DNA from: Phallusia mammillata
Lineage: Eukaryota
Assembly: GCA_965637545.1 (NCBI GenBank)
Contig: OZ281500.1
Span: forward strand, 23,560,001-23,624,000
Length of the DNA: 64,000 nucleotides
Direction of reading: 5' to 3'
Shown in pieces: positions 1 through 64,000 of the stretch. The position numbers and the translations under genes are program-made. How positions within the stretch are numbered: the stretch's first letter is position 1; every line of letters starts with the position of its first letter. Under the pieces are notes generated by a model that was not told the DNA's origin, did not search any database, and saw nothing but the letters and a program-made list of their open reading frames with translations.

Positions 1-1084
1 CTTGATTCAGATCATAAGATCACGGGTTCTAACCCCGTCTTGATGCTAGCGGATCTTTGTATGAACGAAATGTCAGATCAACATCATGAACCAATCTAAC
101 ATTCACCAAAAAGGGGCGTAACCAGAGTTTAATGCGTTATTAATTATTGCTGTCATATAATGAATGCTCTAATGGAAATGTCGACAAATATGGATAACAG
201 TGTAAGCTTCACTGGAGTGTAAACAATTCACTATTTGTTTTAATCTAAACTGATCTCCATAAGTAAGCTCCATATGACAACATTGCAGCTAATATTGATC
301 GAATAACCCAATGAGTGAAAATTGAATAGAAATGAAATTCAACATTTGAAGATAGTTTTGCAAATTACATGGAGCCTAGCGCCAAAGAACAGCTCTCTTT
401 AAGACAAAAGGGTGAAATGTTGTAAGTTAGTTTCAAAATTCGAAAACCACTTACATTTTCCAGCAAGACAATACATAGCCGATTATAGCGAGAAAAACAT
501 TTAGCTTAATCTTAATTCTAAAACAATGCAGTATTTGTCTTAAACTAATTGTCGATTACAAACAAAGCCAATAAATTTAAGTTAAAAAATGAAGTCATTC
601 TTTCTCAGATACATACATTTCACTTCAATAGCATTATCAGTATCAGCAAACAAGTAGACAAGTTTAAAAAAAAGTTACGTTGAAAGACACGTTTCGAGCA
701 AAAAAAGCGTGAAAAAGTAATTAATGAATGTTAACTGCTCGTATGGATACAGATATCTCAGTCTAATCTGTATACGATGTAAACACTTGGGTGTGTTGAC
801 CGGATGAAGATAAGGCGATAAATCCGAGCAAATCCCTGCTCCGGATATGCGCGTGCACGCACACACAACACAAGCTCATGCGCATACATGTGTGTGCGTT
901 TGTTTACAATGTTGCTGTGTATATGATACACCCATGACCATGCCGTCGAGAGTCGAAAACATGCAAGGCTCGCTGTGAAGGAATGCTGCTAGAGTAGCGA
1001 AAATAGCGGAGTTTTACGAGTCTGAGCACCCAGAGATAATGCCAACCTCAAATTACTGACAGCTTCCGGATGCAGGTGACTCAC

Positions 1085-1111
1085 CATATAAAAACGTGTT
1101 TTGTGTTGAAC
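1085..1111 (-). CDS. Candidate 27-nt microexon of a minus-strand gene running off the left edge
   Basis: On the minus strand: cttaaaccacttctcag|GTTCAACACAAAACACGTTTTTATATG|gtgagt. Strong acceptor and donor, length a multiple of 3, all three frames open. Confidence 0.45.
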
Positions 1112-1360
1112 CTGAGAAGTGGTTTAAGGGTTGTTATGAAGTTTAGGAATGTCGGTTTGAAAATGATTGACAACTCGTTTTTTGTGCACAATTTGGGAAT
1201 GTGCTTTTGAGTGTAAAAACTGTAAATTTATACAATCCCCAAATCTACTCACAAAATACAAATGCAAATTAACTGTGAGGGCAAGATTTGACTTGTGCAA
1301 ATAGGTTTGTATTGTGTAAAGTTACTAAAATCATCTTGCGGATAAATTTTCGAACAACTA

Positions 1361-1392
1361 CTGATGACATCTTGATATGTTGTCGAAACGTT
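1361..1392 (+). ncRNA. Degenerate minimal hammerhead ribozyme motif (family C)
   Basis: CTGATGA 1361-67; GACA/TGTC stem-II remnant at 1366-69/1381-84; GAAAC-GTT 1385-92. Looks like CTGATGATGACA with one TGA deleted. Stem I is poor. Confidence 0.5.
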
Positions 1393-1636
1393 GCAAATCA
1401 ACGATGTATTTTTGTAGGAAAAATATTTTTTATCCCGGCAAAGGACTCGTAAATTCACGACAAACAAAGTTCACTCGCATAAATATCTTGACACAGAAGC
1501 AATTTGCTCGGTAAAATTCCTAACTAAAAAAGCCGGATTTGGGCAATCGAAAAACCGTCAGAAATTTGCAGAGCTTAAAATGTCAACCTTTTTTTAAAAA
1601 AAGACAAAGATAAATAACAGTTGAAACGCACCTTAC

Positions 1637-1800
1637 TTGGACGCGATCAACACCAAGAAAAGAACAAACATTCTGACCTGAGCAGCCGTCCTGGCACGTG
1701 TAATGACAGATTATTGCCCTAAACCCGCCCATAATCGGTAGTAAACAGAGAAATAGTCGCTCGGAGTGCTCAAAGTGGCGAAGGTCTTCCAAAACGGAAG
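1637..1800 (-). other. Candidate first (5') exon of a minus-strand transcript; 5' end uncertain
   Basis: GC-richer segment ending in the strong donor CCAA|gtaagg (intron starts at 1636). ETS-like CGGAAGTG and E2F-like TTTGGCG lie at its upstream edge. Confidence 0.3.
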
Positions 1801-2850
1801 TGATTTGGCGTTCAATTTGAAGGTTACACGTGTACGGTTTCCCCTACAACACTGTGCAATCGATATTGTTTGTTTGCCAACAGAAGCGAATCCAGGAGCT
1901 AAAACGCAAGCTTTTCCAGTTATGCAGGTGTGAGGATGAAGTGATGTAATACGTGTTTCCATTTAAGCTCACAAACCATCTACCATAGCTGATGTGTTTG
2001 TTTATAGCGAAAACAATGCAGTAGAAATTCACTGCTCAAGAGATGATATCTACTTAATGTTAAATATAGAAATGATGCGACGCGTGTCTCCACATGATTT
2101 TTTACGCATCGACACGACTAGGTCCTGCTGTTACTTTGGCTTCTTGTGTTTGTTTACTACAGGAAACTCACGGCGCAACAAACTTTCCATTGAATATTAA
2201 AAAGTATGTTTTGCATTGTAGTACTGTACGGGTATTCCCAACAGTGAGAAGGTTTTACATAAACTTGAATTGATGTTTTTTTACGCCCTGGCAAAAACTC
2301 TTCAACAACAATAAAAGTCAATCGAAAATACATTATGTACGACTAACTGCAAGAAACGTGACGTCAAAACATTGTGACTTCAGCGCAAGTTGAAAATTTT
2401 GAAAAGGTTAAACGAAAACCACCGCAGGTGCAGAAATAAAACTTGTCCAAACGAGGGTTATTGCAAATCCTGATTTGCATTCAAATTACATCCAGAAAAC
2501 AATCAGCCTGATTCGACCTCGACAAAGTTCAAAACCTCAAACGTCGCGCGCCAAAGTGGTAGTGGGGGGAAGCAATCTGTCAATTCAAGAATCAAATAAT
2601 CGAAGCTTTCCCACGCCGCGGTGTTTTGGCGCCGAACACTATAGAATTCTTATCAGCGATAAGCTTTCCCGAATTGGAAAGCAATCGAACGGGGAGAGCA
2701 AAACAAATTCGGCTCTCGAGATCGGATTCCAAAACTTAAACAGCGTCGCGCGGACGCCATTGTGACGTCACAGAAGAGAGCCACCGACGTCGAAGTGATC
2801 CTGCAATTACAGCGCGCGCGTTGGGTGGCAGAGGCCAAAGTTCGTGCACC
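1790..2850. promoter_or_regulatory. CpG-rich, probably bidirectional promoter region
   Basis: Local CpG enrichment (2500-2850); E2F-like GCGCGCCAAA and TTTTGGCGCC; CRE palindromes TGACGTCA near 2359 and 2763; YY1-like CGCCATT; ETS-like CGGAAGTG. Candidate exons diverge on both sides. Confidence 0.45.
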
Positions 2851-3047
2851 GGATGCAAGGTTTCAGCGATGCAGGGAAACAAGCCACAAAAGGTGGTGAT
2901 TGTGATTTATCCCTTTGCCGATGCAAAGCGATATTAACTGTACAAGACCACGCAAGGCGCTGTTTTGCCTCTTTAGGCGTTGATCCCGAATTGAAGGTTG
3001 TATTTTTGTCACATTTAAGGTGTTATTATCTCCGCTCCCACGCTCTA

Positions 3048-3143
3048 ATGATGGTGTCTGCAAGAGTAGTAAGTGCCAAAAGTTCTTCAGAAAGTCAAAG
3101 CCCAAAACGCGAGATACAATTTGGTGCAAACAGGACTTTTGAG
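3048..3143 (+). CDS. Candidate first coding exon of an unidentified plus-strand gene (MMVSARVVSAKSSSESQSPKREIQFGANRTFE)
   Basis: ATG just downstream of the CpG-rich promoter; 32 codons ending at GAG|gtaaag (phase 0). Confidence 0.3.
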
Positions 3144-4023
3144 GTAAAGAAAGAAACATTGCATTTGAACTTTACAAACAATGTAGACCAGTTTACAGTT
3201 AGTTTTTGAAAGTAATTTGTTGCCTTTCCGGTCTTAGCGAAATCTATAAGCGACAACAACCGCAAAACTGTAAAAACTGGTCCAAAAAAGTCAACATATA
3301 GAATGATGCAAACTGCAAACAATTATACAGCGATATCAGACCATATACTCTATAACGTTGTGCCTCACTTCTCCATGTCTTGTTACTTGCAAATTAACTT
3401 CACAAATTTGTAACTTGAGAAATTGATACAGGTTAAAATCAGACAAGAAAACGTGACAAATTTTTATCGCCTTACCTCGCGAGCCCATTTCAAACATCTC
3501 CAACTTGACTTCCTTTGGGGCTTCGATTTTTGCATTTAATAATCCAGTTTTGCCAAAACAGCATTAAAAAGTTGACGAACATGCCATTACACAAGACCAT
3601 ACAGTCTTCTATATGATGTAATAAGCATTGTTTGTGGATGATAATTGATACACAATCGGCTCGGGTGTATATCATTGTTGCCATTTCACATAGGACACGA
3701 TTTAGGCGTTGAAATCTATTACAAGCCTTCCAACTTTCACGAAGATATTTACCTATGGAAATTCGACGCTACGTCATCGACAGACGTTGTAACATTTCAC
3801 AACGAAACCTTTAGTTGAATGTTGAAAGTTGATTGGTTCAACAAAGACTCATTTTAAAACGCTATTTTCCCGCCATAAAAAACACATATTAGAACTTCAG
3901 ATCCAATGATTCCCAAAAGGTTATTGTTTGAAGAAAAAAATTACTGTAAGAAATTCTGTTAAGCAACATTGGCCGGTGATGTCTTGAAGTAGTGGACATT
4001 TTTTTGATGAGCGTGTTTCGATT

Positions 4024-4039
4024 CTTATTCAAATAGAAG
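4024..4039 (-). other. Spliced-leader-like 16-mer (15/16 match to ATTCTATTTGAATAAG)
   Basis: Minus strand reads CTTCTATTTGAATAAG followed by AATCG, with no GT donor. Confidence 0.6.
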
Positions 4040-4641
4040 GCCGAATTTGATTGGCTGCTTCTATGTGGCTCGTCTAAATGCTGATTGCGATTTTTGTGCA
4101 AGCTCCGGAGCAGAAAAATTTGGACGATTTGCAGTTGGGAAGTTGGAAAATAAAGATAAGTTTTCTTTCACTGTCTGTCATACTTGAATATTTTTATGGA
4201 TGACAAATTTGGGTTTTGGAAGAGTTGACATACCCAATAACTCACGTATGTATTTCTCTAAGACAAAAGTTGTTTTTTGCAAAGCTGAATGTTAAAAGAT
4301 GTTGCTTACCAAAGTGTACCAAATATCGTATGTAAGTAGTTCTATAAAGTTCAATGGACACAATGCTTAGGTGCTTTTGTGCAAAGCTGAATTAAGATGG
4401 TGCAACAAAAAAAAACCTAACCAAATGCATTACAGTTGCACGGGCATCTCCATTAAACCAGACCGTTGAATTATTGATAACATGGCGAGACAGGAGCAAT
4501 TTCCATCTAACAGGGAGATCCTATGATAAGGTCACAAAAGTAAATACCTAAATGCATTCCTAATTAATTCCAAACTATCTATACTCAGTGACATAAAGCA
4601 GATGGTAGAATGCTCGGAATTTGAAACATCTTAGAATTTAG

Positions 4642-4859
4642 ATTGCAACAGTCAATGGCAACAACACGTTAAAACCAATTGTAAGTTCAAAGGCAATACG
4701 GCAAACTGGTTACGTGACTGAAGGTCTTCGTGACAAGTTAAACGTTTTACATAATCCAGACCTCTACAGTCTGTTTACTTTCACGTGGAAATACGTAGCG
4801 TTGTGCAAGAAAAAGAAGGCGAATGTAAAAACGTTATCATCGCAATCACGACAACACTT
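4642..4859 (+). CDS. Candidate exon(s) of the plus-strand gene: either 4642-4680 plus 4770-4859, or one 218-nt exon
   Basis: Acceptor atttag at 4641, donor gtaagt at 4681, acceptor cctctacag at 4769, donor gtgagt at 4860. The phase 0-0 reading gives IATVNGNNTLKPI / SVYFHVEIRSVVQEKEGECKNVIIAITTTL. Confidence 0.3.
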
Positions 4860-6096
4860 GTGAGTTTGTAAGACAACCACCCAAACCTCGCTACTTGAAG
4901 TTGTTTCAAGTCTGACCGCTGTGTACGACGTTACGCAGACACTAGTTAAGTGGAAAGGTTTAAATTTATCCTTGTTGGTAATGTTTGGATGATGGTCACG
5001 TGACAATATGCCACAATGCTTATGACGAAAGGTAAGCGAATTTTTGACCCGCAAAAGTGAACCAGAATTTTATAGACACAACAACAACGATTCCACTGTC
5101 GTTAATATCAAACTATTTTTGCGCATTTGCCGAACATATTCCCAACTTCAAGAAACCTTTCGTACGAAAAACAATAACTCCGTATCGAAACCACGAAGTT
5201 GTATCACAATAATGGCCACAATGGAGTTATACTCTGGTGTCAATCAACTGTCGTATGTTGCCAGTTTACACTCATGTTGTTCAGTGTTTTCAATGTAAGT
5301 ATTTGTAATCGACCGCGATAAGCCGAATACAATGGTGTCGCTGTTACGCTGCAGGTCAATGGGGTGATAAGCAACCACAGAAATTCGGCGAGTCTGCAAA
5401 ATGTTCACCGCATTTCTATAATGTTTGACTGACTGCGGTTTTGTTGGTTGTTGATCGAGTTCCGAATACACACTCGAAACAAAACCTAGCTTGTAATCAC
5501 ACGGCTACAAAACCGATCAGAAAACATTGTTTTCCTGTATTGCCAGGTGTGATGAGCTCATGGGTTGCTTAAAATACTTTTCATTATTTGTTGGCAAACT
5601 TGACATCGAGAATACAAAGTTCGCAATTCAAAGTTTGAAACTACACAAGCCATTTCCTACCTTGCTATACCACATCAAGATATTTAACTCCAACGTGTTT
5701 TTTTTTAACAGTCACACAAATTAAAGTAACAGGCTAAATAATAAGTATCTCGGATAGCACAACTGTTAAATAGATTAGCTACACAACTAACATATTTGTC
5801 ACTTAGTTTTACCTCATTTTTAACATCTAACTTTATAATAAAAAACAATAAGTCATTAATCAATAGACATCATGATCGTAGACAAAACCAATATAGGGCT
5901 TCATTTTCCTAACTTTATAAGTAGCTTGTTTGGTAAAGTTTAGATAAATGAGCATTGCACTTAAGCTCTAAATCACATCCTTATTTTACTCCTGTTATCA
6001 CATTGGGTTCCACAAAATTCGAAAGCAAAAACAAACACGTGGTCCTGACTGAAATAAATCTGCTTGCAACATTTACTCCACACGCAAACATATATA

Positions 6097-6192
6097 GGCA
6101 GACTTGTATAGGACGTCGAAACGTCGGAATAAAAAATACATTTGCAAGAAGAGCTCTATAAACTTGATATCATGCCTGGCAGCAATAGCTTG
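6097..6192 (+). mobile_element. 5'-truncated copy of hammerhead-bearing repeat family A (Penelope-like pLTR fragment)
   Basis: Near-identical to 37529-37625 (TGTATAGGACGTCGAAACGTCGGAATAAAA...GAGCTCTATAAACT...TGCCTGGCAGCAATAGCT) but lacks CTGATGA. Confidence 0.75.
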
Positions 6193-6324
6193 TATATATA
6201 GGCGGTACAGAACATTTCTACGAGGAATGTAACTTTCACTCACCAAGGGCTTGTCGAGCTTCATGTTGGCACATTTGTTGAGGACGTTCAGTCGTCTGTA
6301 AATAAATTCGAGACAATTAGATCT

Positions 6325-6392
6325 TAGAGTAGTCGGAAATATACACAAGAAGTGCAAGAGGTCACCGGTTCAAATCCCAAAGATTTTTTTAA
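6325..6392 (+). pseudogene. Degenerate tRNA-derived (SINE-like) fragment
   Basis: A-box-like TAGAGTAGTCGG, B-box GGTTCAAATCCC, then a T run. No cloverleaf. Confidence 0.4.
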
Positions 6393-6992
6393 GGCGGCCT
6401 AGTTTTGATAAATGTAAGATAAACTCCGACGTGCCAAAACGTTCCTTGCCGATAAAGGTTGGCTAGTTTGTTATTATAAAAAGTTTTGGGGCAAAGTAGC
6501 AATAATAGATCGGATAAAATAAACAAAACAGATAAAACCGCTTTGATGGCTTCAGCGTTTTTGTGTATTTTTTTGAATTAAATTTTGATGTGGTAATAAT
6601 ACCACCTAAAATAACGTAGACAATCGTAATATTGTGTTGACTTTTTGTTGTTTATAGATAAACTTGAAGTCATTTTTTTCTAAACACATCGATTTTTTGT
6701 GAACAAGTTGGAGCTTTTTAGTGTTTTTTAATTACTGGCGTTCGATTAAATGCCAGAATTAAAGCAAGCGTTATGCAACGGTTTTTGAGCCCAGTAGGAG
6801 TCAAAAGGCAGCTGCGATGTTATGTAACAAACCACGTGGCATAAGGGCAGGTGCAAGACTTGGTCAAATCCTATCAAGCGTTTCATATAAGTGGGCGAAT
6901 CGAACATCTGATTTTTTCTGGGAATTCACACAAGTTTCGAGAGCTTGTATATGGTAAAACATAAGGGTGGCAACACATGATTAGAGGTTGTA

Positions 6993-7142
6993 CATTGGTG
7001 GGATTCAACTGGTTCGCACCGGTTCTATAGAACAGTCTCACGAAATTTTATGAGATCTGCGAACCGGTTAGCATTACTGGTTACTGTCAATGAACTTTTT
7101 GTAACAGATCCGGCTGAAAAAATAAATTGAATCCCACCACTA
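6993..7142. mobile_element. hAT-type MITE
   Basis: Terminal inverted repeats CATTGGTGGGATTCAA / TTGAATCCCACCACTA; internal inverted GGTTCGCA / TGCGAACC. No TSD recognisable. Confidence 0.7.
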
Positions 7143-7843
7143 TACTATGTCCATCATATAACAAGCGAAATGTTATTGACGTATCAAACCATCATATCAC
7201 ACTCGCCTACCGAAATTTCTTGGCTGTCGTGCGTAACAATCGCACCAGTGACGTCATATTGGTTGTATGCTCAAAGCTTAGAATCAAAATTTTCAAGCAA
7301 ACACTTTGATTTGTTTTTGCAGCCCTGTATTTTTTGTAAAAGCTACTGTTAACATTTCTGAGAGTAATATATACAGAATATAAGACGAGGTTTAGAATGA
7401 ACCGGTTTAAATACAACATCATTTACAAGTCCTACAAGCTTTATTTATGACACTCTTCCTGATAAGAAAGCCCACCTAATGATTTTTACACTGTAGCTTT
7501 CAACTGTTTGGTTTAACACTTATGTTGACTGTATGAACTGTTCAAGCTATTTCGCCCTGTAATAAAACCAATTCTTAGCAGTAAAATGGGCAAAGATTTT
7601 GCCAGTTTTACACTTCTCTTAGTTTTTGCACACCTCCAAACCACCTTGCCCTATAATATTGACAAGAGTTAGTAAAATCTTTGTTGTTAATTGGGCACTG
7701 ATATTTTTAGTTTTACGATTTCTTAGTTTGTCACACACCACGAAACTACCTTGCGCTTTTTAGTGCCTTAATATTTATCCCAACTTGTTTAAACTGCTGC
7801 AATCCTTCTCAATGCCTCGAAGTCAAGTGGCAGTGTTCCTCAG

Positions 7844-8015
7844 TACCAACGTGTATTGGCCTGCAGTAAAATCAATGCCCCTATAAAGCTTAGCAGAGAT
7901 GAGGCTGGCTGGAATATTCCGTCAGGGACTTCGACATCGATTGAAGCATTGCGTAAACGGATAACGGACCTGGCCAATGTATTACAAGCAGAAACGACGC
8001 CCAGTTTTCCACATG
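7844..8015 (+). CDS. Candidate coding exon (YQRVLACSKINAPIKLSRDEAGWNIPSGTSTSIEALRKRITDLANVLQAETTPSFPH)
   Basis: Frame open 7794-8017; GC-richer than flanks; acceptor gttcctcag and donor CATG|gttagt (phase 0 to 1); coiled-coil-like segment. Confidence 0.45.
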
Positions 8016-8801
8016 GTTAGTCCAATTTCAAGTCAATGCGTGTTTTATCGATTGGGAATGTTGAAACAAGTCAAATGTAATGCATTGACACAGACAGAGG
8101 GAAATGGTTTTTGGTGCCAGATTTAAAATTTAGAAAAAGGGCTGAGCTTTTTGCGTTTAAGTAAATTAGTTTTTTTGAGTTTTTCTTCTTCTATGATTGC
8201 TAAACTATTTTTAAATTTTGGTTATTATAATTAATGTATTTTAAGTGCACAACTTGCATATACAAAGGTAGAACACTAGAGACAAACGCGGCTTTTGGTC
8301 CTAAAAACGACAATGGAAAGTAAGCCAAAATACTTGGGTGAAGCACTTAAATGTGTTGTTAACCAGTTTACCCACATTTTCCTAAAATAAGCAGCTTGGT
8401 ACACGAACTTGCAGCAATAAACCAAAGCGTATGATCGAATTCAAGTATCGTTGGCTGATCGGTTAAACTTACTTAAAAATTAGAAAGTTTGAGTCCCAAA
8501 AAAACAACATGTTTTTAAGAACGACTTCCGTTGTTTAAGCTCAGGGATTACGTAGAAAAATGCGGCAATAACACTTGCATTCTCTGCAATCCACGCAAAC
8601 GTTTTACATTCCATCACACCGCTGCAAGGCAATGACGCATAAAATGACGTTTTCCGAATAAAAGTTCGTGTGGTTCGTCCGCAAGGGAAGACAACTTAAG
8701 CTAAGTAAACCACATTTTCGCCTAAATACATTCGCAAATATCCCACAGGCACGTTCCACAACTTAGCGGTTAAATAACGGCAGCCAGGCATAAGAGCTAT
8801 A

Positions 8802-9085
8802 TGACGTCACGCAATGGAAATTCAATGCAATATTGATGTCCCTGCTAAATGGGGTAATTTAGGCGAGGTAAGTGGGGTAAAATAAAAGTAACCTGTTTCT
8901 TAAAAGGGGTGACGCACGTCGCGCATGATTGCACACAGAGCAAACAGTACCATGACGTCACGTGTGAATAGTTTATGACGTCATAGAAATGCAAATTATT
9001 TCCTTGCGAACATGCCGCGCGATTCGCACGAATGCAAAACGGACAAACACAATTGTGACGCCTCGGACAAAACTTTATGACGTCA
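8802..9085. promoter_or_regulatory. Cluster of four perfect TGACGTCA (CRE) palindromes
   Basis: TGACGTCA at 8802, 8953, 8976 and 9078, all preceded by A, in a CpG-rich block (about 8560-9320). Enhancer or repeat. Confidence 0.5.
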
Positions 9086-9445
9086 TAATCACATTTCGTC
9101 TCGCCAAAAAACGTGAGGGTCGCGATGGATTAGTTCTTTTTCCGGTTATCTAGTTGGGATCGTAAGCCGTTAACGAGCGGCTTTGCATGAAAGAAACCCT
9201 CACCATTTATTGTATTGTTTCTCGATTTGTTTGTCCAAATCGAAGTAAGGTCATACATAAAACGCAAGAATGTGATACGGTCAAATCGGAACACAACGTG
9301 ATCGCATCAACGCGTGGATTTTGTGCTGCTTATAAGTTTTGAATATCATGTAAATATGAGGTTGTGTTTATTCCCACGATAAAGTTGAACTGATGACAAA
9401 CAAATAAGGACAAAATAAATATTCTTGTCGATCAATGTTCTAACT

Positions 9446-9979
9446 CAGGGGTGTCCAACCTTTTGGACCGAAGGGCCACATGCGGTTTACGAATGATTGC
9501 GCGGGCCACTTGAGTGTTTACTGCTAATTTGTAATCTTAAAATGGCTGTCCATGTCCACTTTTCTTAGAATATTCTGTTAGCGTTACTTGCTTTTCGGTT
9601 CTTATTTGGCATAATCTACATCACTGCAGAGTGCTGAAGATATTTCACTGCTAAATGCTTTTTACGCGAGTCTCTGATATGATAACAGATGAACCTCAAT
9701 AAGGCAAGAAATATTTCTGACTGACTGACTCTTGAAGCAAGACATAACAATGCAGAAAATGTGATGCGTAACAATGTGTATTGTGACGTAATAAAAGTAA
9801 CTTGAACAGTCGTGTATTACTCTATTAACAAACAAATAAGGCAAACAATAAATGCCAATCCTCGGCATGTAAATCGCCATAAATTGGGCAGGCGTTAAAG
9901 TTCATAATATAAGTTATTTCGAAAAATACCGCGCGGGCCACTCAGAACGTTCCTGCGGGCCACGGGTTGGACACCCCTG
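9446..9979. mobile_element. hAT (Buster-type) MITE
   Basis: TIR CAGGGGTGTCCAACC / GGTTGGACACCCCTG; perfect 8-bp TSD TTCTAACT; subterminal GCGGGCCAC repeats. Confidence 0.92.
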
Positions 9980-12539
9980 TTCTAACTGAATCAGCTATCA
10001 GTTAACTTTATGTGAGGGTAAAGTGTTTAACATGTGACTGTTTTTTTTAGAAACGACAAAAAATGCTAACATATTCTGTCTATAATGTTTACACTCGCCT
10101 CTTTCGTATTTACAGGGCGTTAATTTAAACAAAGTGCTGAATTAATTGAAAAATTCCAAATTTTGCGCAACTCAGGTGTTTGAACAATTTGAAGCTTGTA
10201 ATATATTTTCGACATACACACACAAGGTCACTAAGGTCACACACAACCACATAATATCGAAAAAAGGCCCCACAGAATTCGTTTAAAGCATTGTTAACTG
10301 GCTGCTGTAAAATATTTCGGAGAGCATAAGGTCGCAAGTGAAAAGAGAACGAATCTAAGGTCGCAAAATCTAAACAAAGCTTGGAATGTCATGTCATAAA
10401 TATATCAGGCTTCATAAAATACAACAATGTTTGCAATAAGATTTATTGCATTCCATTTGCAATTGATCTATGGTGCTAATGTTACCTGGCACGAAATCCG
10501 TTTTATGTTGCGTGGCAGCCACTCCCACTAAGTTTTTAAACTTAATTTTATTATCTGATTCATGAAAAGGTTTGAAATCGCAAAAACGCCTGATGAGTTT
10601 TGCGGCACAAATCTAGCAACCCATATACATGGCTGATAGTCATTGACATTCATGCTGACCACCAACAACAACTCACAGATTGTGTACATTTTAAAACTCA
10701 CTACACGACAGAACAGACGAATCAAGTTTTTCGTCGTGGGTTCGAATCCCAAGGCAAACCAACTTTGCAGGCAGAAACCGGTCCAAAACGATTATTTTCC
10801 ATAAAGTCCGAATTAGGCCAAAAAGTTCGTTTTGCCAATGTGAAATTACAATACAAACGTTACCGATGTGTAAAGTCAGGGCCGAATTAAGCCCGCTTTT
10901 TTCAAACTTTTCCTGAACCCGGTCTAACTCTGAATGAGATCTGTTACTGTGTACATACCTCACTAGAGCTGCAAGTTGCATGTGTTCGTTGGCTAGGAAG
11001 TCATGGTCGGCACTCACACTGGTGATGTCCACAGGAAAACGACCAACTGCAAGTAAAGTAAAATTTCAATCTTATTAAACTTCTAAAAACGTATTGTTGG
11101 AATTCAAACATTGTGGTGTGTTGTTTTTACGAGAACCGGTCACAACAAGAGTTAAAATGTTTAAAAACAATTTATATTTTTAAGAAACAAACATCTCAAT
11201 GATTATTTTTATCGATTTTTGCAATATTTGCAATAAAGTTGCTTGTTAAATCAGCGATAAGTCTTTTCAATTCTATTGCGATTTAAAACATGAAGCGTTG
11301 TTATATTTTTAAAAGTCAAATCACCAGAAGCGGGATTAGAACCAAGAACTCTAAGCCTACATTACGTACACCAACATTGGGTAAAAGCAAATTTAGACAA
11401 ACTCATTACCTTCATAAAGATGCGCGTATTGGGGAAATCCGGCAGCTCTCAACCACTTGCATGCTTCCAATGCTTGGCGTTCTGAAATTCAAAACAATAC
11501 CAGGTTGTTAATGTGAAATCTAACCATATTAATTTAATGCCCCACAAAACAGAATTGCTTCAACGCATCTTCGGCGAAATCACACGGTGATGTTTTTCGA
11601 TATTCGTTTTGGATTTGAAATGTGATTGCATATTACTTAAGTAACACGTAATTTTCACTTTTGTGGGTATAGCCTCTTTGATGTGAGCCACAGAAAATAG
11701 CGGGCACGCCAGACATTCTGGTTATGTTTATGATGCTACAAAGAAGGAAAAGAATGCAAAGAAAAGAAAGAAATTGAGTACAAGACAAACAATTTCAACA
11801 CATAGTTTTGTTGTAATGAATATTCGAAGAACACTTTTGGGGGGACGAGAAAATAATCTTTGGAAACCCCAATACTTGGAAAAGAATCACAAACTGGCTA
11901 CCGCTCGAATAGACTTGAATTGCAAGTAGGGATCAAACATATTCTGCCCAACCCCAAAATATCCTTAAAACCTTCCGTCCATTCACCGACAAAACAACAC
12001 AGTTTCTCTATTTCTAATAACTACAGGGTGGATCAAAAAATTCACAGAATTCCGTTTAAAACGATGCCAAAATTTTCCCGATTTCCGCAAGTGAAAGTCA
12101 GCAAGGCCGCTCCCATCAGCCCAACCTATTACTATTCGTTCAATCTTACTGACATGTGAAATCGAGCTTTGTATGGGAAAGACCTTTGAAGCCCGACTAG
12201 CTATAAATAGCACTTTCATCTTACGATGGCAGGTCGGCAAGTTTGTTGCATTCTAGCGGAAAATTTGAATCAGAAAAAGTGCGCAGTGTTCATATGACAT
12301 AATAATCCTACAAATGTTTTCATGAAACAAAAACAGTTTTTTTTAGTTACTCGATCCTACATAGGAAATGTGTGTTCAAATCGATTGATTCTGTCTATTG
12401 AAAACAAAAGCATTTGAAGGTTTTAGACCCAAAATAGTTGTAATTGCACAAGTCAGCATTGTGTAAAATTTTTCATCAAATCAACAAATTTAGTTAAAAA
12501 CTCTTATTAAAAAAAATTAAAAATCACTTTGTGTCATGC

Positions 12540-12610
12540 ACATGTGCGGCCCGCGATCCAATTTTCACATTTACAATTGGCCCTACAGTAACAAAGGTTG
12601 CCCACCCCTG
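12540..12610. mobile_element. End fragment of a hAT MITE
   Basis: Ends in AAGGTTGCCCACCCCTG, the same TIR as 56953-57240, with GCGGCCCGCG upstream. Confidence 0.6.
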
Positions 12611-15600
12611 CCGTAAACCAATCAAAGATTTATCACAAATTTTAGTGTTAACTGTGCAGCAATATAACTACAGCCATTAAAATAGGTCGAAGACTTGAGC
12701 GCCCAATGAGGCTTCATTTAAACGCTGCTATTTCGGACACTGGCGCCGCAATTTCGAGACATTTAATGTTTTGTGAAAGTGGTCAGGCGTTGAAGCAGCA
12801 GGAGTGCCTTGTATCCCGCAAGGTTCAACATTAGGCCCACTAAAGATTAGGTGACAGCGGGAATTGTGGTCGGTCGTCTCGTGGAAGAATAATTACGGCG
12901 CATGAATCCTGCTGGGATGTTTCTTGATTTGTGACTCGTCGTTTTGTTTGGAAAAATATGAACAGAAAAAAGAAATGTTGGAGGTGGACGTGGTTGGTCA
13001 CGTGATAAAAACGTAGCTGTCGTCAGATGCTTGAAAACCACTTTTCTTTGATTGGTAGGCAAATAAAAAAACGGAATGAAACGAGAAATAAACATTTATT
13101 ATGATGATTGTTTTTTGCTTGTTATTGTGCTGACTTCGGTTTAGCTTTCAACAGTGCAAATTAAATTTCCCTGAAACGGTTTCAAATCTGCGATTTATTT
13201 CCTGCAGTGCCAAAACAAGACCAACAAAAAATCTTGCATGTTCTTCAAGCACTAGACATAACAAGATACAACTACTGATGTTTGTTACGTCATACTTCAC
13301 ATAAACAAAGATCTTTATCGCCATTGAAACGACGTTTTAAGAGCTCAAAACCTGTTTAGGCGCTCTTTTATCAACAAACCGAAAGTTATCAAAACGCATC
13401 AGGTGGCACAATAAGTCACGTTTGATGCTTGTTTTCACTTGTTGTCACACCTTTGTGTTGCAAACGCCATTAGGTGCTCATTAACCGATGTGAGGATAAG
13501 CAATCCGCAGTACTAAGCAAGCAAGATATGCCACAAAAACGTACGAAAAACAAAAAGGTTTTGTTCAAAATTTGGCACGATCTTTCTTCGGCCTACACGG
13601 GGAGAAATCAAACTAAAGGAGTTTCTCAATAATTGAAACACTTCGTTCAATTTGACACAGCACTGTAATTAGACAGCTATGTTCTCCACAGAGTCTCAGA
13701 GAAAGGAGAGCCAGGTCCAACCAACGCAACCGCCGACCAATAGTCTCGTGTTTTTGGTTCTTAAGTATTATAAGTGTTTTAGCCTTGAGATCAAAAACCC
13801 AGTCAATCACTCAGACAACGCCTTCGCCCCCCGGTCGAATTCCAATGTCAAGTTTAAGTGCATTCAATACGTCATAATGGGTATGACGTAACTTAAGGTA
13901 CGGCCATTACACATGCCGATGACGCCGAAAGACAAACATGCTCAAATAAGCCTAGAATCACTCAGTAGGAATCAATTGTTTTAATCACAATAGGTGAGAA
14001 AGTTGTATAGCTCAAGGAATTTGGAAAGTTGTGATTCCAAACATGGGATTGGACTTAAATATTTGCTCTAAATAGCTTTCCCTATTTCAATGCGTCGCGG
14101 ACGTTTTAGACAACCATTAATTGAAGGTCATGTGTTCTCAAAGCAGGGATGGGCAAACGCAAGGGGCGGACTGAACAAGCAATGGAAAGGTTCAACGACC
14201 TCAAGCGAGACGCGTGCGACCCCTCACCCTTTGTTGTGTGATGGAAGAGTGCGCGATGAGAGAAGAATTGCAAACAACTTGGGTGGTTTTGAGTGTAGGG
14301 CAACGACAAATGAATATTTTGAATACACACTTTTGTAAACACTCCAAAAAAGTTGTGTGCCATAGAATATTTACCTATTTACAGTTTATGGCACCGTTTT
14401 GATAACAAGAAGATTTTAAAAATGCGAAATAAGAAAACATCACAACTTGCACTCCGTTGGCTCAAGGTACGGTTTCTTGAATACAGTCTTCACTACCCCT
14501 CAAAAGCACCAATACTTCAATTAAACATAATACCATTGATACCACAAAATTATAACTTTTATGCTTATTCTTTTGTATTTGAGAAAAAAACATTGCGCAT
14601 TTTTACTTTAAAAAGCGGTCCTGCCCAAATCTATTGCATCGTAATTGGCCCGCGCCACATGGCAAGAAGAAGTTGAAACAGAAAAATATTGTTAGTAATA
14701 TGAACGACATACTGCTTTAAAGTGTAATAATTTTGAAACATTTACAGCTTTAGGAAAGCAATGCAGACAAACTTACATCAGGCAAATTTCAAACAACAAC
14801 AAACCAATTTGCTTCACAATTTGTCTCTGTTGCATCACAATGAACTATCTAAGATAAAAAGTACGCAAAAGAAAAAGTGTTGTTGTTTACTGATAGTCCA
14901 CGTGCTTGGCTTTGTAGAAGCCGATGTCAACAACAAGTAAGGTGTGCCAGAAGTCAGTGAAGTGGCACTAACCGGGAGAAAACACGCAGACTTCTGAGAC
15001 AAGTCATTCAGTCAACTGAGATCACACAAAATCCACCGCTTAGATCTTGCGGGTTTAAAAGGAACCGGGAGGGGATGAGTAGGAAAGAGGAAAACAAAAA
15101 ATCTCAGGGATTCGTTATCTTGGTCACGTTTCTGGTTGGAAACAGGTAATGACTAACGCTTTTGGGAGAGTATAGTTAGAAACAACGCGTTGCATCTGCA
15201 AGGTAGGGTCGAACAGTCATCTCCAAATTGGTGTAATTTCATCAGCAAAATATCTGACTCAATTTGACATCACGTATTACAGCTTAACCTACAACAAAGT
15301 TACCATTGAACCCCTTTTTATTGAGACTTTTTCCCAACAAAACAGGGATAAAAAAGGTGAAACAAACAACTCAACTTGGTTTACAACAACATAATAATAG
15401 TTAAGAACAGTAAGTAGGGTTTAAAGCCGGTAAAACTACCCATTTTTTGGCTGCAAATAAGTTTTGGCCGAAATAGCGCAGGCAATTTTCTGCTCCGGGG
15501 GTCTCAGCACGCTTCGTAGGTGCATTAAGTTCTCAACATGGGCTATATTTAGACGTTAACTACTAGGATTAGAATCGCCTAGAAACGTGGCTTTAGAACG

Positions 15601-16633
15601 GAGATTTTTCGTGATAAACTCAACTTAATGGAAGGTTTAAGACTCCGTGACATAGAACGGATCTTTTAGGGTAAAAAGCTCCTTGATGTGTTCATGACAC
15701 AAACACACAGTGACGAACTTAAAGGGGAATATTTTTGGTTGATCGTCATAAGTTTGGCCGTAAATTGATAAAACTGACCGCATTTTAAATCTGCAACGAT
15801 AATCTTAGAAGTAAAAATTTCAAAGTGGTTTTAGACTAAAACACATGTAAGTTTTATATTGTGAGTTTTTAGAACCGTCAAATTGTGTGTTCAAGTTTCT
15901 CAGTATCTAGAAAAATGTCGCACTTTTACTACCTACAGCGTGGCATTGAAACTTAACACCAAAAACGTGAGCCACAACATCTGAAATATGCCGCATGGAA
16001 ATGTCACGAAAAAGATGGGAGTGTTCCCGGATAACTCATAGCAAGAAAACGTATTTCCGTGCAGTTAAGTGCTTTAAGATCCACCAAAATGATAAAGCAG
16101 GACAGGGTTGCATAGAAACGCATCGTTCATGTAAGTATTATCGTTCATTTCTCCACGCCAGTCATAAGATGGGACTCACGTAAAATTTGCACTTGGTTCT
16201 ATGTTATGAGGAAAGCTTCAATGGAAACACGTTTTTATCTCGCACTTCTTTACAAACAATGAACTTGATCAAAACATCAGATTACACATTGCGCGTGCAA
16301 GGTGGTCTATGATGTCACCTTTGGTAAACGTCTACTACATATAAAAGACAACTAAAAAGGATAAGACTTTAAGATCATTGTCAGAGTTCGTCTGTTGTAA
16401 ACACTACGTAATTATCAAAACCTGAATCATTGTCTATCATAAAACAAAACCAAGATATTTCATCAAGAATACGACATCGTTTCACATAAACACTATTAAA
16501 GAAAACCAACAACAAATTACTAATTTTTTTTCAATTACTTAAATGCAAAAACGCGTTTGCAAGAAACAAAATAATCAATGCAAACACCTTGGATATATGG
16601 AAATATTTTGCCCAAAAATGTCATCGTCAAATC

Positions 16634-16649
16634 CTTATTCAAATAGAAT
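16634..16649 (-). other. Exact ascidian (Ciona-type) spliced-leader 16-mer
   Basis: Minus strand ATTCTATTTGAATAAG (16/16), followed by GATTTGACGATGAC and an Sm-like ATTTTTGG. No GT donor. Confidence 0.8.
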
Positions 16650-17640
16650 AAATAGTCTTCTTTCAAATTGCACGCGCCACATGATAGCTAAAGGGCAATT
16701 TTTTGGGTTCGTTTTCAGCAAATACCGAAGTCAATTTTTACCTGGTAATTGCGACTGGTTAAAAATATACCAAACAGCTGTGAAAAAGAGTCCGTTTTTT
16801 TTGAAAAAGGTGGTCGCACCTTTTAACTAACCACAACTGACACTTAACTAACCAATTTAAACTTCGCGAGTCGACAGCGCCCATATTAGAAGCGCATAGC
16901 GTGGGACAAGCCTTGATAAGTGCAAGTGTATTAGCTTGATGAAACATGCAATTAAGTCGAGTTTGACGCACGCCCGAGCTCACAGCAGCCGCGGTATGTT
17001 GTGGTTGGTCACGGAATGAGATTACGTGATTTAATGTGAAAGTTGGATAAACTTTTCGGAGCTTATGAAGCTTGTGCGTTTCCTTATAAGAACTTGATTT
17101 TTTGAAATGTGTTTACACAAAACAGCTCATCGAAAACAAGTAGGCCAAAACGCTCATTAGAAAAGCACACGTACGAGTCTGCTCAATTAAGATGTTGGCT
17201 GTAATTAAATCCTTATATCTGAGACCAAATAAAAGTTTTCGAACTTTCAACAAGTTTAGCATCTTGTGACAGGCAGTCCCATAGCGCCCCCAGCGGTTAA
17301 ATGTTTCGGGTTTTCAGAAAAAGTATTCTGTGATTTCCCCTAACATGCAAATTATCTTTTTTCGTTACATGAAACAGGCTTTTTGATCAATAGGGCGTTT
17401 ATGCGCAGATGTCAGGAAAATTATTGCTTTTGACCAGACAGATCGAAGTTACAATCTTCAAAATATGATTCCACAATCATAAACATATCTACGATCAATT
17501 TCCGTACAATTTCCGATGTGCCACAGCCCCTGAAAACCACGTCCGTGAGAGAAACGATAGGTTCCGATCATAACGCCTGATATCCAATACAATGACGGTA
17601 TGTTTACGCCGCGTGGTGGTCATAATAACGTTGTTTTGTT

Positions 17641-17676
17641 TACAAAGAAGCACTTACAAAGAAGCACTTACAAAGA
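17641..17676. repeat. 14-nt tandem repeat (TACAAAGAAGCACT, about 2.5 copies)
   Basis: Read directly. Confidence 0.85.
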
Positions 17677-18919
17677 CCCAGATAGAATCTCACAATTTCA
17701 ACGCCCGTTATAGTTAGTACGACTTAAACAGAATGCTTTATGTAAACCTAATGGTGTCATGAATCTGGATTAAGATGGCTCAAAGATTTGGACATTTTTG
17801 CCGGCTTAACTTGTCAAACTAGATTGACATTGTTTTTGTGACCCCGTTGATAAGAAGTTTGGGTTCAAACAGTTAAAGCATTTGGAAAACAGTGTTCTTG
17901 TGATAAGATGATATCAGGTTCATGAGATATGAAGAAATCACTTTGAAGTATGATAGACTCGCAACATAAACACATGAGCATCTGCCGCCACACAGTGCTC
18001 TGAAAACAGGTTGCATAACATTCGATTAAAAAGCATTATAGCGTACTGCGTGAAAACTAATTAGTCGACTTTGCAATTCGACCATAAGTTTTTTTTAAAA
18101 CAATACATTTGATCACATAAATATTACACTTCAGACAAGGTGTATCTTTATGGGGTCCGAACCCTAAACTTAGGAAGAACATAACATCAACCAAAGTGCA
18201 GATTTGAAGACCCGAAATAAATACAACTATTTGGCAAAGCAATGCCTTCGTGGGATTCGAACCTTCGACCTACAACTAACTAACACAACCATACCTTACA
18301 AGCAAACCACCTATATTTGAGGAATTACACAGTTAAATAGTTCATATTATTTGTCAAAACCTCAATTAAACCTCGATGGTAGTCCTTTAGCAATCATTAC
18401 CACACCTTCCAAATTATGACCCAGATTTAGCCACAATTAAGTCGCAATGACGACAACTCGTGAAAGATATGAGCGCATGGTCTGGGAATGGACACACTTA
18501 AAACCTTATATGTCTCAGATAAATTTGGTACATTTTTCTGTTAAAGTTATTAGGCCGTAATTTATTAATAGTAGAACAAGTTTAGAGCAATTATATCACA
18601 CAGGCAAAAATGGAACAGCGAAAAACTTATGAAAACAACGCCTGGATTGGTTGAACACACTTGTTTCAAAGAAGTGTTTTTATGTTTGTTTAAAGTAACC
18701 ATTCAACTGTTAAAAACGCAAAACGTTTGCTTCCCAACAAACAACAATTTGGCACAAAGTCTGTTTTCCACAATGGTCTGAAACAGCCTTGACAGTTGTG
18801 GTTTTGAACAATCAATTGTTTACTAATTATGCAAATATTGCACACAGAGCGGACAGTTTGCAAAACAAAAAGCTTGCCCAAGAGTTTAGTAATCTCCCCC
18901 TTCTCGAGATTTCCACAGC

Positions 18920-19100
18920 AAAGACCACGTGACCAAAAAGCAAGCGGGGAAATCCCTTTACGTCACGGTCCCACCAGCTAGCCGATTGAGAGTTTGCAGA
19001 GATTGAATGGAAACCGGAAGGTCAAAACCGAGCAGCTGTTCACCGAGGCTATTTTGGCGGGACACTGAATGCGACACGTGACTGCCACGTGACCGACAAA
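18920..19100. promoter_or_regulatory. Promoter-like cluster: three CACGTGAC E-boxes plus an E2F-like site
   Basis: CACGTG at 18926, 19075 and 19086, each followed by AC; TTTTGGCGGGA near 19052; CCGGAAG at about 19007. Confidence 0.5.
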
Positions 19101-19265
19101 ATGTGACCCTGTTTACGCGCAAATTTGACGTAATTTTATGTACGCGGGTATTTTGATGCATAAATGAAGCCATTTAAGGTCAACGAAATCTGTGTGGCTT
19201 AGGGGGAAATCAAATGTTTTAAAAATCGTCAAACACCCAGTTTCAAGCTCAATTGATAACCTGCC

Positions 19266-19298
19266 CTGATGATGACAACAGCTATTGGTTAAAACGTC
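19266..19298 (+). ncRNA. Degenerate minimal hammerhead motif (family C)
   Basis: CTGATGA-T-GACAA-cagcta-TTGGTT-AAAAC-GTC: G12 changed to A, stem II imperfect; TGC/GCA stem-I remnant; AATAAA downstream. Confidence 0.55.
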
Positions 19299-19667
19299 TG
19301 CAAGATGTATTCAAAATAAACAAGTATTCAAAAACCATAAATATCGTAGATTCTCTATCGACAGTTTTGGGCCTAAAACATACTTACACATTTCTTAGCC
19401 TTTTTTACGCTGGAAAAATATTGTTGTGCACACACATGCGGCCAAGTGCACAGAACATACAAAAGTATGAGGGACAGACAAATAGAACACTAACAAATTA
19501 ACACAGGAAGATGGCAGTCAATCCTACAGTGCTAAAACACTATTGTATTGAGTGAAAAAACGCCGGTACAATATTACTGAGTTTAAATATAACTATACTG
19601 TATCGGTATCTAGCGTGACGATGTTTAAATTAACTTCAGTTTTAATTTAACGCCTTATTGTTTCCAG

Positions 19668-19764
19668 AAGTTAAACCAGAAGGAAGAAGTTCATCAATTA
19701 TGGTTGATTTTCTACCTTGGAGGAAAAGACAACAGCTCAACACAGGAAGGCAGTGATGCAAAAG
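19668..19764 (+). CDS. Candidate coding exon (KLNQKEEVHQLWLIFYLGGKDNSSTQEGSDAK)
   Basis: Acceptor ccttattgtttccag, donor AAAG|gtattt, phase 0 to 1, open frame. Confidence 0.45.
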
Positions 19765-20230
19765 GTATTTACAAACCGACAACAACTTAACGTGACAAGA
19801 AGCAAACTTCTTCATCCTGTCCCATGAAGTCACCAACATATCTAACATGATCAACAATATATGTAAGAGTTACTGGACGCAGTTTCGCAGCTGATTGGGT
19901 GATGTAAGTCACGTGGTGCTTACAAGGTGTTGACGGTTTTAAAACCAGGTGGTATGTCAGGATTTTAACGATGTACAAAAGGACATTTTTTTTGTAAAAT
20001 TACAAATTGTTTTTGACAGTCCGAATTTTAGAAACGTACACAAAAGCGAAGTGTTTGACTTCATAAAAATTTGTTGTCGCAAATGGCTACTATTTTTTTT
20101 TCACGGGACGAAACTTTTACACCAGCAAGGTTACAATTTTGAACCGTTAGTAACACTCAATGAGTTTTGCATAACGCTCCAAATAAAACTCGTCGTATGT
20201 TGTATATAGTTGACGCAACAAACAATAAAT

Positions 20231-20246
20231 ATTCTATTTGAATAAG
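20231..20246 (+). other. Exact ascidian (Ciona-type) spliced-leader 16-mer
   Basis: ATTCTATTTGAATAAG (16/16) followed by GAACTGCATGTGTCATTT. No GT donor. Confidence 0.8.
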
Positions 20247-20504
20247 GAACTGCATGTGTCATTTAAGCGAAATAGAAATTCCTTTACCAAAATAAGACTG
20301 ATCCTCCTTAACCAAGGATTTTTTCGTCACTTGTTACTAGACGCAACATTTGAATGCCAACAAATGCGCAATGATTGTTGCACAACACTCTTACAAACCG
20401 TGAACAGCCGTATATCGTATTTAATTGACGCAAGGTTTGGAATGGCATGTGACGTAGATACGCGTGACAGGATGGTCTAAACTTTGCTCTCTAATCGGGT
20501 TAAG

Positions 20505-20710
20505 AGCGCTACAGTGGCGGATTAAGCGAGTCTGACGATGCCGAGATAACTAAGAGATGCGTCATAGAAATCACGAAAACGCAGCTCGGCTCGGGATCAC
20601 CACGCAAGTTACGTTTTCCCGGTGAAACCAACGTAGGCGTGTTGAAGGTGTTTATACCACGCGGCAATTCTCAATCAAACATAGTCAAAGATCCGGCTGA
20701 TAAGACTTAA
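20505..20710 (+). CDS. Candidate terminal exon (RYSGGLSESDDAEITKRCVIEITKTQLGSGSPRKLRFPGETNVGVLKVFIPRGNSQSNIVKDPADKT*)
   Basis: 67 open codons to TAA at 20708-10; AATAAA at 20752; phase-1 start matches the 19764 donor, but the acceptor (ttaag) is weak. Confidence 0.4.
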
Positions 20711-21687
20711 GAGGAACTATGTTGCATGACCTGTTCTAGCGCCCCAAGCTTAATAAAGCACAGTTGTTTTACATGAATGTTAAATAACCTTGTGTTGCCA
20801 ATCAGTTCGTATTTGACTCATAGTTGAATTACGTTTACGGGTGACTTAAAAAACTCGTTAATTTACCTAATAGATGTTAAACCAAGAATTGAGATATTTC
20901 TCAAAAGATAAAAAATCAGTTTCCTGATTTGGTCCGTACTGTTTTGCAAGGCCATTTACGCACGCTAGTACTATAATGTTGACCAGGTCAATAAGTAGCA
21001 ACTTTTCTAGAATAGTTTTCTGCAACAGTTTTGCCAAAATTAAAAAGTAAAATTGTATCTCATATAAGTGACCAAGGAGTAAACGAGGCAAAAAAGATTG
21101 ATAGTTCTGGTTTATCACAATTCTCACAAGTGCAATGTTTATAAAGTGATGGATGAATCTAGCAGGCCTTTCTCAATCAGACACGTCGAAAAGATTGTGC
21201 AGATAAGGTTGAAACGCCTACGCCGTCTGAGCAAACGTTGCACACCGGTCTACTGCGGTTCCACGTACAGGGAAGAGCCCGAACTCAGACGTATACGTCA
21301 CCTAGCACGTGACCTTTGCATTTTGGCGCGCTGTTGCGTAAAATATCTGGCCAGCGAGGTGATGATTTCATTGTTAACGTGACACGCGTTGGTTTAGAAG
21401 TTTGAGTAAGAAAATGGTATGCCAAAAATTGAAACAGTCACAAGTAAAAATAAGGAAAAAGAACAGTTTTTTTACAGCTGGAAAATTTATCAGTATTGCC
21501 TACACCCCTACCAAACGTGCAACTTTCATTCCAGTACCCAAACTTGGAAAACAAACCTAAAAGACAACCCATCCAGCTTTGTTAATCCTTACCTAATTTC
21601 TATATTGATTATTCTGACTAACATGGTGACAACATACACCTAAAAATCATTTTCCAAAACCATCTAACATTACCAGAGCGAACTTAC

Positions 21688-22299
21688 GAAGATCTGATTG
21701 GTTTTCCATTAGTTTCCGCATAAAAACATCCCACGAAAATCGAATCGAGTCTCCCCACATAGTGATAGGGGAGCGGTGATGATCACCACCAAGGAGGACA
21801 GCGCTCTGAACCAGACGTCTTCTCTTCTTCTGTGATCCCTTTCTCTTCTTCTTAAACTCCGCACCCTCCGGAGGAGAGAAGAGCGGATTGAGGTCCTCCA
21901 CTGATGGAAGCATCTGAGTCCTGCCTCCGTGTAATCCTTTAAGATTCATTTCACTTGCACTATACGCAAGCTCTTTATATTTTTCATCCCAAATCGAGTC
22001 TTCTGTGACCCGAGAAACATCGCAAGACATTGGACGTCGAACTGGTCTCGGTTTTGCGAGGTTTGTACGAAGTTGGACAGGTTTTGTTGGAGAGAAGACA
22101 TCACTGGATGAATTGGAGATCCCACGTCTATTTGCCAACTCTCCTGCTCCGAAGAAGATGTTGCTTGAGCTGTCCTTGCGAGGAAGACGGAATGATGCAG
22201 GACGCGGGGGTTTAGAAGTCCGGCGTTTGTGAGTCGGTGACTGGCTGACACTTCTGTTTAACGTGGGCCGAGACATGCTTAAATTGGGCTCCACTTGAT
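21688..22299 (-). CDS. Exon of the large minus-strand gene; Ser/Pro/Arg-rich with a basic NLS-like cluster (KKKRKGSQKKRRRL)
   Basis: 226-aa ORF 21647-22327 with coding-like composition. Acceptor ttcatcgtcag (22300) and donor C|gtaagt (21687) give a 612-nt phase 1-1 exon. Alternatively it starts at ATG 22327 or ends at stop 21647. Confidence 0.85.
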
Positions 22300-23942
22300 C
22301 TGACGATGAAGTACTGGGTAACTTCATTCAACAAGTTTTAAGTAAATGTCAGTTCAACTAAGATTGCACGTTTTTGTAAACTTTCCAATTAACGGTCCAC
22401 AGTTGTTTAGAGAAGACAGTTTCAGGTCACATAGCATGTGTTCAGGTAAGAATTCCTAACAGTTACACAAAATTCGAACTGATTCCTTGCACTTGTCAGC
22501 TGTAAGTTGTTGTAAGTGAGTTAGTGCCAAATAATATTCTTTCTGTAGAGAATTGCCTTCTGGTCGTACATTATATATAGCTGTCAGCTACTTCTAGCTC
22601 TAAATTTCTCTTTGTAAAGACCCACAGTAATTTTACTCTGGATATCAAAGAAAACGATGTTATTTCAAGGCTGCCACGTCGTTAAAAACGAGCTTGCAAT
22701 GCTAATTTATAACCCAAAAGAAACAAATGCGCGTTCTAAACTTCACATGCCTGCAGCAAAAAGCCTTAAGACAGTAAGCAATTGTAACCTTTTATATAGT
22801 CTGCGTGCAGCAAATACCACGAGCACTAAGCCATAGGTATGTGCGGTGCGAGACAATGCTATCATCTCCTTTATATATTGAACTAATAAGCAATTAGCCA
22901 CGTGCCAGGCGTGATTGCAACACTGACAATTTCCCCAGGGACGTCTCTCTACTCTCTAGTAACTGTGAAACTATAAAATATGGGTAGAGAGATTTGGTTT
23001 AACAGTGACTTTTGCTATACGCTCCTGTCGAGATTGTATCAAAACCCATATCAACACAAAGAAAAGTTTCGGTGTTAAGCACCAATTTTACCCTAATGTA
23101 CCAACAAACAACATACAAATTCATGATAAGTTGAAATGTAGAAATACTGATGTTGGTTAAACATTACAAGTGCAGTGTTATGTGAAAGAATTTATTGGCA
23201 GAAAAGATTCGTTCATTTACAAACGATTTCATACTTATTTGCTTTTTACAGCCCTTAGTGAGGTAACAAATACGCTTGTCAAGGGTTCAGATAAAAGGTT
23301 TTCGCAACGTGTATAGCTATCATAAGGTTGGCACGTCACATGACGTTACGTAATATATGGAAAGTGGAAAATATTTCCAAACAACCTTTGTGTGATTGAC
23401 AATAATTTCTACACAGTAACTACAAGTTTTTAGAAGGAAAACGCACTTCTTTACTAAAATTCTAATAGAATAAGATCTTACATAGACTGACGATGCTTAT
23501 TCATGTAAAATATACATCTTCATTTGAAACTTTTTTCAATTATTGCCTTTTGTTATTACTTTATGACCAGTTAATATGGCCTTATTAAATTATGGGTTGC
23601 GTTAAGTGGAGTAATGCGTGATACAACCAAGCACATTAAGTACTAACTTCAAAAACAAACAATTGAATATTTCAAGACCCAAGAACGTCAATCCAAAAAT
23701 AGCCACCCTTTAGCCCTTGTTGTGTTATTGTGCAACGTGTAAGCTTGGGGTAGTGCAAACTACTGGCAAACGTACACAAGCTAGCTAAGCAGCCTGGCAT
23801 AGTCACAACAGCATAAGGATGCAATGGCGTCTATCCTCAATTCATTCCTGTGCATATCACCAAACGACACGTTTCCTCTGCCTATAACGCGCGGAAATTA
23901 TAAATCAAGCAAGCGCCCGATGACGTTAGGCGTAACATAATA

Positions 23943-24116
23943 TGACCGACCACAACAAAATGATGACTGTAATTAAAGCAAACCTAAGATATGTCGAAAT
24001 TTAACGCAAACAAAGTTTAACATTGAATTTGACCGACCACAACAAAATGATGACTGTAATTAAAGCAAACCCAAGATATGTCGAAATTTTAACCAAACAA
24101 AGTTTAACATTGGATT
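23943..24116. repeat. Tandem duplication, 87-nt period, two copies
   Basis: TGACCGACCACAACAAAATGATGACTG... begins at 23943 and again at 24030. Confidence 0.92.
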
Positions 24117-24401
24117 TTTTCAGGCATTATCATGTTAAAGTAAACTTAAACTCAGTCAAAAGTGCGAAAAACTAGGACGAATCTATGATGGACTACGATT
24201 AGGAGTTGATCGTTAAAATTTTTTAATAAACGACCTACATTAAAACGGAGCAAAACACAAAATTGGATTCTTTAGGCAAATCTTTCTAATCAGTTTAAAA
24301 TTTTGAAGTGATTTTTACCAGTATAGTCGAAAATTAGTAAAAGATAACTAGAAGTTAATGTCACTGAAAACTTTGAAATTTAAACCGTACAAAATTTAAT
24401 T

Positions 24402-24497
24402 TGGATGATAAGCTGCAATTGGATGCTTATGCAATTTTGGATGTGATGCTTATGCAACTTTTATTTTACATTAATTTGGATGCTTATGCAACTTTTA
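24402..24497. repeat. Degenerate short tandem repeat (GGATGCTTATGCAA, 3-4 copies)
   Basis: Read directly. Confidence 0.75.
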
Positions 24498-26324
24498 TAT
24501 CGTGGTAAATGGCAATAACAAAAGCGAATTTTAGTAGCACATAAGACGTTTGCTTTCTAAAAGGTTGTTTAAATTTTATCATCGGTTATCTGGTTCTTGG
24601 CAAAGATGTCCATGACCAAGTATTCAATCATGTCACGCAAAACGCAGTGGACACACGAAGTTTGCAAAGTTGCTCTCGGTCACTACTGGGTGACCGCTGC
24701 AACAGAGTTCAAGCTACTGCTGTCAGTTGTGGTAGGTTATTTTTAAGTCGCGACAACTTTCATGAATGGTATATCACGACGAAAAGGTTTGCGCTTAGTC
24801 GACCTCGTCTGTAACGTCACAAAGAGCAACAACACAAACATGATGACAACACAATGGTTTGAGAACAACAAACATTGTTGTCATTGTTTTTTTAGAACAG
24901 CGAAACTGTTTATGTCCTGCTCTGCACGTAGTCACGCCTTTTGAGTGGATATTAGATCAACGACGCATGTTATATGGACTGGTCTATTGGGATGATCGGT
25001 TCTTAATGAGGAAACATACCAAAGCTAAGCGATGACGATGGTGGAAAATATAGACCAGATTCTATAAATTTTGAAAACCACGTGGTTGAACCGGCGTATT
25101 ACCACTTTAGCAAGAAATAAGCTTCGACTATTTTTTACGGATGAAAAGCACTGACTTAAAAGAGTAGCGTAATTAACAGCAAAATTGGTACTTGCAGCGA
25201 TGCGTAGTTCAATCACCTGAGGGATCACCACTGTTGCAAAAAACACTAGGATATTACAACGTTTGAATAAGAAAATGGCCACGTTTTAAGGCCGAATTAC
25301 TTTTCGTAAGTAATTTTAGTTTTGTTATGAAAGCTACTTTGTTCAAAACACTAAAAACTAAAACATTGATACACGAAACTTTTCACGCAACCTGGTATCC
25401 TTGGCACCATAAATGACCACGTTTAAAGTCACTTCTTTGATAGCTTTGTCTCTTTTTGAAACTACCTTGTTCAAAAACTAACATATTCCTTCACGCAACA
25501 TCGTATCCTATATAGACACTGTAAACACTTCAAATAGGCAATAGAACCCTAGAAATCACCTTGTTAAAATATAAAACATACTTACACTAAACACAAGATG
25601 AAATAAGTTATGCAAAAACATGCCAGACCTTTTAACACACAAACACACTGAAACACCACATGACTGCAAGCTCCTAACTCACTTGGCTTCGTTCCAGCAC
25701 CTTGCCTCCTAAACAGGCACTAGTCTGCCCAATAAGTTACAATACTGCAGAACAAGTATAATTCAGAAGCACAAAAATTAAGCAAGCCTACAGATCCTTC
25801 CTTACAGCCGTGCACTCATAACTTGTATAATACGGCCTTATACTGTCAAAGCATGTACAGTGTATAGACCAGTATATAGAGCATAGTAACAGACATGCAC
25901 TATAGTAGGGAAGCCTGGTCTGCTGCTGAGCACTGCAGAGGATGTAACCCTGCCCGTATGCGTGCAGTGACGAAACAGTTTCCGTTATTGCAACAAAGGA
26001 AAGGGGGGGATCTCACTCTTACACACAGGCACGGCACCGCGTTGTTGTCGTTTGTGATAAAACAATGAAAGCCCCATATGATATGGAAGAGTAATTGACC
26101 CTGTACGCACGTGATAATAACGTGGCGTCAAACTGGTTGGATTTGGAAGTAAGACGAAGTAAAGAAGAAAAAAAGTAACTATTGGAAAATTTATCCTTGG
26201 GATTGCGAAGCAATTATTTCAAAGAAGTTGTCGAAATGTGTGAGCAGAATTTTGAAATTCAGAAGCGGAATAAAAACCTACAAATTCTAAAGTATGTGTT
26301 TGAACGTGTTCAAGGTGTCATAAC

Positions 26325-26418
26325 CTGCAATGCATGGCGGTGCTGGCATCATGCGACAGCGTTTAACGTTGTAACCACATGTCTCAGTTCCATCATTTGC
26401 ACGCAACCGATATAAACG
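26325..26418 (-). CDS. Candidate linking exon of the large gene (RLYRLRANDGTETCGYNVKRCRMMPAPPCIA)
   Basis: gtgtttag| ... GCAG|gttatg; phase 0 to 1, which joins the phase-0 end at 30314 to the phase-1 start at 22299. Confidence 0.45.
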
Positions 26419-29400
26419 CTAAACACTCACTCGGCAAGCCTAACTGTCCCTTACCCCACATAGTATTGGGAAAATCCCATAAAAACTTGTTTAAAAATAA
26501 AAAAAATCTTGATCCCAGACAAAACTTAAAAGACATTTAACAAAAAAAGCACATTTACAAAATTTAACAAACGTCAATCTGTTGCAATATATCGACAGGA
26601 ACAACAAAACATGTTTTTTTGCAAAATATCATTTTAAACTCAATATTGCCATCTTGTGGCCGAATAAATCTTCACAATTTTCCTCGAGTACATGCTTTGG
26701 ACTGGAAGTTATCACAATTCTTTTACTACAAACTAATCTCACCTGCAACTTTGGTTTCTTTGTCTCGAAGACCCTGTGAAAGCAAAAACATGAAATGGTC
26801 AGTTAGGCAGATGGCTGACAATGTACAATGCATAATCTAGTTTAGGTCTATACATAGACATAGATCGATTTTTAACAGTACCGTGTGTTATGTCTCATTA
26901 GGATACGTTAGACTTAAGTAAAACAATAACGCACACGTTGCAAGGCTTTGACATTGACATTAAAGTTGGTCAGAGCTGATTTAGAATCTTAATGACCTCA
27001 GGACGTCGGTTCATTGTAAATGACCCTTTGCAGAATGTTGTGTTAACAAATTTTTAAACACGAATGTTGCTTATGATCAGAATCAGTCAGCACGAATCAA
27101 TTATTATTGGCATTATAGGTTTCTAATTCAAATAGAACCTCCTTTGTTTCACAAACTTGCGTATTACGATGTTGCATAACCAAGAGAGATAATTGGGGCC
27201 ACATTTTGACATCGACAATCGAGCGGTCGATGGCAGCAATAAATAGTGCGGTCAGCGACAGGAAATAGTTTGTTTGGCAATAAACTGAAGCATTCCATGA
27301 TCGGCATGTGAAAACGCATGTGGTCCCTTTTTAGTGCACAACGTAAAACATTTAAAAGATAAAATACTATAAGCATGGAAAATAGTCATACAAATATATA
27401 TTTCGTACAATACTGCATTTTATGATTGCTGATGTAACAATATGAGATTTTTAACTAAACCTAAAATTTAGGCTTGAATTCAAAAGGTATAAGCACGAAA
27501 CGAAACAAAAACCGAATCTGAACATTGTTTAAGGCCCACATGTAATCTATATCAGATGCGCAAATTTGGCATACAGGTCTACATAAATATCTATGGAATG
27601 TACGGTCGTACGCAACGAATCAATATGTACCCTGTAAATACGCGCATTCCGCGCAAAGAAAGTAAAAGTGCGACGCAAATGTTGCAGGATACAGGCAATT
27701 TTTTGTTCAAAAAAAACTATAATAAGTCCGAACCCGAAGGAAAAGCTTGAGATACTCGTCAAAAAGCGCCAATAAATGTGAGCCAAAAAGTTTTTTTTTA
27801 TTTATTTTACCATTACAAAGTTGGGAGCAACCTGTAAAAACTTTGGAGGCAAAGAATTCAACCAAAACACTTTAAACAAATGAATAAATTAACTATTGGC
27901 AAAAAAGGAGTTTATTAACAATGGCCATTAGGACACATATCGGAAAGCGAAACAACTGTTTATCGTCCATTAAAAACTAACTTCCGAAACCCAGTGACCC
28001 GATGACCTGACCGGCAGTTAAAATAGGAGGCTGTTTGTTTGGTCATAAACATTACGAGAATTCCAGATCCGCTTTGCAGAATTGCAGTGTCGTTTCTGCA
28101 CGCGTGCCTTGGATTGAGCAATGTTATAGAAGCATGTTAACATGTTGTTAGCTGTATATCGGTCGTCGTGGTGGTCGATATGTTTGCATGTAGCTTGTTA
28201 CATCTTATTAACATGCGTCTGTACATAAATCCGCAACTAAACAAGCCGTAAAGAAGGATATAGAATGTAAAATATGCCCCCTGCTGTATTTATTATTTTG
28301 AACTATATCGTGTTTGAATATAGTGTTGTTGAATATAGTATAGTAAATTTCATAAACTATCAATCAGGGATATTTGACTTATTCGACGTTGTCCCATTCG
28401 GGGCGTTTTTGTCAGGGTAATGTCAGCTACCCAACACAATCGTTCTTATAACACCACACACAAAAAAGCTATAGCAAAATTAAAAACATATTTGGACTGT
28501 AGCAATAAGAAATCATGTATAACTTATATAAGGGTTATTTTGGTTTGGCAAAAATAGTTAACTCTAGATCACAAAACTGATTCAAATATCTCGTATCAAA
28601 AAATAAGGTTGACATATTTGAGAACTAACGAGCTCTTGTGGCAGGCATCGCACTTTAATTGCAGCGCACACAAAATCGTGAAGTCGAAATGGCACAAGAC
28701 CCACAATGTAATTTACTCCCAGTGTTACACTCGCCACGCCCTTATGTCCACCAGGTAAACCTAGATATCAACCACAGCCATCTTCAGCAATCAAGTCTTA
28801 ATCTCGTGCAAACAAATCCATACTACCGAGTTTTTAAGGTCTGTTTTCAAGCTCTTATTTTCAGTTATTCCGGTTGTTGTGTTTGTGTTTGCTACTTGCG
28901 TCATATGCGAAATTTTAACTATAGGCTTTTTACAGGGCACGTTTAACCAAAACTTATTTATAGTTTAAATTTAAATTTGCCTTTCAAAAAAAATATGCTG
29001 CACCATAAAAAACAACATCAAACAACTTCAACACGAGCACACCAAAATAGTTTTTCTTGTATAACTTACGCCCTAAACCTACAGACGAAGTGTTTTAGCA
29101 GCGTCCTTAACGTACTTTGTACTGTTGAATGAGTTGCGCTTCAAAAATATACATGTAAACAGCATTTGGATATTACCGAAAAGTACGGGAAAAAATTACA
29201 AACATAATCCACAGGGAGGCATTCAACACTTTGTCAACAGGAAAAACAAACGACCGGCTAGATTATCTCACAACTCTTATCTTCAAAGCTTAATTCAAAA
29301 CACATTAATCAGTCAACAGCGCAGTTGAGCAAACAATTTTATCGGGTTCGCGTAGTGTGAAATGCCCGGTAAACTGACAAGATAGAGAACACAACTTACT

Positions 29401-30313
29401 TAAACATTACTGAATCTCAACACATTTCTTATAACCTGTTTATTTTGGCCCGTTACAGCAGATCCAAAGGAATCTTATCATTAGGTTTTGTTATTACGGG
29501 TAAGCAATGTTTTTCAAAATGTAATTATGACTAGTAAGAGAGAAGCCAAATTTAGAGAACATCACTTAAGATACTTTACAATAACTTCAGTTAACAGTTT
29601 TGGGTAGGATTTCAGTTTTTATCAATTGATTTGACAACATTATGAATTAATTTACCAAATCTTCAGAAAATATGCTAAGAATTGAGAAAACTGGTTCTAA
29701 AAAAGCCAAAACAATTTTCACTTGAGCGATTCGTTTGAAGTTGGGAGATAGGGTATCTACACTGCCGACACAAAGCGGTAAAAACTGATAGGACATCTTA
29801 AAACAACAAGACGTGTAAATTTACACCCGCTAAAAGCAGTTTTACCTGCATAACTGGTGCAAGTTTGCATAGGAAGGCCGATAAAGCCGTACAACGTGAT
29901 AGACCGGAGCAATTTAAGAAATAAACTTTTCACTGCATTTTAATCTACATGTTTTCATGCTACTGTGTTGTGCCATGTTTGTTGTAAGTGTAAATGAAGG
30001 TGGCTAGTCCTTGATTTGAACCAATAATTTGTCGTTTGGAAAGTTAACAATCTGCCTGACCGTGGAACGCCAAACCACTAATACAAAGTCTTGAACAAAG
30101 TAGTCAAAAGACTTAGGCTAAGAGTTTGCGACCAAAACAAACTAAATATTATAGCAAGGAATGAATACTACAACACCCAGACGCGTAGAAGGCATGTCCC
30201 GATTAAAGCAAAAAAAAACGTGGTTATGTAGAAACGTTACCGGCTAGTAACATCGGGTTTGTGGTGGGATTCGAACCCACGACAGTAAAATCCCATTACA
30301 AAGGATTATTCAC

Positions 30314-30412
30314 CTTGTACTTTGTCTTGTTGTTGTGCTGAAGTTGAGGAGAGTTGGTAGGAGATGAAGGTACTGATGAACTTCGTGAGCTGCTCACGTC
30401 AAAATCATCAGC
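30314..30412 (-). CDS. Exon of the large gene (ADDFDVSSSRSSSVPSSPTNSPQLQHNNKTKYK)
   Basis: Acceptor ttcattatttgtgtag, donor AAG|gtgaat; 99 nt, phase 0-0. Confidence 0.8.
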
Positions 30413-30606
30413 CTACACAAATAATGAAGACATTTAATTGCGACATACAAATTTGAACACATAATTGGTCAACAGCAAAACGCGATTATAGAGTACTACA
30501 TTGATGAATTTGTTCGCCAAGAACTTGAGGAAATTTCCCTACAACCCGAGTTGTTTTACGTGGCGGAAATGTACAAATGCTTACGGTTGGGGCTGTTGGA
30601 TTAAGG

Positions 30607-30931
30607 CAGTGGTTCCCAAACTTTGTTGGTCTGTGGCCCAAATGTCTATTTAATAGCGATTCGTGGCTCACCACGTGCTGAAATTTGGGCACAAACAAAA
30701 AAACTCAAAAAACAGGCGAAATTTTCTAGCAATTTATTTTTAATGAGATACATGCTCCTGAAATTTGGCCACAAGATTCGGAATTCTTTGCAAATATTAT
30801 GTTTTTCAAAACAAAGCGCATAATATCTACAGTATAACAAAACGGTAGAATCTGTGCAAGTGGCTCTGTGGCCCATTGAAAATGTCTTGGTGGCCTTGTA
30901 CTGGGCCATGGCCACAGTTTGGGAACCACTG
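30607..30931. mobile_element. hAT (Buster-type) MITE
   Basis: TIR CAGTGGTTCCCAAACT / AGTTTGGGAACCACTG; TSD GATTAAGG / GACTAAGG (7/8). Confidence 0.9.
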
Positions 30932-31185
30932 GACTAAGGAGTATCGCTTTTCAGTTGAAACAAAGGATTTGCTTTGTATAAGTTTGTGCACGGATTAGTA
31001 CCTGGTCAGGCCACATGCAGATTATACTGTTTAGAACCCGGAATACAAGAAACGGCCTTTTAAAAACGCCTTTACACCAAGTAAGCAAAACCTATAAACC
31101 ACTGTTACACATCGCACCCAACAGAACAGAACTAATATTACACAAATGTGGACTTAGTTTCGTTTAACTGAAACCATTTGCTCAC

Positions 31186-31416
31186 CAAGTAGAAAGCGTT
31201 TTTGCAAAGAATCGACGACGTAGAGAGATTGTGATCAGGAGCCAAAAATCTGCCGTCGTTCAGTCGGTAGATGTCGCTGTTACTGCCGTATTCGCCGCAG
31301 TGGTCGGTTGCTATGGTGATGGTCGGGGCGCTGATCGCGACTCCCACCGGACTCCGCATATTACCGCCGCCTAGCGGTGACAGTTGGGAGGAGCTTAGTC
31401 CAACCTCGGGGGCCAA
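31186..31416 (-). CDS. Exon of the large gene (LAPEVGLSSSQLSP...CKNAFYL)
   Basis: Acceptor cacttttttacag, donor TTG|gtgagc; 231 nt, phase 0-0; GC-rich. Confidence 0.85.
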
Positions 31417-32039
31417 CTGTAAAAAAGTGGGGATTAGTTTGCGGGAATGAAAAAATTACAAGGATCAGGATTTAGACATTTTTGCACTAATGATAAGCAA
31501 ACATTTATCTTGCATTTAGTATGAAGAAAAACGTGTTGAATTCAGAAGCTCTCGATGTCAGTTGTGGCTTTCGGACAAGATCCCAAAAATCGTCGCGGAT
31601 TTTACTATGCTTATTTGAACATTAAGCCTCAATAGCACGGGTTTAACGTATTAAATAGCTGGATATACTGCAACCCATACTGTCTGCTAAAAACGCGAAC
31701 ATTTATTGTGCAGCTAAACTATAAGTAATCTCCTAGTTTTCAATCACCAATACAACCAAAAATACACTGTTTTTGCAACCCACGTCACTGCCACCACATT
31801 TAGTGTCAACGTTAGTGTAAAAGGCAGCAACAAACCAATGCTATGAGGTAACAAGTTAATAGGGCAAACACGTATATTGTTTGCCTTCCTAATTTGCAAG
31901 TTCGTTATTAGCAACATATCGTGAAATGTGATGTATGATGTTGTTGTGTAAAAGGTTGACAATTAAGACAGGTCTTTCACATGGTATAAATACACTAAAA
32001 TTGACCTTTTAATCGTGTTTAAAAGGTCAAATAAAAAAG

Positions 32040-32125
32040 AATTGTCACAGGCTGTTAGTAGTTTTTCAAGAATTGTCACAGGCTGTTAGTAGTTTTTAAC
32101 AATTGTCACAGGCTGTTAGTAGTTT
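32040..32125. repeat. Tandem repeat of a 30-31-nt unit, three copies (AATTGTCACAGGCTGTTAGTAGTTT...)
   Basis: Read directly. Confidence 0.92.
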
Positions 32126-33584
32126 CAGTATTTTTAATGATTTTAACTGAAATTTCTAATTTAAGGCACCCAGATATTGTGTGTACTGCTGCAAAATCCA
32201 AACTTTTATAGCAACAAAATAAACAGCAGACCCAACCTTTAAAAAAACATTATTAAACAAGCAAATTTTCAGTTACACGTCAGATTCATGAGTGTCGCCA
32301 AACTTTCGATATATTCGTTGTATTTACCTGATAATGCGGACGAATGCGTTCCCTGTACATTCGTGGAGAAAGCACAATCTAACTTGTACTAATATCATTT
32401 ATTCTATCAAATACCTAAAAAATCCTACATACTGCAAACAAGTTGTATAAAAAAACTGTTAACATGGAAAACTTGATTATCAACAAATATGTGGTATTAA
32501 TTATACATTTCAAACGCCAACACAGCGAAGAAACCTAAAAACCTTACTACAAATAGTTTCTCTAAGTTGTCAAATGTCATTCAAATTTATGAAAACACTT
32601 TTTTTTTTTTTTTTTTTTCAAAATGTACTTTTTTTAACTAAATACCACCAATACGAACAAAAAGCTTCAAAGCGCTACAACAAACAGTTTCTTACATTTC
32701 AGGTAATTTTAGGGCTTTTTCTTTACATGAAAAACATGCACTTAAATGTTTTTGAGAGTTTCCACATCAAAGCTAATGAAATTGATTTTGCCCTTTATTC
32801 ACTTGTGAGTCGGTCACAAAAGCAGAATCTGACATCAATACGAGAAAATACTTGTATGCAAATATTCTGCTGTTGTAACTGTCATAAGCACTCTTAAGTT
32901 CTCGTCTACAACCAATTTGTTCTATTGTTACGGCAAGCCTATATGAAATGTTCTGACACTACAAAGCTGTGATCAACAATTGAACATACAAAGTCATAGT
33001 TCCCTTTCTTAATTTTCAACAGACCGCAAGTGTGCCGAAGTCTGCTCTAAACGAATTTATTAGATTTATTAGCATGTCGGTGCATCCGAACTAGGACATT
33101 TTTCATGTAAATCACTCGGATTGTGGTTGTTGAGACGCCCAAGGAATGTTACAACACACCAAACAAATCAAGTCATCGACTATGAATGTCATTCAGAACA
33201 AAAATAAACGTTAGTTTAAAATACTAAAAATCATGCAGACTCAAAAAATCCAACATAAATGACGTCAAGATTAAATGGAACCAAACTAAGATTTGAACCA
33301 AACCTTTTCCTGTAGCGCCCCTAAACTGACACAAAGTAAATGATAACCGCCCTCGTTACACAAAACTCGCAACAAATTCGTTTAACAAACAACATTAAAG
33401 TAATATAACAGCTAGAAAGTGAACGATGCCGTCCCTTTGTGAACAATACAATTATGTTTCAAAGACAAAATCAATGCTTTCAGTAAGTAAGGTTAGTCTA
33501 ATGACACCAATTAGTCAAATAAATGTTGCATGTAGAAAACCAGTGGACTGAATACACCTGAACTGAGATTCGAACCCACTACAT

Positions 33585-33894
33585 CAGGGGTCGGCAACCC
33601 CTGGCACGCGTGCCAACCTTGGCACGCGAGGTGGTTTTTCATGGCACGCCGACCGATTTGCGTGTTTATATTGAAGTAACAATTTAACCTGTTACACTGC
33701 TTTTGTATAGTTTATATCACGCCGTTGTCTTAAAATTCAGTCTTACATGCACAAAACACTTTGCTTTCTCTTTATTATTGATATCTTCTGGCACGAACCA
33801 CTATTATTTAGAAAAACGTTGGCACGCGAGGTCATTAACACATGGAAATAACAAGTAAATTGGCACGCGTCACCAAAAAGGTTGCCGACCCCTG
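33585..33894. mobile_element. hAT (Buster-type) MITE inserted into a tRNA-like fragment
   Basis: TIR CAGGGGTCGGCAACC / GGTTGCCGACCCCTG; perfect TSD CACTACAT; internal TGGCACGCG repeats; B-box (minus strand GGTTCGAATCTC) abuts the left TSD. Confidence 0.92.
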
Positions 33895-36800
33895 CACTAC
33901 ATGCAAGGTTGCCACCACCACCCCGTAGAGAAAGTAATGGAAATCTTGGTGACTCACTACCAAGACTAGAGGATACAAAGTGCGAAGTTCGCCACACTTC
34001 ACCTAGATACGTCTCGAGTACAATACTTGACACTATGTTATTGGCCGTGAAAGGTTGACGGGGAAACCGTTAACATTGCTAGAGGGTAAAATGACACCAC
34101 AATTATCTGCCAGACCGAGTCTGTCGTGGTTTGACGATAAACGAAGCTGCGCAACATGATCCTCGAACCCCGGGTATTTACCGTTTCTGGGGTCAAATAC
34201 CCGGGGTAAAAAGGCGACAAATTTACCCCAACGCAAAAAAGTTACCCATTTCCTAAACGAGTGAATTCTGTTGTATTTTATGAGGTCGTTGATGAGTTAT
34301 ATGCAGTAAGGATGAATGTTGTATTTCCGCTTTTTGTTGCCACTGCTACAAAGCTTTTTAGACTCGAGTGTTTACATCCTTAATGTCCAAACAGCAACAA
34401 ACAGCAAACATTTTGATGGTGTATTGTTTACAGTAATGCATGGGTTTAATGCGTTGCTAGTCCATACAAATTGGAAACCAGTGGTTTAATTCACAAAATA
34501 AAAGTTAAACAAACCTGAAAGTTTTGCACGGAACGTTTTGAGTCACATAGAAACCACATCGAAAAGCCCTGAATTATAGTAGATCCTAAATACCCAATGC
34601 AAATGTGTGGAGAAAATTGTTTTAGAACGCAAGCAATTGCCAACATTAAACAACTACATAACACTTTTGAAAGGGTACGACCGAATTAACAAAAAATTTA
34701 AGCCATATTTCTGCGAACGTGTCAATCAATGATATCTCTTCCACAGATAACACAAGGATAGAAGGTTCAAATTACAACAGGTGGTATAAAGACGATCCAG
34801 TAACGTTTAGTCGTGCAGAGATAAGTTGTTCAATGTCTTGTTATCAGACATTTTCATCCACGCACTAATCCTATATGGAACCCATTCTAAGTCGCTTAGC
34901 TTGAGCCACAGACAAGGTATCCACGCACGCTTATATAGGATTTAAGCGGGTAACGAGCGAACTTCGTGCAGTCAACCGAAACAACATTTGTATACATTTT
35001 GTTGCAAAGCTTTTTGCTGTTGTTATATTCAGTGCTAAGCAGCCGTTGTTAAAGAGTTTTAATATGGTTAAAACATTAAAATGTATTCACTTTATATGAG
35101 ATCTTTGGCATTCGTATACTGTTGGATATTTTTGACAAAAGTCAATCAGTAAATTCGTGCGGTCAACGCAACATACATTTAGAAAACCAGATCAGAATAG
35201 CATTTAGGGAAAATTAAAACCACATCTTCAAATTAAGAGGGTAAAGTCATCAACAGAAATAGCAAACTTATTTTTAGTGTTTAAGTCCTAATACGAAAAT
35301 CCACGGCAGAGTAAACTTGTCTCCCAAATTAATAAATGAAGTACAAGACTGGAGTTTCCTAGTACAGCATAATGTAACTCTGCGTCTGTTAATTGCCCTA
35401 CAAATTAATTACCCGATCGTTTCACACCAGCATGTGAAGTTTGCACAATCAACATTTTGCAAGGAACTAAAACTTAGCTTAACATTCCTACTAGCTAGTG
35501 CATTGTTTTAGTCGTTATCGACGCACGAACACCAAATTATTTTTTTTTAATTTAAAGCAAAAACAATCCACATTCTGCAAACAACTAAATTTAAGCTGTT
35601 CCTGTTGACAAACTTTCGTTCAGTTTTTGATGCCTGGATATTAAAATACATTTTTAAAAGCTTAAAGCAACATAAATTTGCAGCAAAACAGTAAAAATTC
35701 TGACCGGAATCATGGAAATTGAAAAAATGTTGTCGATAAATTTCCGAATTTTACAACTGTTTGCTCATTTCAGCTCAACCGGTCGTTCGGAACAAAACTG
35801 TTGATACTGTAGGTCGTAAAATCCTATAACGAACTACATTTCCTGTGTGGAATTACTTGGGTATATTGTGGTTTTTGTGGTCTCATGTGGCATGTTTACA
35901 GCACATTCTAACAAAGGAACGTAACGAAATCAGGATTTCAAATGTTTAAGTGGTTTGAAATCAGCTCTAAATGGCGTTTTTGTCAAAAACGTACAGTTTA
36001 GTTATAGGTTGAAATGATTGTTGGCAACAACATTGTCAAAACACTTACAAAGGACCACTTTTCTACAACAAAACTTACACAATCCAACGCCACCCTTTTG
36101 TCCGTTGCATAAAGCACACACATAAACAAGCTTAACCAAGATCCAAATTCCAACAATGTAACTTCTGGTGCGTTATTTACATCCAAACAACGGATTGAAC
36201 TTTAACCTACATAGCATTGCAACCAGTCAGACAAAATGGTGTAAAATTCCAACGTTCCATTTTCGCGATGGGCATGTTTTAAACGAAGTGAACAAGGCAT
36301 TACTTATTTCCTGAGTCACGATTTCAATAGGTAGACTATCGAATGTTTGGACTTCACACAAGCAAGTACTTGGAATTCACACCGGTACATGTAATTCTTG
36401 ATGGTTATCAGTAAAAAGGTAAAACCGTTTCGCATAATTCCGGCCATTTCTTTGAACGGCCTCTTAAAGTTGGATAATATAGTATTCAAAGTTATCTCTT
36501 AGACTTGTCCCGATAACTTGCTATTCTCCTGACTACACAATAGTGGTTCTGTTTAGCCATAAAACAAAATACATTACTTAACCGCACTGTGAAATAAAAC
36601 AACAAATAAATTAAATTGGCAACCTTCTTAAGAAAAATTATTATCCAGGAATTCGCTTACGATGTTGTTTGTAGAATATCATTAGTATTTTGACATTTCG
36701 GGCATTGAAGCTTTGACTTAAACTTCGCAAAATTTTTGACATAGTTTTGTTTAAACTCTGTCAAATTATTAATGTAGCTACAATACAAAAATACTACCTT

Positions 36801-37489
36801 AATATATAAACAACTTTCGCAAAGGTACAGCTTCTAACTTCATCCAAACCTAAACATACCGCGGCGTAGACCAACAACAAACGCTTACGAAGGAATAATC
36901 ATATTCAACAACTTTGCTCTTAACTAGGTTGCATGACTTTGCAAACTAGACTTACACAAAACAAACTGGGTACAATTCGTTCATGACAGAACACATTATG
37001 TACTATCACATAAACTGTTGTCTGCCATAAACACTATTCTTTAAGTGAAAACAAAAATTGTACAATTGTATACACCAGCAGTTGGAGGAAAAACTTAACT
37101 AAGTCACCAACACTATTTTGTAGTTCCTCAAAATGACCAAACGACAAGAAAGTTCAACCGACTTACACTTTCAGTTCAGAATGAATACAAGACTTAACAT
37201 GAATTTCATGTTTGCCAATAAACCCACAGAAGCGCTGCAAAACGCCAGGAAGCGGGATAGGACAGTAAAAATGTGGTTAGAGAAGAATTCCATTGTTACA
37301 AAGCCACAAACCTGAGCAAACTGCGGTAAAATTCCTAACTCTTTTCTATGCCAAAAACCTATTTCGATTTTAGCTTTGTAAAAACCGTTGGAACTTTCTG
37401 TATTATTGTACAACCCTTTGCGGTATTTGCTTTGAGTCGCTATTTTATTTCGTTTCTGTTCATTTGTGCTTCGGCGCCAAAACATCGTG

Positions 37490-37630
37490 CCGTCCACTGT
37501 GCTACGCGCATTCGGTGTCCCTGATGAAGGCGACCTGTATAGGACGTCGAAACGTCGGAATAAAAATACATTTGCCAGAAGAGCTCTATAAACTCGATAT
37601 TATGCCTGGCAGCAATAGCTATAAATAGTG
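37490..37630 (+). ncRNA. Intact minimal type-I hammerhead motif in Penelope-like repeat family A
   Basis: TCC-CTGATGA(37521-27)-A-GGCGACCT-gtat-AGGACGTC-GAAAC-GTC(37554-56)-GGA; 7/8-paired stem II, palindromic ACGT stem III, 3-bp stem I, then AATAAA. Confidence 0.8.
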
Positions 37631-40189
37631 TGTCTTCCTGTTCGTTTGGAAGTGAAGATCTAATAGCAGTTGTGTGTGTTTTTACCCTAAACTGTAATTG
37701 CATTTGTTGAGCTGTCTTCTGCGGTACACATGTCCTGTAGACCGTTCAAACCTCAAATATGCCTAAATCTACTTGTATTAGGAATGTCACACATGTTTGA
37801 CATGAGTGGATTGCGAGATATGCGATTTAAGACCAAAATAAGAAAGACCCCAAGACGTTTAAGGTATAACATGTGACACAAGACAACAAGAATCTACTAT
37901 GACAGATATCTCTCCATTTTACATAAAAACCTTTCCATAAACTCATACTGCAAAGCAAATGACACTCGTTTTCCTATACTTTTCGCTTCGCATGAAAACT
38001 GACAAGGTTCCCTAAACTTTTTACTTCTCAGGACTCGGCAATAACGAATTTAGAAATCAAACACCTAAGCACTTTTCAAAACACATCAATATGCCTCAGC
38101 TATCAACACTAAAAAGACAGAAGCTGAAATACCTTTACAACAAACCTAGCAACACAACAACCCTTAAACCAGCAGGAAAAATGCGTTTGATCTTTCGCTA
38201 GGCTGTAGAAAGCGATACTAGAGCCGTCATTCCAATCTCTCTGTTCTTTCCATCATTTAATGATTAACCACCGACCCACAATAGACCGGCGTTATTTACT
38301 TCTGTTCCTAATGCACTGTCCGAATTGTTGGCTGTGGACTATGGTACCATTGGTGGTCAAGTGACTCTTAACTTTACGACAGTGTTTCACGAAACATTTT
38401 TGAAATATTTGTAAATGTTTCCATGGCATTGTTTCGATAACTGGCGGTCTAAAACCAGCTTCTGTTCAACATTAACAAGCAATTTAATTTTTAGGTAGCA
38501 TCATCTCGCAATGTACTTTGACTATAGACGCTAAAAACAAACCATCCAAAATGCTTAAACTTCTATAATTTGAACTTTGAAAGTTACGCAAAGTAGATGA
38601 AGAAATCCAGAACCCTTTCTTGGCCGCATGCTGACAGAACTTTTTGTGGATCAAAATTCAAGAAACACTTTCTTAAAGGTTGCAGAATACTTGCTTTGGT
38701 TAGTTAAAATACCTTCAAACAATGTTACAAAATCTCGCAGAACTGTCGTGTCATGTCTTGGTGCGCCTCTCGTGTAAAAACAGAACCTTAAGGCCTTGAT
38801 GAAACATTTAACGTAATTAAGTGAACACAAAGACCACAAGCGCTAAAAGGTGCTGAAAAACACAGGGTGTACAACCTCTATGATACAAAGACTTTATAAT
38901 AAATCGATGTCCCCGCAACCCAAACACTTTTAGCGCAATAACGGTCAAAGCACAGCACTAGATAACCATATATAATGCACCTTAGCACGGTCATCATATG
39001 ATTAATGGACATTGATTGATTACAGCGCACTTATACAGCGGTTAACCGCATACTGTAAGGCATGTACACCAACGAATATACAATGTACATGATATCGCAC
39101 TGCGTATTATGCTTATGACGTTGCGACAGCGCCCGAAAATTCCCGAGAAAATTTCGAACGCGTTTAAACGTTTGTGAGAAAACAATGTTACCGCGTTTAT
39201 TGTACTGGGTGTGCCAACTATGGAGTTTAAACACAACATCAATTAGTTTTCCAAAGATTAAGTGATGAATTTTTTTTTCGAAAAAATAATTCAAAGTAGT
39301 CTTGAAAGGAGACGTATTTCAAAACAACATAATACACACACGACCAACATAAACAAATAAACTTACCGCCAAAAAACTGAACGACGCTTAAACATTCTAA
39401 ATGACTACGCTTCAAGCAGAAAGTGCAAAATTTCTCTCAAAATCATAGCAAAATATAAAACACCTCATGTTACTGCATGCGTTACGACAAATCAATTTTT
39501 AAAAGATTATTACTGCTTTGAGTTTTGGTTTGTAATTTAGAGAGGACTTCTTTTAAAAATACCAGCTTCATTTAATCCTATTTACACAGCCCTTACGTGA
39601 TTCTGTACAGGCAACAACAACACAAACACGCCTCTGCACGTTAACACCGCACCCCTGAAACCTGATCTAAGCCATGCTCAGTCGGACCACCTTCTGAATT
39701 AAACATGCGGCATATGTCAAGCGAGCTTCGTCAAGCGTTCGTAGCTACCTAAACTGCTTGCTGTGAAACCTTTAAATCATACTACATTGTTAGCTTTGTG
39801 AACTTAACAGCGGGCTTCCGAACAAGCTTCGTCCCATTAACCATATTTGAGTGCACGACATAGCAAATTGAAATACAAATAGTGTTTTTGTTTTTCGAGA
39901 CCTTGTACTTTAAAGCAGGCCGCAAAAAATATATTGTACCTGCTTTGTCGTCTGAACATTGTAAAATTCTGACCAAAACCGGTTTTGATTTTAGCAAAAT
40001 GCGATGTAAATCAAAAAGTAAAGGCTTTCGCAAATTAAAACACACCCTAATCATAAACAAACTTGTTTAAAAAAAACTCTTTAGGCTAACATATGTGTGC
40101 ATGTCAACCTATGTTGTAGCTACACAAGCCTGAACCACGACTAACCCAGTTCAGAGCTTTCCAGTTATTTATTATTTATGTCTCCCCAG

Positions 40190-40288
40190 CGAGCAGTGAG
40201 GCCTTGTCCGGCTCAACGGGGGATCTTTACGACGTTGCCTCGACCCTCAGCAAGTTGGACAATAGACTCAATCACTTTCTACCGGGCA
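40190..40288 (+). CDS. Candidate antisense exon nested in an intron of the large gene
   Basis: GC-rich 99-nt block bounded exactly by tttattatttatgtctccccag and gtgagt. Two open frames: SSEALSGSTGDLYDVASTLSKLDNRLNHFLPG or RAVRPCP...FYRA. Confidence 0.45.
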
Positions 40289-40992
40289 GTGAGTTAATTA
40301 AGAAGCCAATTAGGATGGGATTGAAATGCTAAATCCAAGGAAATAAACTTGAGATTGGAAGTATGATTTAAATGTAATTAACACACGATTATTTCATAGG
40401 AATGTCCACTGATGAAAACCGTGCATGTAACATTTGCTGTAAACAAGATTTTGGGCTTTTACGTCGCAAAACATAATATAGTCAGTTTTGTTTGAACAAG
40501 CAATAATACCAACATTAAAAAATCGGCTACGCGTTATCAGAATGCATTCACAAGTCAAACATTACATTTTTACATCAAAGCAAGTTTTTGAAACAAACTG
40601 TGATCATGCCCTGCTTAACAGTTTGCAATTAAAACGATACTGTTACGAAAAAATCCAAAAATGTTAACAAGAAAGGTTAATGTTGTAAGGTTTAAAGAAT
40701 ATTCCAGGCAAAACCTGTTCATTTGCTGCATTTAGCATGCAACTGTACTATGTCAAAATATTTACACACAACCTTAGACTGTAGCCTCCTTTAAACCAAA
40801 ATGTCACAGTTTTGAAATAGCATTCACTGAATACCACGTACACGCCTTTCATAACGAAACCCTCAATGGCAATTAAATCACTCGTACAGGCGTTAGTATT
40901 TTCGCGAGCAAACGTGATATGCGAGATCCCACGCGAACCGTTGTGAGGATTAGTGCGTTGTCACAGAATAAATAGAGTCCTTCCCCCAACAG

Positions 40993-41101
40993 AGAGGTTT
41001 TGTTGACCGAATTCCATTCAACGAGAGGAAATCAATCAATAGAATGAAGTGTATGGGTTTAGTTATGATGGAACGTGGGCTGATATACGTTGAACCATCA
41101 C
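40993..41101 (+). CDS. Second candidate nested antisense exon (RGFVDRIPFNERKSINRMKCMGLVMMERGLIYVEPS)
   Basis: Acceptor gtccttcccccaacag, donor C|gtaaat, phase 0 to 1. Confidence 0.3.
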
Positions 41102-42185
41102 GTAAATGCGTGTATGCAACGATGATAGAGTCCCAGCACGTTATATATAGCAGTATAAATATCAACACATGAAACGTGTGGCAGCCAGTTTAGATTGTAA
41201 ATGTACATACGCGGGCGTGGTGAAGATATAACTTATTTTTAATCCGTTGTCTCCCAAAAACAGTAAAACGCAAAATGCTGAAGTTTGACTCGCAAATACA
41301 ACACAGCCCACGCTACTTTAAGGATAAACTAAAGCAGTTTGGTTGACATTCATTTTAAGCTCTATATCGGTAGTACTATTTTATCATATAACACAGCTTC
41401 GTTACAATAACACAGCACAACGTTATGCTTACTCTGAAAAAAGTTACCACATTTGTAGTCGAAGTTCGTAGTTTAACATTCTCACAGCATTTTCACACTT
41501 AACCACGAAATAGTAAAAATGTATCAAAGATGTTCTGTATCTTACTAAAGCTAACTGTAGTATAATAACATGAAACAAAAAAACACACACAAAAGTAAGG
41601 TTCGCAAACTTGCAAACGTTTCTCAAAACAATCTATTTCAGTTTTCACACAATTCCGCGCTCCGCAGAAAAAATACCACCGAAAATGCACCTAGTATATC
41701 GCACTGATTGTAAACAACACAACATACTGCTGTAAGTACAACAAACGCTTCGCATACCCTTTATGCTGTAGCTAGGAAGAGCTTAAAAAACACTTGTTTA
41801 ATTAGGCGATCAATGGTATGCTTGTGTTTACATTATACCATAATACGTGTGTACCGTTGTAATTTTATCGGTTACAAGCATTCAAAACAACGTTTGTATG
41901 TCGATGTATTGTTAGAGAGGTATTGCGATCCAATTACAGATGTTATGACAATATTTCACACGATAATTAAATTACACTTGTTACTACAGAATCAAACATT
42001 TCATGTGCAGTCTGTAAGATACAAACACCACTATCCCCAATACTGTGGAAACCGCCACTCTGTTGTTCAAAACAAGCCCAAAAAACGCAAATACCAAGCA
42101 AATCAAAAACCACCTCAATTATAACGTCATTTTAGTGCCTGATAAGACATATAGATATAAAAAAGCAAGTAAAATAACAAAAAAG

Positions 42186-42300
42186 TGATCACTAATGATG
42201 GCATGAGCATTCGCCGAAACGTTTTAACAATAAAGTATGTCGCTTTTTACGTCTATTTGTGCCGTTATTTTCCTCATTAAGCTTACAATCCGTGTATAGT
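42186..42300 (+). mobile_element. Hammerhead-bearing repeat family B, copy with a core mutation
   Basis: CTAATGA-T-GGCATGAGCATTCGCC-GAAAC-GTT; aligns over more than 100 nt with the reverse complement of 43215-43330. Confidence 0.75.
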
Positions 42301-42889
42301 GGTTTAAAAAAGTGACATTTTTGATAACCCACCCCCAAAACAGCCTAATTGGGCGGGAAAACTGCCATCCTGGTAACACTGAAGGGCACGCCACGCCAAG
42401 TTCAATTGATAAGTAATAGCACCAGACAATGTATTATGTGCAACAGTATAAAGGCGGGGACGAAGCCGCTACTATATGCAGGTCACCGGTAATGAATAGA
42501 GCTTCACGATGTGGTCGTTAGTGCGTTATGGCTATGGTATGTGAATTGCTGATATTTTTAGCCGCGGGTTAATGCTTGATTGATAATGGGTAATGTAGCT
42601 TGAGGTTTGGGGTGGAACTCAGGGTATAGGCTCGGCTAGACTGGTTGATCTGTATCAAGGCGTGTTAAAACCACAAAATGTCTTTTTACTGAACATAAAA
42701 GGTCAAAGGCAAAGCCTGGAAAAGCTGCAGCTGAATCCAACGAAACCACAATTCACCGAGCTTAAATTTATACTGCAGCAAGCGTCTCATATTTTAGACA
42801 AAAACAAAATACTGAACCACGTTGTTAATCTTAATCACTATTGTAACTTAACCTAGCACAGAAAGGCAAAACTCAATCTCATATTTCAA

Positions 42890-43190
42890 CCCAAAGCAGT
42901 GAAACAAACAGTGAAATAATATGCATTCTTCAACGCCAATTTCAAGAATTCCAAGATCGTAAACGTGATATCCTTGCGCACTAAACGTCAAAAAGGCATT
43001 TCAATTTTTGTCGGATATTTTAAAAACACAATTCGATCAGATATTTCAACACAAAGCAGCTAAACAAACTGTGCAATACACATTCTTTAATACAAATCCC
43101 CATATCTTCAATTTGATTTCCCCACGCACTTAACGTTCAAAAAGGGATCCTATATTCTTTCAAATATTTTGAAAACAAAATTTAAACTTT
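42890..43190. repeat. Old diverged tandem duplication (period about 155 nt)
   Basis: TTCAAC(C/A)CAAAGCAG..AAACAAAC.GTG.AATA...GCACT.AACGT..AAAA occurs twice. Confidence 0.6.
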
Positions 43191-43214
43191 GGAACACTAT
43201 ACAGTGCATAGTGT

Positions 43215-43330
43215 ATACACGGATCTGTTCATAAGTTTAACTTTAACATAACGGCCAAAATATACGTAAAAAGCGACATGTCTTCTTATTCAAACGTTTC
43301 GGCAAATGCTCATGCCATCATCAGTGATAT
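43215..43330 (-). ncRNA. Intact minimal hammerhead motif, family B, inverted relative to the 42.2-kb copy
   Basis: Minus strand: TATCA-CTGATGA-T-GGCA-tgagcatt-TGCC-GAAAC-GTT-TGAATA; core at 43293-43324; stem I TATCA/TGA(A)TA. Confidence 0.8.
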
Positions 43331-45263
43331 GAAGGCCACATCAGCTAAAGCATAGACCAAAAAATCGGCGCTGCACGCTTTTACTGTTATCTGGAAACAC
43401 ACAACTGTTCAAATAGCACCGTTTTAGATCCTTATCACGTTCCTGTTTTATCAGTATCGATCCACAAGCGCGATCTGCCGCTTTTAACAATTATCCGCAT
43501 TCCACAAGCCTGGGTGTTCACAGGTCAACGTGACAAAACCCACGTTATGCATGAAATATTTATAAACCCAATTTTTGTTGGTACACATGGGAAATAGAAA
43601 AGTGTTTTACATTTATACGTGTTTAGTGATACAAAGCGTTTATTTCAAGTTAGGCTATATCATACGACGTATCAGCGTTGCAAAACACAAGAAAAATTAC
43701 AGAAACACAAATCTACATTTAAAAATTACCTTTTTTCTGTTTTGACAAAATACTTCGTTGTTTCAAATCGCAGATAACTCAAAAATGAGTTTGTTCGGTT
43801 TCAACACTTTTCAATATACTTCACAACTACGACGTTTTGCATAAAACAACAACAAAATCGACGCGTTAAGGAGGAAGTTCAGAATATCACCACTGATTGT
43901 TGACTAGTTTGTCAGGATGTGCGCACACATTAAGCAAATAACAACGACTGAAGGACGTCCCCCAAAAGACATTTCCCGTCTAAAGTTCAATTTTGTGTTC
44001 AAAATAAAATACGCCAGAAAATAAAGCGCAAAATGCAACAAACTTAGACATGGTAGTAACAATAACTGCATTTTTACACTGCATTTTTTGCTCCCTAAAT
44101 GCCATGCTATTTTATGATGCTGGCTGAAGAAAATGTACGTACACCTTTCACCTCTGCCTCATATTTTTTATGTAACGCAATTTGATTGCAAAATCATATA
44201 TACTTAAAAGCTGCGAGAAACGTTAAGCTACAGCACGGGGAGAATTTTAAAAAAATACACTTCTACGAAATAGCTTTTAACGAAACTATGTCATTTAAAA
44301 CCAAACGTGAAACCACATTTGTAAACACACACCAGGTTTTTCGGCCAAATCCGAGAACAATCGAAGTAAGCATGTTCTATTAATTACATAACAATCGCAG
44401 CACTCCCTAAACACACTTTAAAGCTGACCTTAAGCTTTCGACATTTACCACACCGGTAGAGGAACAACCGCAGATCGTGACTCGACACTTTTACGCCCAC
44501 GTTAGAGGTTTAGCATTTACGCATGTACTGGGCTTTGTATATTGTTGTAGCCATTTGACAACAGCAATAAATACGTGGTGTTTATGTACAGATAGAGTTT
44601 GCAAGATTGATGTTTATGCAAGAAAAACCACACGGTTAATAGTCAGTTCATAAATCATAAGTCAGGCGTTGCCAACCTCTTAAATGGCGCATGCCAATTT
44701 ACTTGTTGTGTCAAAATGGTAATGGTTGCCAAACTTTTGTATGTAGTAGTTCGTGTTATCTAATCTTAATAATATTGCAATGCAAACAGACTCCTGCATG
44801 TAGAGACGGATTTTAAGTCCACTACATTATAACAAACTAAAATTAAGTTACGTAATAGTTTGAATTATATCAAAAAAGAATCGAAGAAAGAGAAAAAAAC
44901 CTTTCGTGACAGGATTGTCCCTGCTGGTGTTGTTTTTGGTCCATCAGATAAATTATTATGTGCTATTGTATGTTTACCAATCGGAAAGTTTTTCAGTTGT
45001 GGCATCGAACAAAATTGGTGGCGCATTACTTTTCAGCCTGTTACTCCCACCAAACTGGACTACCGTTAGGTGGGTACACTAATCAATACACCCCACGTCT
45101 TGTCACCAGCTACACTGTTATAGAGACATTATAGGCTCTGCCTACTTATCCTTATTGACTTGTTATAAATCATATGATTTCAAGAAATGAATTTCGTCCA
45201 CCTCGCTATTTTCTAGGCAGGACTTTTTACGAAATCATTTATGAAACAAAAACTCACACTCAC

Positions 45264-45774
45264 CAGCACAGAATTGGGACCTCGGTGTGGATCCAGGGAC
45301 TTTGAGCGCACCATCTGTGCTTTGGGAGGAAGGGGAGGAGCAAGATAGGAGGAGTTGAGAATAGGATCAGCGGATGCAGTGCTCTTTACGTCCATGTCAT
45401 CCAAATTATCCTCATCACTTGCAACTACTGTCCCGCTGGAGGCTGCACTCTCCCTGGATATCGTGGAGTCACGATTTGTACTCTTCATGATAATTTGATC
45501 CGCAAGGTCATCGTAAGATCCATCAACGGAAGAGAAGTCCTCCGAGTCCGGCTCTTCTAATTCCCTCTGATCGTATCCAGAGAAGTCCGGTTCGAGTCTG
45601 GTTGGCAGCGAACGACATTTCAACCAACTGGGATCAACTTGTTCACCGGGAATCGCAAACGAGTTTGTTGGGGTTCCTTGGAAATTATCCAAAGTTGTGT
45701 CTTCCACATTTACATCTGCATCTGCATCATCGTCTTCATTTGAATCTTTCCTTCGCTTTGTCACCACAGGACGA
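45264..45774 (-). CDS. Exon of the large gene; acidic and Ser-rich, contains PPLPPK
   Basis: Acceptor ttttacattgcatgcag (phase 2, completes Ser with the preceding exon), donor CTG|gtgagt; covers the 184-aa ORF. Confidence 0.88.
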
Positions 45775-45791
45775 CTGCATGCAATGTAAAA

Positions 45792-45973
45792 CAGAGTTGT
45801 AAGTCGGGTGCGGTTTGCGCTTCAAAATAAAAAAAGTCAAAATAAAACGGTCTTGATTCCGGCCTGACTTCATACAAGGCCACATTCGTATCGTAATTTT
45901 GCTGTCATAACTAAAATTTCGGGCTTATGTTTTTAAATCGGGTTTGGGGGATTCAGGCCCGTTTACAACTCTT
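45792..45973. mobile_element. MITE with AGAGTTGTAA terminal inverted repeats
   Basis: CAGAGTTGTAAGTCGGG ... CCCGTTTACAACTCT; related copy at 53672-53798. Sits about 16 nt from the 45775 acceptor. Confidence 0.65.
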
Positions 45974-46284
45974 GGCCAGGATTGGTAAGTGGAAAGAAAT
46001 CATAAATATACTCGTCCAAATGATTGTTAAAGCGACAAGCATTATATACCATTCAAACTTTTTAGCGAAAACGGTGAAACAATAAGGCGTCTGTGCTTTG
46101 TCAAAAAGTTTATCTTTCATTTAAGACTATTTGAACACTTTTTTGAAACATCATATATTTCGTTCCTGACTATCTGTCCTAAAGTTTATTCATTTTTTAA
46201 TAAATGGACCTTGTATGTTCCACAAAAATCAATAAAGTTTCGCTTAACGTTAAAATGCACCATCTACATAATCTATGTGCGTTT

Positions 46285-46381
46285 TACGCCGGATTCGAAC
46301 CCAGGATGCCAGGTACAATCCTACAAAATGCTTTTTTTATTTGTACCGATAAGTCAAGCGCCCTTTACAGATCGACCAGTG
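46285..46381 (-). pseudogene. Older degenerate tRNA-like unit
   Basis: TGGTCGATCTG...GGGCGCTTGAC...A-rich spacer...CCTGGGTTCGAATCCGG; same layout as 46399-46511. Confidence 0.55.
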
Positions 46382-46398
46382 CTTCTGTACCTGCGGTT

Positions 46399-46511
46399 TT
46401 TTTTTCACGGGGTTCGAACCCAGGACACTCCCGGGGACGAATCCCGATGAAGGTTTTTTTTATGTCTGTATATGGGTCAGGCGCGCCAGACCATTCGGCC
46501 AGGTTCCTGCC
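46399..46511 (-). mobile_element. 113-nt tRNA-derived retroposed insert with a 17-bp TSD
   Basis: A box TGGCCGAATGG, B box GGTTCGAACCC, short A tail; flanked by identical CTTCTGTACCTGCGGTT at 46382-46398 and 46512-46528. Confidence 0.75.
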
Positions 46512-46520
46512 CTTCTGTAC

Positions 46521-46720
46521 CTGCGGTTGATAAAGGAATCCTGACGTTGGAATGGCGTAGCGCCCTCTAGCGCCAGTTCTGTTTCTTCCGAAAATACATC
46601 AGCATCGGAAGATTCGACGGTTGGGGTAAGAGCTTCGGTGGAATAAGCTTTAAGGAAGGCCAGCTTCGTCAGTTCGCCAGTGCTCTGCGACCAGTTGCTG
46701 TAGAACAACGAGGTAGGGCG
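46521..46720 (-). CDS. Exon of the large gene (RPTSLFYSNWSQS...QRQDSFINR)
   Basis: Acceptor tttttgtttgttctgtag (phase 0), donor CGCAG|gtacag (phase 2); both phases match the neighbouring exons. Confidence 0.85.
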
Positions 46721-47337
46721 CTACAGAACAAACAAAAAGTTTCATGCAATTAACTTTAATGATATTTTATGCAGAGGTAGTTGTAATGAGGATCGTGGTG
46801 CTATACAGCATGTCAAGAAGTTTGGCAAGAGATGCCAAAAGCTTTTGGCTTTTCTATAACGTTGCTATATCTCGAGTATGTTTGAATTAGCGTTTATTAA
46901 TTTATCCGACGATGCTTCATGCACAATTTTTTTTCTTTCTAAACGTATAATAAATTTTTAAAATAGATTTATTTATTCATTGTACGCCAGGCCTATTAAA
47001 GGCGTTGTACTATAATTTATCGATAAGTATGCCGTGATCGCTAGTCTGCATCGACGCTTCAGGGCTGATCCCAGTATGAATATGTTCATCTTAGATTTGT
47101 GTTTTATTCTGTTTCTTGAACATTCATGGATAATGTTGTTAGTAGCGTGAAACTGTTAGTCAGAACATTTGTACTAAACCTAGTTGGTACCTTGGTACTA
47201 AACTTTGCAAAAAGCTTTATGAGACGAATATGCCGATCGTAAATGGCATAAAAGATAACAATAATACACCAGTAACCTAGAGTGTCAAGAAACCAACAAA
47301 TTCTCTAATGCTCTGACCTTAATTTTTAAGTCGTAAT

Positions 47338-47408
47338 ATAAAAAAAAATAAAAAAAAATATAAAAAAATATAAAAAATATAAAAAAAATAAAAAATAAAT
47401 AAAAATAA
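47338..47408. repeat. A-rich microsatellite (A6-8-T(AT) units)
   Basis: Read directly. Confidence 0.9.
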
Positions 47409-47412
47409 CACA

Positions 47413-47760
47413 ACATTTAAGCTACCCATCTTGCACAAGGTACCACATAAAGCGTAAAATGTAAATTCCTTACAACTGCAACGTAGATTTCTTAGTCGTA
47501 CAAAATAACTATGTTATCCAGCGTAAAAACTCTAACTCCTTAAGAAGCACATCACACTGCAACACATGCGCAGCATATCTTTAGATAGCTCACTAAACAC
47601 AAAGTTTAAGCTACCCGTCTTGCACATGTTATTACGTACAGGGTAAAACTTACATAATTCATTAGTAGTACAAAATAACTATGTAACACAGCAGCGAAAA
47701 AACTTAATTCCTTACAAAAACCACACATGGCCCTGCAACACATCCGTTACATATCTGCCA
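47413..47760. repeat. Diverged tandem duplication (period about 190 nt)
   Basis: TTTAAGCTACCC.TCTTGCACA ... GTACAAAATAACTATGT ... CTGCAACACAT ... CATATCT occurs twice. Confidence 0.75.
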
Positions 47761-48004
47761 TCTGCCGAATGCTTACTATGGCAGTAATCAGCTGTGGAAA
47801 GGGGTTAATTTTTAACTTCAATTTTAAGTTTCCAGGAATCTATGGCATTAACAGGTGTTGCGGGGTGAGTAATGTGTGCATTGACATGCTTAAACATCTT
47901 AAACACACAATAGGCAGCAGTTCTTAAACCCCGGTGTTTAAGTACTGTTTTCTTAATGGCGCTTTTTTGTGGAAAATCGTTACGCTATTTTGTCTTATTA
48001 TGTT

Positions 48005-48275
48005 TAGTTTTGAGTTTGAGTGCAGTAGTATTTGTCTTGTAAATTCAACTACTTCAAAAGTAATAAAATAAACAAGCGTTGTTACTATATACGTGTTGGC
48101 CATTTAAGACGTTTCAGTATTGTTTTATTAGTATAATTGTTTTCCTAATAAAAAAAGTTACTAATAAAAATTTACTAATAACTTTTGTCTGTTTATGTCT
48201 ATTTTGTTTTAGTGCAGTTGTTTTTGTCTTGTAAACTCAACTAGTTTAAAAGTAAAAATATAGACAAACGTGGTA
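48005..48275. repeat. Diverged tandem duplication (period about 190 nt)
   Basis: AGTGCAGT.GT.TTTGTCTTGTAAA.TCAACTA.TT.AAAAGTAA occurs twice. Confidence 0.7.
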
Positions 48276-48983
48276 CAGTATCAGTATCGTTCTATCCATA
48301 CAATTGTTATTCTGCTATAAAGATATAAATAATAGTTCTAAAAAAACAGCGTCATCGTATTCTATTTTAATAGCGAAAACCAATATTAGGTACAGACTTA
48401 ATGTCGCCTTTTTCGCCTAATAATAATTTTGGAATGTACCCAAATACACAGTGCCCCTCCCACAAAAAAGAATTCAAAATTGCAAACGCCAAATACTTGT
48501 TCTAAAAGAACCAGGTCATGATGTTCGTCCGAAAATAGCCAAAAATAACTTTGGAAACTAACTTTAAGAACAGCTTGAAACCCGAGATCGGTAAGATAGT
48601 GGGTAACATTTTTGGGTTTTTATCACCAAGCTAAAACGGATTATTTTCGCATTCCAGCAGCGCAAATCACGCATGACTAATGCGCATTACTAGTTAGCAG
48701 AAGCAGTGCAGGCATAGAGATCATATAAAGGTGAGCGCCTTCCCTCAAGCTATTTGCATCGCCGGACGAAATTGCGATAAAGTGCATTAAAACAACACCG
48801 AAAATTCGATTCGGCACTTGGCTTTTAGGGAGAAGCGTGTGCTAACAATTTAACAACATAGGCTTCATACCTTTACTGGCCCAATAACATTTGACTGATA
48901 ATTAACCATTTTAAAACACCCGTTCGACATAGAAAGTGACTTAATATGAAATAAAACTGATAGAATATAATGTGCATTTATGT

Positions 48984-49334
48984 TAGGACTACCATACGTC
49001 ATCTTTTGGGACATGTCCTCCTTTTTAACGAAAAGAAAGTTGTCCTCCAAGGACAATAAAAAAATGCTAAAATGTCCTCCTTTTTGAATTTTCTGCATTT
49101 CTTAAATATCTAAAAACCAATTGGGCCTTTAAAAACGGCCAAAACGCTTGAGTTGTGGTCATTGTTATTTGAAATTAACAATTTATAGTAAGTTAAACTT
49201 CATCCAAATTGGACTACAATAATTGACTGCGTGAAATATCTCGTGCCTTTATTTTCTTGGACACAAAAGTAAGTGTTAATATTGTATGTCGGGAATGTGT
49301 CCTCCTTTTTGGTGATGAAAATATGGCAGGCCTA
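48984..49334. mobile_element. hAT MITE with TAGG termini
   Basis: TIR TAGGACTACCATA / TATGGCAGGCCTA; perfect 8-bp TSD ATTTATGT; internal TGTCCTCCTTTTT repeats. Confidence 0.88.
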
Positions 49335-49718
49335 ATTTATGTTATTGAGAGTCGTTTTCAATCGGTGTTTAAAAATAAGTGGAAATTTTCCGATATAGAA
49401 TCTATCTTGCAGTTATGTCAGTAGAGAATTTCTACAGATTTACATTACAATTATATATTTCTTAGCAGTGTTTTCTTTTGTACCATGACCTACAGTCCTA
49501 CACTAAGGGCTATTTGTACACACAAAATCTAAGGAGAACTAATGCCACATGTAAAACATAAAAAACTGGTCTGTTGGCGTTCAACTTGCGAGTAACTTAT
49601 AAAGAAGCGATTGCAATAAACCTAAAAAGTTGCAGACAACCTTCTCGCTAACATTTGGGTTTTTTTATAAAAAAAAACAGAACTTAAAATTTATAGCGAA
49701 TGTAAAAATAAGGCATAC

Positions 49719-51509
49719 CTCAAGTTTTTCAGACTTCATGTACGTGACAGTTTCATCGTCTGCACTGCAATCTTCAATTTCCAAATTTGTTTCACAAACA
49801 CCAAGATTTGATTGTAAAATTCCAATATCCTGTTCCGTTTTCTCTTCAGTGTTAAAATCGCTATCCTTGCTAGCAGTTAAAGAGTCGTTTATTTTAATGT
49901 CTTGAACTCTCTCTTCATCCGGCGTGCAAGATATCAAATAATTTTCATTAGCAATTATAGTACAGCTTTCACTTTTCACTGTAACATCAGCTCTACTACA
50001 TTCATCTGCGTTGCTACTGTACTGCTGCGTCACAGGTGCTGGCTTTGTGATTGAAGCATCACTGTCGTCCTCTGTTACGTCACAGTCGGTGGGATCAAAA
50101 CAAGATTGTAGAGCATTGTTTTGCTGATCAGGTTTCAAAACGCTTACGTTGGGGCATTCAGCCGTTTCGGGTGATCGGAGTAATGGTTGTGCCTCTGTAT
50201 CTTGGTGTGTAACAATATTATCGGCAGCTTTCTGGGCTTCTTCCATGGTCATAGGCAAAGTGTTAGCTTCTGTTTGGGTGTCAGATGCTTGTAGTGGTGA
50301 TAATTCTCGATTTTCGAACATTTTTGAGGTATCTTTTTCCGTGCTTTGACTGTTACAAACTGGATCAGTGTTCAATGCCAAATCAGTATCGTTGCTAACT
50401 GTTGTATCCTCCTCCTCAGCCACTTTAAAGTTATTTGTTTGTAAATTAATTCCCACAAAGGCAATTTTCGAACCATCATGCAATCCTACACTGTTTGATT
50501 CAGCATAAAATTCACCTTCTTTTTCAGCAACACATGTACTGATAAAAATGTCTTCCTGGGTGTTCACATTCTCTACATTGGAAACTACTAGCTGCGTGTT
50601 ATTTGCTACAATCCCCACAATTTGCTGTAATACGTCACTTACAGTCTGTTCAACCGTAATTTTTTCATCATCACAGGTTTCTGGCTCTTTTGGGGCCAAA
50701 ATAATGCCACCATCGTCATCGTGTGCTTGACCAGAGTGGGGAAGCACGTTTTCATGGCTGACCTCTTCTGTTGACAACTGGCAATTTTCTACAGCACCCC
50801 TGTTTTCGTTGCTTGCCACTGCGTCAACAACATCCCTGAGCAAGTGAACAACTATTTGTGCAATTTCGTCAGCACATCCACTAACGTCAACACCGGTCAA
50901 CAAAGTGGGGCGTGTTGCGTCACAATGCTGCTCTGTGATTGGTAAATTGGTGTCATCACTTTCTACAACTGCATCGCTATTTTCAGCCCCAGTGGAAATT
51001 GTTTCGGTTATTGTTACCGAATCGTCGGAATTAGTTGAAATACAAGTAGAGGTGTCGTCGCCTACTGAATCTTTGCAGTCATTGTTGACATTATTGTTTA
51101 ACTCAGGTTTACAATCGAAAACTTCACAATCTTTGTCGGACCTTAGAGTTTTGTCCAGAAGGTCCCAGAATTCCGTCCATTTGACACCGTTGGGTCCCCA
51201 AGTTTGAGGACGAACGATAACATCATGAAAAGAGTTTTTGTTTTTCGATTTTTTACGCTTGTGCAAACGACGACTTTTCTTTAAGCGATGTACGACAAGT
51301 GCGAAATGTTTTTCCGCACCATCACCCCTTGAAATAGTCGGCAATGTTTTTGAGTCGTTTCTGGGGTATTTTACCATTTCCAGTGAGCGAGGCCTCCTTG
51401 TTTCAACAGTTTCTAACAACCTAGGCTTCATTTCCCAGCTCAAGGGCAAAACACTAATAAATTCAAGCTCCTGTAAGTGGCTGCTTTGCATTTCATATGC
51501 GCAAGAAGC
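49719..51509 (-). CDS. Large exon of the minus-strand gene: about 600 aa, acidic, Thr/Ser-rich, disordered, with a basic N-terminal part
   Basis: 608-aa ORF; in-frame acceptor aaagcttttag at 51510 (ATG at 51491); donor GAG|gtatgc at 49718 (phase 0) matches the 46720 exon. Confidence 0.9.
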
Positions 51510-51999
51510 CTAAAAGCTTTAAACAGATTTTCAACAACCGCTGTTGTTTGAAGAAAAATACAACATTGTTAAACATTACATAGCCTAACATATATTTTTC
51601 TAAAGCAATGTTTCGAGCACATTCCGAAAAATCTAAGTCCTTCATTTATTGCAAAGGTGAAGGTTTGGCAAAAAATGATTTAGTTACTTTAAAGCAAATT
51701 ACCGGAGAAAATCACTCTAAAAACACAATTAATTATGTTTCAAAAGTAGAAAAACAACTTTTTCGCTTTGTTTAGCGTTTTAGTAACTATGATTAAAATT
51801 TATGAGCAAGCACATTTGATATGAGGCAAAAACCACAAAGATAATTATTCCACAACTAATCAACTTCACTGACAACCAATCAGAAGGTAAAATCACAAAC
51901 AAACTGTAGACATAAGCACTTGTGTCATTAATTATAGTGCTGAATGCCTAACCTGCTATTAATAAGCAGCTTCACATGGCAAAAGTGCATAACCGAGCC

Positions 52000-52280
52000 T
52001 CTGTCGAGCTTCAGCTGTGGCGGCCGCGATGCAAGCGCCACAATAGCGTGCCACAAAATCAAACCACAAACGCCTGCGGGCCGAAATGCCGAGGCTCGGG
52101 CGGTGAGAATAGCAGCACCTTAACAATACACAGCAAGTCAGGATTAGCAGAAGAGGTTTAAGCTCATATCGGTGAAGCTGTGTTTATAAGCGCCGCCGGC
52201 ACTAAGTCTTCGACTTTTCGGGCGCGTGGCGCTAAAGTATTCGCGCGCAAGTAGACGGTCTCTGCTCTAGAATATTGCGA
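52000..52280. promoter_or_regulatory. CpG-rich island upstream of the large minus-strand gene (candidate promoter)
   Basis: Strong local GC/CpG enrichment (GCGGCCGCG, GCGCCGCCGGC, TTCGCGCGC) 500-750 nt upstream of the 51510 acceptor. Confidence 0.45.
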
Positions 52281-52608
52281 CAACACACAACTAAAATTCC
52301 AGCGCGTTTTTGGAACATTTTTTCACGGTTAGTGGGTAACCACGGCCACTTGAAGTGCGGTGGCCATACCTGAGTTAGACCTTCTGTCTAGCAGGCAATA
52401 TTTCGGTCATAACAATCACATTCCAATTTTTTACATACACGTTTCAGCTTTGATAACCATAAATTAAATCACAAACAGCTTAGAAATGTACATTGATATA
52501 GGTTGCAATCATATCTCTACTATGGCTACTTTTGTAGGTAAAGGATAGTCTGTAGTAATTATGGGTGACCCGAAAGTTATTTACTTATTTTCTTCGGTTT
52601 TATTTCAC

Positions 52609-52640
52609 CTGACGATGACAAAAGAAATTGTCAAAACGTA
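52609..52640 (+). ncRNA. Near-intact minimal hammerhead motif (family C)
   Basis: CTGACGA-T-GACAA-aagaaa-TTGTC-AAAAC-GTA; perfect 5-bp stem II; only G12 is changed to A. Confidence 0.65.
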
Positions 52641-52649
52641 CTTACATAA

Positions 52650-52845
52650 GCTACTGCTGCCAGGCAATAATATCAAGTTTATATAGAGCTCGTCTGGTAA
52701 TTGTAGTTTTATTCCGATGTTTCGACGTCAAAGAATTGGCCGTGCACTGTACTGCGCATTCAGTTCAGTCTTATTTACTCTGATGAAGGCGACCTGTATA
52801 GGACGTCTAAACGTCGGAATAAAACTATAATTGCCAGAAATGCTA
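52650..52845. mobile_element. Inverted pair of family-A hammerhead repeats (Penelope-like pLTR structure)
   Basis: 52650-52729 is the reverse complement of the family-A 3' part, truncated in stem II. 52738-52845 is a plus-strand copy with CTGATGA at 52780 and GAAAC mutated to TAAAC. Confidence 0.8.
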
Positions 52846-53671
52846 GCTCAAACTTAAAAACGCGGTTTAACAGAATGTGTTTTGGAGGGTTCATGACCTT
52901 AGCACAAACATTTAAACTTAGTACCGAATTAATAAGTGTTTATTAAAAAAGTCCCCAGTTATCAGTCAAAGAGTTCCTGGCTAAAAAGGTTGGAAACCAC
53001 TGCCTCCAAACATACGAACATGAAAATATAGAAAAGGGTCTAGCAACTTCTCGCAAAATTATTCTGGTAAAAATCTCGAACACGATTTGACCTTACACAT
53101 TCACCACACAAGCATTTTTGCACCAATTTACTTTTGGTCGTGAAACAGAGGGCGGCAGCGCATGCTCTGTTCCACCAACATTGTGACGCGTTCTACACTA
53201 ATTACATTGGAATGTAAAGATGGGGTGGGTTCGGTAGTTTGGGGGTGAGCTGCTACCTGTCTACGGTGTGATGCCCACAACTGTTGGAATTCGTGGGCTA
53301 ATGATTGGGGCAAACCCAACATGCAACCGCCCCAGGAGCGGCCCAAAACAAAGATGGTATTTCGTCAAAAAAAGGCGGATTGATTTGCTCGAATCTGAGG
53401 AAGATTGTTTAGTGTCGGTGATGAACTTGTCTAGACCTACAGAATACGGGTAGTAGCGCTCCTCGAATATTAAGTTAAACATTTGGCCGAGTAGAGCCAT
53501 CATTGAACTTACAATGAGTTTTTTTCGCTCAATTTCTTGTCAACATACGAACTGATGAATTTATGTTACAAGTGCGTTTAAATAAAGCGTGTGCGTACTA
53601 CTAAATCTATACCGCTTCAGCTCATGACTGAACACACTATTTTGCATTTTTTCTACAGTGACAAGCTTTCC

Positions 53672-53798
53672 TAGAGTTGTAAGTCGAATTCGGGCTTGGG
53701 TGTTTTTAAAAACGGGATTTTCAATTTATCATTTTCCTTGCTTAACTTTTTCATACTTTCGGTTTCGGGCCTAAAATATGTGCCTACTTACAGCCCTG
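53672..53798. mobile_element. MITE with (C/T)AG(A/G)G(C/T)TGTAAGT termini
   Basis: TAGAGTTGTAAGT ... ACTTACAGCCCTG; degenerate TSD AGCTTTCC / AGCTAATC. Confidence 0.65.
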
Positions 53799-54900
53799 AG
53801 CTAATCGAGCCACACAACAGGCAAGCCACAAAGGTCTGGCATTTGTTTTTACAACTTCCATCCAGCAGCAACAATAACAACAACAGCAGTAGCGCAGCTG
53901 GACGCATTCTCCCTGTTTAGTACAGTCCGCGCCATTTCAAGTCAACGGTCAGAAATTATGGGCCGTAATCGTTTGCGTACACAAATAGAAGGCCATTGAG
54001 GGGTTGTGAAGCGACCAGCGATTGTCGAACAATGCTCTACATTCCAAACGAGCCAAAAGCCGAGTTCAAACCGTTTGCTGAACAACGCCGGTTTCGTGCA
54101 AACTGAAGATCGCACTTTCGCTATTATTCGTCGTTAAACAAAAGGTCACAAGGCCGGTATGGGCAAATGTTTACATTCTTTGCAAAATTTTAGGTATAGC
54201 GTATTGAGAACGTTGAAACCTATTGTAATGTCGTTAATCTTTTGATCTGTTGATTTAAACTTCAATGCGAGTCAATAAGCCTGCTGATTCATTTTGATCC
54301 GAGCTCAAATATTTACAAATCACTTTTTGACACTTATTACTTGGTGATTAAGACACCTTTTCAGACAAATTACTGCTGGTCTGTTGCTACATAGATCAAC
54401 AAGCAAATTTAATTCCACGATAACATGGTGTTTTCGTTACTGTTTTGGAGATAGTCAAGAATAAGACTAAAATAATAATGAATTCGTGCGCGAACAATCG
54501 GCTCTTCTTGTAACTTGAAAATAAAGTAGGACCACTCTTGTCACAGAAGACTCATTCTTATGTCCAATTTTGTAAGTACACTTGCAAGATTTGATATATG
54601 ACATAAATTATAGAAATACTTCAAGCTCCTCGCGGTCCCTCTGAATTCGTACGGCGGACTCCAGTTTGAGAACCGCTGAATTAGCACAATTAAAACCACC
54701 ACAAAGCAGAAAACAGTTGCATGATGTTGACGTTGGCAGTTTAGGTTCGAGTTTTCCAAAATGTTGAATCGATAAGGGTTGGGGAATAAAAAATACTTCA
54801 CAGAAAATACAGGACTTAAAAGCGATGGAGGCCAGTGACCAGGTAAATAAAAACACTGACCTAGCAAGTAAACCTGATCGTAAATGAGTCTTTTGTTTAC

Positions 54901-55020
54901 AATGGATTATGCCCGAGTTGTCGCTGCGCCGTGCCCAGTTCGAGTGGTGTGGGAATGCCGCCAACTTTCCACTGATTATCGTATCCGGGTGGATAAACGA
55001 ATGAGCCCTCAAGCACTTCG
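54901..55020 (-). CDS. Candidate exon of another minus-strand gene (EVLEGSFVYPPGYDNQWKVGGIPTPLELGTAQRQLGHNP)
   Basis: GC-rich 120-nt block, phase 2-2; compatible with candidates 59942-60030, 57564-57632 and 54623-54675. The AAG acceptor is weak. Confidence 0.3.
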
Positions 55021-56952
55021 CTTTAACCGACGAATTTAGAACAAGCACAAAACGTACATGGTTTAATACTGGGAAAATCGACGCTTTTTGCTGGTTGTGC
55101 GGTATGAAAAGACATTTAAATACACACAGTTAATAAAGGCACAAGATGCACGTATATTTTAACAATAAATAAGTCAGACAAACAACTTGGAATATCCTAA
55201 CTAAGTAAATAATATGTAAATAGTACAACTTTCCGTTTTTTAATAAAAACAACGGTCCCAGAACTTGCACATAACATCAGACAAAGTTCAAGTCATTTTT
55301 CATGTTGCTGTCAAGTGTTGCCAGACACTGAAAAATGGGGGAAAAAGTTTTAAGGCTGTTTAACAGACTGTGCAACTTTTTGCCAAATACGAATTAAAGG
55401 GTATATTAGACAAAATTACTATTCAGTTGATCTTGGCTACACATACTAAACTGAAACTGAACATCTCGGGTATAAGACCACTATGAACCAAATGCTGAAC
55501 ACCCATACTGCAGTTTCTGAGTTTCTAACTTACATTTGTAAAACAGCAACTATTACGCTCAACAAACAAATTGAAACATACTTCATTAATTGACTTATTT
55601 AATCTACAACGCAGTACAATTAAGCATAAAACCGAATTATCCTACATTGAGCCAAGGTACACTTCTAGGCAACTAATTAGTTAATGGCTGACAAAAAGCA
55701 GTCATTCCCAACGTGTAGCATAAACTAAACCTAACACAATCCATTATTATGACATCATACTGCACAAAGGACAAAGACAAAAGCCACATTCTATTTTAAG
55801 TTAACAAACAAACAAAACTACATAAGACATGTTCTTTCTTATCTAAACATTTTAACGCAAAGTCAAATGCAAGTCTTTGGTAAAACACAGTTTTTAACAA
55901 ACTAAACAAGTTAATCTAGGTCCTGTGCTGCATTTCAAAATTTTGAACTAACCTGTAAGCTTGAAAATCGCATTATAATCCACGGTGGCTTTACCAAACC
56001 GCCGCTGCAGCCCTCCTAACCTGATAACCCCGCGTCTCGAGTGATAAAAGCCCGCAGAAATTTGTTCAGGACCCTGTGCACGCCGCTTCACGCATCACTA
56101 CACACCTGGAATTCCCCCTTGACGGTAGCCGAGTAACACAGACCTCAAAAGGTTGTTGGCCAGTTCGAAGCTTTTGTGAGCCTGAAGCGCGTTGCGCGAA
56201 CGAGCTTCGTGCAATCATTTGTGTCAATGTTATTTTATATAGCCGTGTACAATAGTAAGCCATCTTTTTTCAAACATTTTTGAGAAATTATTTTACAATT
56301 TTGTGGAAAAAAAGCTTGCATACAATTTAGCAGTTTGATTAGGAAACTTAAATTTCACGGTTTACGACACAAAGATAGTTAGCGAACCCGCTTTAAGCTT
56401 AAACACGGACTTGTTTTCCAAAACACCGTCTATCATTCACAACAGCCCACTGGCAATATTGTTTACTGTCAACATAATCACCTCTTGTGGCGTAACAATA
56501 CAAAACAATTTCAGCAGAACCGCGATATTTTGATAAGAGTTGTTGTTTCCAAAAAGCGCTACACCTTGTTTTTTGGTATTCGAATTACAAGTCGTCAGTC
56601 AACCTTTACCCCTGTTACCCGTCTCAGCAACACAATAATTGAGGTGAAAACAGCTATGGTACTATGCCTGTAGCTTTGAAATAGTAGATTTTGAGTTTTA
56701 AACTTTTCATTCAAAGCTTTATTTGCCATGTAACAGGTAAAAGCAAAATTTCGTGTCAATTATGTTAAAAGAAGTGCGTTGTCTGTAACAGGTTTCATTT
56801 CATATCGAACATAGAACATACGCGTAATAACAATATTCTAATAAAAAAGAGCAAAAATGAAACAAACAAATAAAAAAACGAATGCGGCACACTAAAAGTT
56901 GGCGCTAAACCTGCACGCGTTTCTTGTTTTTTTTTTTTTAGTCACCCTAAAT

Positions 56953-57240
56953 CATAGGTGGGCAACCTTTTTGCATGCGCGGGCCAAAAGCAGTGATATA
57001 TTGCGGCGCAACCATGAACATCCAATAACATAGCAGTGCTAGGCAAAGTCAAACACTCAATGATTTTGTCTTTGTACGTAACAATGCCTCTTCTCAGTAA
57101 TAAACTAATAACTCTCAACGTTTAATGTAACAACCCTTTGGTATAAAGATGGTATTTAACACATACATTCCGTCCGGCCGATCAAAATAAAACACGTGTC
57201 GCGGGCTGCTCAACAGTTGCTCGTAGGTTGCCCACCCCTG
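56953..57240. mobile_element. hAT (Buster-type) MITE
   Basis: TIR CATAGGTGGGCAACC / GGTTGCCCACCCCTG; TSD CCCTAAAT / CCCTGAAT (7/8). Confidence 0.85.
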
Positions 57241-57563
57241 CCCTGAATGTTCCTATAAAACCGAAGTACAAACCGATCAAACTTATCTGGACGCAAGTTT
57301 AGATTTAAATCTAAAAAGTTCTTGAGAAAATTAAGTTTTTTTTAGAATTTTTTTAATACTTTACAAGTTAACTTTTTCATATCCGAGAAACAATTCAAGC
57401 AATCTGTTGTTATTTCAACAAAAAACTCGATTTTAGTCAAACGACAATCGATTTAAATTCAAGTGCGGATGGCAACCCAGCGACAACGACGTTCAACGCA
57501 AAACCAACAACTCTTTCCGCAACGAGTGATAATAGCAGCGAAGCACGCCTGTCGTTTACACAC

Positions 57564-57632
57564 CTGAAATACGACCCTCGCTGGAATGTTTGTAAAAAGC
57601 GCGCGCGCCTCTTCAATTGTGTTTTCAATGAT
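57564..57632 (-). CDS. Candidate 69-nt exon (IIENTIEEARALFTNIPARVVFQ or SLKTQLKRRARFLQTFQRGSYF)
   Basis: Strong acceptor cctttctactacag, donor CAG|gtgtgt. Confidence 0.4.
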
Positions 57633-60600
57633 CTGTAGTAGAAAGGTTTGAATCGTCGATCGCGACGAGTTAATCGTGTTTCTGCAACGGTGTTCGATTT
57701 CTCATTCAATCTCCGTTCCCCTTCCAGTGCTTTTAATGGTAAGTTTGGGGACACAATTCGTTTAGTGTTGTAAGGCTGGCTTTTTGCGGTCGGTTTTGAC
57801 CGGAGTTTGGGCTTTAGCCCTAATAAAAAGGACTTGATTCAGGCCAGGCTTATCAGGTCGGGTTCGAATGGAGTTCGGACTTTCGTTTCAATGAATATCG
57901 GACTTGATTCACATACGGCCACATTTGTTTTTAATTTCACCTTAGTAACTTTACTTTTGGACATAATTAATTTAAAAACCTGGCATAGGCCGGTTTCGAG
58001 CCCGCTAACAGGAACTCTGATATATCTGTACTAGTGATTTTCACATTTGAAAAAGTTTTGATTATATAAATTATAAAACAAACACAATGACTGGACAAAT
58101 TTATACAATTTTGGCCAATTGTTCCGCAATGAAGACTAATTTTAACAAATCCACTGTGAATAAACGATGTTGACTGCAAATAGCTCATCCTGAGTTTTCT
58201 ACTAAAAAGTTGTTTACAAATCGTCCAGCTGTTGAGACGGGTATAAAAGGAAAAAAAATATCATTAATATTTAAGCCAGGTTGCCCAACGCGCAGTCAGT
58301 CGTAATTAACGGCTTCTAAGAAACGATAAAATACGATTAACTTCCACTTGAAAACCACTATCATCACCTGGCGGAAAACAAAACACTCAAACATAATAAC
58401 TTTAACATTATTGCGGGACTCGAATGTATTTGTCCGCTAAACGACGTTAAAGAGCCTACATACAAATTTAGTTGCGGCAAATACAAGTCAAACGTCCAAC
58501 TAGTATTCGGTCAGTCTGACAGTTCGCATAGTTGAGCCAGAATTGTTTGCACAGTTAGAATAACTTTGCCAGTAACCTCACTGACGAAAAATCAGTTAAA
58601 AGGTCATAATTTTTATCAATTTAAATTTACAACTTCAATTTGTTGCCAAATAAGTAAAATCGCAGAGAAGAGTTTAATTGAAGACCAAAGAGTGTGGTTC
58701 AGATTGAAGTTTACCTACTTCTTTACGATTTTGGCTGCTTCCGTAACTAGCTTTGTGAAGCCAACCTTATCGGTGTGTGTGCTACCGCCGTGTAGATGTC
58801 TTGCAATGCACAACATCAATACAAATTTATGCGAACGCAAGTATATGTGTGCGATATACGTACTGGTGGCCATGCATTGATAAAAATCGTTGTGCTATAG
58901 CTTACGTGGCTTTTAAAACTGGCCTCCAAGTTTTTTTCGGTCTCAAAAAACTGTTATATTGTGAGCCATGTAGACGCACAGATCTAGCTTAAAGTTATTA
59001 GTCGTTCGGGTTTGGGAACTGTTCATTTTGGCTCAGTGGACAAACTGACGTCTTTTGGTAAAACAAAAACATATGACGAATACGGCAATGGGAAAATGTT
59101 GTGTACATCCGTTGTGCTGAACAAAAACATTATGTTGGTGGGCAATATTTGGTCGGGGTTAACGGGTCGGGTTCGGGCTTAAACTGTGAGTAAAACACGC
59201 TTGAATCACGCTTAGGCCATATTAGAGTTGTCATGTTACCTTTGGTACATCCAACTTTCGAGCCTAATTCGGTCTCTGCTAAAAAAATCCTTTAGATTCA
59301 GTTCTGGTTTACGGCTTTTGTGTTGATTTAGGTCTTGTGTAAATCTTTATTAATAAATAGGCGGCGTAAAAAAGTACAAAAGTTGATGTTAGTAAAGCAA
59401 AAATCTAAGCAAAAATAACATATACGCTGTCCCCATTATTAACAACAGGATACAAAGTATGTCGGGTCGTAAGCTTTTCCGGTCGCATTGTGCAAACCTG
59501 TATCAACCCACAATATGTAAAGTAGCTTGCAGAATAGTAGCCAGGCCAGAGGGCTACGAAGGCCGTGTACAAGCTACAAAAAATCGCCTAAATGTAATTT
59601 CATTCACTGGAATAGCTATGATTTGTGTTTGTGTATGATTCGGTAACAGCAATTGCACGTTTAATGCCTCGCAATTTAGCAGAACCTATAGCAAAGTGGG
59701 ACATATTTTGACTAAATTAGAAAAGACTTAAGTTTTCGTGTAGTTAAAGGCAATCAAACCACTTTAAATAATATGGAGCCGTTACATGACAAGTGACCTG
59801 CAAATTTCTTTAAAAATCTGCAGATTACTTGTCAAGTTTTCGCTCGTTAACAAGTTTAAAAAACCCAGGTTTCAAGTATCTCAGCCACAACATTGAAAAC
59901 TTTGAAGTTTGAGCAACCGAACGTAAAATTTAATTGCGTACCTTGCGCAGGAGTGTAAAGTACAGCTAGATCCAACGCACAGCGTAGACATGGTGGCATC
60001 GTTTGTTGACATGGGGCAAGGTCCACGCAACTACAAACATACGCAAACCTGATAAGTTCAAGAACACAACAAGGAAAATGCAGTTGTTTAAATCTTAACA
60101 TTGAGTTAGGTTGGGTTCGAAATGAACTCCGAAAAAAATGACGCAAAAGCAAATGTTTATGACAAGTAAATGTTGACAGTGTCGTCCGAAGTTTAAGTTT
60201 ATTGAGACGGAGTTGTTAATATTAAGTCAGTTTTCAAATTTGAATTCAACAAATGGTTTGCACAAGACATGTCTCTTTCTAAAAAATCGGCTTTTGTGAA
60301 AGTTGTTTTGCTTAAATATTGTTGCTTTGTTAGTCTGAAAATTGCTGTTTGCATTGCAGTGGCATTAACTTTACATTACAGCAAATCATAGAAACTTTAC
60401 TACAAAACTATTGACTTGAAGAGCTTCTGTTAGTAAATTTTGTATGGACACCGATTTATAAAAAACGGAAGTGCCACTACAGGAAATTATGTAATTACAT
60501 GCACATGCATCTTCACAAAGTATTCGTTGCAGGTGCACATCAATTATTAAGTTGTTGCTACTAGTAACTACCCCCACTCAACTGAGATTGGCTCACTAAG

Positions 60601-61652
60601 CATATGATGTAGTGGTAGACAAAAAACTAGCACGTCTTACATTGTGTGGCAGGAGTCTTTTTATGTATATCTACCAACCCGACTAGTCTTGCTTTAAAGT
60701 TAGGAAACGTAAAGTAAATAAAATGTATATCAGGTTAAGACTTCAAATCGGGTTTGTTTGAACAATACTTGTACTATAAACTTAAGATTGAATTGCCCAG
60801 CTGCTTGCTTGGATGTATATTAAACCCGTTGTTAGTGGTCTTGTGTGTCGTGGATGCATTTCTTTTGGAGTTCCCTAGACCAAATTGCGAACTTGCTGTA
60901 ACGTTTGCATTCGATAAAAACTTTTCAATCCATTCAAACAACCGCTGTTTACACAAAGCTTGTTGGCAAAACTGCCTTTAAAAGCACAATAAGATAGCTA
61001 ATATGTTATAAAACAAGCATTTAAGAGGGCTATAGGACATAGCAATAACTCAAACGCACTGGCCGCCACGTTATATTGCGTGATGTTGTACAGTATATCG
61101 GCCGAACTAGCTCATGATGACCAGGGCGGCATACTTAAGTAGCCCTCGATCTATAAGATTCATAACATAATCGCTGGCGGTTGTAGTTTTTGAAGTAGGA
61201 GGGTCACGCGTGCATTGTACATCACAACGTCATGTGGGCCGGTTTAACACGACAATATAGAGGATAATGACGTTAGAGGCGGCCTGAAGAAGGCGCGGAG
61301 TAGATCAGGTCGACTTTGTGACATCGAGTTGCCCGGCTTGTAGTGTGGTTTCATATCCATATAGTTTGCCGCTTGTAGTAAACGTCATTTGTATTTGCTC
61401 TGAACTTGGAGATGCGAAAATAGCCAAAGGTTTTTACTCAGGGCCAAAATTATGTTTAGATTAAATTAACCGGTGCACTGTCCGTAATTTGGGTTTACAG
61501 TTTACACTGTTAGGAATGTTTGCAAAATTAGGTTTAATTTACCGGTGCACTGTTAGGAATGCCTCGAAATCACTTCGGGCAGCAATTTTTGTTATTTTCT
61601 GCCGCAAAATTCGGTGCCTGTAGCAGGGATTTGTCCCGTTCATATCAAAGAA

Positions 61653-61822
61653 AGTACTTCTAGAATTACAACGCGTTCATGAGCCGGTTTCGTGCACTCT
61701 GCCGTATCGTAGCAATGTATAGATACAACTTGTACATATTTAGCACATGAAAACTCAGTATTTCTAACATTACAAACATGTTGATGAGCCGGTTTCGTGC
61801 AGTCTGCGTATCGTTGCAATGT
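61653..61822. repeat. Tandem duplication, period about 105 nt
   Basis: ATGAGCCGGTTTCGTGCA.TCTGC(C)GTATCGT.GCAATGT at 61679 and 61784. Confidence 0.8.
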
Positions 61823-63096
61823 CTTCCTTTATGAAGGCCCTCTGTCAAAGCAATGTTGACCTCTGTGCAAAGTGCAGTATTTCAAAGCACGGAATTAAAG
61901 TCTAGTTTATGAGCCACATTCGTGAATTACAATCTAGGTTTTGAGCTACATTCGTTAGGTCGGTCGTATCATAGTGATGTTGTAATGTTTCGAGGTAATG
62001 TGTTGCACAAGACATTAAAAATGCCGCGAACTTTACGATTCGTTTTTAACAGCCACCATGTAGGCGGGAATTTTTTTAGGGGCAGTTAAACGTATTGTAG
62101 TGCTTTGAACATGTTTACATATAGGCAGCATGCCCCCGCACTTTGGGGTAAATGGAAAATCTAGGAATATAATACATGGACTTCAAAACTAGATTGGTAT
62201 AAAAAACTGTTGCAGTGTTAAGTATAGTCGTTTACATTGATGATAACAATAGCTATGTAAGATATTAACAAAAGTCCATTGGTAATGTCTTGATCAAATT
62301 TGAAACCGATTTCGCACAAAATCTGAAGGCTTTGAACAGACTTGCCGAAAGCTACATAAAACATGACAATATAAATTAGTATCCGTGCTTTTCGCCGACA
62401 CAAAAAGTATCGCTTTGTCAGCAAGGTGATTTGAGAGCCAAAAATAGTCGCAATGTTGGAATCTGTACACCGTTTGTATCGAATTTCCAGTGCTCGAGGG
62501 GGCTTGTTAAGTTGTGGCCATAACAGAAGTGGTACAGTGTTCCGGTTTATTGTTATGTACGTTGTGTATTTTCAAGTGATTGACACATTCGGCGAGAAGC
62601 ACATTTCGCTGAAGGCGACATGCGAGTGTAAACAGCCTTCTGATTTATGGATACCCCTGTCCGTCTAGATGTACGTTTGTTCTGTTCAGCACCAATGTTG
62701 ACTTGGTGTTGGTTGTTTAAAGCCCAGCAAGTACTTCTTAAACCAGCAGTGTTTATTACCATCAAAAAGCAGTGTGGTTCAGTTTTAAAGATAACTTGAT
62801 CTATATATTGCGAGAAAAACTATGTACATGTTTCAAGAGCTACATTGTTAAATTTTGAACCAAATGTTAAAGCCAATGCTTTCACCGAAAGACAGCAACG
62901 GCTCAAATATATACATTGAACCAGCTGTCCTAAATCAACTAATTGATATAAACCGGAAGAGGTAGTTAGAAACTTGTGATATCACTTCCGCCGGGTTGGT
63001 GCACGTCTTATTGCAACAATAACATTGATGGAAAGGAGAAAAGGTGTATACGCAGTTGTTTATGGCTAACTGCAGTGTATTGCTGGGGTTTTAGAT

Positions 63097-63242
63097 CAGT
63101 GGTTTTCAATGGTTTTCCAAGAAACGAAAAAAAAACGGTAATGACTGCTTTTTCCATATTATTAAGCTTATCAATTGTGCACCCTAAAGGTTTTGATTAC
63201 TTTATAGGTACGTCCCGGGGTAAAAAGGTTTGAGAACTATTG
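63097..63242. mobile_element. hAT MITE (older)
   Basis: CAGTGGTTTTCAA ... TTTGAGAACTATTG; flanks TTTTAGAT / TGTTAGAT. Confidence 0.75.
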
Positions 63243-63250
63243 TGTTAGAT

Positions 63251-63467
63251 CAGGGGTTCTTAACCTGGGGTGCACGCACCCCCAAGGGGTGCGAGAACTG
63301 TTCCTAGGGGGTGCGGGGATGCTGAATCATTAAGGTTGGTTAGGTCTATTCTATTTAAGCATTTACAGAAGGGGGAGCGAAAATTGGTTATTGGTTTGAA
63401 AGGGGGTGCGAAAATTGGTTGGTGATTTGAAAGGGGTGCAGCAAGGAAAAAAGGTTAAGAACCACTG
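63251..63467. mobile_element. hAT (Buster-type) MITE inserted into the TSD of its neighbour
   Basis: CAGGGGTTCTTAACC / GGTTAAGAACCACTG; perfect TSD TGTTAGAT on both sides. Confidence 0.9.
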
Positions 63468-64000
63468 TGTTAGATTGTTGTGGATTGCCCGAATAAAACG
63501 CAACTGGGATTTGGAATCTTAAAGAGGTTTTACTCGTTATGAACACCACTTTCATTGCTAAAACGTTTGCATTAATATGTGTTTACTGCATAAAAGTTGT
63601 TATTGGTTAGATTTGCATCGGAAAGAGCTCATTACCACAGGAAAGAGCCAATTATATAATTGATAATTATCATTACGCTTTGCCCGGTTCAGCTACAAGA
63701 CTTGCGTTGCGCGGCAAACAGTAGCTGATCAACACTCGACGTTTAGGTGTTAGTGAAGATGCAATATGTCCGGGCTGTGTTGAAATTAGGAAAGTTTAAA
63801 ACAGCCTGTAAGCTTTACTTATGTGAGGTGCCTTTATAACATAATCTCCGACTACATAATTGATTTATACAGGTATGTATACGAGTGGTTTTACGTATGA
63901 CTGTGCCTTACCGAAATGACGAGTTGAGTTTACTACTGTACAGAGATACAGAAAAGCTAGAGAGTTTGTATACAGTGGTTACATTTTGCTGCATAACGTT

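What the first reader, a model, noticed from the sequence alone, without database searches (positions are those of the whole stretch)
4024..27138. Multiple orphan copies of the ascidian spliced-leader exon embedded in genomic DNA
Seen: exact ATTCTATTTGAATAAG at 20231-20246 (+) and 16634-16649 (-), 15/16 at 4024-4039 (-), and 14/16 at 27123-27138 (-). Flanks differ and none is followed by the GT donor a functional SL RNA gene needs. Established: this 16-mer is the Ciona trans-spliced leader. By my rough estimate (about 63% AT), one exact copy is expected about 2e-4 times in 64 kb on both strands, so two is not chance. Inference: these are 5' relics of retroposed SL-capped mRNAs (like dinoflagellate SL relics), dispersed SL-RNA pseudogenes, or an SL-headed mobile element. 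I know of no description of these in tunicates.
Basis: partly seen in the sequence, partly recalled or inferred. Interest (0 to 1): 0.8.

Follow-up and report, generated by a model that had tools for sequence, protein, structure and literature searches.

The report
Spliced-leader-headed Penelope retrotransposon tail copies
The stray copies of the sea-squirt spliced leader in this window are mostly the front ends of ~100-base DNA copies of a Penelope-like retrotransposon's tail, made from RNA that had first received the host leader by trans-splicing, so they mark in DNA which RNAs this transposon class copies back.

Summary
In detail: the 16-mer is exact at 16634-16649(-) and 20231-20246(+), 15/16 at 4024(-), and 14/16 at 23459(+) and 27123(-). 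Shuffles give 0.1 such hits. The species does use this leader: about 3,180 copies followed by GT sit mainly in a 553-bp tandem array on another contig. About 680 exact and 1,000 one-mismatch copies are dispersed.

The two exact window copies, and probably 23459 and 27123, are fused to the last ~80-95 nt of a Penelope-like element (PLE). Element copies that carry an ORF (RT plus GIY-YIG) have a pyrimidine tract and CAG at exactly that junction, inside helix I of the element's minimal hammerhead.

Evidence for an RNA origin:
- The sequence upstream of the leader is unrelated between copies.
- Leader-headed and acceptor forms are intermixed on the tail tree.
- An extra G precedes the leader in 56% of 91 loci.
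- Mismatches pile up at leader base 1.
- One in four copies has the inverted arm typical of PLE insertions.
- The 20231 copy has a 9-bp target duplication.
- One probable-RNA contig shows the leader-tail joint.

The 4024 copy is unclassified. The scan found the same family before on other DNA of this genome (s1-375378). No paper describing it was found.

The parts
20231..20246 (+). Exact 16-nt spliced leader, forming the 5' head of a retrocopy
   Evidence: The sequence upstream is unrelated to that of other copies.
20247..20339 (+). Penelope-like element tail, starting in register at the trans-splice junction. It holds a decayed hammerhead (CTGCATG.. GCGAAAT.. TTCCTTT) and then the 3' tail up to the element's end.
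   Evidence: nhmmer tail profile E=1.5e-10 and 1.3e-10. 26 relatives in the genome at 75-92% identity, nearly all beginning at the leader. Pairwise z=12.7.
20212..20220 (+). Left copy of a 9-bp target-site duplication, GACGCAACA. A 10-nt filler (20221-20230) lies between it and the leader.
   Evidence: The right copy abuts the tail's 3' end.
20340..20348 (+). Right copy of the 9-bp target-site duplication, GACGCAACA
16634..16649 (-). Exact 16-nt spliced leader, forming the 5' head of a second, older retrocopy
16556..16633 (-). Decayed Penelope-like element tail with an internal deletion.
   Evidence: Pairwise z=6.6 with 0 of 200 shuffles reaching it. nhmmer E=0.009, in register. Three relatives in the genome that start at the leader. 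No target duplication found.
27123..27138 (-). Leader relic, 14/16 (G in place of A1, T at position 14)
   Evidence: Loss of A1 is the commonest leader variant genome-wide.
27013..27122 (-). Probable, much-decayed element tail of the L007/L069 subfamily (shares ..CTGACTGATTCTG..)
   Evidence: Pairwise z=3.1, reached by 3 of 200 shuffles. No BLAST relatives. Weak.
23459..23474 (+). Leader-like 16-mer, 14/16, lying 11 nt rather than 3 nt before the hammerhead core. A real relic or chance; uncertain.
23486..23582 (+). Decayed Penelope-like element tail (ACTGACGATGC.. AAAATATACAT.. TTCATTTGAAAC)
   Evidence: Pairwise z=3.9, reached by 1 of 200 shuffles. No BLAST relatives.
4024..4039 (-). Leader relic, 15/16 (C in place of A1), followed by unique DNA. 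Unclassified.
   Evidence: The 1.6 kb downstream has no second copy in the genome, no Pfam hit in its ORFs, and no significant likeness to the element tail (z=1.9).

Best explanation
A family of Penelope-like retrotransposons (PLEs) in this ascidian genome has a 3' untranslated region that ends in a minimal hammerhead ribozyme followed by a tail of about 55 nt. The 5' strand of hammerhead helix I is preceded by a pyrimidine tract and holds a CAG, so it reads as a 3' splice acceptor (..ttacag|GAACTGATGA..). Shown: the same junction carries an acceptor in copies with an ORF and the 16-nt leader in hundreds of short copies. Inferred: with no donor upstream in the transcript, the host machinery trans-splices its spliced leader onto this acceptor. 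That gives a short capped RNA made of the leader, the hammerhead and the tail. Because it keeps the element's 3' end, the PLE reverse transcriptase copies it into new sites. It often leaves the inverted, 5'-truncated second arm typical of PLE insertions, and sometimes copies the cap as an extra G. The window holds two such copies with an intact leader (20231+, 16634-) and probably two more decayed ones (23459+, 27123-). None is functional now: the hammerhead cores are broken and there are no ORFs. The 4024 relic is a leader-headed retrocopy of something not identified.
For: (1) A search from the non-leader part alone found 16 copies. Eight have a pyrimidine tract plus CAG directly before GAACTGATGATG, and four have the leader or a decayed leader there.
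(2) Acceptor-type copies belong to a PLE. The ORFs just upstream hit GIY-YIG. L163 holds two inverted ORFs of 783 and 682 aa with RVT_1 and GIY-YIG, each followed by ..ttacag|GAACTGATGATGCC...
(3) 17 of 91 distinct orphan exact-leader loci hit the tail profile, in register with the base after the leader.
(4) On a tree of 50 tails, the leader/acceptor label needs 9 changes, and at least 3 are forced by well-supported branches. For example, L007 and L090 (leader) group with L066 and L069 (acceptor), and L086 (leader) groups with an ORF-bearing arm of L163. The leader was therefore gained repeatedly.
(5) G sits at -1 in 51 of 91 loci against a 17% background (p=3e-17). Among loci with unrelated upstream DNA it is 27 of 57 (p=1e-7). 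The real gene has C there. From general knowledge, this is the mark of a copied cap.
(6) 316 of 1,009 one-mismatch copies differ at leader base 1, where 6% is expected. This fits ragged 5' ends of cDNA.
(7) 8 of 33 leader-headed tails have an inverted copy of their own tail within 60 nt upstream. This is the structure described for PLE insertions (PMC8557442).
(8) A 9-bp target duplication bounds the 20231 copy.
(9) In run X1, a 53-nt contig reads leader bases 2-16 joined to GAACTGATG at the acceptor.
(10) In Drosophila virilis Penelope, the 3' end of a spliceosomal intron maps to the 5' end of hammerhead helix I (PMC4209133). An acceptor at this spot is thus an old PLE trait.
Against: - The RNA evidence is a single short assembled contig from a run whose RNA nature is only guessed. 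Leader-headed DNA copies, if transcribed, would give the same contig.
- Rfam hammerhead models do not hit these tails. The ribozyme call rests on my hand reading against the published minimal descriptor.
- The commonest young subfamily has A where G12 should be.
- Target duplications were not found for most copies, including 16634.
- The two exact window copies lie head to head 3.6 kb apart. That spacing is somewhat unlikely for independent events, and I could not decide whether they were once one two-armed insertion.
- Some leader-headed copies may descend from other leader-headed copies rather than from fresh trans-splicing.
- The 27123 and 23459 assignments are weak, and 4024 is unexplained.
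Confidence: 0.8

Rival explanations
1. The 16-mer is an inherited internal part of a repeat. In this reading a MITE, a long-TIR DNA transposon, or one PLE subfamily carries a leader-like sequence and spreads it at the DNA level or by ordinary copying, with no trans-splicing at each origin.
For: Tails occur in inverted pairs with their ends outward. The two exact window copies are also arranged this way, 3.6 kb apart. The closest relatives of 20231 nearly all carry the leader, so some inheritance of the leader from leader-headed parents is possible.
Against: The inverted pairs enclose RT plus GIY-YIG ORFs, so they are PLE arms, not TIRs. The sequence upstream of the leader is unrelated between copies. 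Leader and acceptor forms are intermixed on the tree, with at least 3 forced changes. The extra G at -1 and the pile-up of variants at base 1 are features of an RNA 5' end. The two window tails are only about 67% alike.
Confidence: 0.1
2. These are relics of retroposed host mRNAs that carried the leader (processed retrogenes, as in dinoflagellates), not of a transposon.
For: Each window copy has an ATG within 7-24 nt of the leader. The 4024 copy lies in unique DNA with no link to any repeat. Other loci show tandem leader relics like those in dinoflagellates (L004-L006, L150).
Against: No ORF longer than 38 aa follows any window copy. There is no poly(A) tail. No parent gene was found for 4024. 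The ATGATG is the hammerhead core CUGAUGA followed by UG, not a start codon context.
Confidence: 0.06
3. These are dispersed pseudogenes or variant genes of the SL RNA itself.
For: PMC7986045 reports many SL RNA 'pseudogenes' in Ciona. A few loci here do continue like the real gene (GTAAGCATA.. in L035, L052 and L100). A sibling note sees an Sm-like site after 16634.
Against: No window copy has GT after the leader. None resembles the 60 nt that follow the leader in the real gene; 57 to 298 of 500 shuffles score as well. The 'Sm-like' stretch aligns with hammerhead helix II and its loop in relatives.
Confidence: 0.03

Closest known systems
Spliced-leader relics at the 5' ends of retroposed genes in dinoflagellates (Slamovits and Keeling 2008, recalled from memory; PMC5585692 and PMC12014239 appeared in my paper-search listing but were not opened)
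   Same: A leader that is added only to RNA is found encoded in DNA at the exact 5' edge of a retrocopy. Tandem, truncated relics also occur here (L004-L006, L150).
   Different: There the templates are host mRNAs that become genes. Here the main recognisable template is a ~100-nt transposon tail, copied by the transposon's own enzyme, in an animal, and the copies are non-coding.
Penelope-like elements with minimal hammerheads in their pseudo-LTRs (PMC4209133, PMC8557442)
   Same: The shared features are an RT plus C-terminal GIY-YIG ORF and inverted 5'-truncated arms. The hammerhead has an extra base between positions 9 and 10.1, a G10.1-C11.1 pair, and a 1-bp helix III with a palindromic loop. 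A splice acceptor sits at the 5' end of helix I, as in D. virilis Penelope.
   Different: In Penelope that acceptor closes a cis intron. Here it takes the host spliced leader, and the spliced product, cut down to the tail, is itself retrotransposed in large numbers. The papers I could search do not mention trans-splicing.
SL RNA pseudogenes of Ciona (Yeats et al. 2010, cited in PMC7986045; not readable here)
   Same: Many dispersed genomic copies of the 16-mer outside the functional tandem repeat.
   Different: Those were filed as pseudogenes of the SL RNA gene. The copies studied here lack the SL RNA's intron half and are joined to transposon sequence at a splice acceptor.
Extra 5' G on full-length LINE-1 insertions and processed pseudogenes (general knowledge, not checked in a paper here)
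   Same: A non-templated G directly before the first transcribed base, taken as reverse transcription of the cap.
   Different: Here the G precedes the trans-spliced leader. The copied cap would therefore be the leader's own.

Membership tests
Penelope-like element (tail-only copy) | Homology to the 3' end of an element whose ORF encodes RT plus a C-terminal GIY-YIG endonuclease | tested here: met
   20247-20339 hits the tail profile at E about 1e-10, and 16634 hits it weakly (z=6.6). The same tail follows RVT_1 plus GIY-YIG ORFs in L163 and GIY-YIG ORFs in L067 and L068. The RVT_1 scores are below Pfam's cut-off.
Penelope-like element (tail-only copy) | Insertion structure with an inverted 5'-truncated copy next to the 5' end | tested here: met
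   Met in relatives: 8 of 33 leader-headed tails, with 0 of 200 shuffles each, plus the inverted ORF-bearing pairs L067/L068 and L163. Not seen at the two exact window copies.
Minimal hammerhead ribozyme of PLEs | Core CUGAUGA .. GAAA .. UH, with helices I and II and a short palindromic helix III | tested here: inconclusive
   My hand reading of L163, L086 and L089 finds every core base plus the published extra base after A9 (PMC4209133). The window copies have broken cores (CTGCATG at 20250; GACGATGAC at 16625).
Retrocopy of a trans-spliced RNA (SL relic) | The leader sits exactly at the 5' edge of homology, where source copies have a polypyrimidine-AG acceptor | tested here: met
   The junction is always 3 nt before CTGATGA.
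Retrocopy of a trans-spliced RNA (SL relic) | Target-site duplication around the insert | tested here: inconclusive
   A 9-bp duplication bounds the 20231 copy. None was found for 16634 or for most relatives.
Retrocopy of a trans-spliced RNA (SL relic) | The joined RNA exists | tested here: inconclusive
   One 53-nt contig in run X1 has leader bases 2-16 joined at the acceptor. The run's RNA nature is a guess, and contigs cannot exclude transcription of leader-headed DNA copies.
LINE-type processed pseudogene | 3' poly(A) tail | tested here: not met
   The tail ends ..TTGTTACTA directly at the target duplication, with no A run.
SL RNA gene or pseudogene | GT donor after the leader and likeness to the intron half of the SL RNA | tested here: not met
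MITE / TIR DNA transposon | Terminal inverted repeats around non-coding or transposase sequence | tested here: not met
   The inverted pairs enclose RT plus GIY-YIG ORFs. Most leader-headed copies have no partner within 1.5 kb.

The most novel reading that the evidence does not exclude
Trans-splicing at an acceptor built into helix I of the hammerhead could be a regular step in the life of these Penelope-like elements in hosts that use a spliced leader. The leader would supply a cap and lengthen helix I from 5 to 6 base pairs (AAGGAA/UUCCUU). The resulting ~100-nt leader-hammerhead-tail RNA would be a favoured template. That would amount to a SINE-like parasite made by RNA processing rather than from its own gene, and orphan leaders would give a genome-wide record of what the PLE reverse transcriptase copies.
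Probability: 0.35. Interest if true: 0.8.

Novelty: new variant of a known kind. Interest (0 to 1): 0.62.

Why it matters
Leader relics in DNA were known as a signature of retroposition in dinoflagellates. Here the same signature appears in a chordate relative, and it tags transposon RNA rather than host genes. It gives a built-in marker of full-length, capped templates for Penelope-like elements, whose copying mechanism is poorly understood. It links the long-noted acceptor at the hammerhead's helix I to host trans-splicing. It also explains many of the dispersed 'SL RNA pseudogenes' that confuse searches for SL genes and trans-splice sites in ascidian genomes. In practice, genomic leader copies can mimic trans-spliced reads in RNA-seq mapping and should be masked.

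Tried and rejected
- C/D-box snoRNA reading of CTGATGA .. CTGA: dropped once the hammerhead and PLE context was clear. Rfam gave no snoRNA hit.
- Long-TIR DNA transposon, my reading: rejected by the RT plus GIY-YIG ORFs.
- ORFs after each leader: none longer than 38 aa.
- Pfam on ORFs near 4024 and on 21650-22327: nothing.
- BLAST of the 4024, 23459 and 27123 flanks against the whole genome: only self hits.
- Rfam hammerhead models on 26 loci: no hit. Only microRNA-like hits appeared, caused by the inverted arms.
- RNA folding of the window copies: not more stable than shuffles.
- Target-duplication search over 21 copies: clear only for 20231.
- Papers: no text joins spliced leader with Penelope or hammerhead in a relevant way. 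Yeats 2010 and Matsumoto 2010 are not held.
- The listing of 1-mismatch copies showed only exact ones first, so the position of mismatches came from a separate pattern search.
Full report
OBSERVATION. The 16-mer ATTCTATTTGAATAAG is exact at 16634-16649(-) and 20231-20246(+). It has one mismatch at 4024-4039(-) and two at 27123-27138(-). Shuffles of the window give a mean of 0.10 such hits. None of the five is followed by GT, and none is followed by an ORF longer than 38 aa.

THE SPECIES USES THIS LEADER. The window lies on contig 7 of a 240-Mb assembly. The genome holds 3,860 exact copies, against 0 for the reversed control. Of these, 3,179 are followed by GT, most of them in a 553-bp tandem array on contig 3. 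There the leader is followed by GTAAGCATCATACTCCTCGGAGTAAC and a T run. This is the real SL RNA gene. The remaining 680 or so exact copies without GT are dispersed, as are about 1,000 one-mismatch copies (control 51). On contig 1 there are 86 exact copies in 36 Mb.

WHAT FOLLOWS THE DISPERSED COPIES. I read the first 100 dispersed copies, which reduce to 91 distinct loci. They are mixed.
- A few continue like the SL RNA gene (L035, L052, L100).
- Some show tandem truncated leaders (L004-L006, L150).
- Several small families have their own downstream sequence.
- A large group continues with three variable bases, then CTGATGATGCC, a short loop, GGCGAAAT or GGCAAAAT, ATATATTCC, and about 55 more conserved bases.

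Both exact window copies belong to this last group.

AN UNBIASED TEST FROM THE NON-LEADER PART. A pattern taken only from that downstream part found 16 places.
- Eight have a pyrimidine tract and CAG directly before GAACTGATGATG.
- Four have the leader, or a decayed leader, at exactly that point.

The same junction therefore exists in two states: splice acceptor or leader.

THE ELEMENT IS A PENELOPE-LIKE RETROTRANSPOSON. The 100 nt after the junction have at least 285 candidate relatives in the genome. Forty were scored, at 90-100% identity, and they often lie in inverted pairs with their ends outward. At that point I took this for a long-TIR DNA transposon. The ORFs just upstream of the tails in L067 and L068 hit GIY-YIG. 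L163 holds two inverted ORFs of 783 and 682 aa with RVT_1 and GIY-YIG. Each ORF is followed by about 270 nt of untranslated sequence, then ..ttacag|GAACTGATGATGCCACATAGGCGAAATATATATTCCTTC... The RVT_1 scores are weak and below Pfam's cut-off. RT plus a C-terminal GIY-YIG domain is the Penelope-like architecture. Inverted 5'-truncated arms are its known insertion structure (PMC8557442).

THE HAMMERHEAD. Read by hand, the sequence after the junction gives these parts:
- helix I, (A/C)AGGAA paired with UUCCU(U);
- the core CUGAUGA;
- one extra U;
- helix II, GCC/GGC, with a 5-nt loop;
- GAAA;
- a 1-bp helix III closed by the palindromic loop UAUA;
- then U and A at positions 16.1 and 17.

The extra base after A9, the G10.1-C11.1 pair and the palindromic loop are the traits listed for minimal PLE hammerheads in PMC4209133. 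That paper also reports that the 3' end of Penelope's intron maps to the 5' end of helix I. The Rfam hammerhead models do not detect these tails. The most abundant young subfamily has A in place of G12. I therefore treat the ribozyme as likely but not proven. In leader-headed copies the last three leader bases, AAG, take the place of CAG and lengthen helix I to six pairs.

EVIDENCE THAT THE LEADER CAME IN THROUGH RNA.
1. Seventeen of the 91 orphan loci hit a tail profile, in register with the first base after the leader.
2. The sequence upstream of the leader is unrelated between copies.
3. On a tree of 50 tails the leader/acceptor label needs 9 changes, and at least 3 are forced by well-supported branches. 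For example, L007 and L090 (leader) group with L066 and L069 (acceptor), and L086 (leader) groups with an ORF-bearing arm of L163. The leader was therefore gained repeatedly in different subfamilies.
4. The base before the leader is G in 51 of 91 loci, against a 17% background (p=3e-17). It is G in 27 of 57 loci whose upstream DNA is unrelated (p=1e-7). The real gene has C there. From general knowledge, an extra 5' G is what reverse transcription of a cap leaves.
5. Of 1,009 one-mismatch copies, 316 differ at leader base 1. That is five times the even share, as expected from ragged cDNA 5' ends. The window's 4024 and 27123 copies are of this kind.
6. Eight of 33 leader-headed tails carry an inverted copy of their own tail within 60 nt upstream. 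In L007 and L109 both arms begin with the leader.
7. Laid on an acceptor-type copy, one 53-nt contig of run X1 reads leader bases 2-16 joined to GAACTGATG exactly at the acceptor, at higher depth than the element body. The run is only guessed to be RNA, and contigs cannot exclude transcripts of leader-headed DNA copies. This is support, not proof.

THE WINDOW COPIES.
- 20231(+): the leader plus a 93-nt tail (20247-20339). The profile E-value is about 1e-10. It has 26 relatives at 75-92% identity, nearly all starting at the leader. A 9-bp duplication, GACGCAACA, bounds it at 20212-20220 and 20340-20348, with a 10-nt filler before the leader. The hammerhead core is broken.
- 16634(-): the leader plus a tail of about 78 nt with an internal deletion (z=6.6; E=0.009; three relatives). 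I found no duplication. The 'Sm-like site' in the sibling note aligns with helix II and its loop.
- 23459(+): a decayed tail (z=3.9). The leader-like 16-mer lies 11 nt before the core, not 3, so it may be a chance match.
- 27123(-): a weak tail match (z=3.1).
- 4024(-): very probably a real leader relic, by the genome-wide control. It is followed by unique DNA with no recognisable content.

None of the five resembles the SL RNA gene's intron half. The two exact copies lie head to head 3.6 kb apart, but their tails are only about 67% alike. The 20231 copy has its own duplication. I therefore read them as separate events, without certainty.

COMPARISON AND NOVELTY. The closest known things are dinoflagellate leader relics on retrogenes and PLEs with hammerheads and an acceptor at helix I. 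The new point is their meeting: the host leader is spliced onto a transposon's hammerhead acceptor, and the short product is retrotransposed in numbers. Full-text searches found no paper describing this. Dispersed 'SL RNA pseudogenes' in Ciona are mentioned in PMC7986045, citing Yeats 2010, which I could not read. The scan found the same family earlier on another piece of this genome (s1-375378). It also noted LINEs and an LTR headed by the leader.

LIMITS. I worked from about 160 short loci, not from the whole genome. Counts of families are lower bounds.

Noticed in passing
window 37490-37630: A different hammerhead-bearing repeat (CCTGATGAAGG .. It is not matched by the tail profile used here, so it is another family.
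   Followed up: partly
L004, L005, L006, L150 (contigs 1 and 2): A repeat family in which a full leader is followed by one or two truncated leaders (for example the leader, then TCTATTTGAATAAG, then ACATTCTATGTGAATAA), with conserved upstream sequence. These are tandem relics of the dinoflagellate kind, which suggests repeated rounds of trans-splicing and retroposition.
   Followed up: no
L054-L058 (contig 2, 8.52-8.68 Mb; also L059, L060): The leader plus GTGCTGATGAAG lies inside a 2-3 kb repeat that is conserved on both sides of the leader. Here the leader is internal to a larger unit.
   Followed up: no
L001, L124, L149, L151 (also L132, L148, L022): The leader is preceded by a conserved TGTTTATTAAT..TGTTTATG motif, while the downstream sequence varies. 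This could be a target preference or the end of another element.
   Followed up: no
L026, L111, L112, L144, L152: A leader-headed family that continues ACTTCTTGAAACATTTCTGTCGCTGATAACC. The element is unidentified.
   Followed up: no
L035, L052, L100: Dispersed copies that continue GTAAGCATA.. like the real SL RNA gene. These are true SL RNA pseudogenes or variants.
   Followed up: partly
L164:511-1368(-) (contig 7, about 2.969 Mb): An intact 286-aa ORF with a strong galactose-3-O-sulfotransferase match (E=6e-75) lies next to an acceptor-type PLE tail.
   Followed up: no
L067, L163, L080, L087 downstream of the tail: In some copies the tail runs on for about 90 nt more (AAAGTTAAAAAGGCAAACAGTGATCG..). 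In others it stops at ..TTTTACTGT. This may be the variable 30-40-bp 'extension' described for PLEs, or the head of a tandem unit.
   Followed up: no
window 16605-16632(-): The 'Sm-like' ACATTTTTGGG after the 16634 leader corresponds to hammerhead helix II and its loop in relatives. It is not an SL RNA Sm site.
   Followed up: partly
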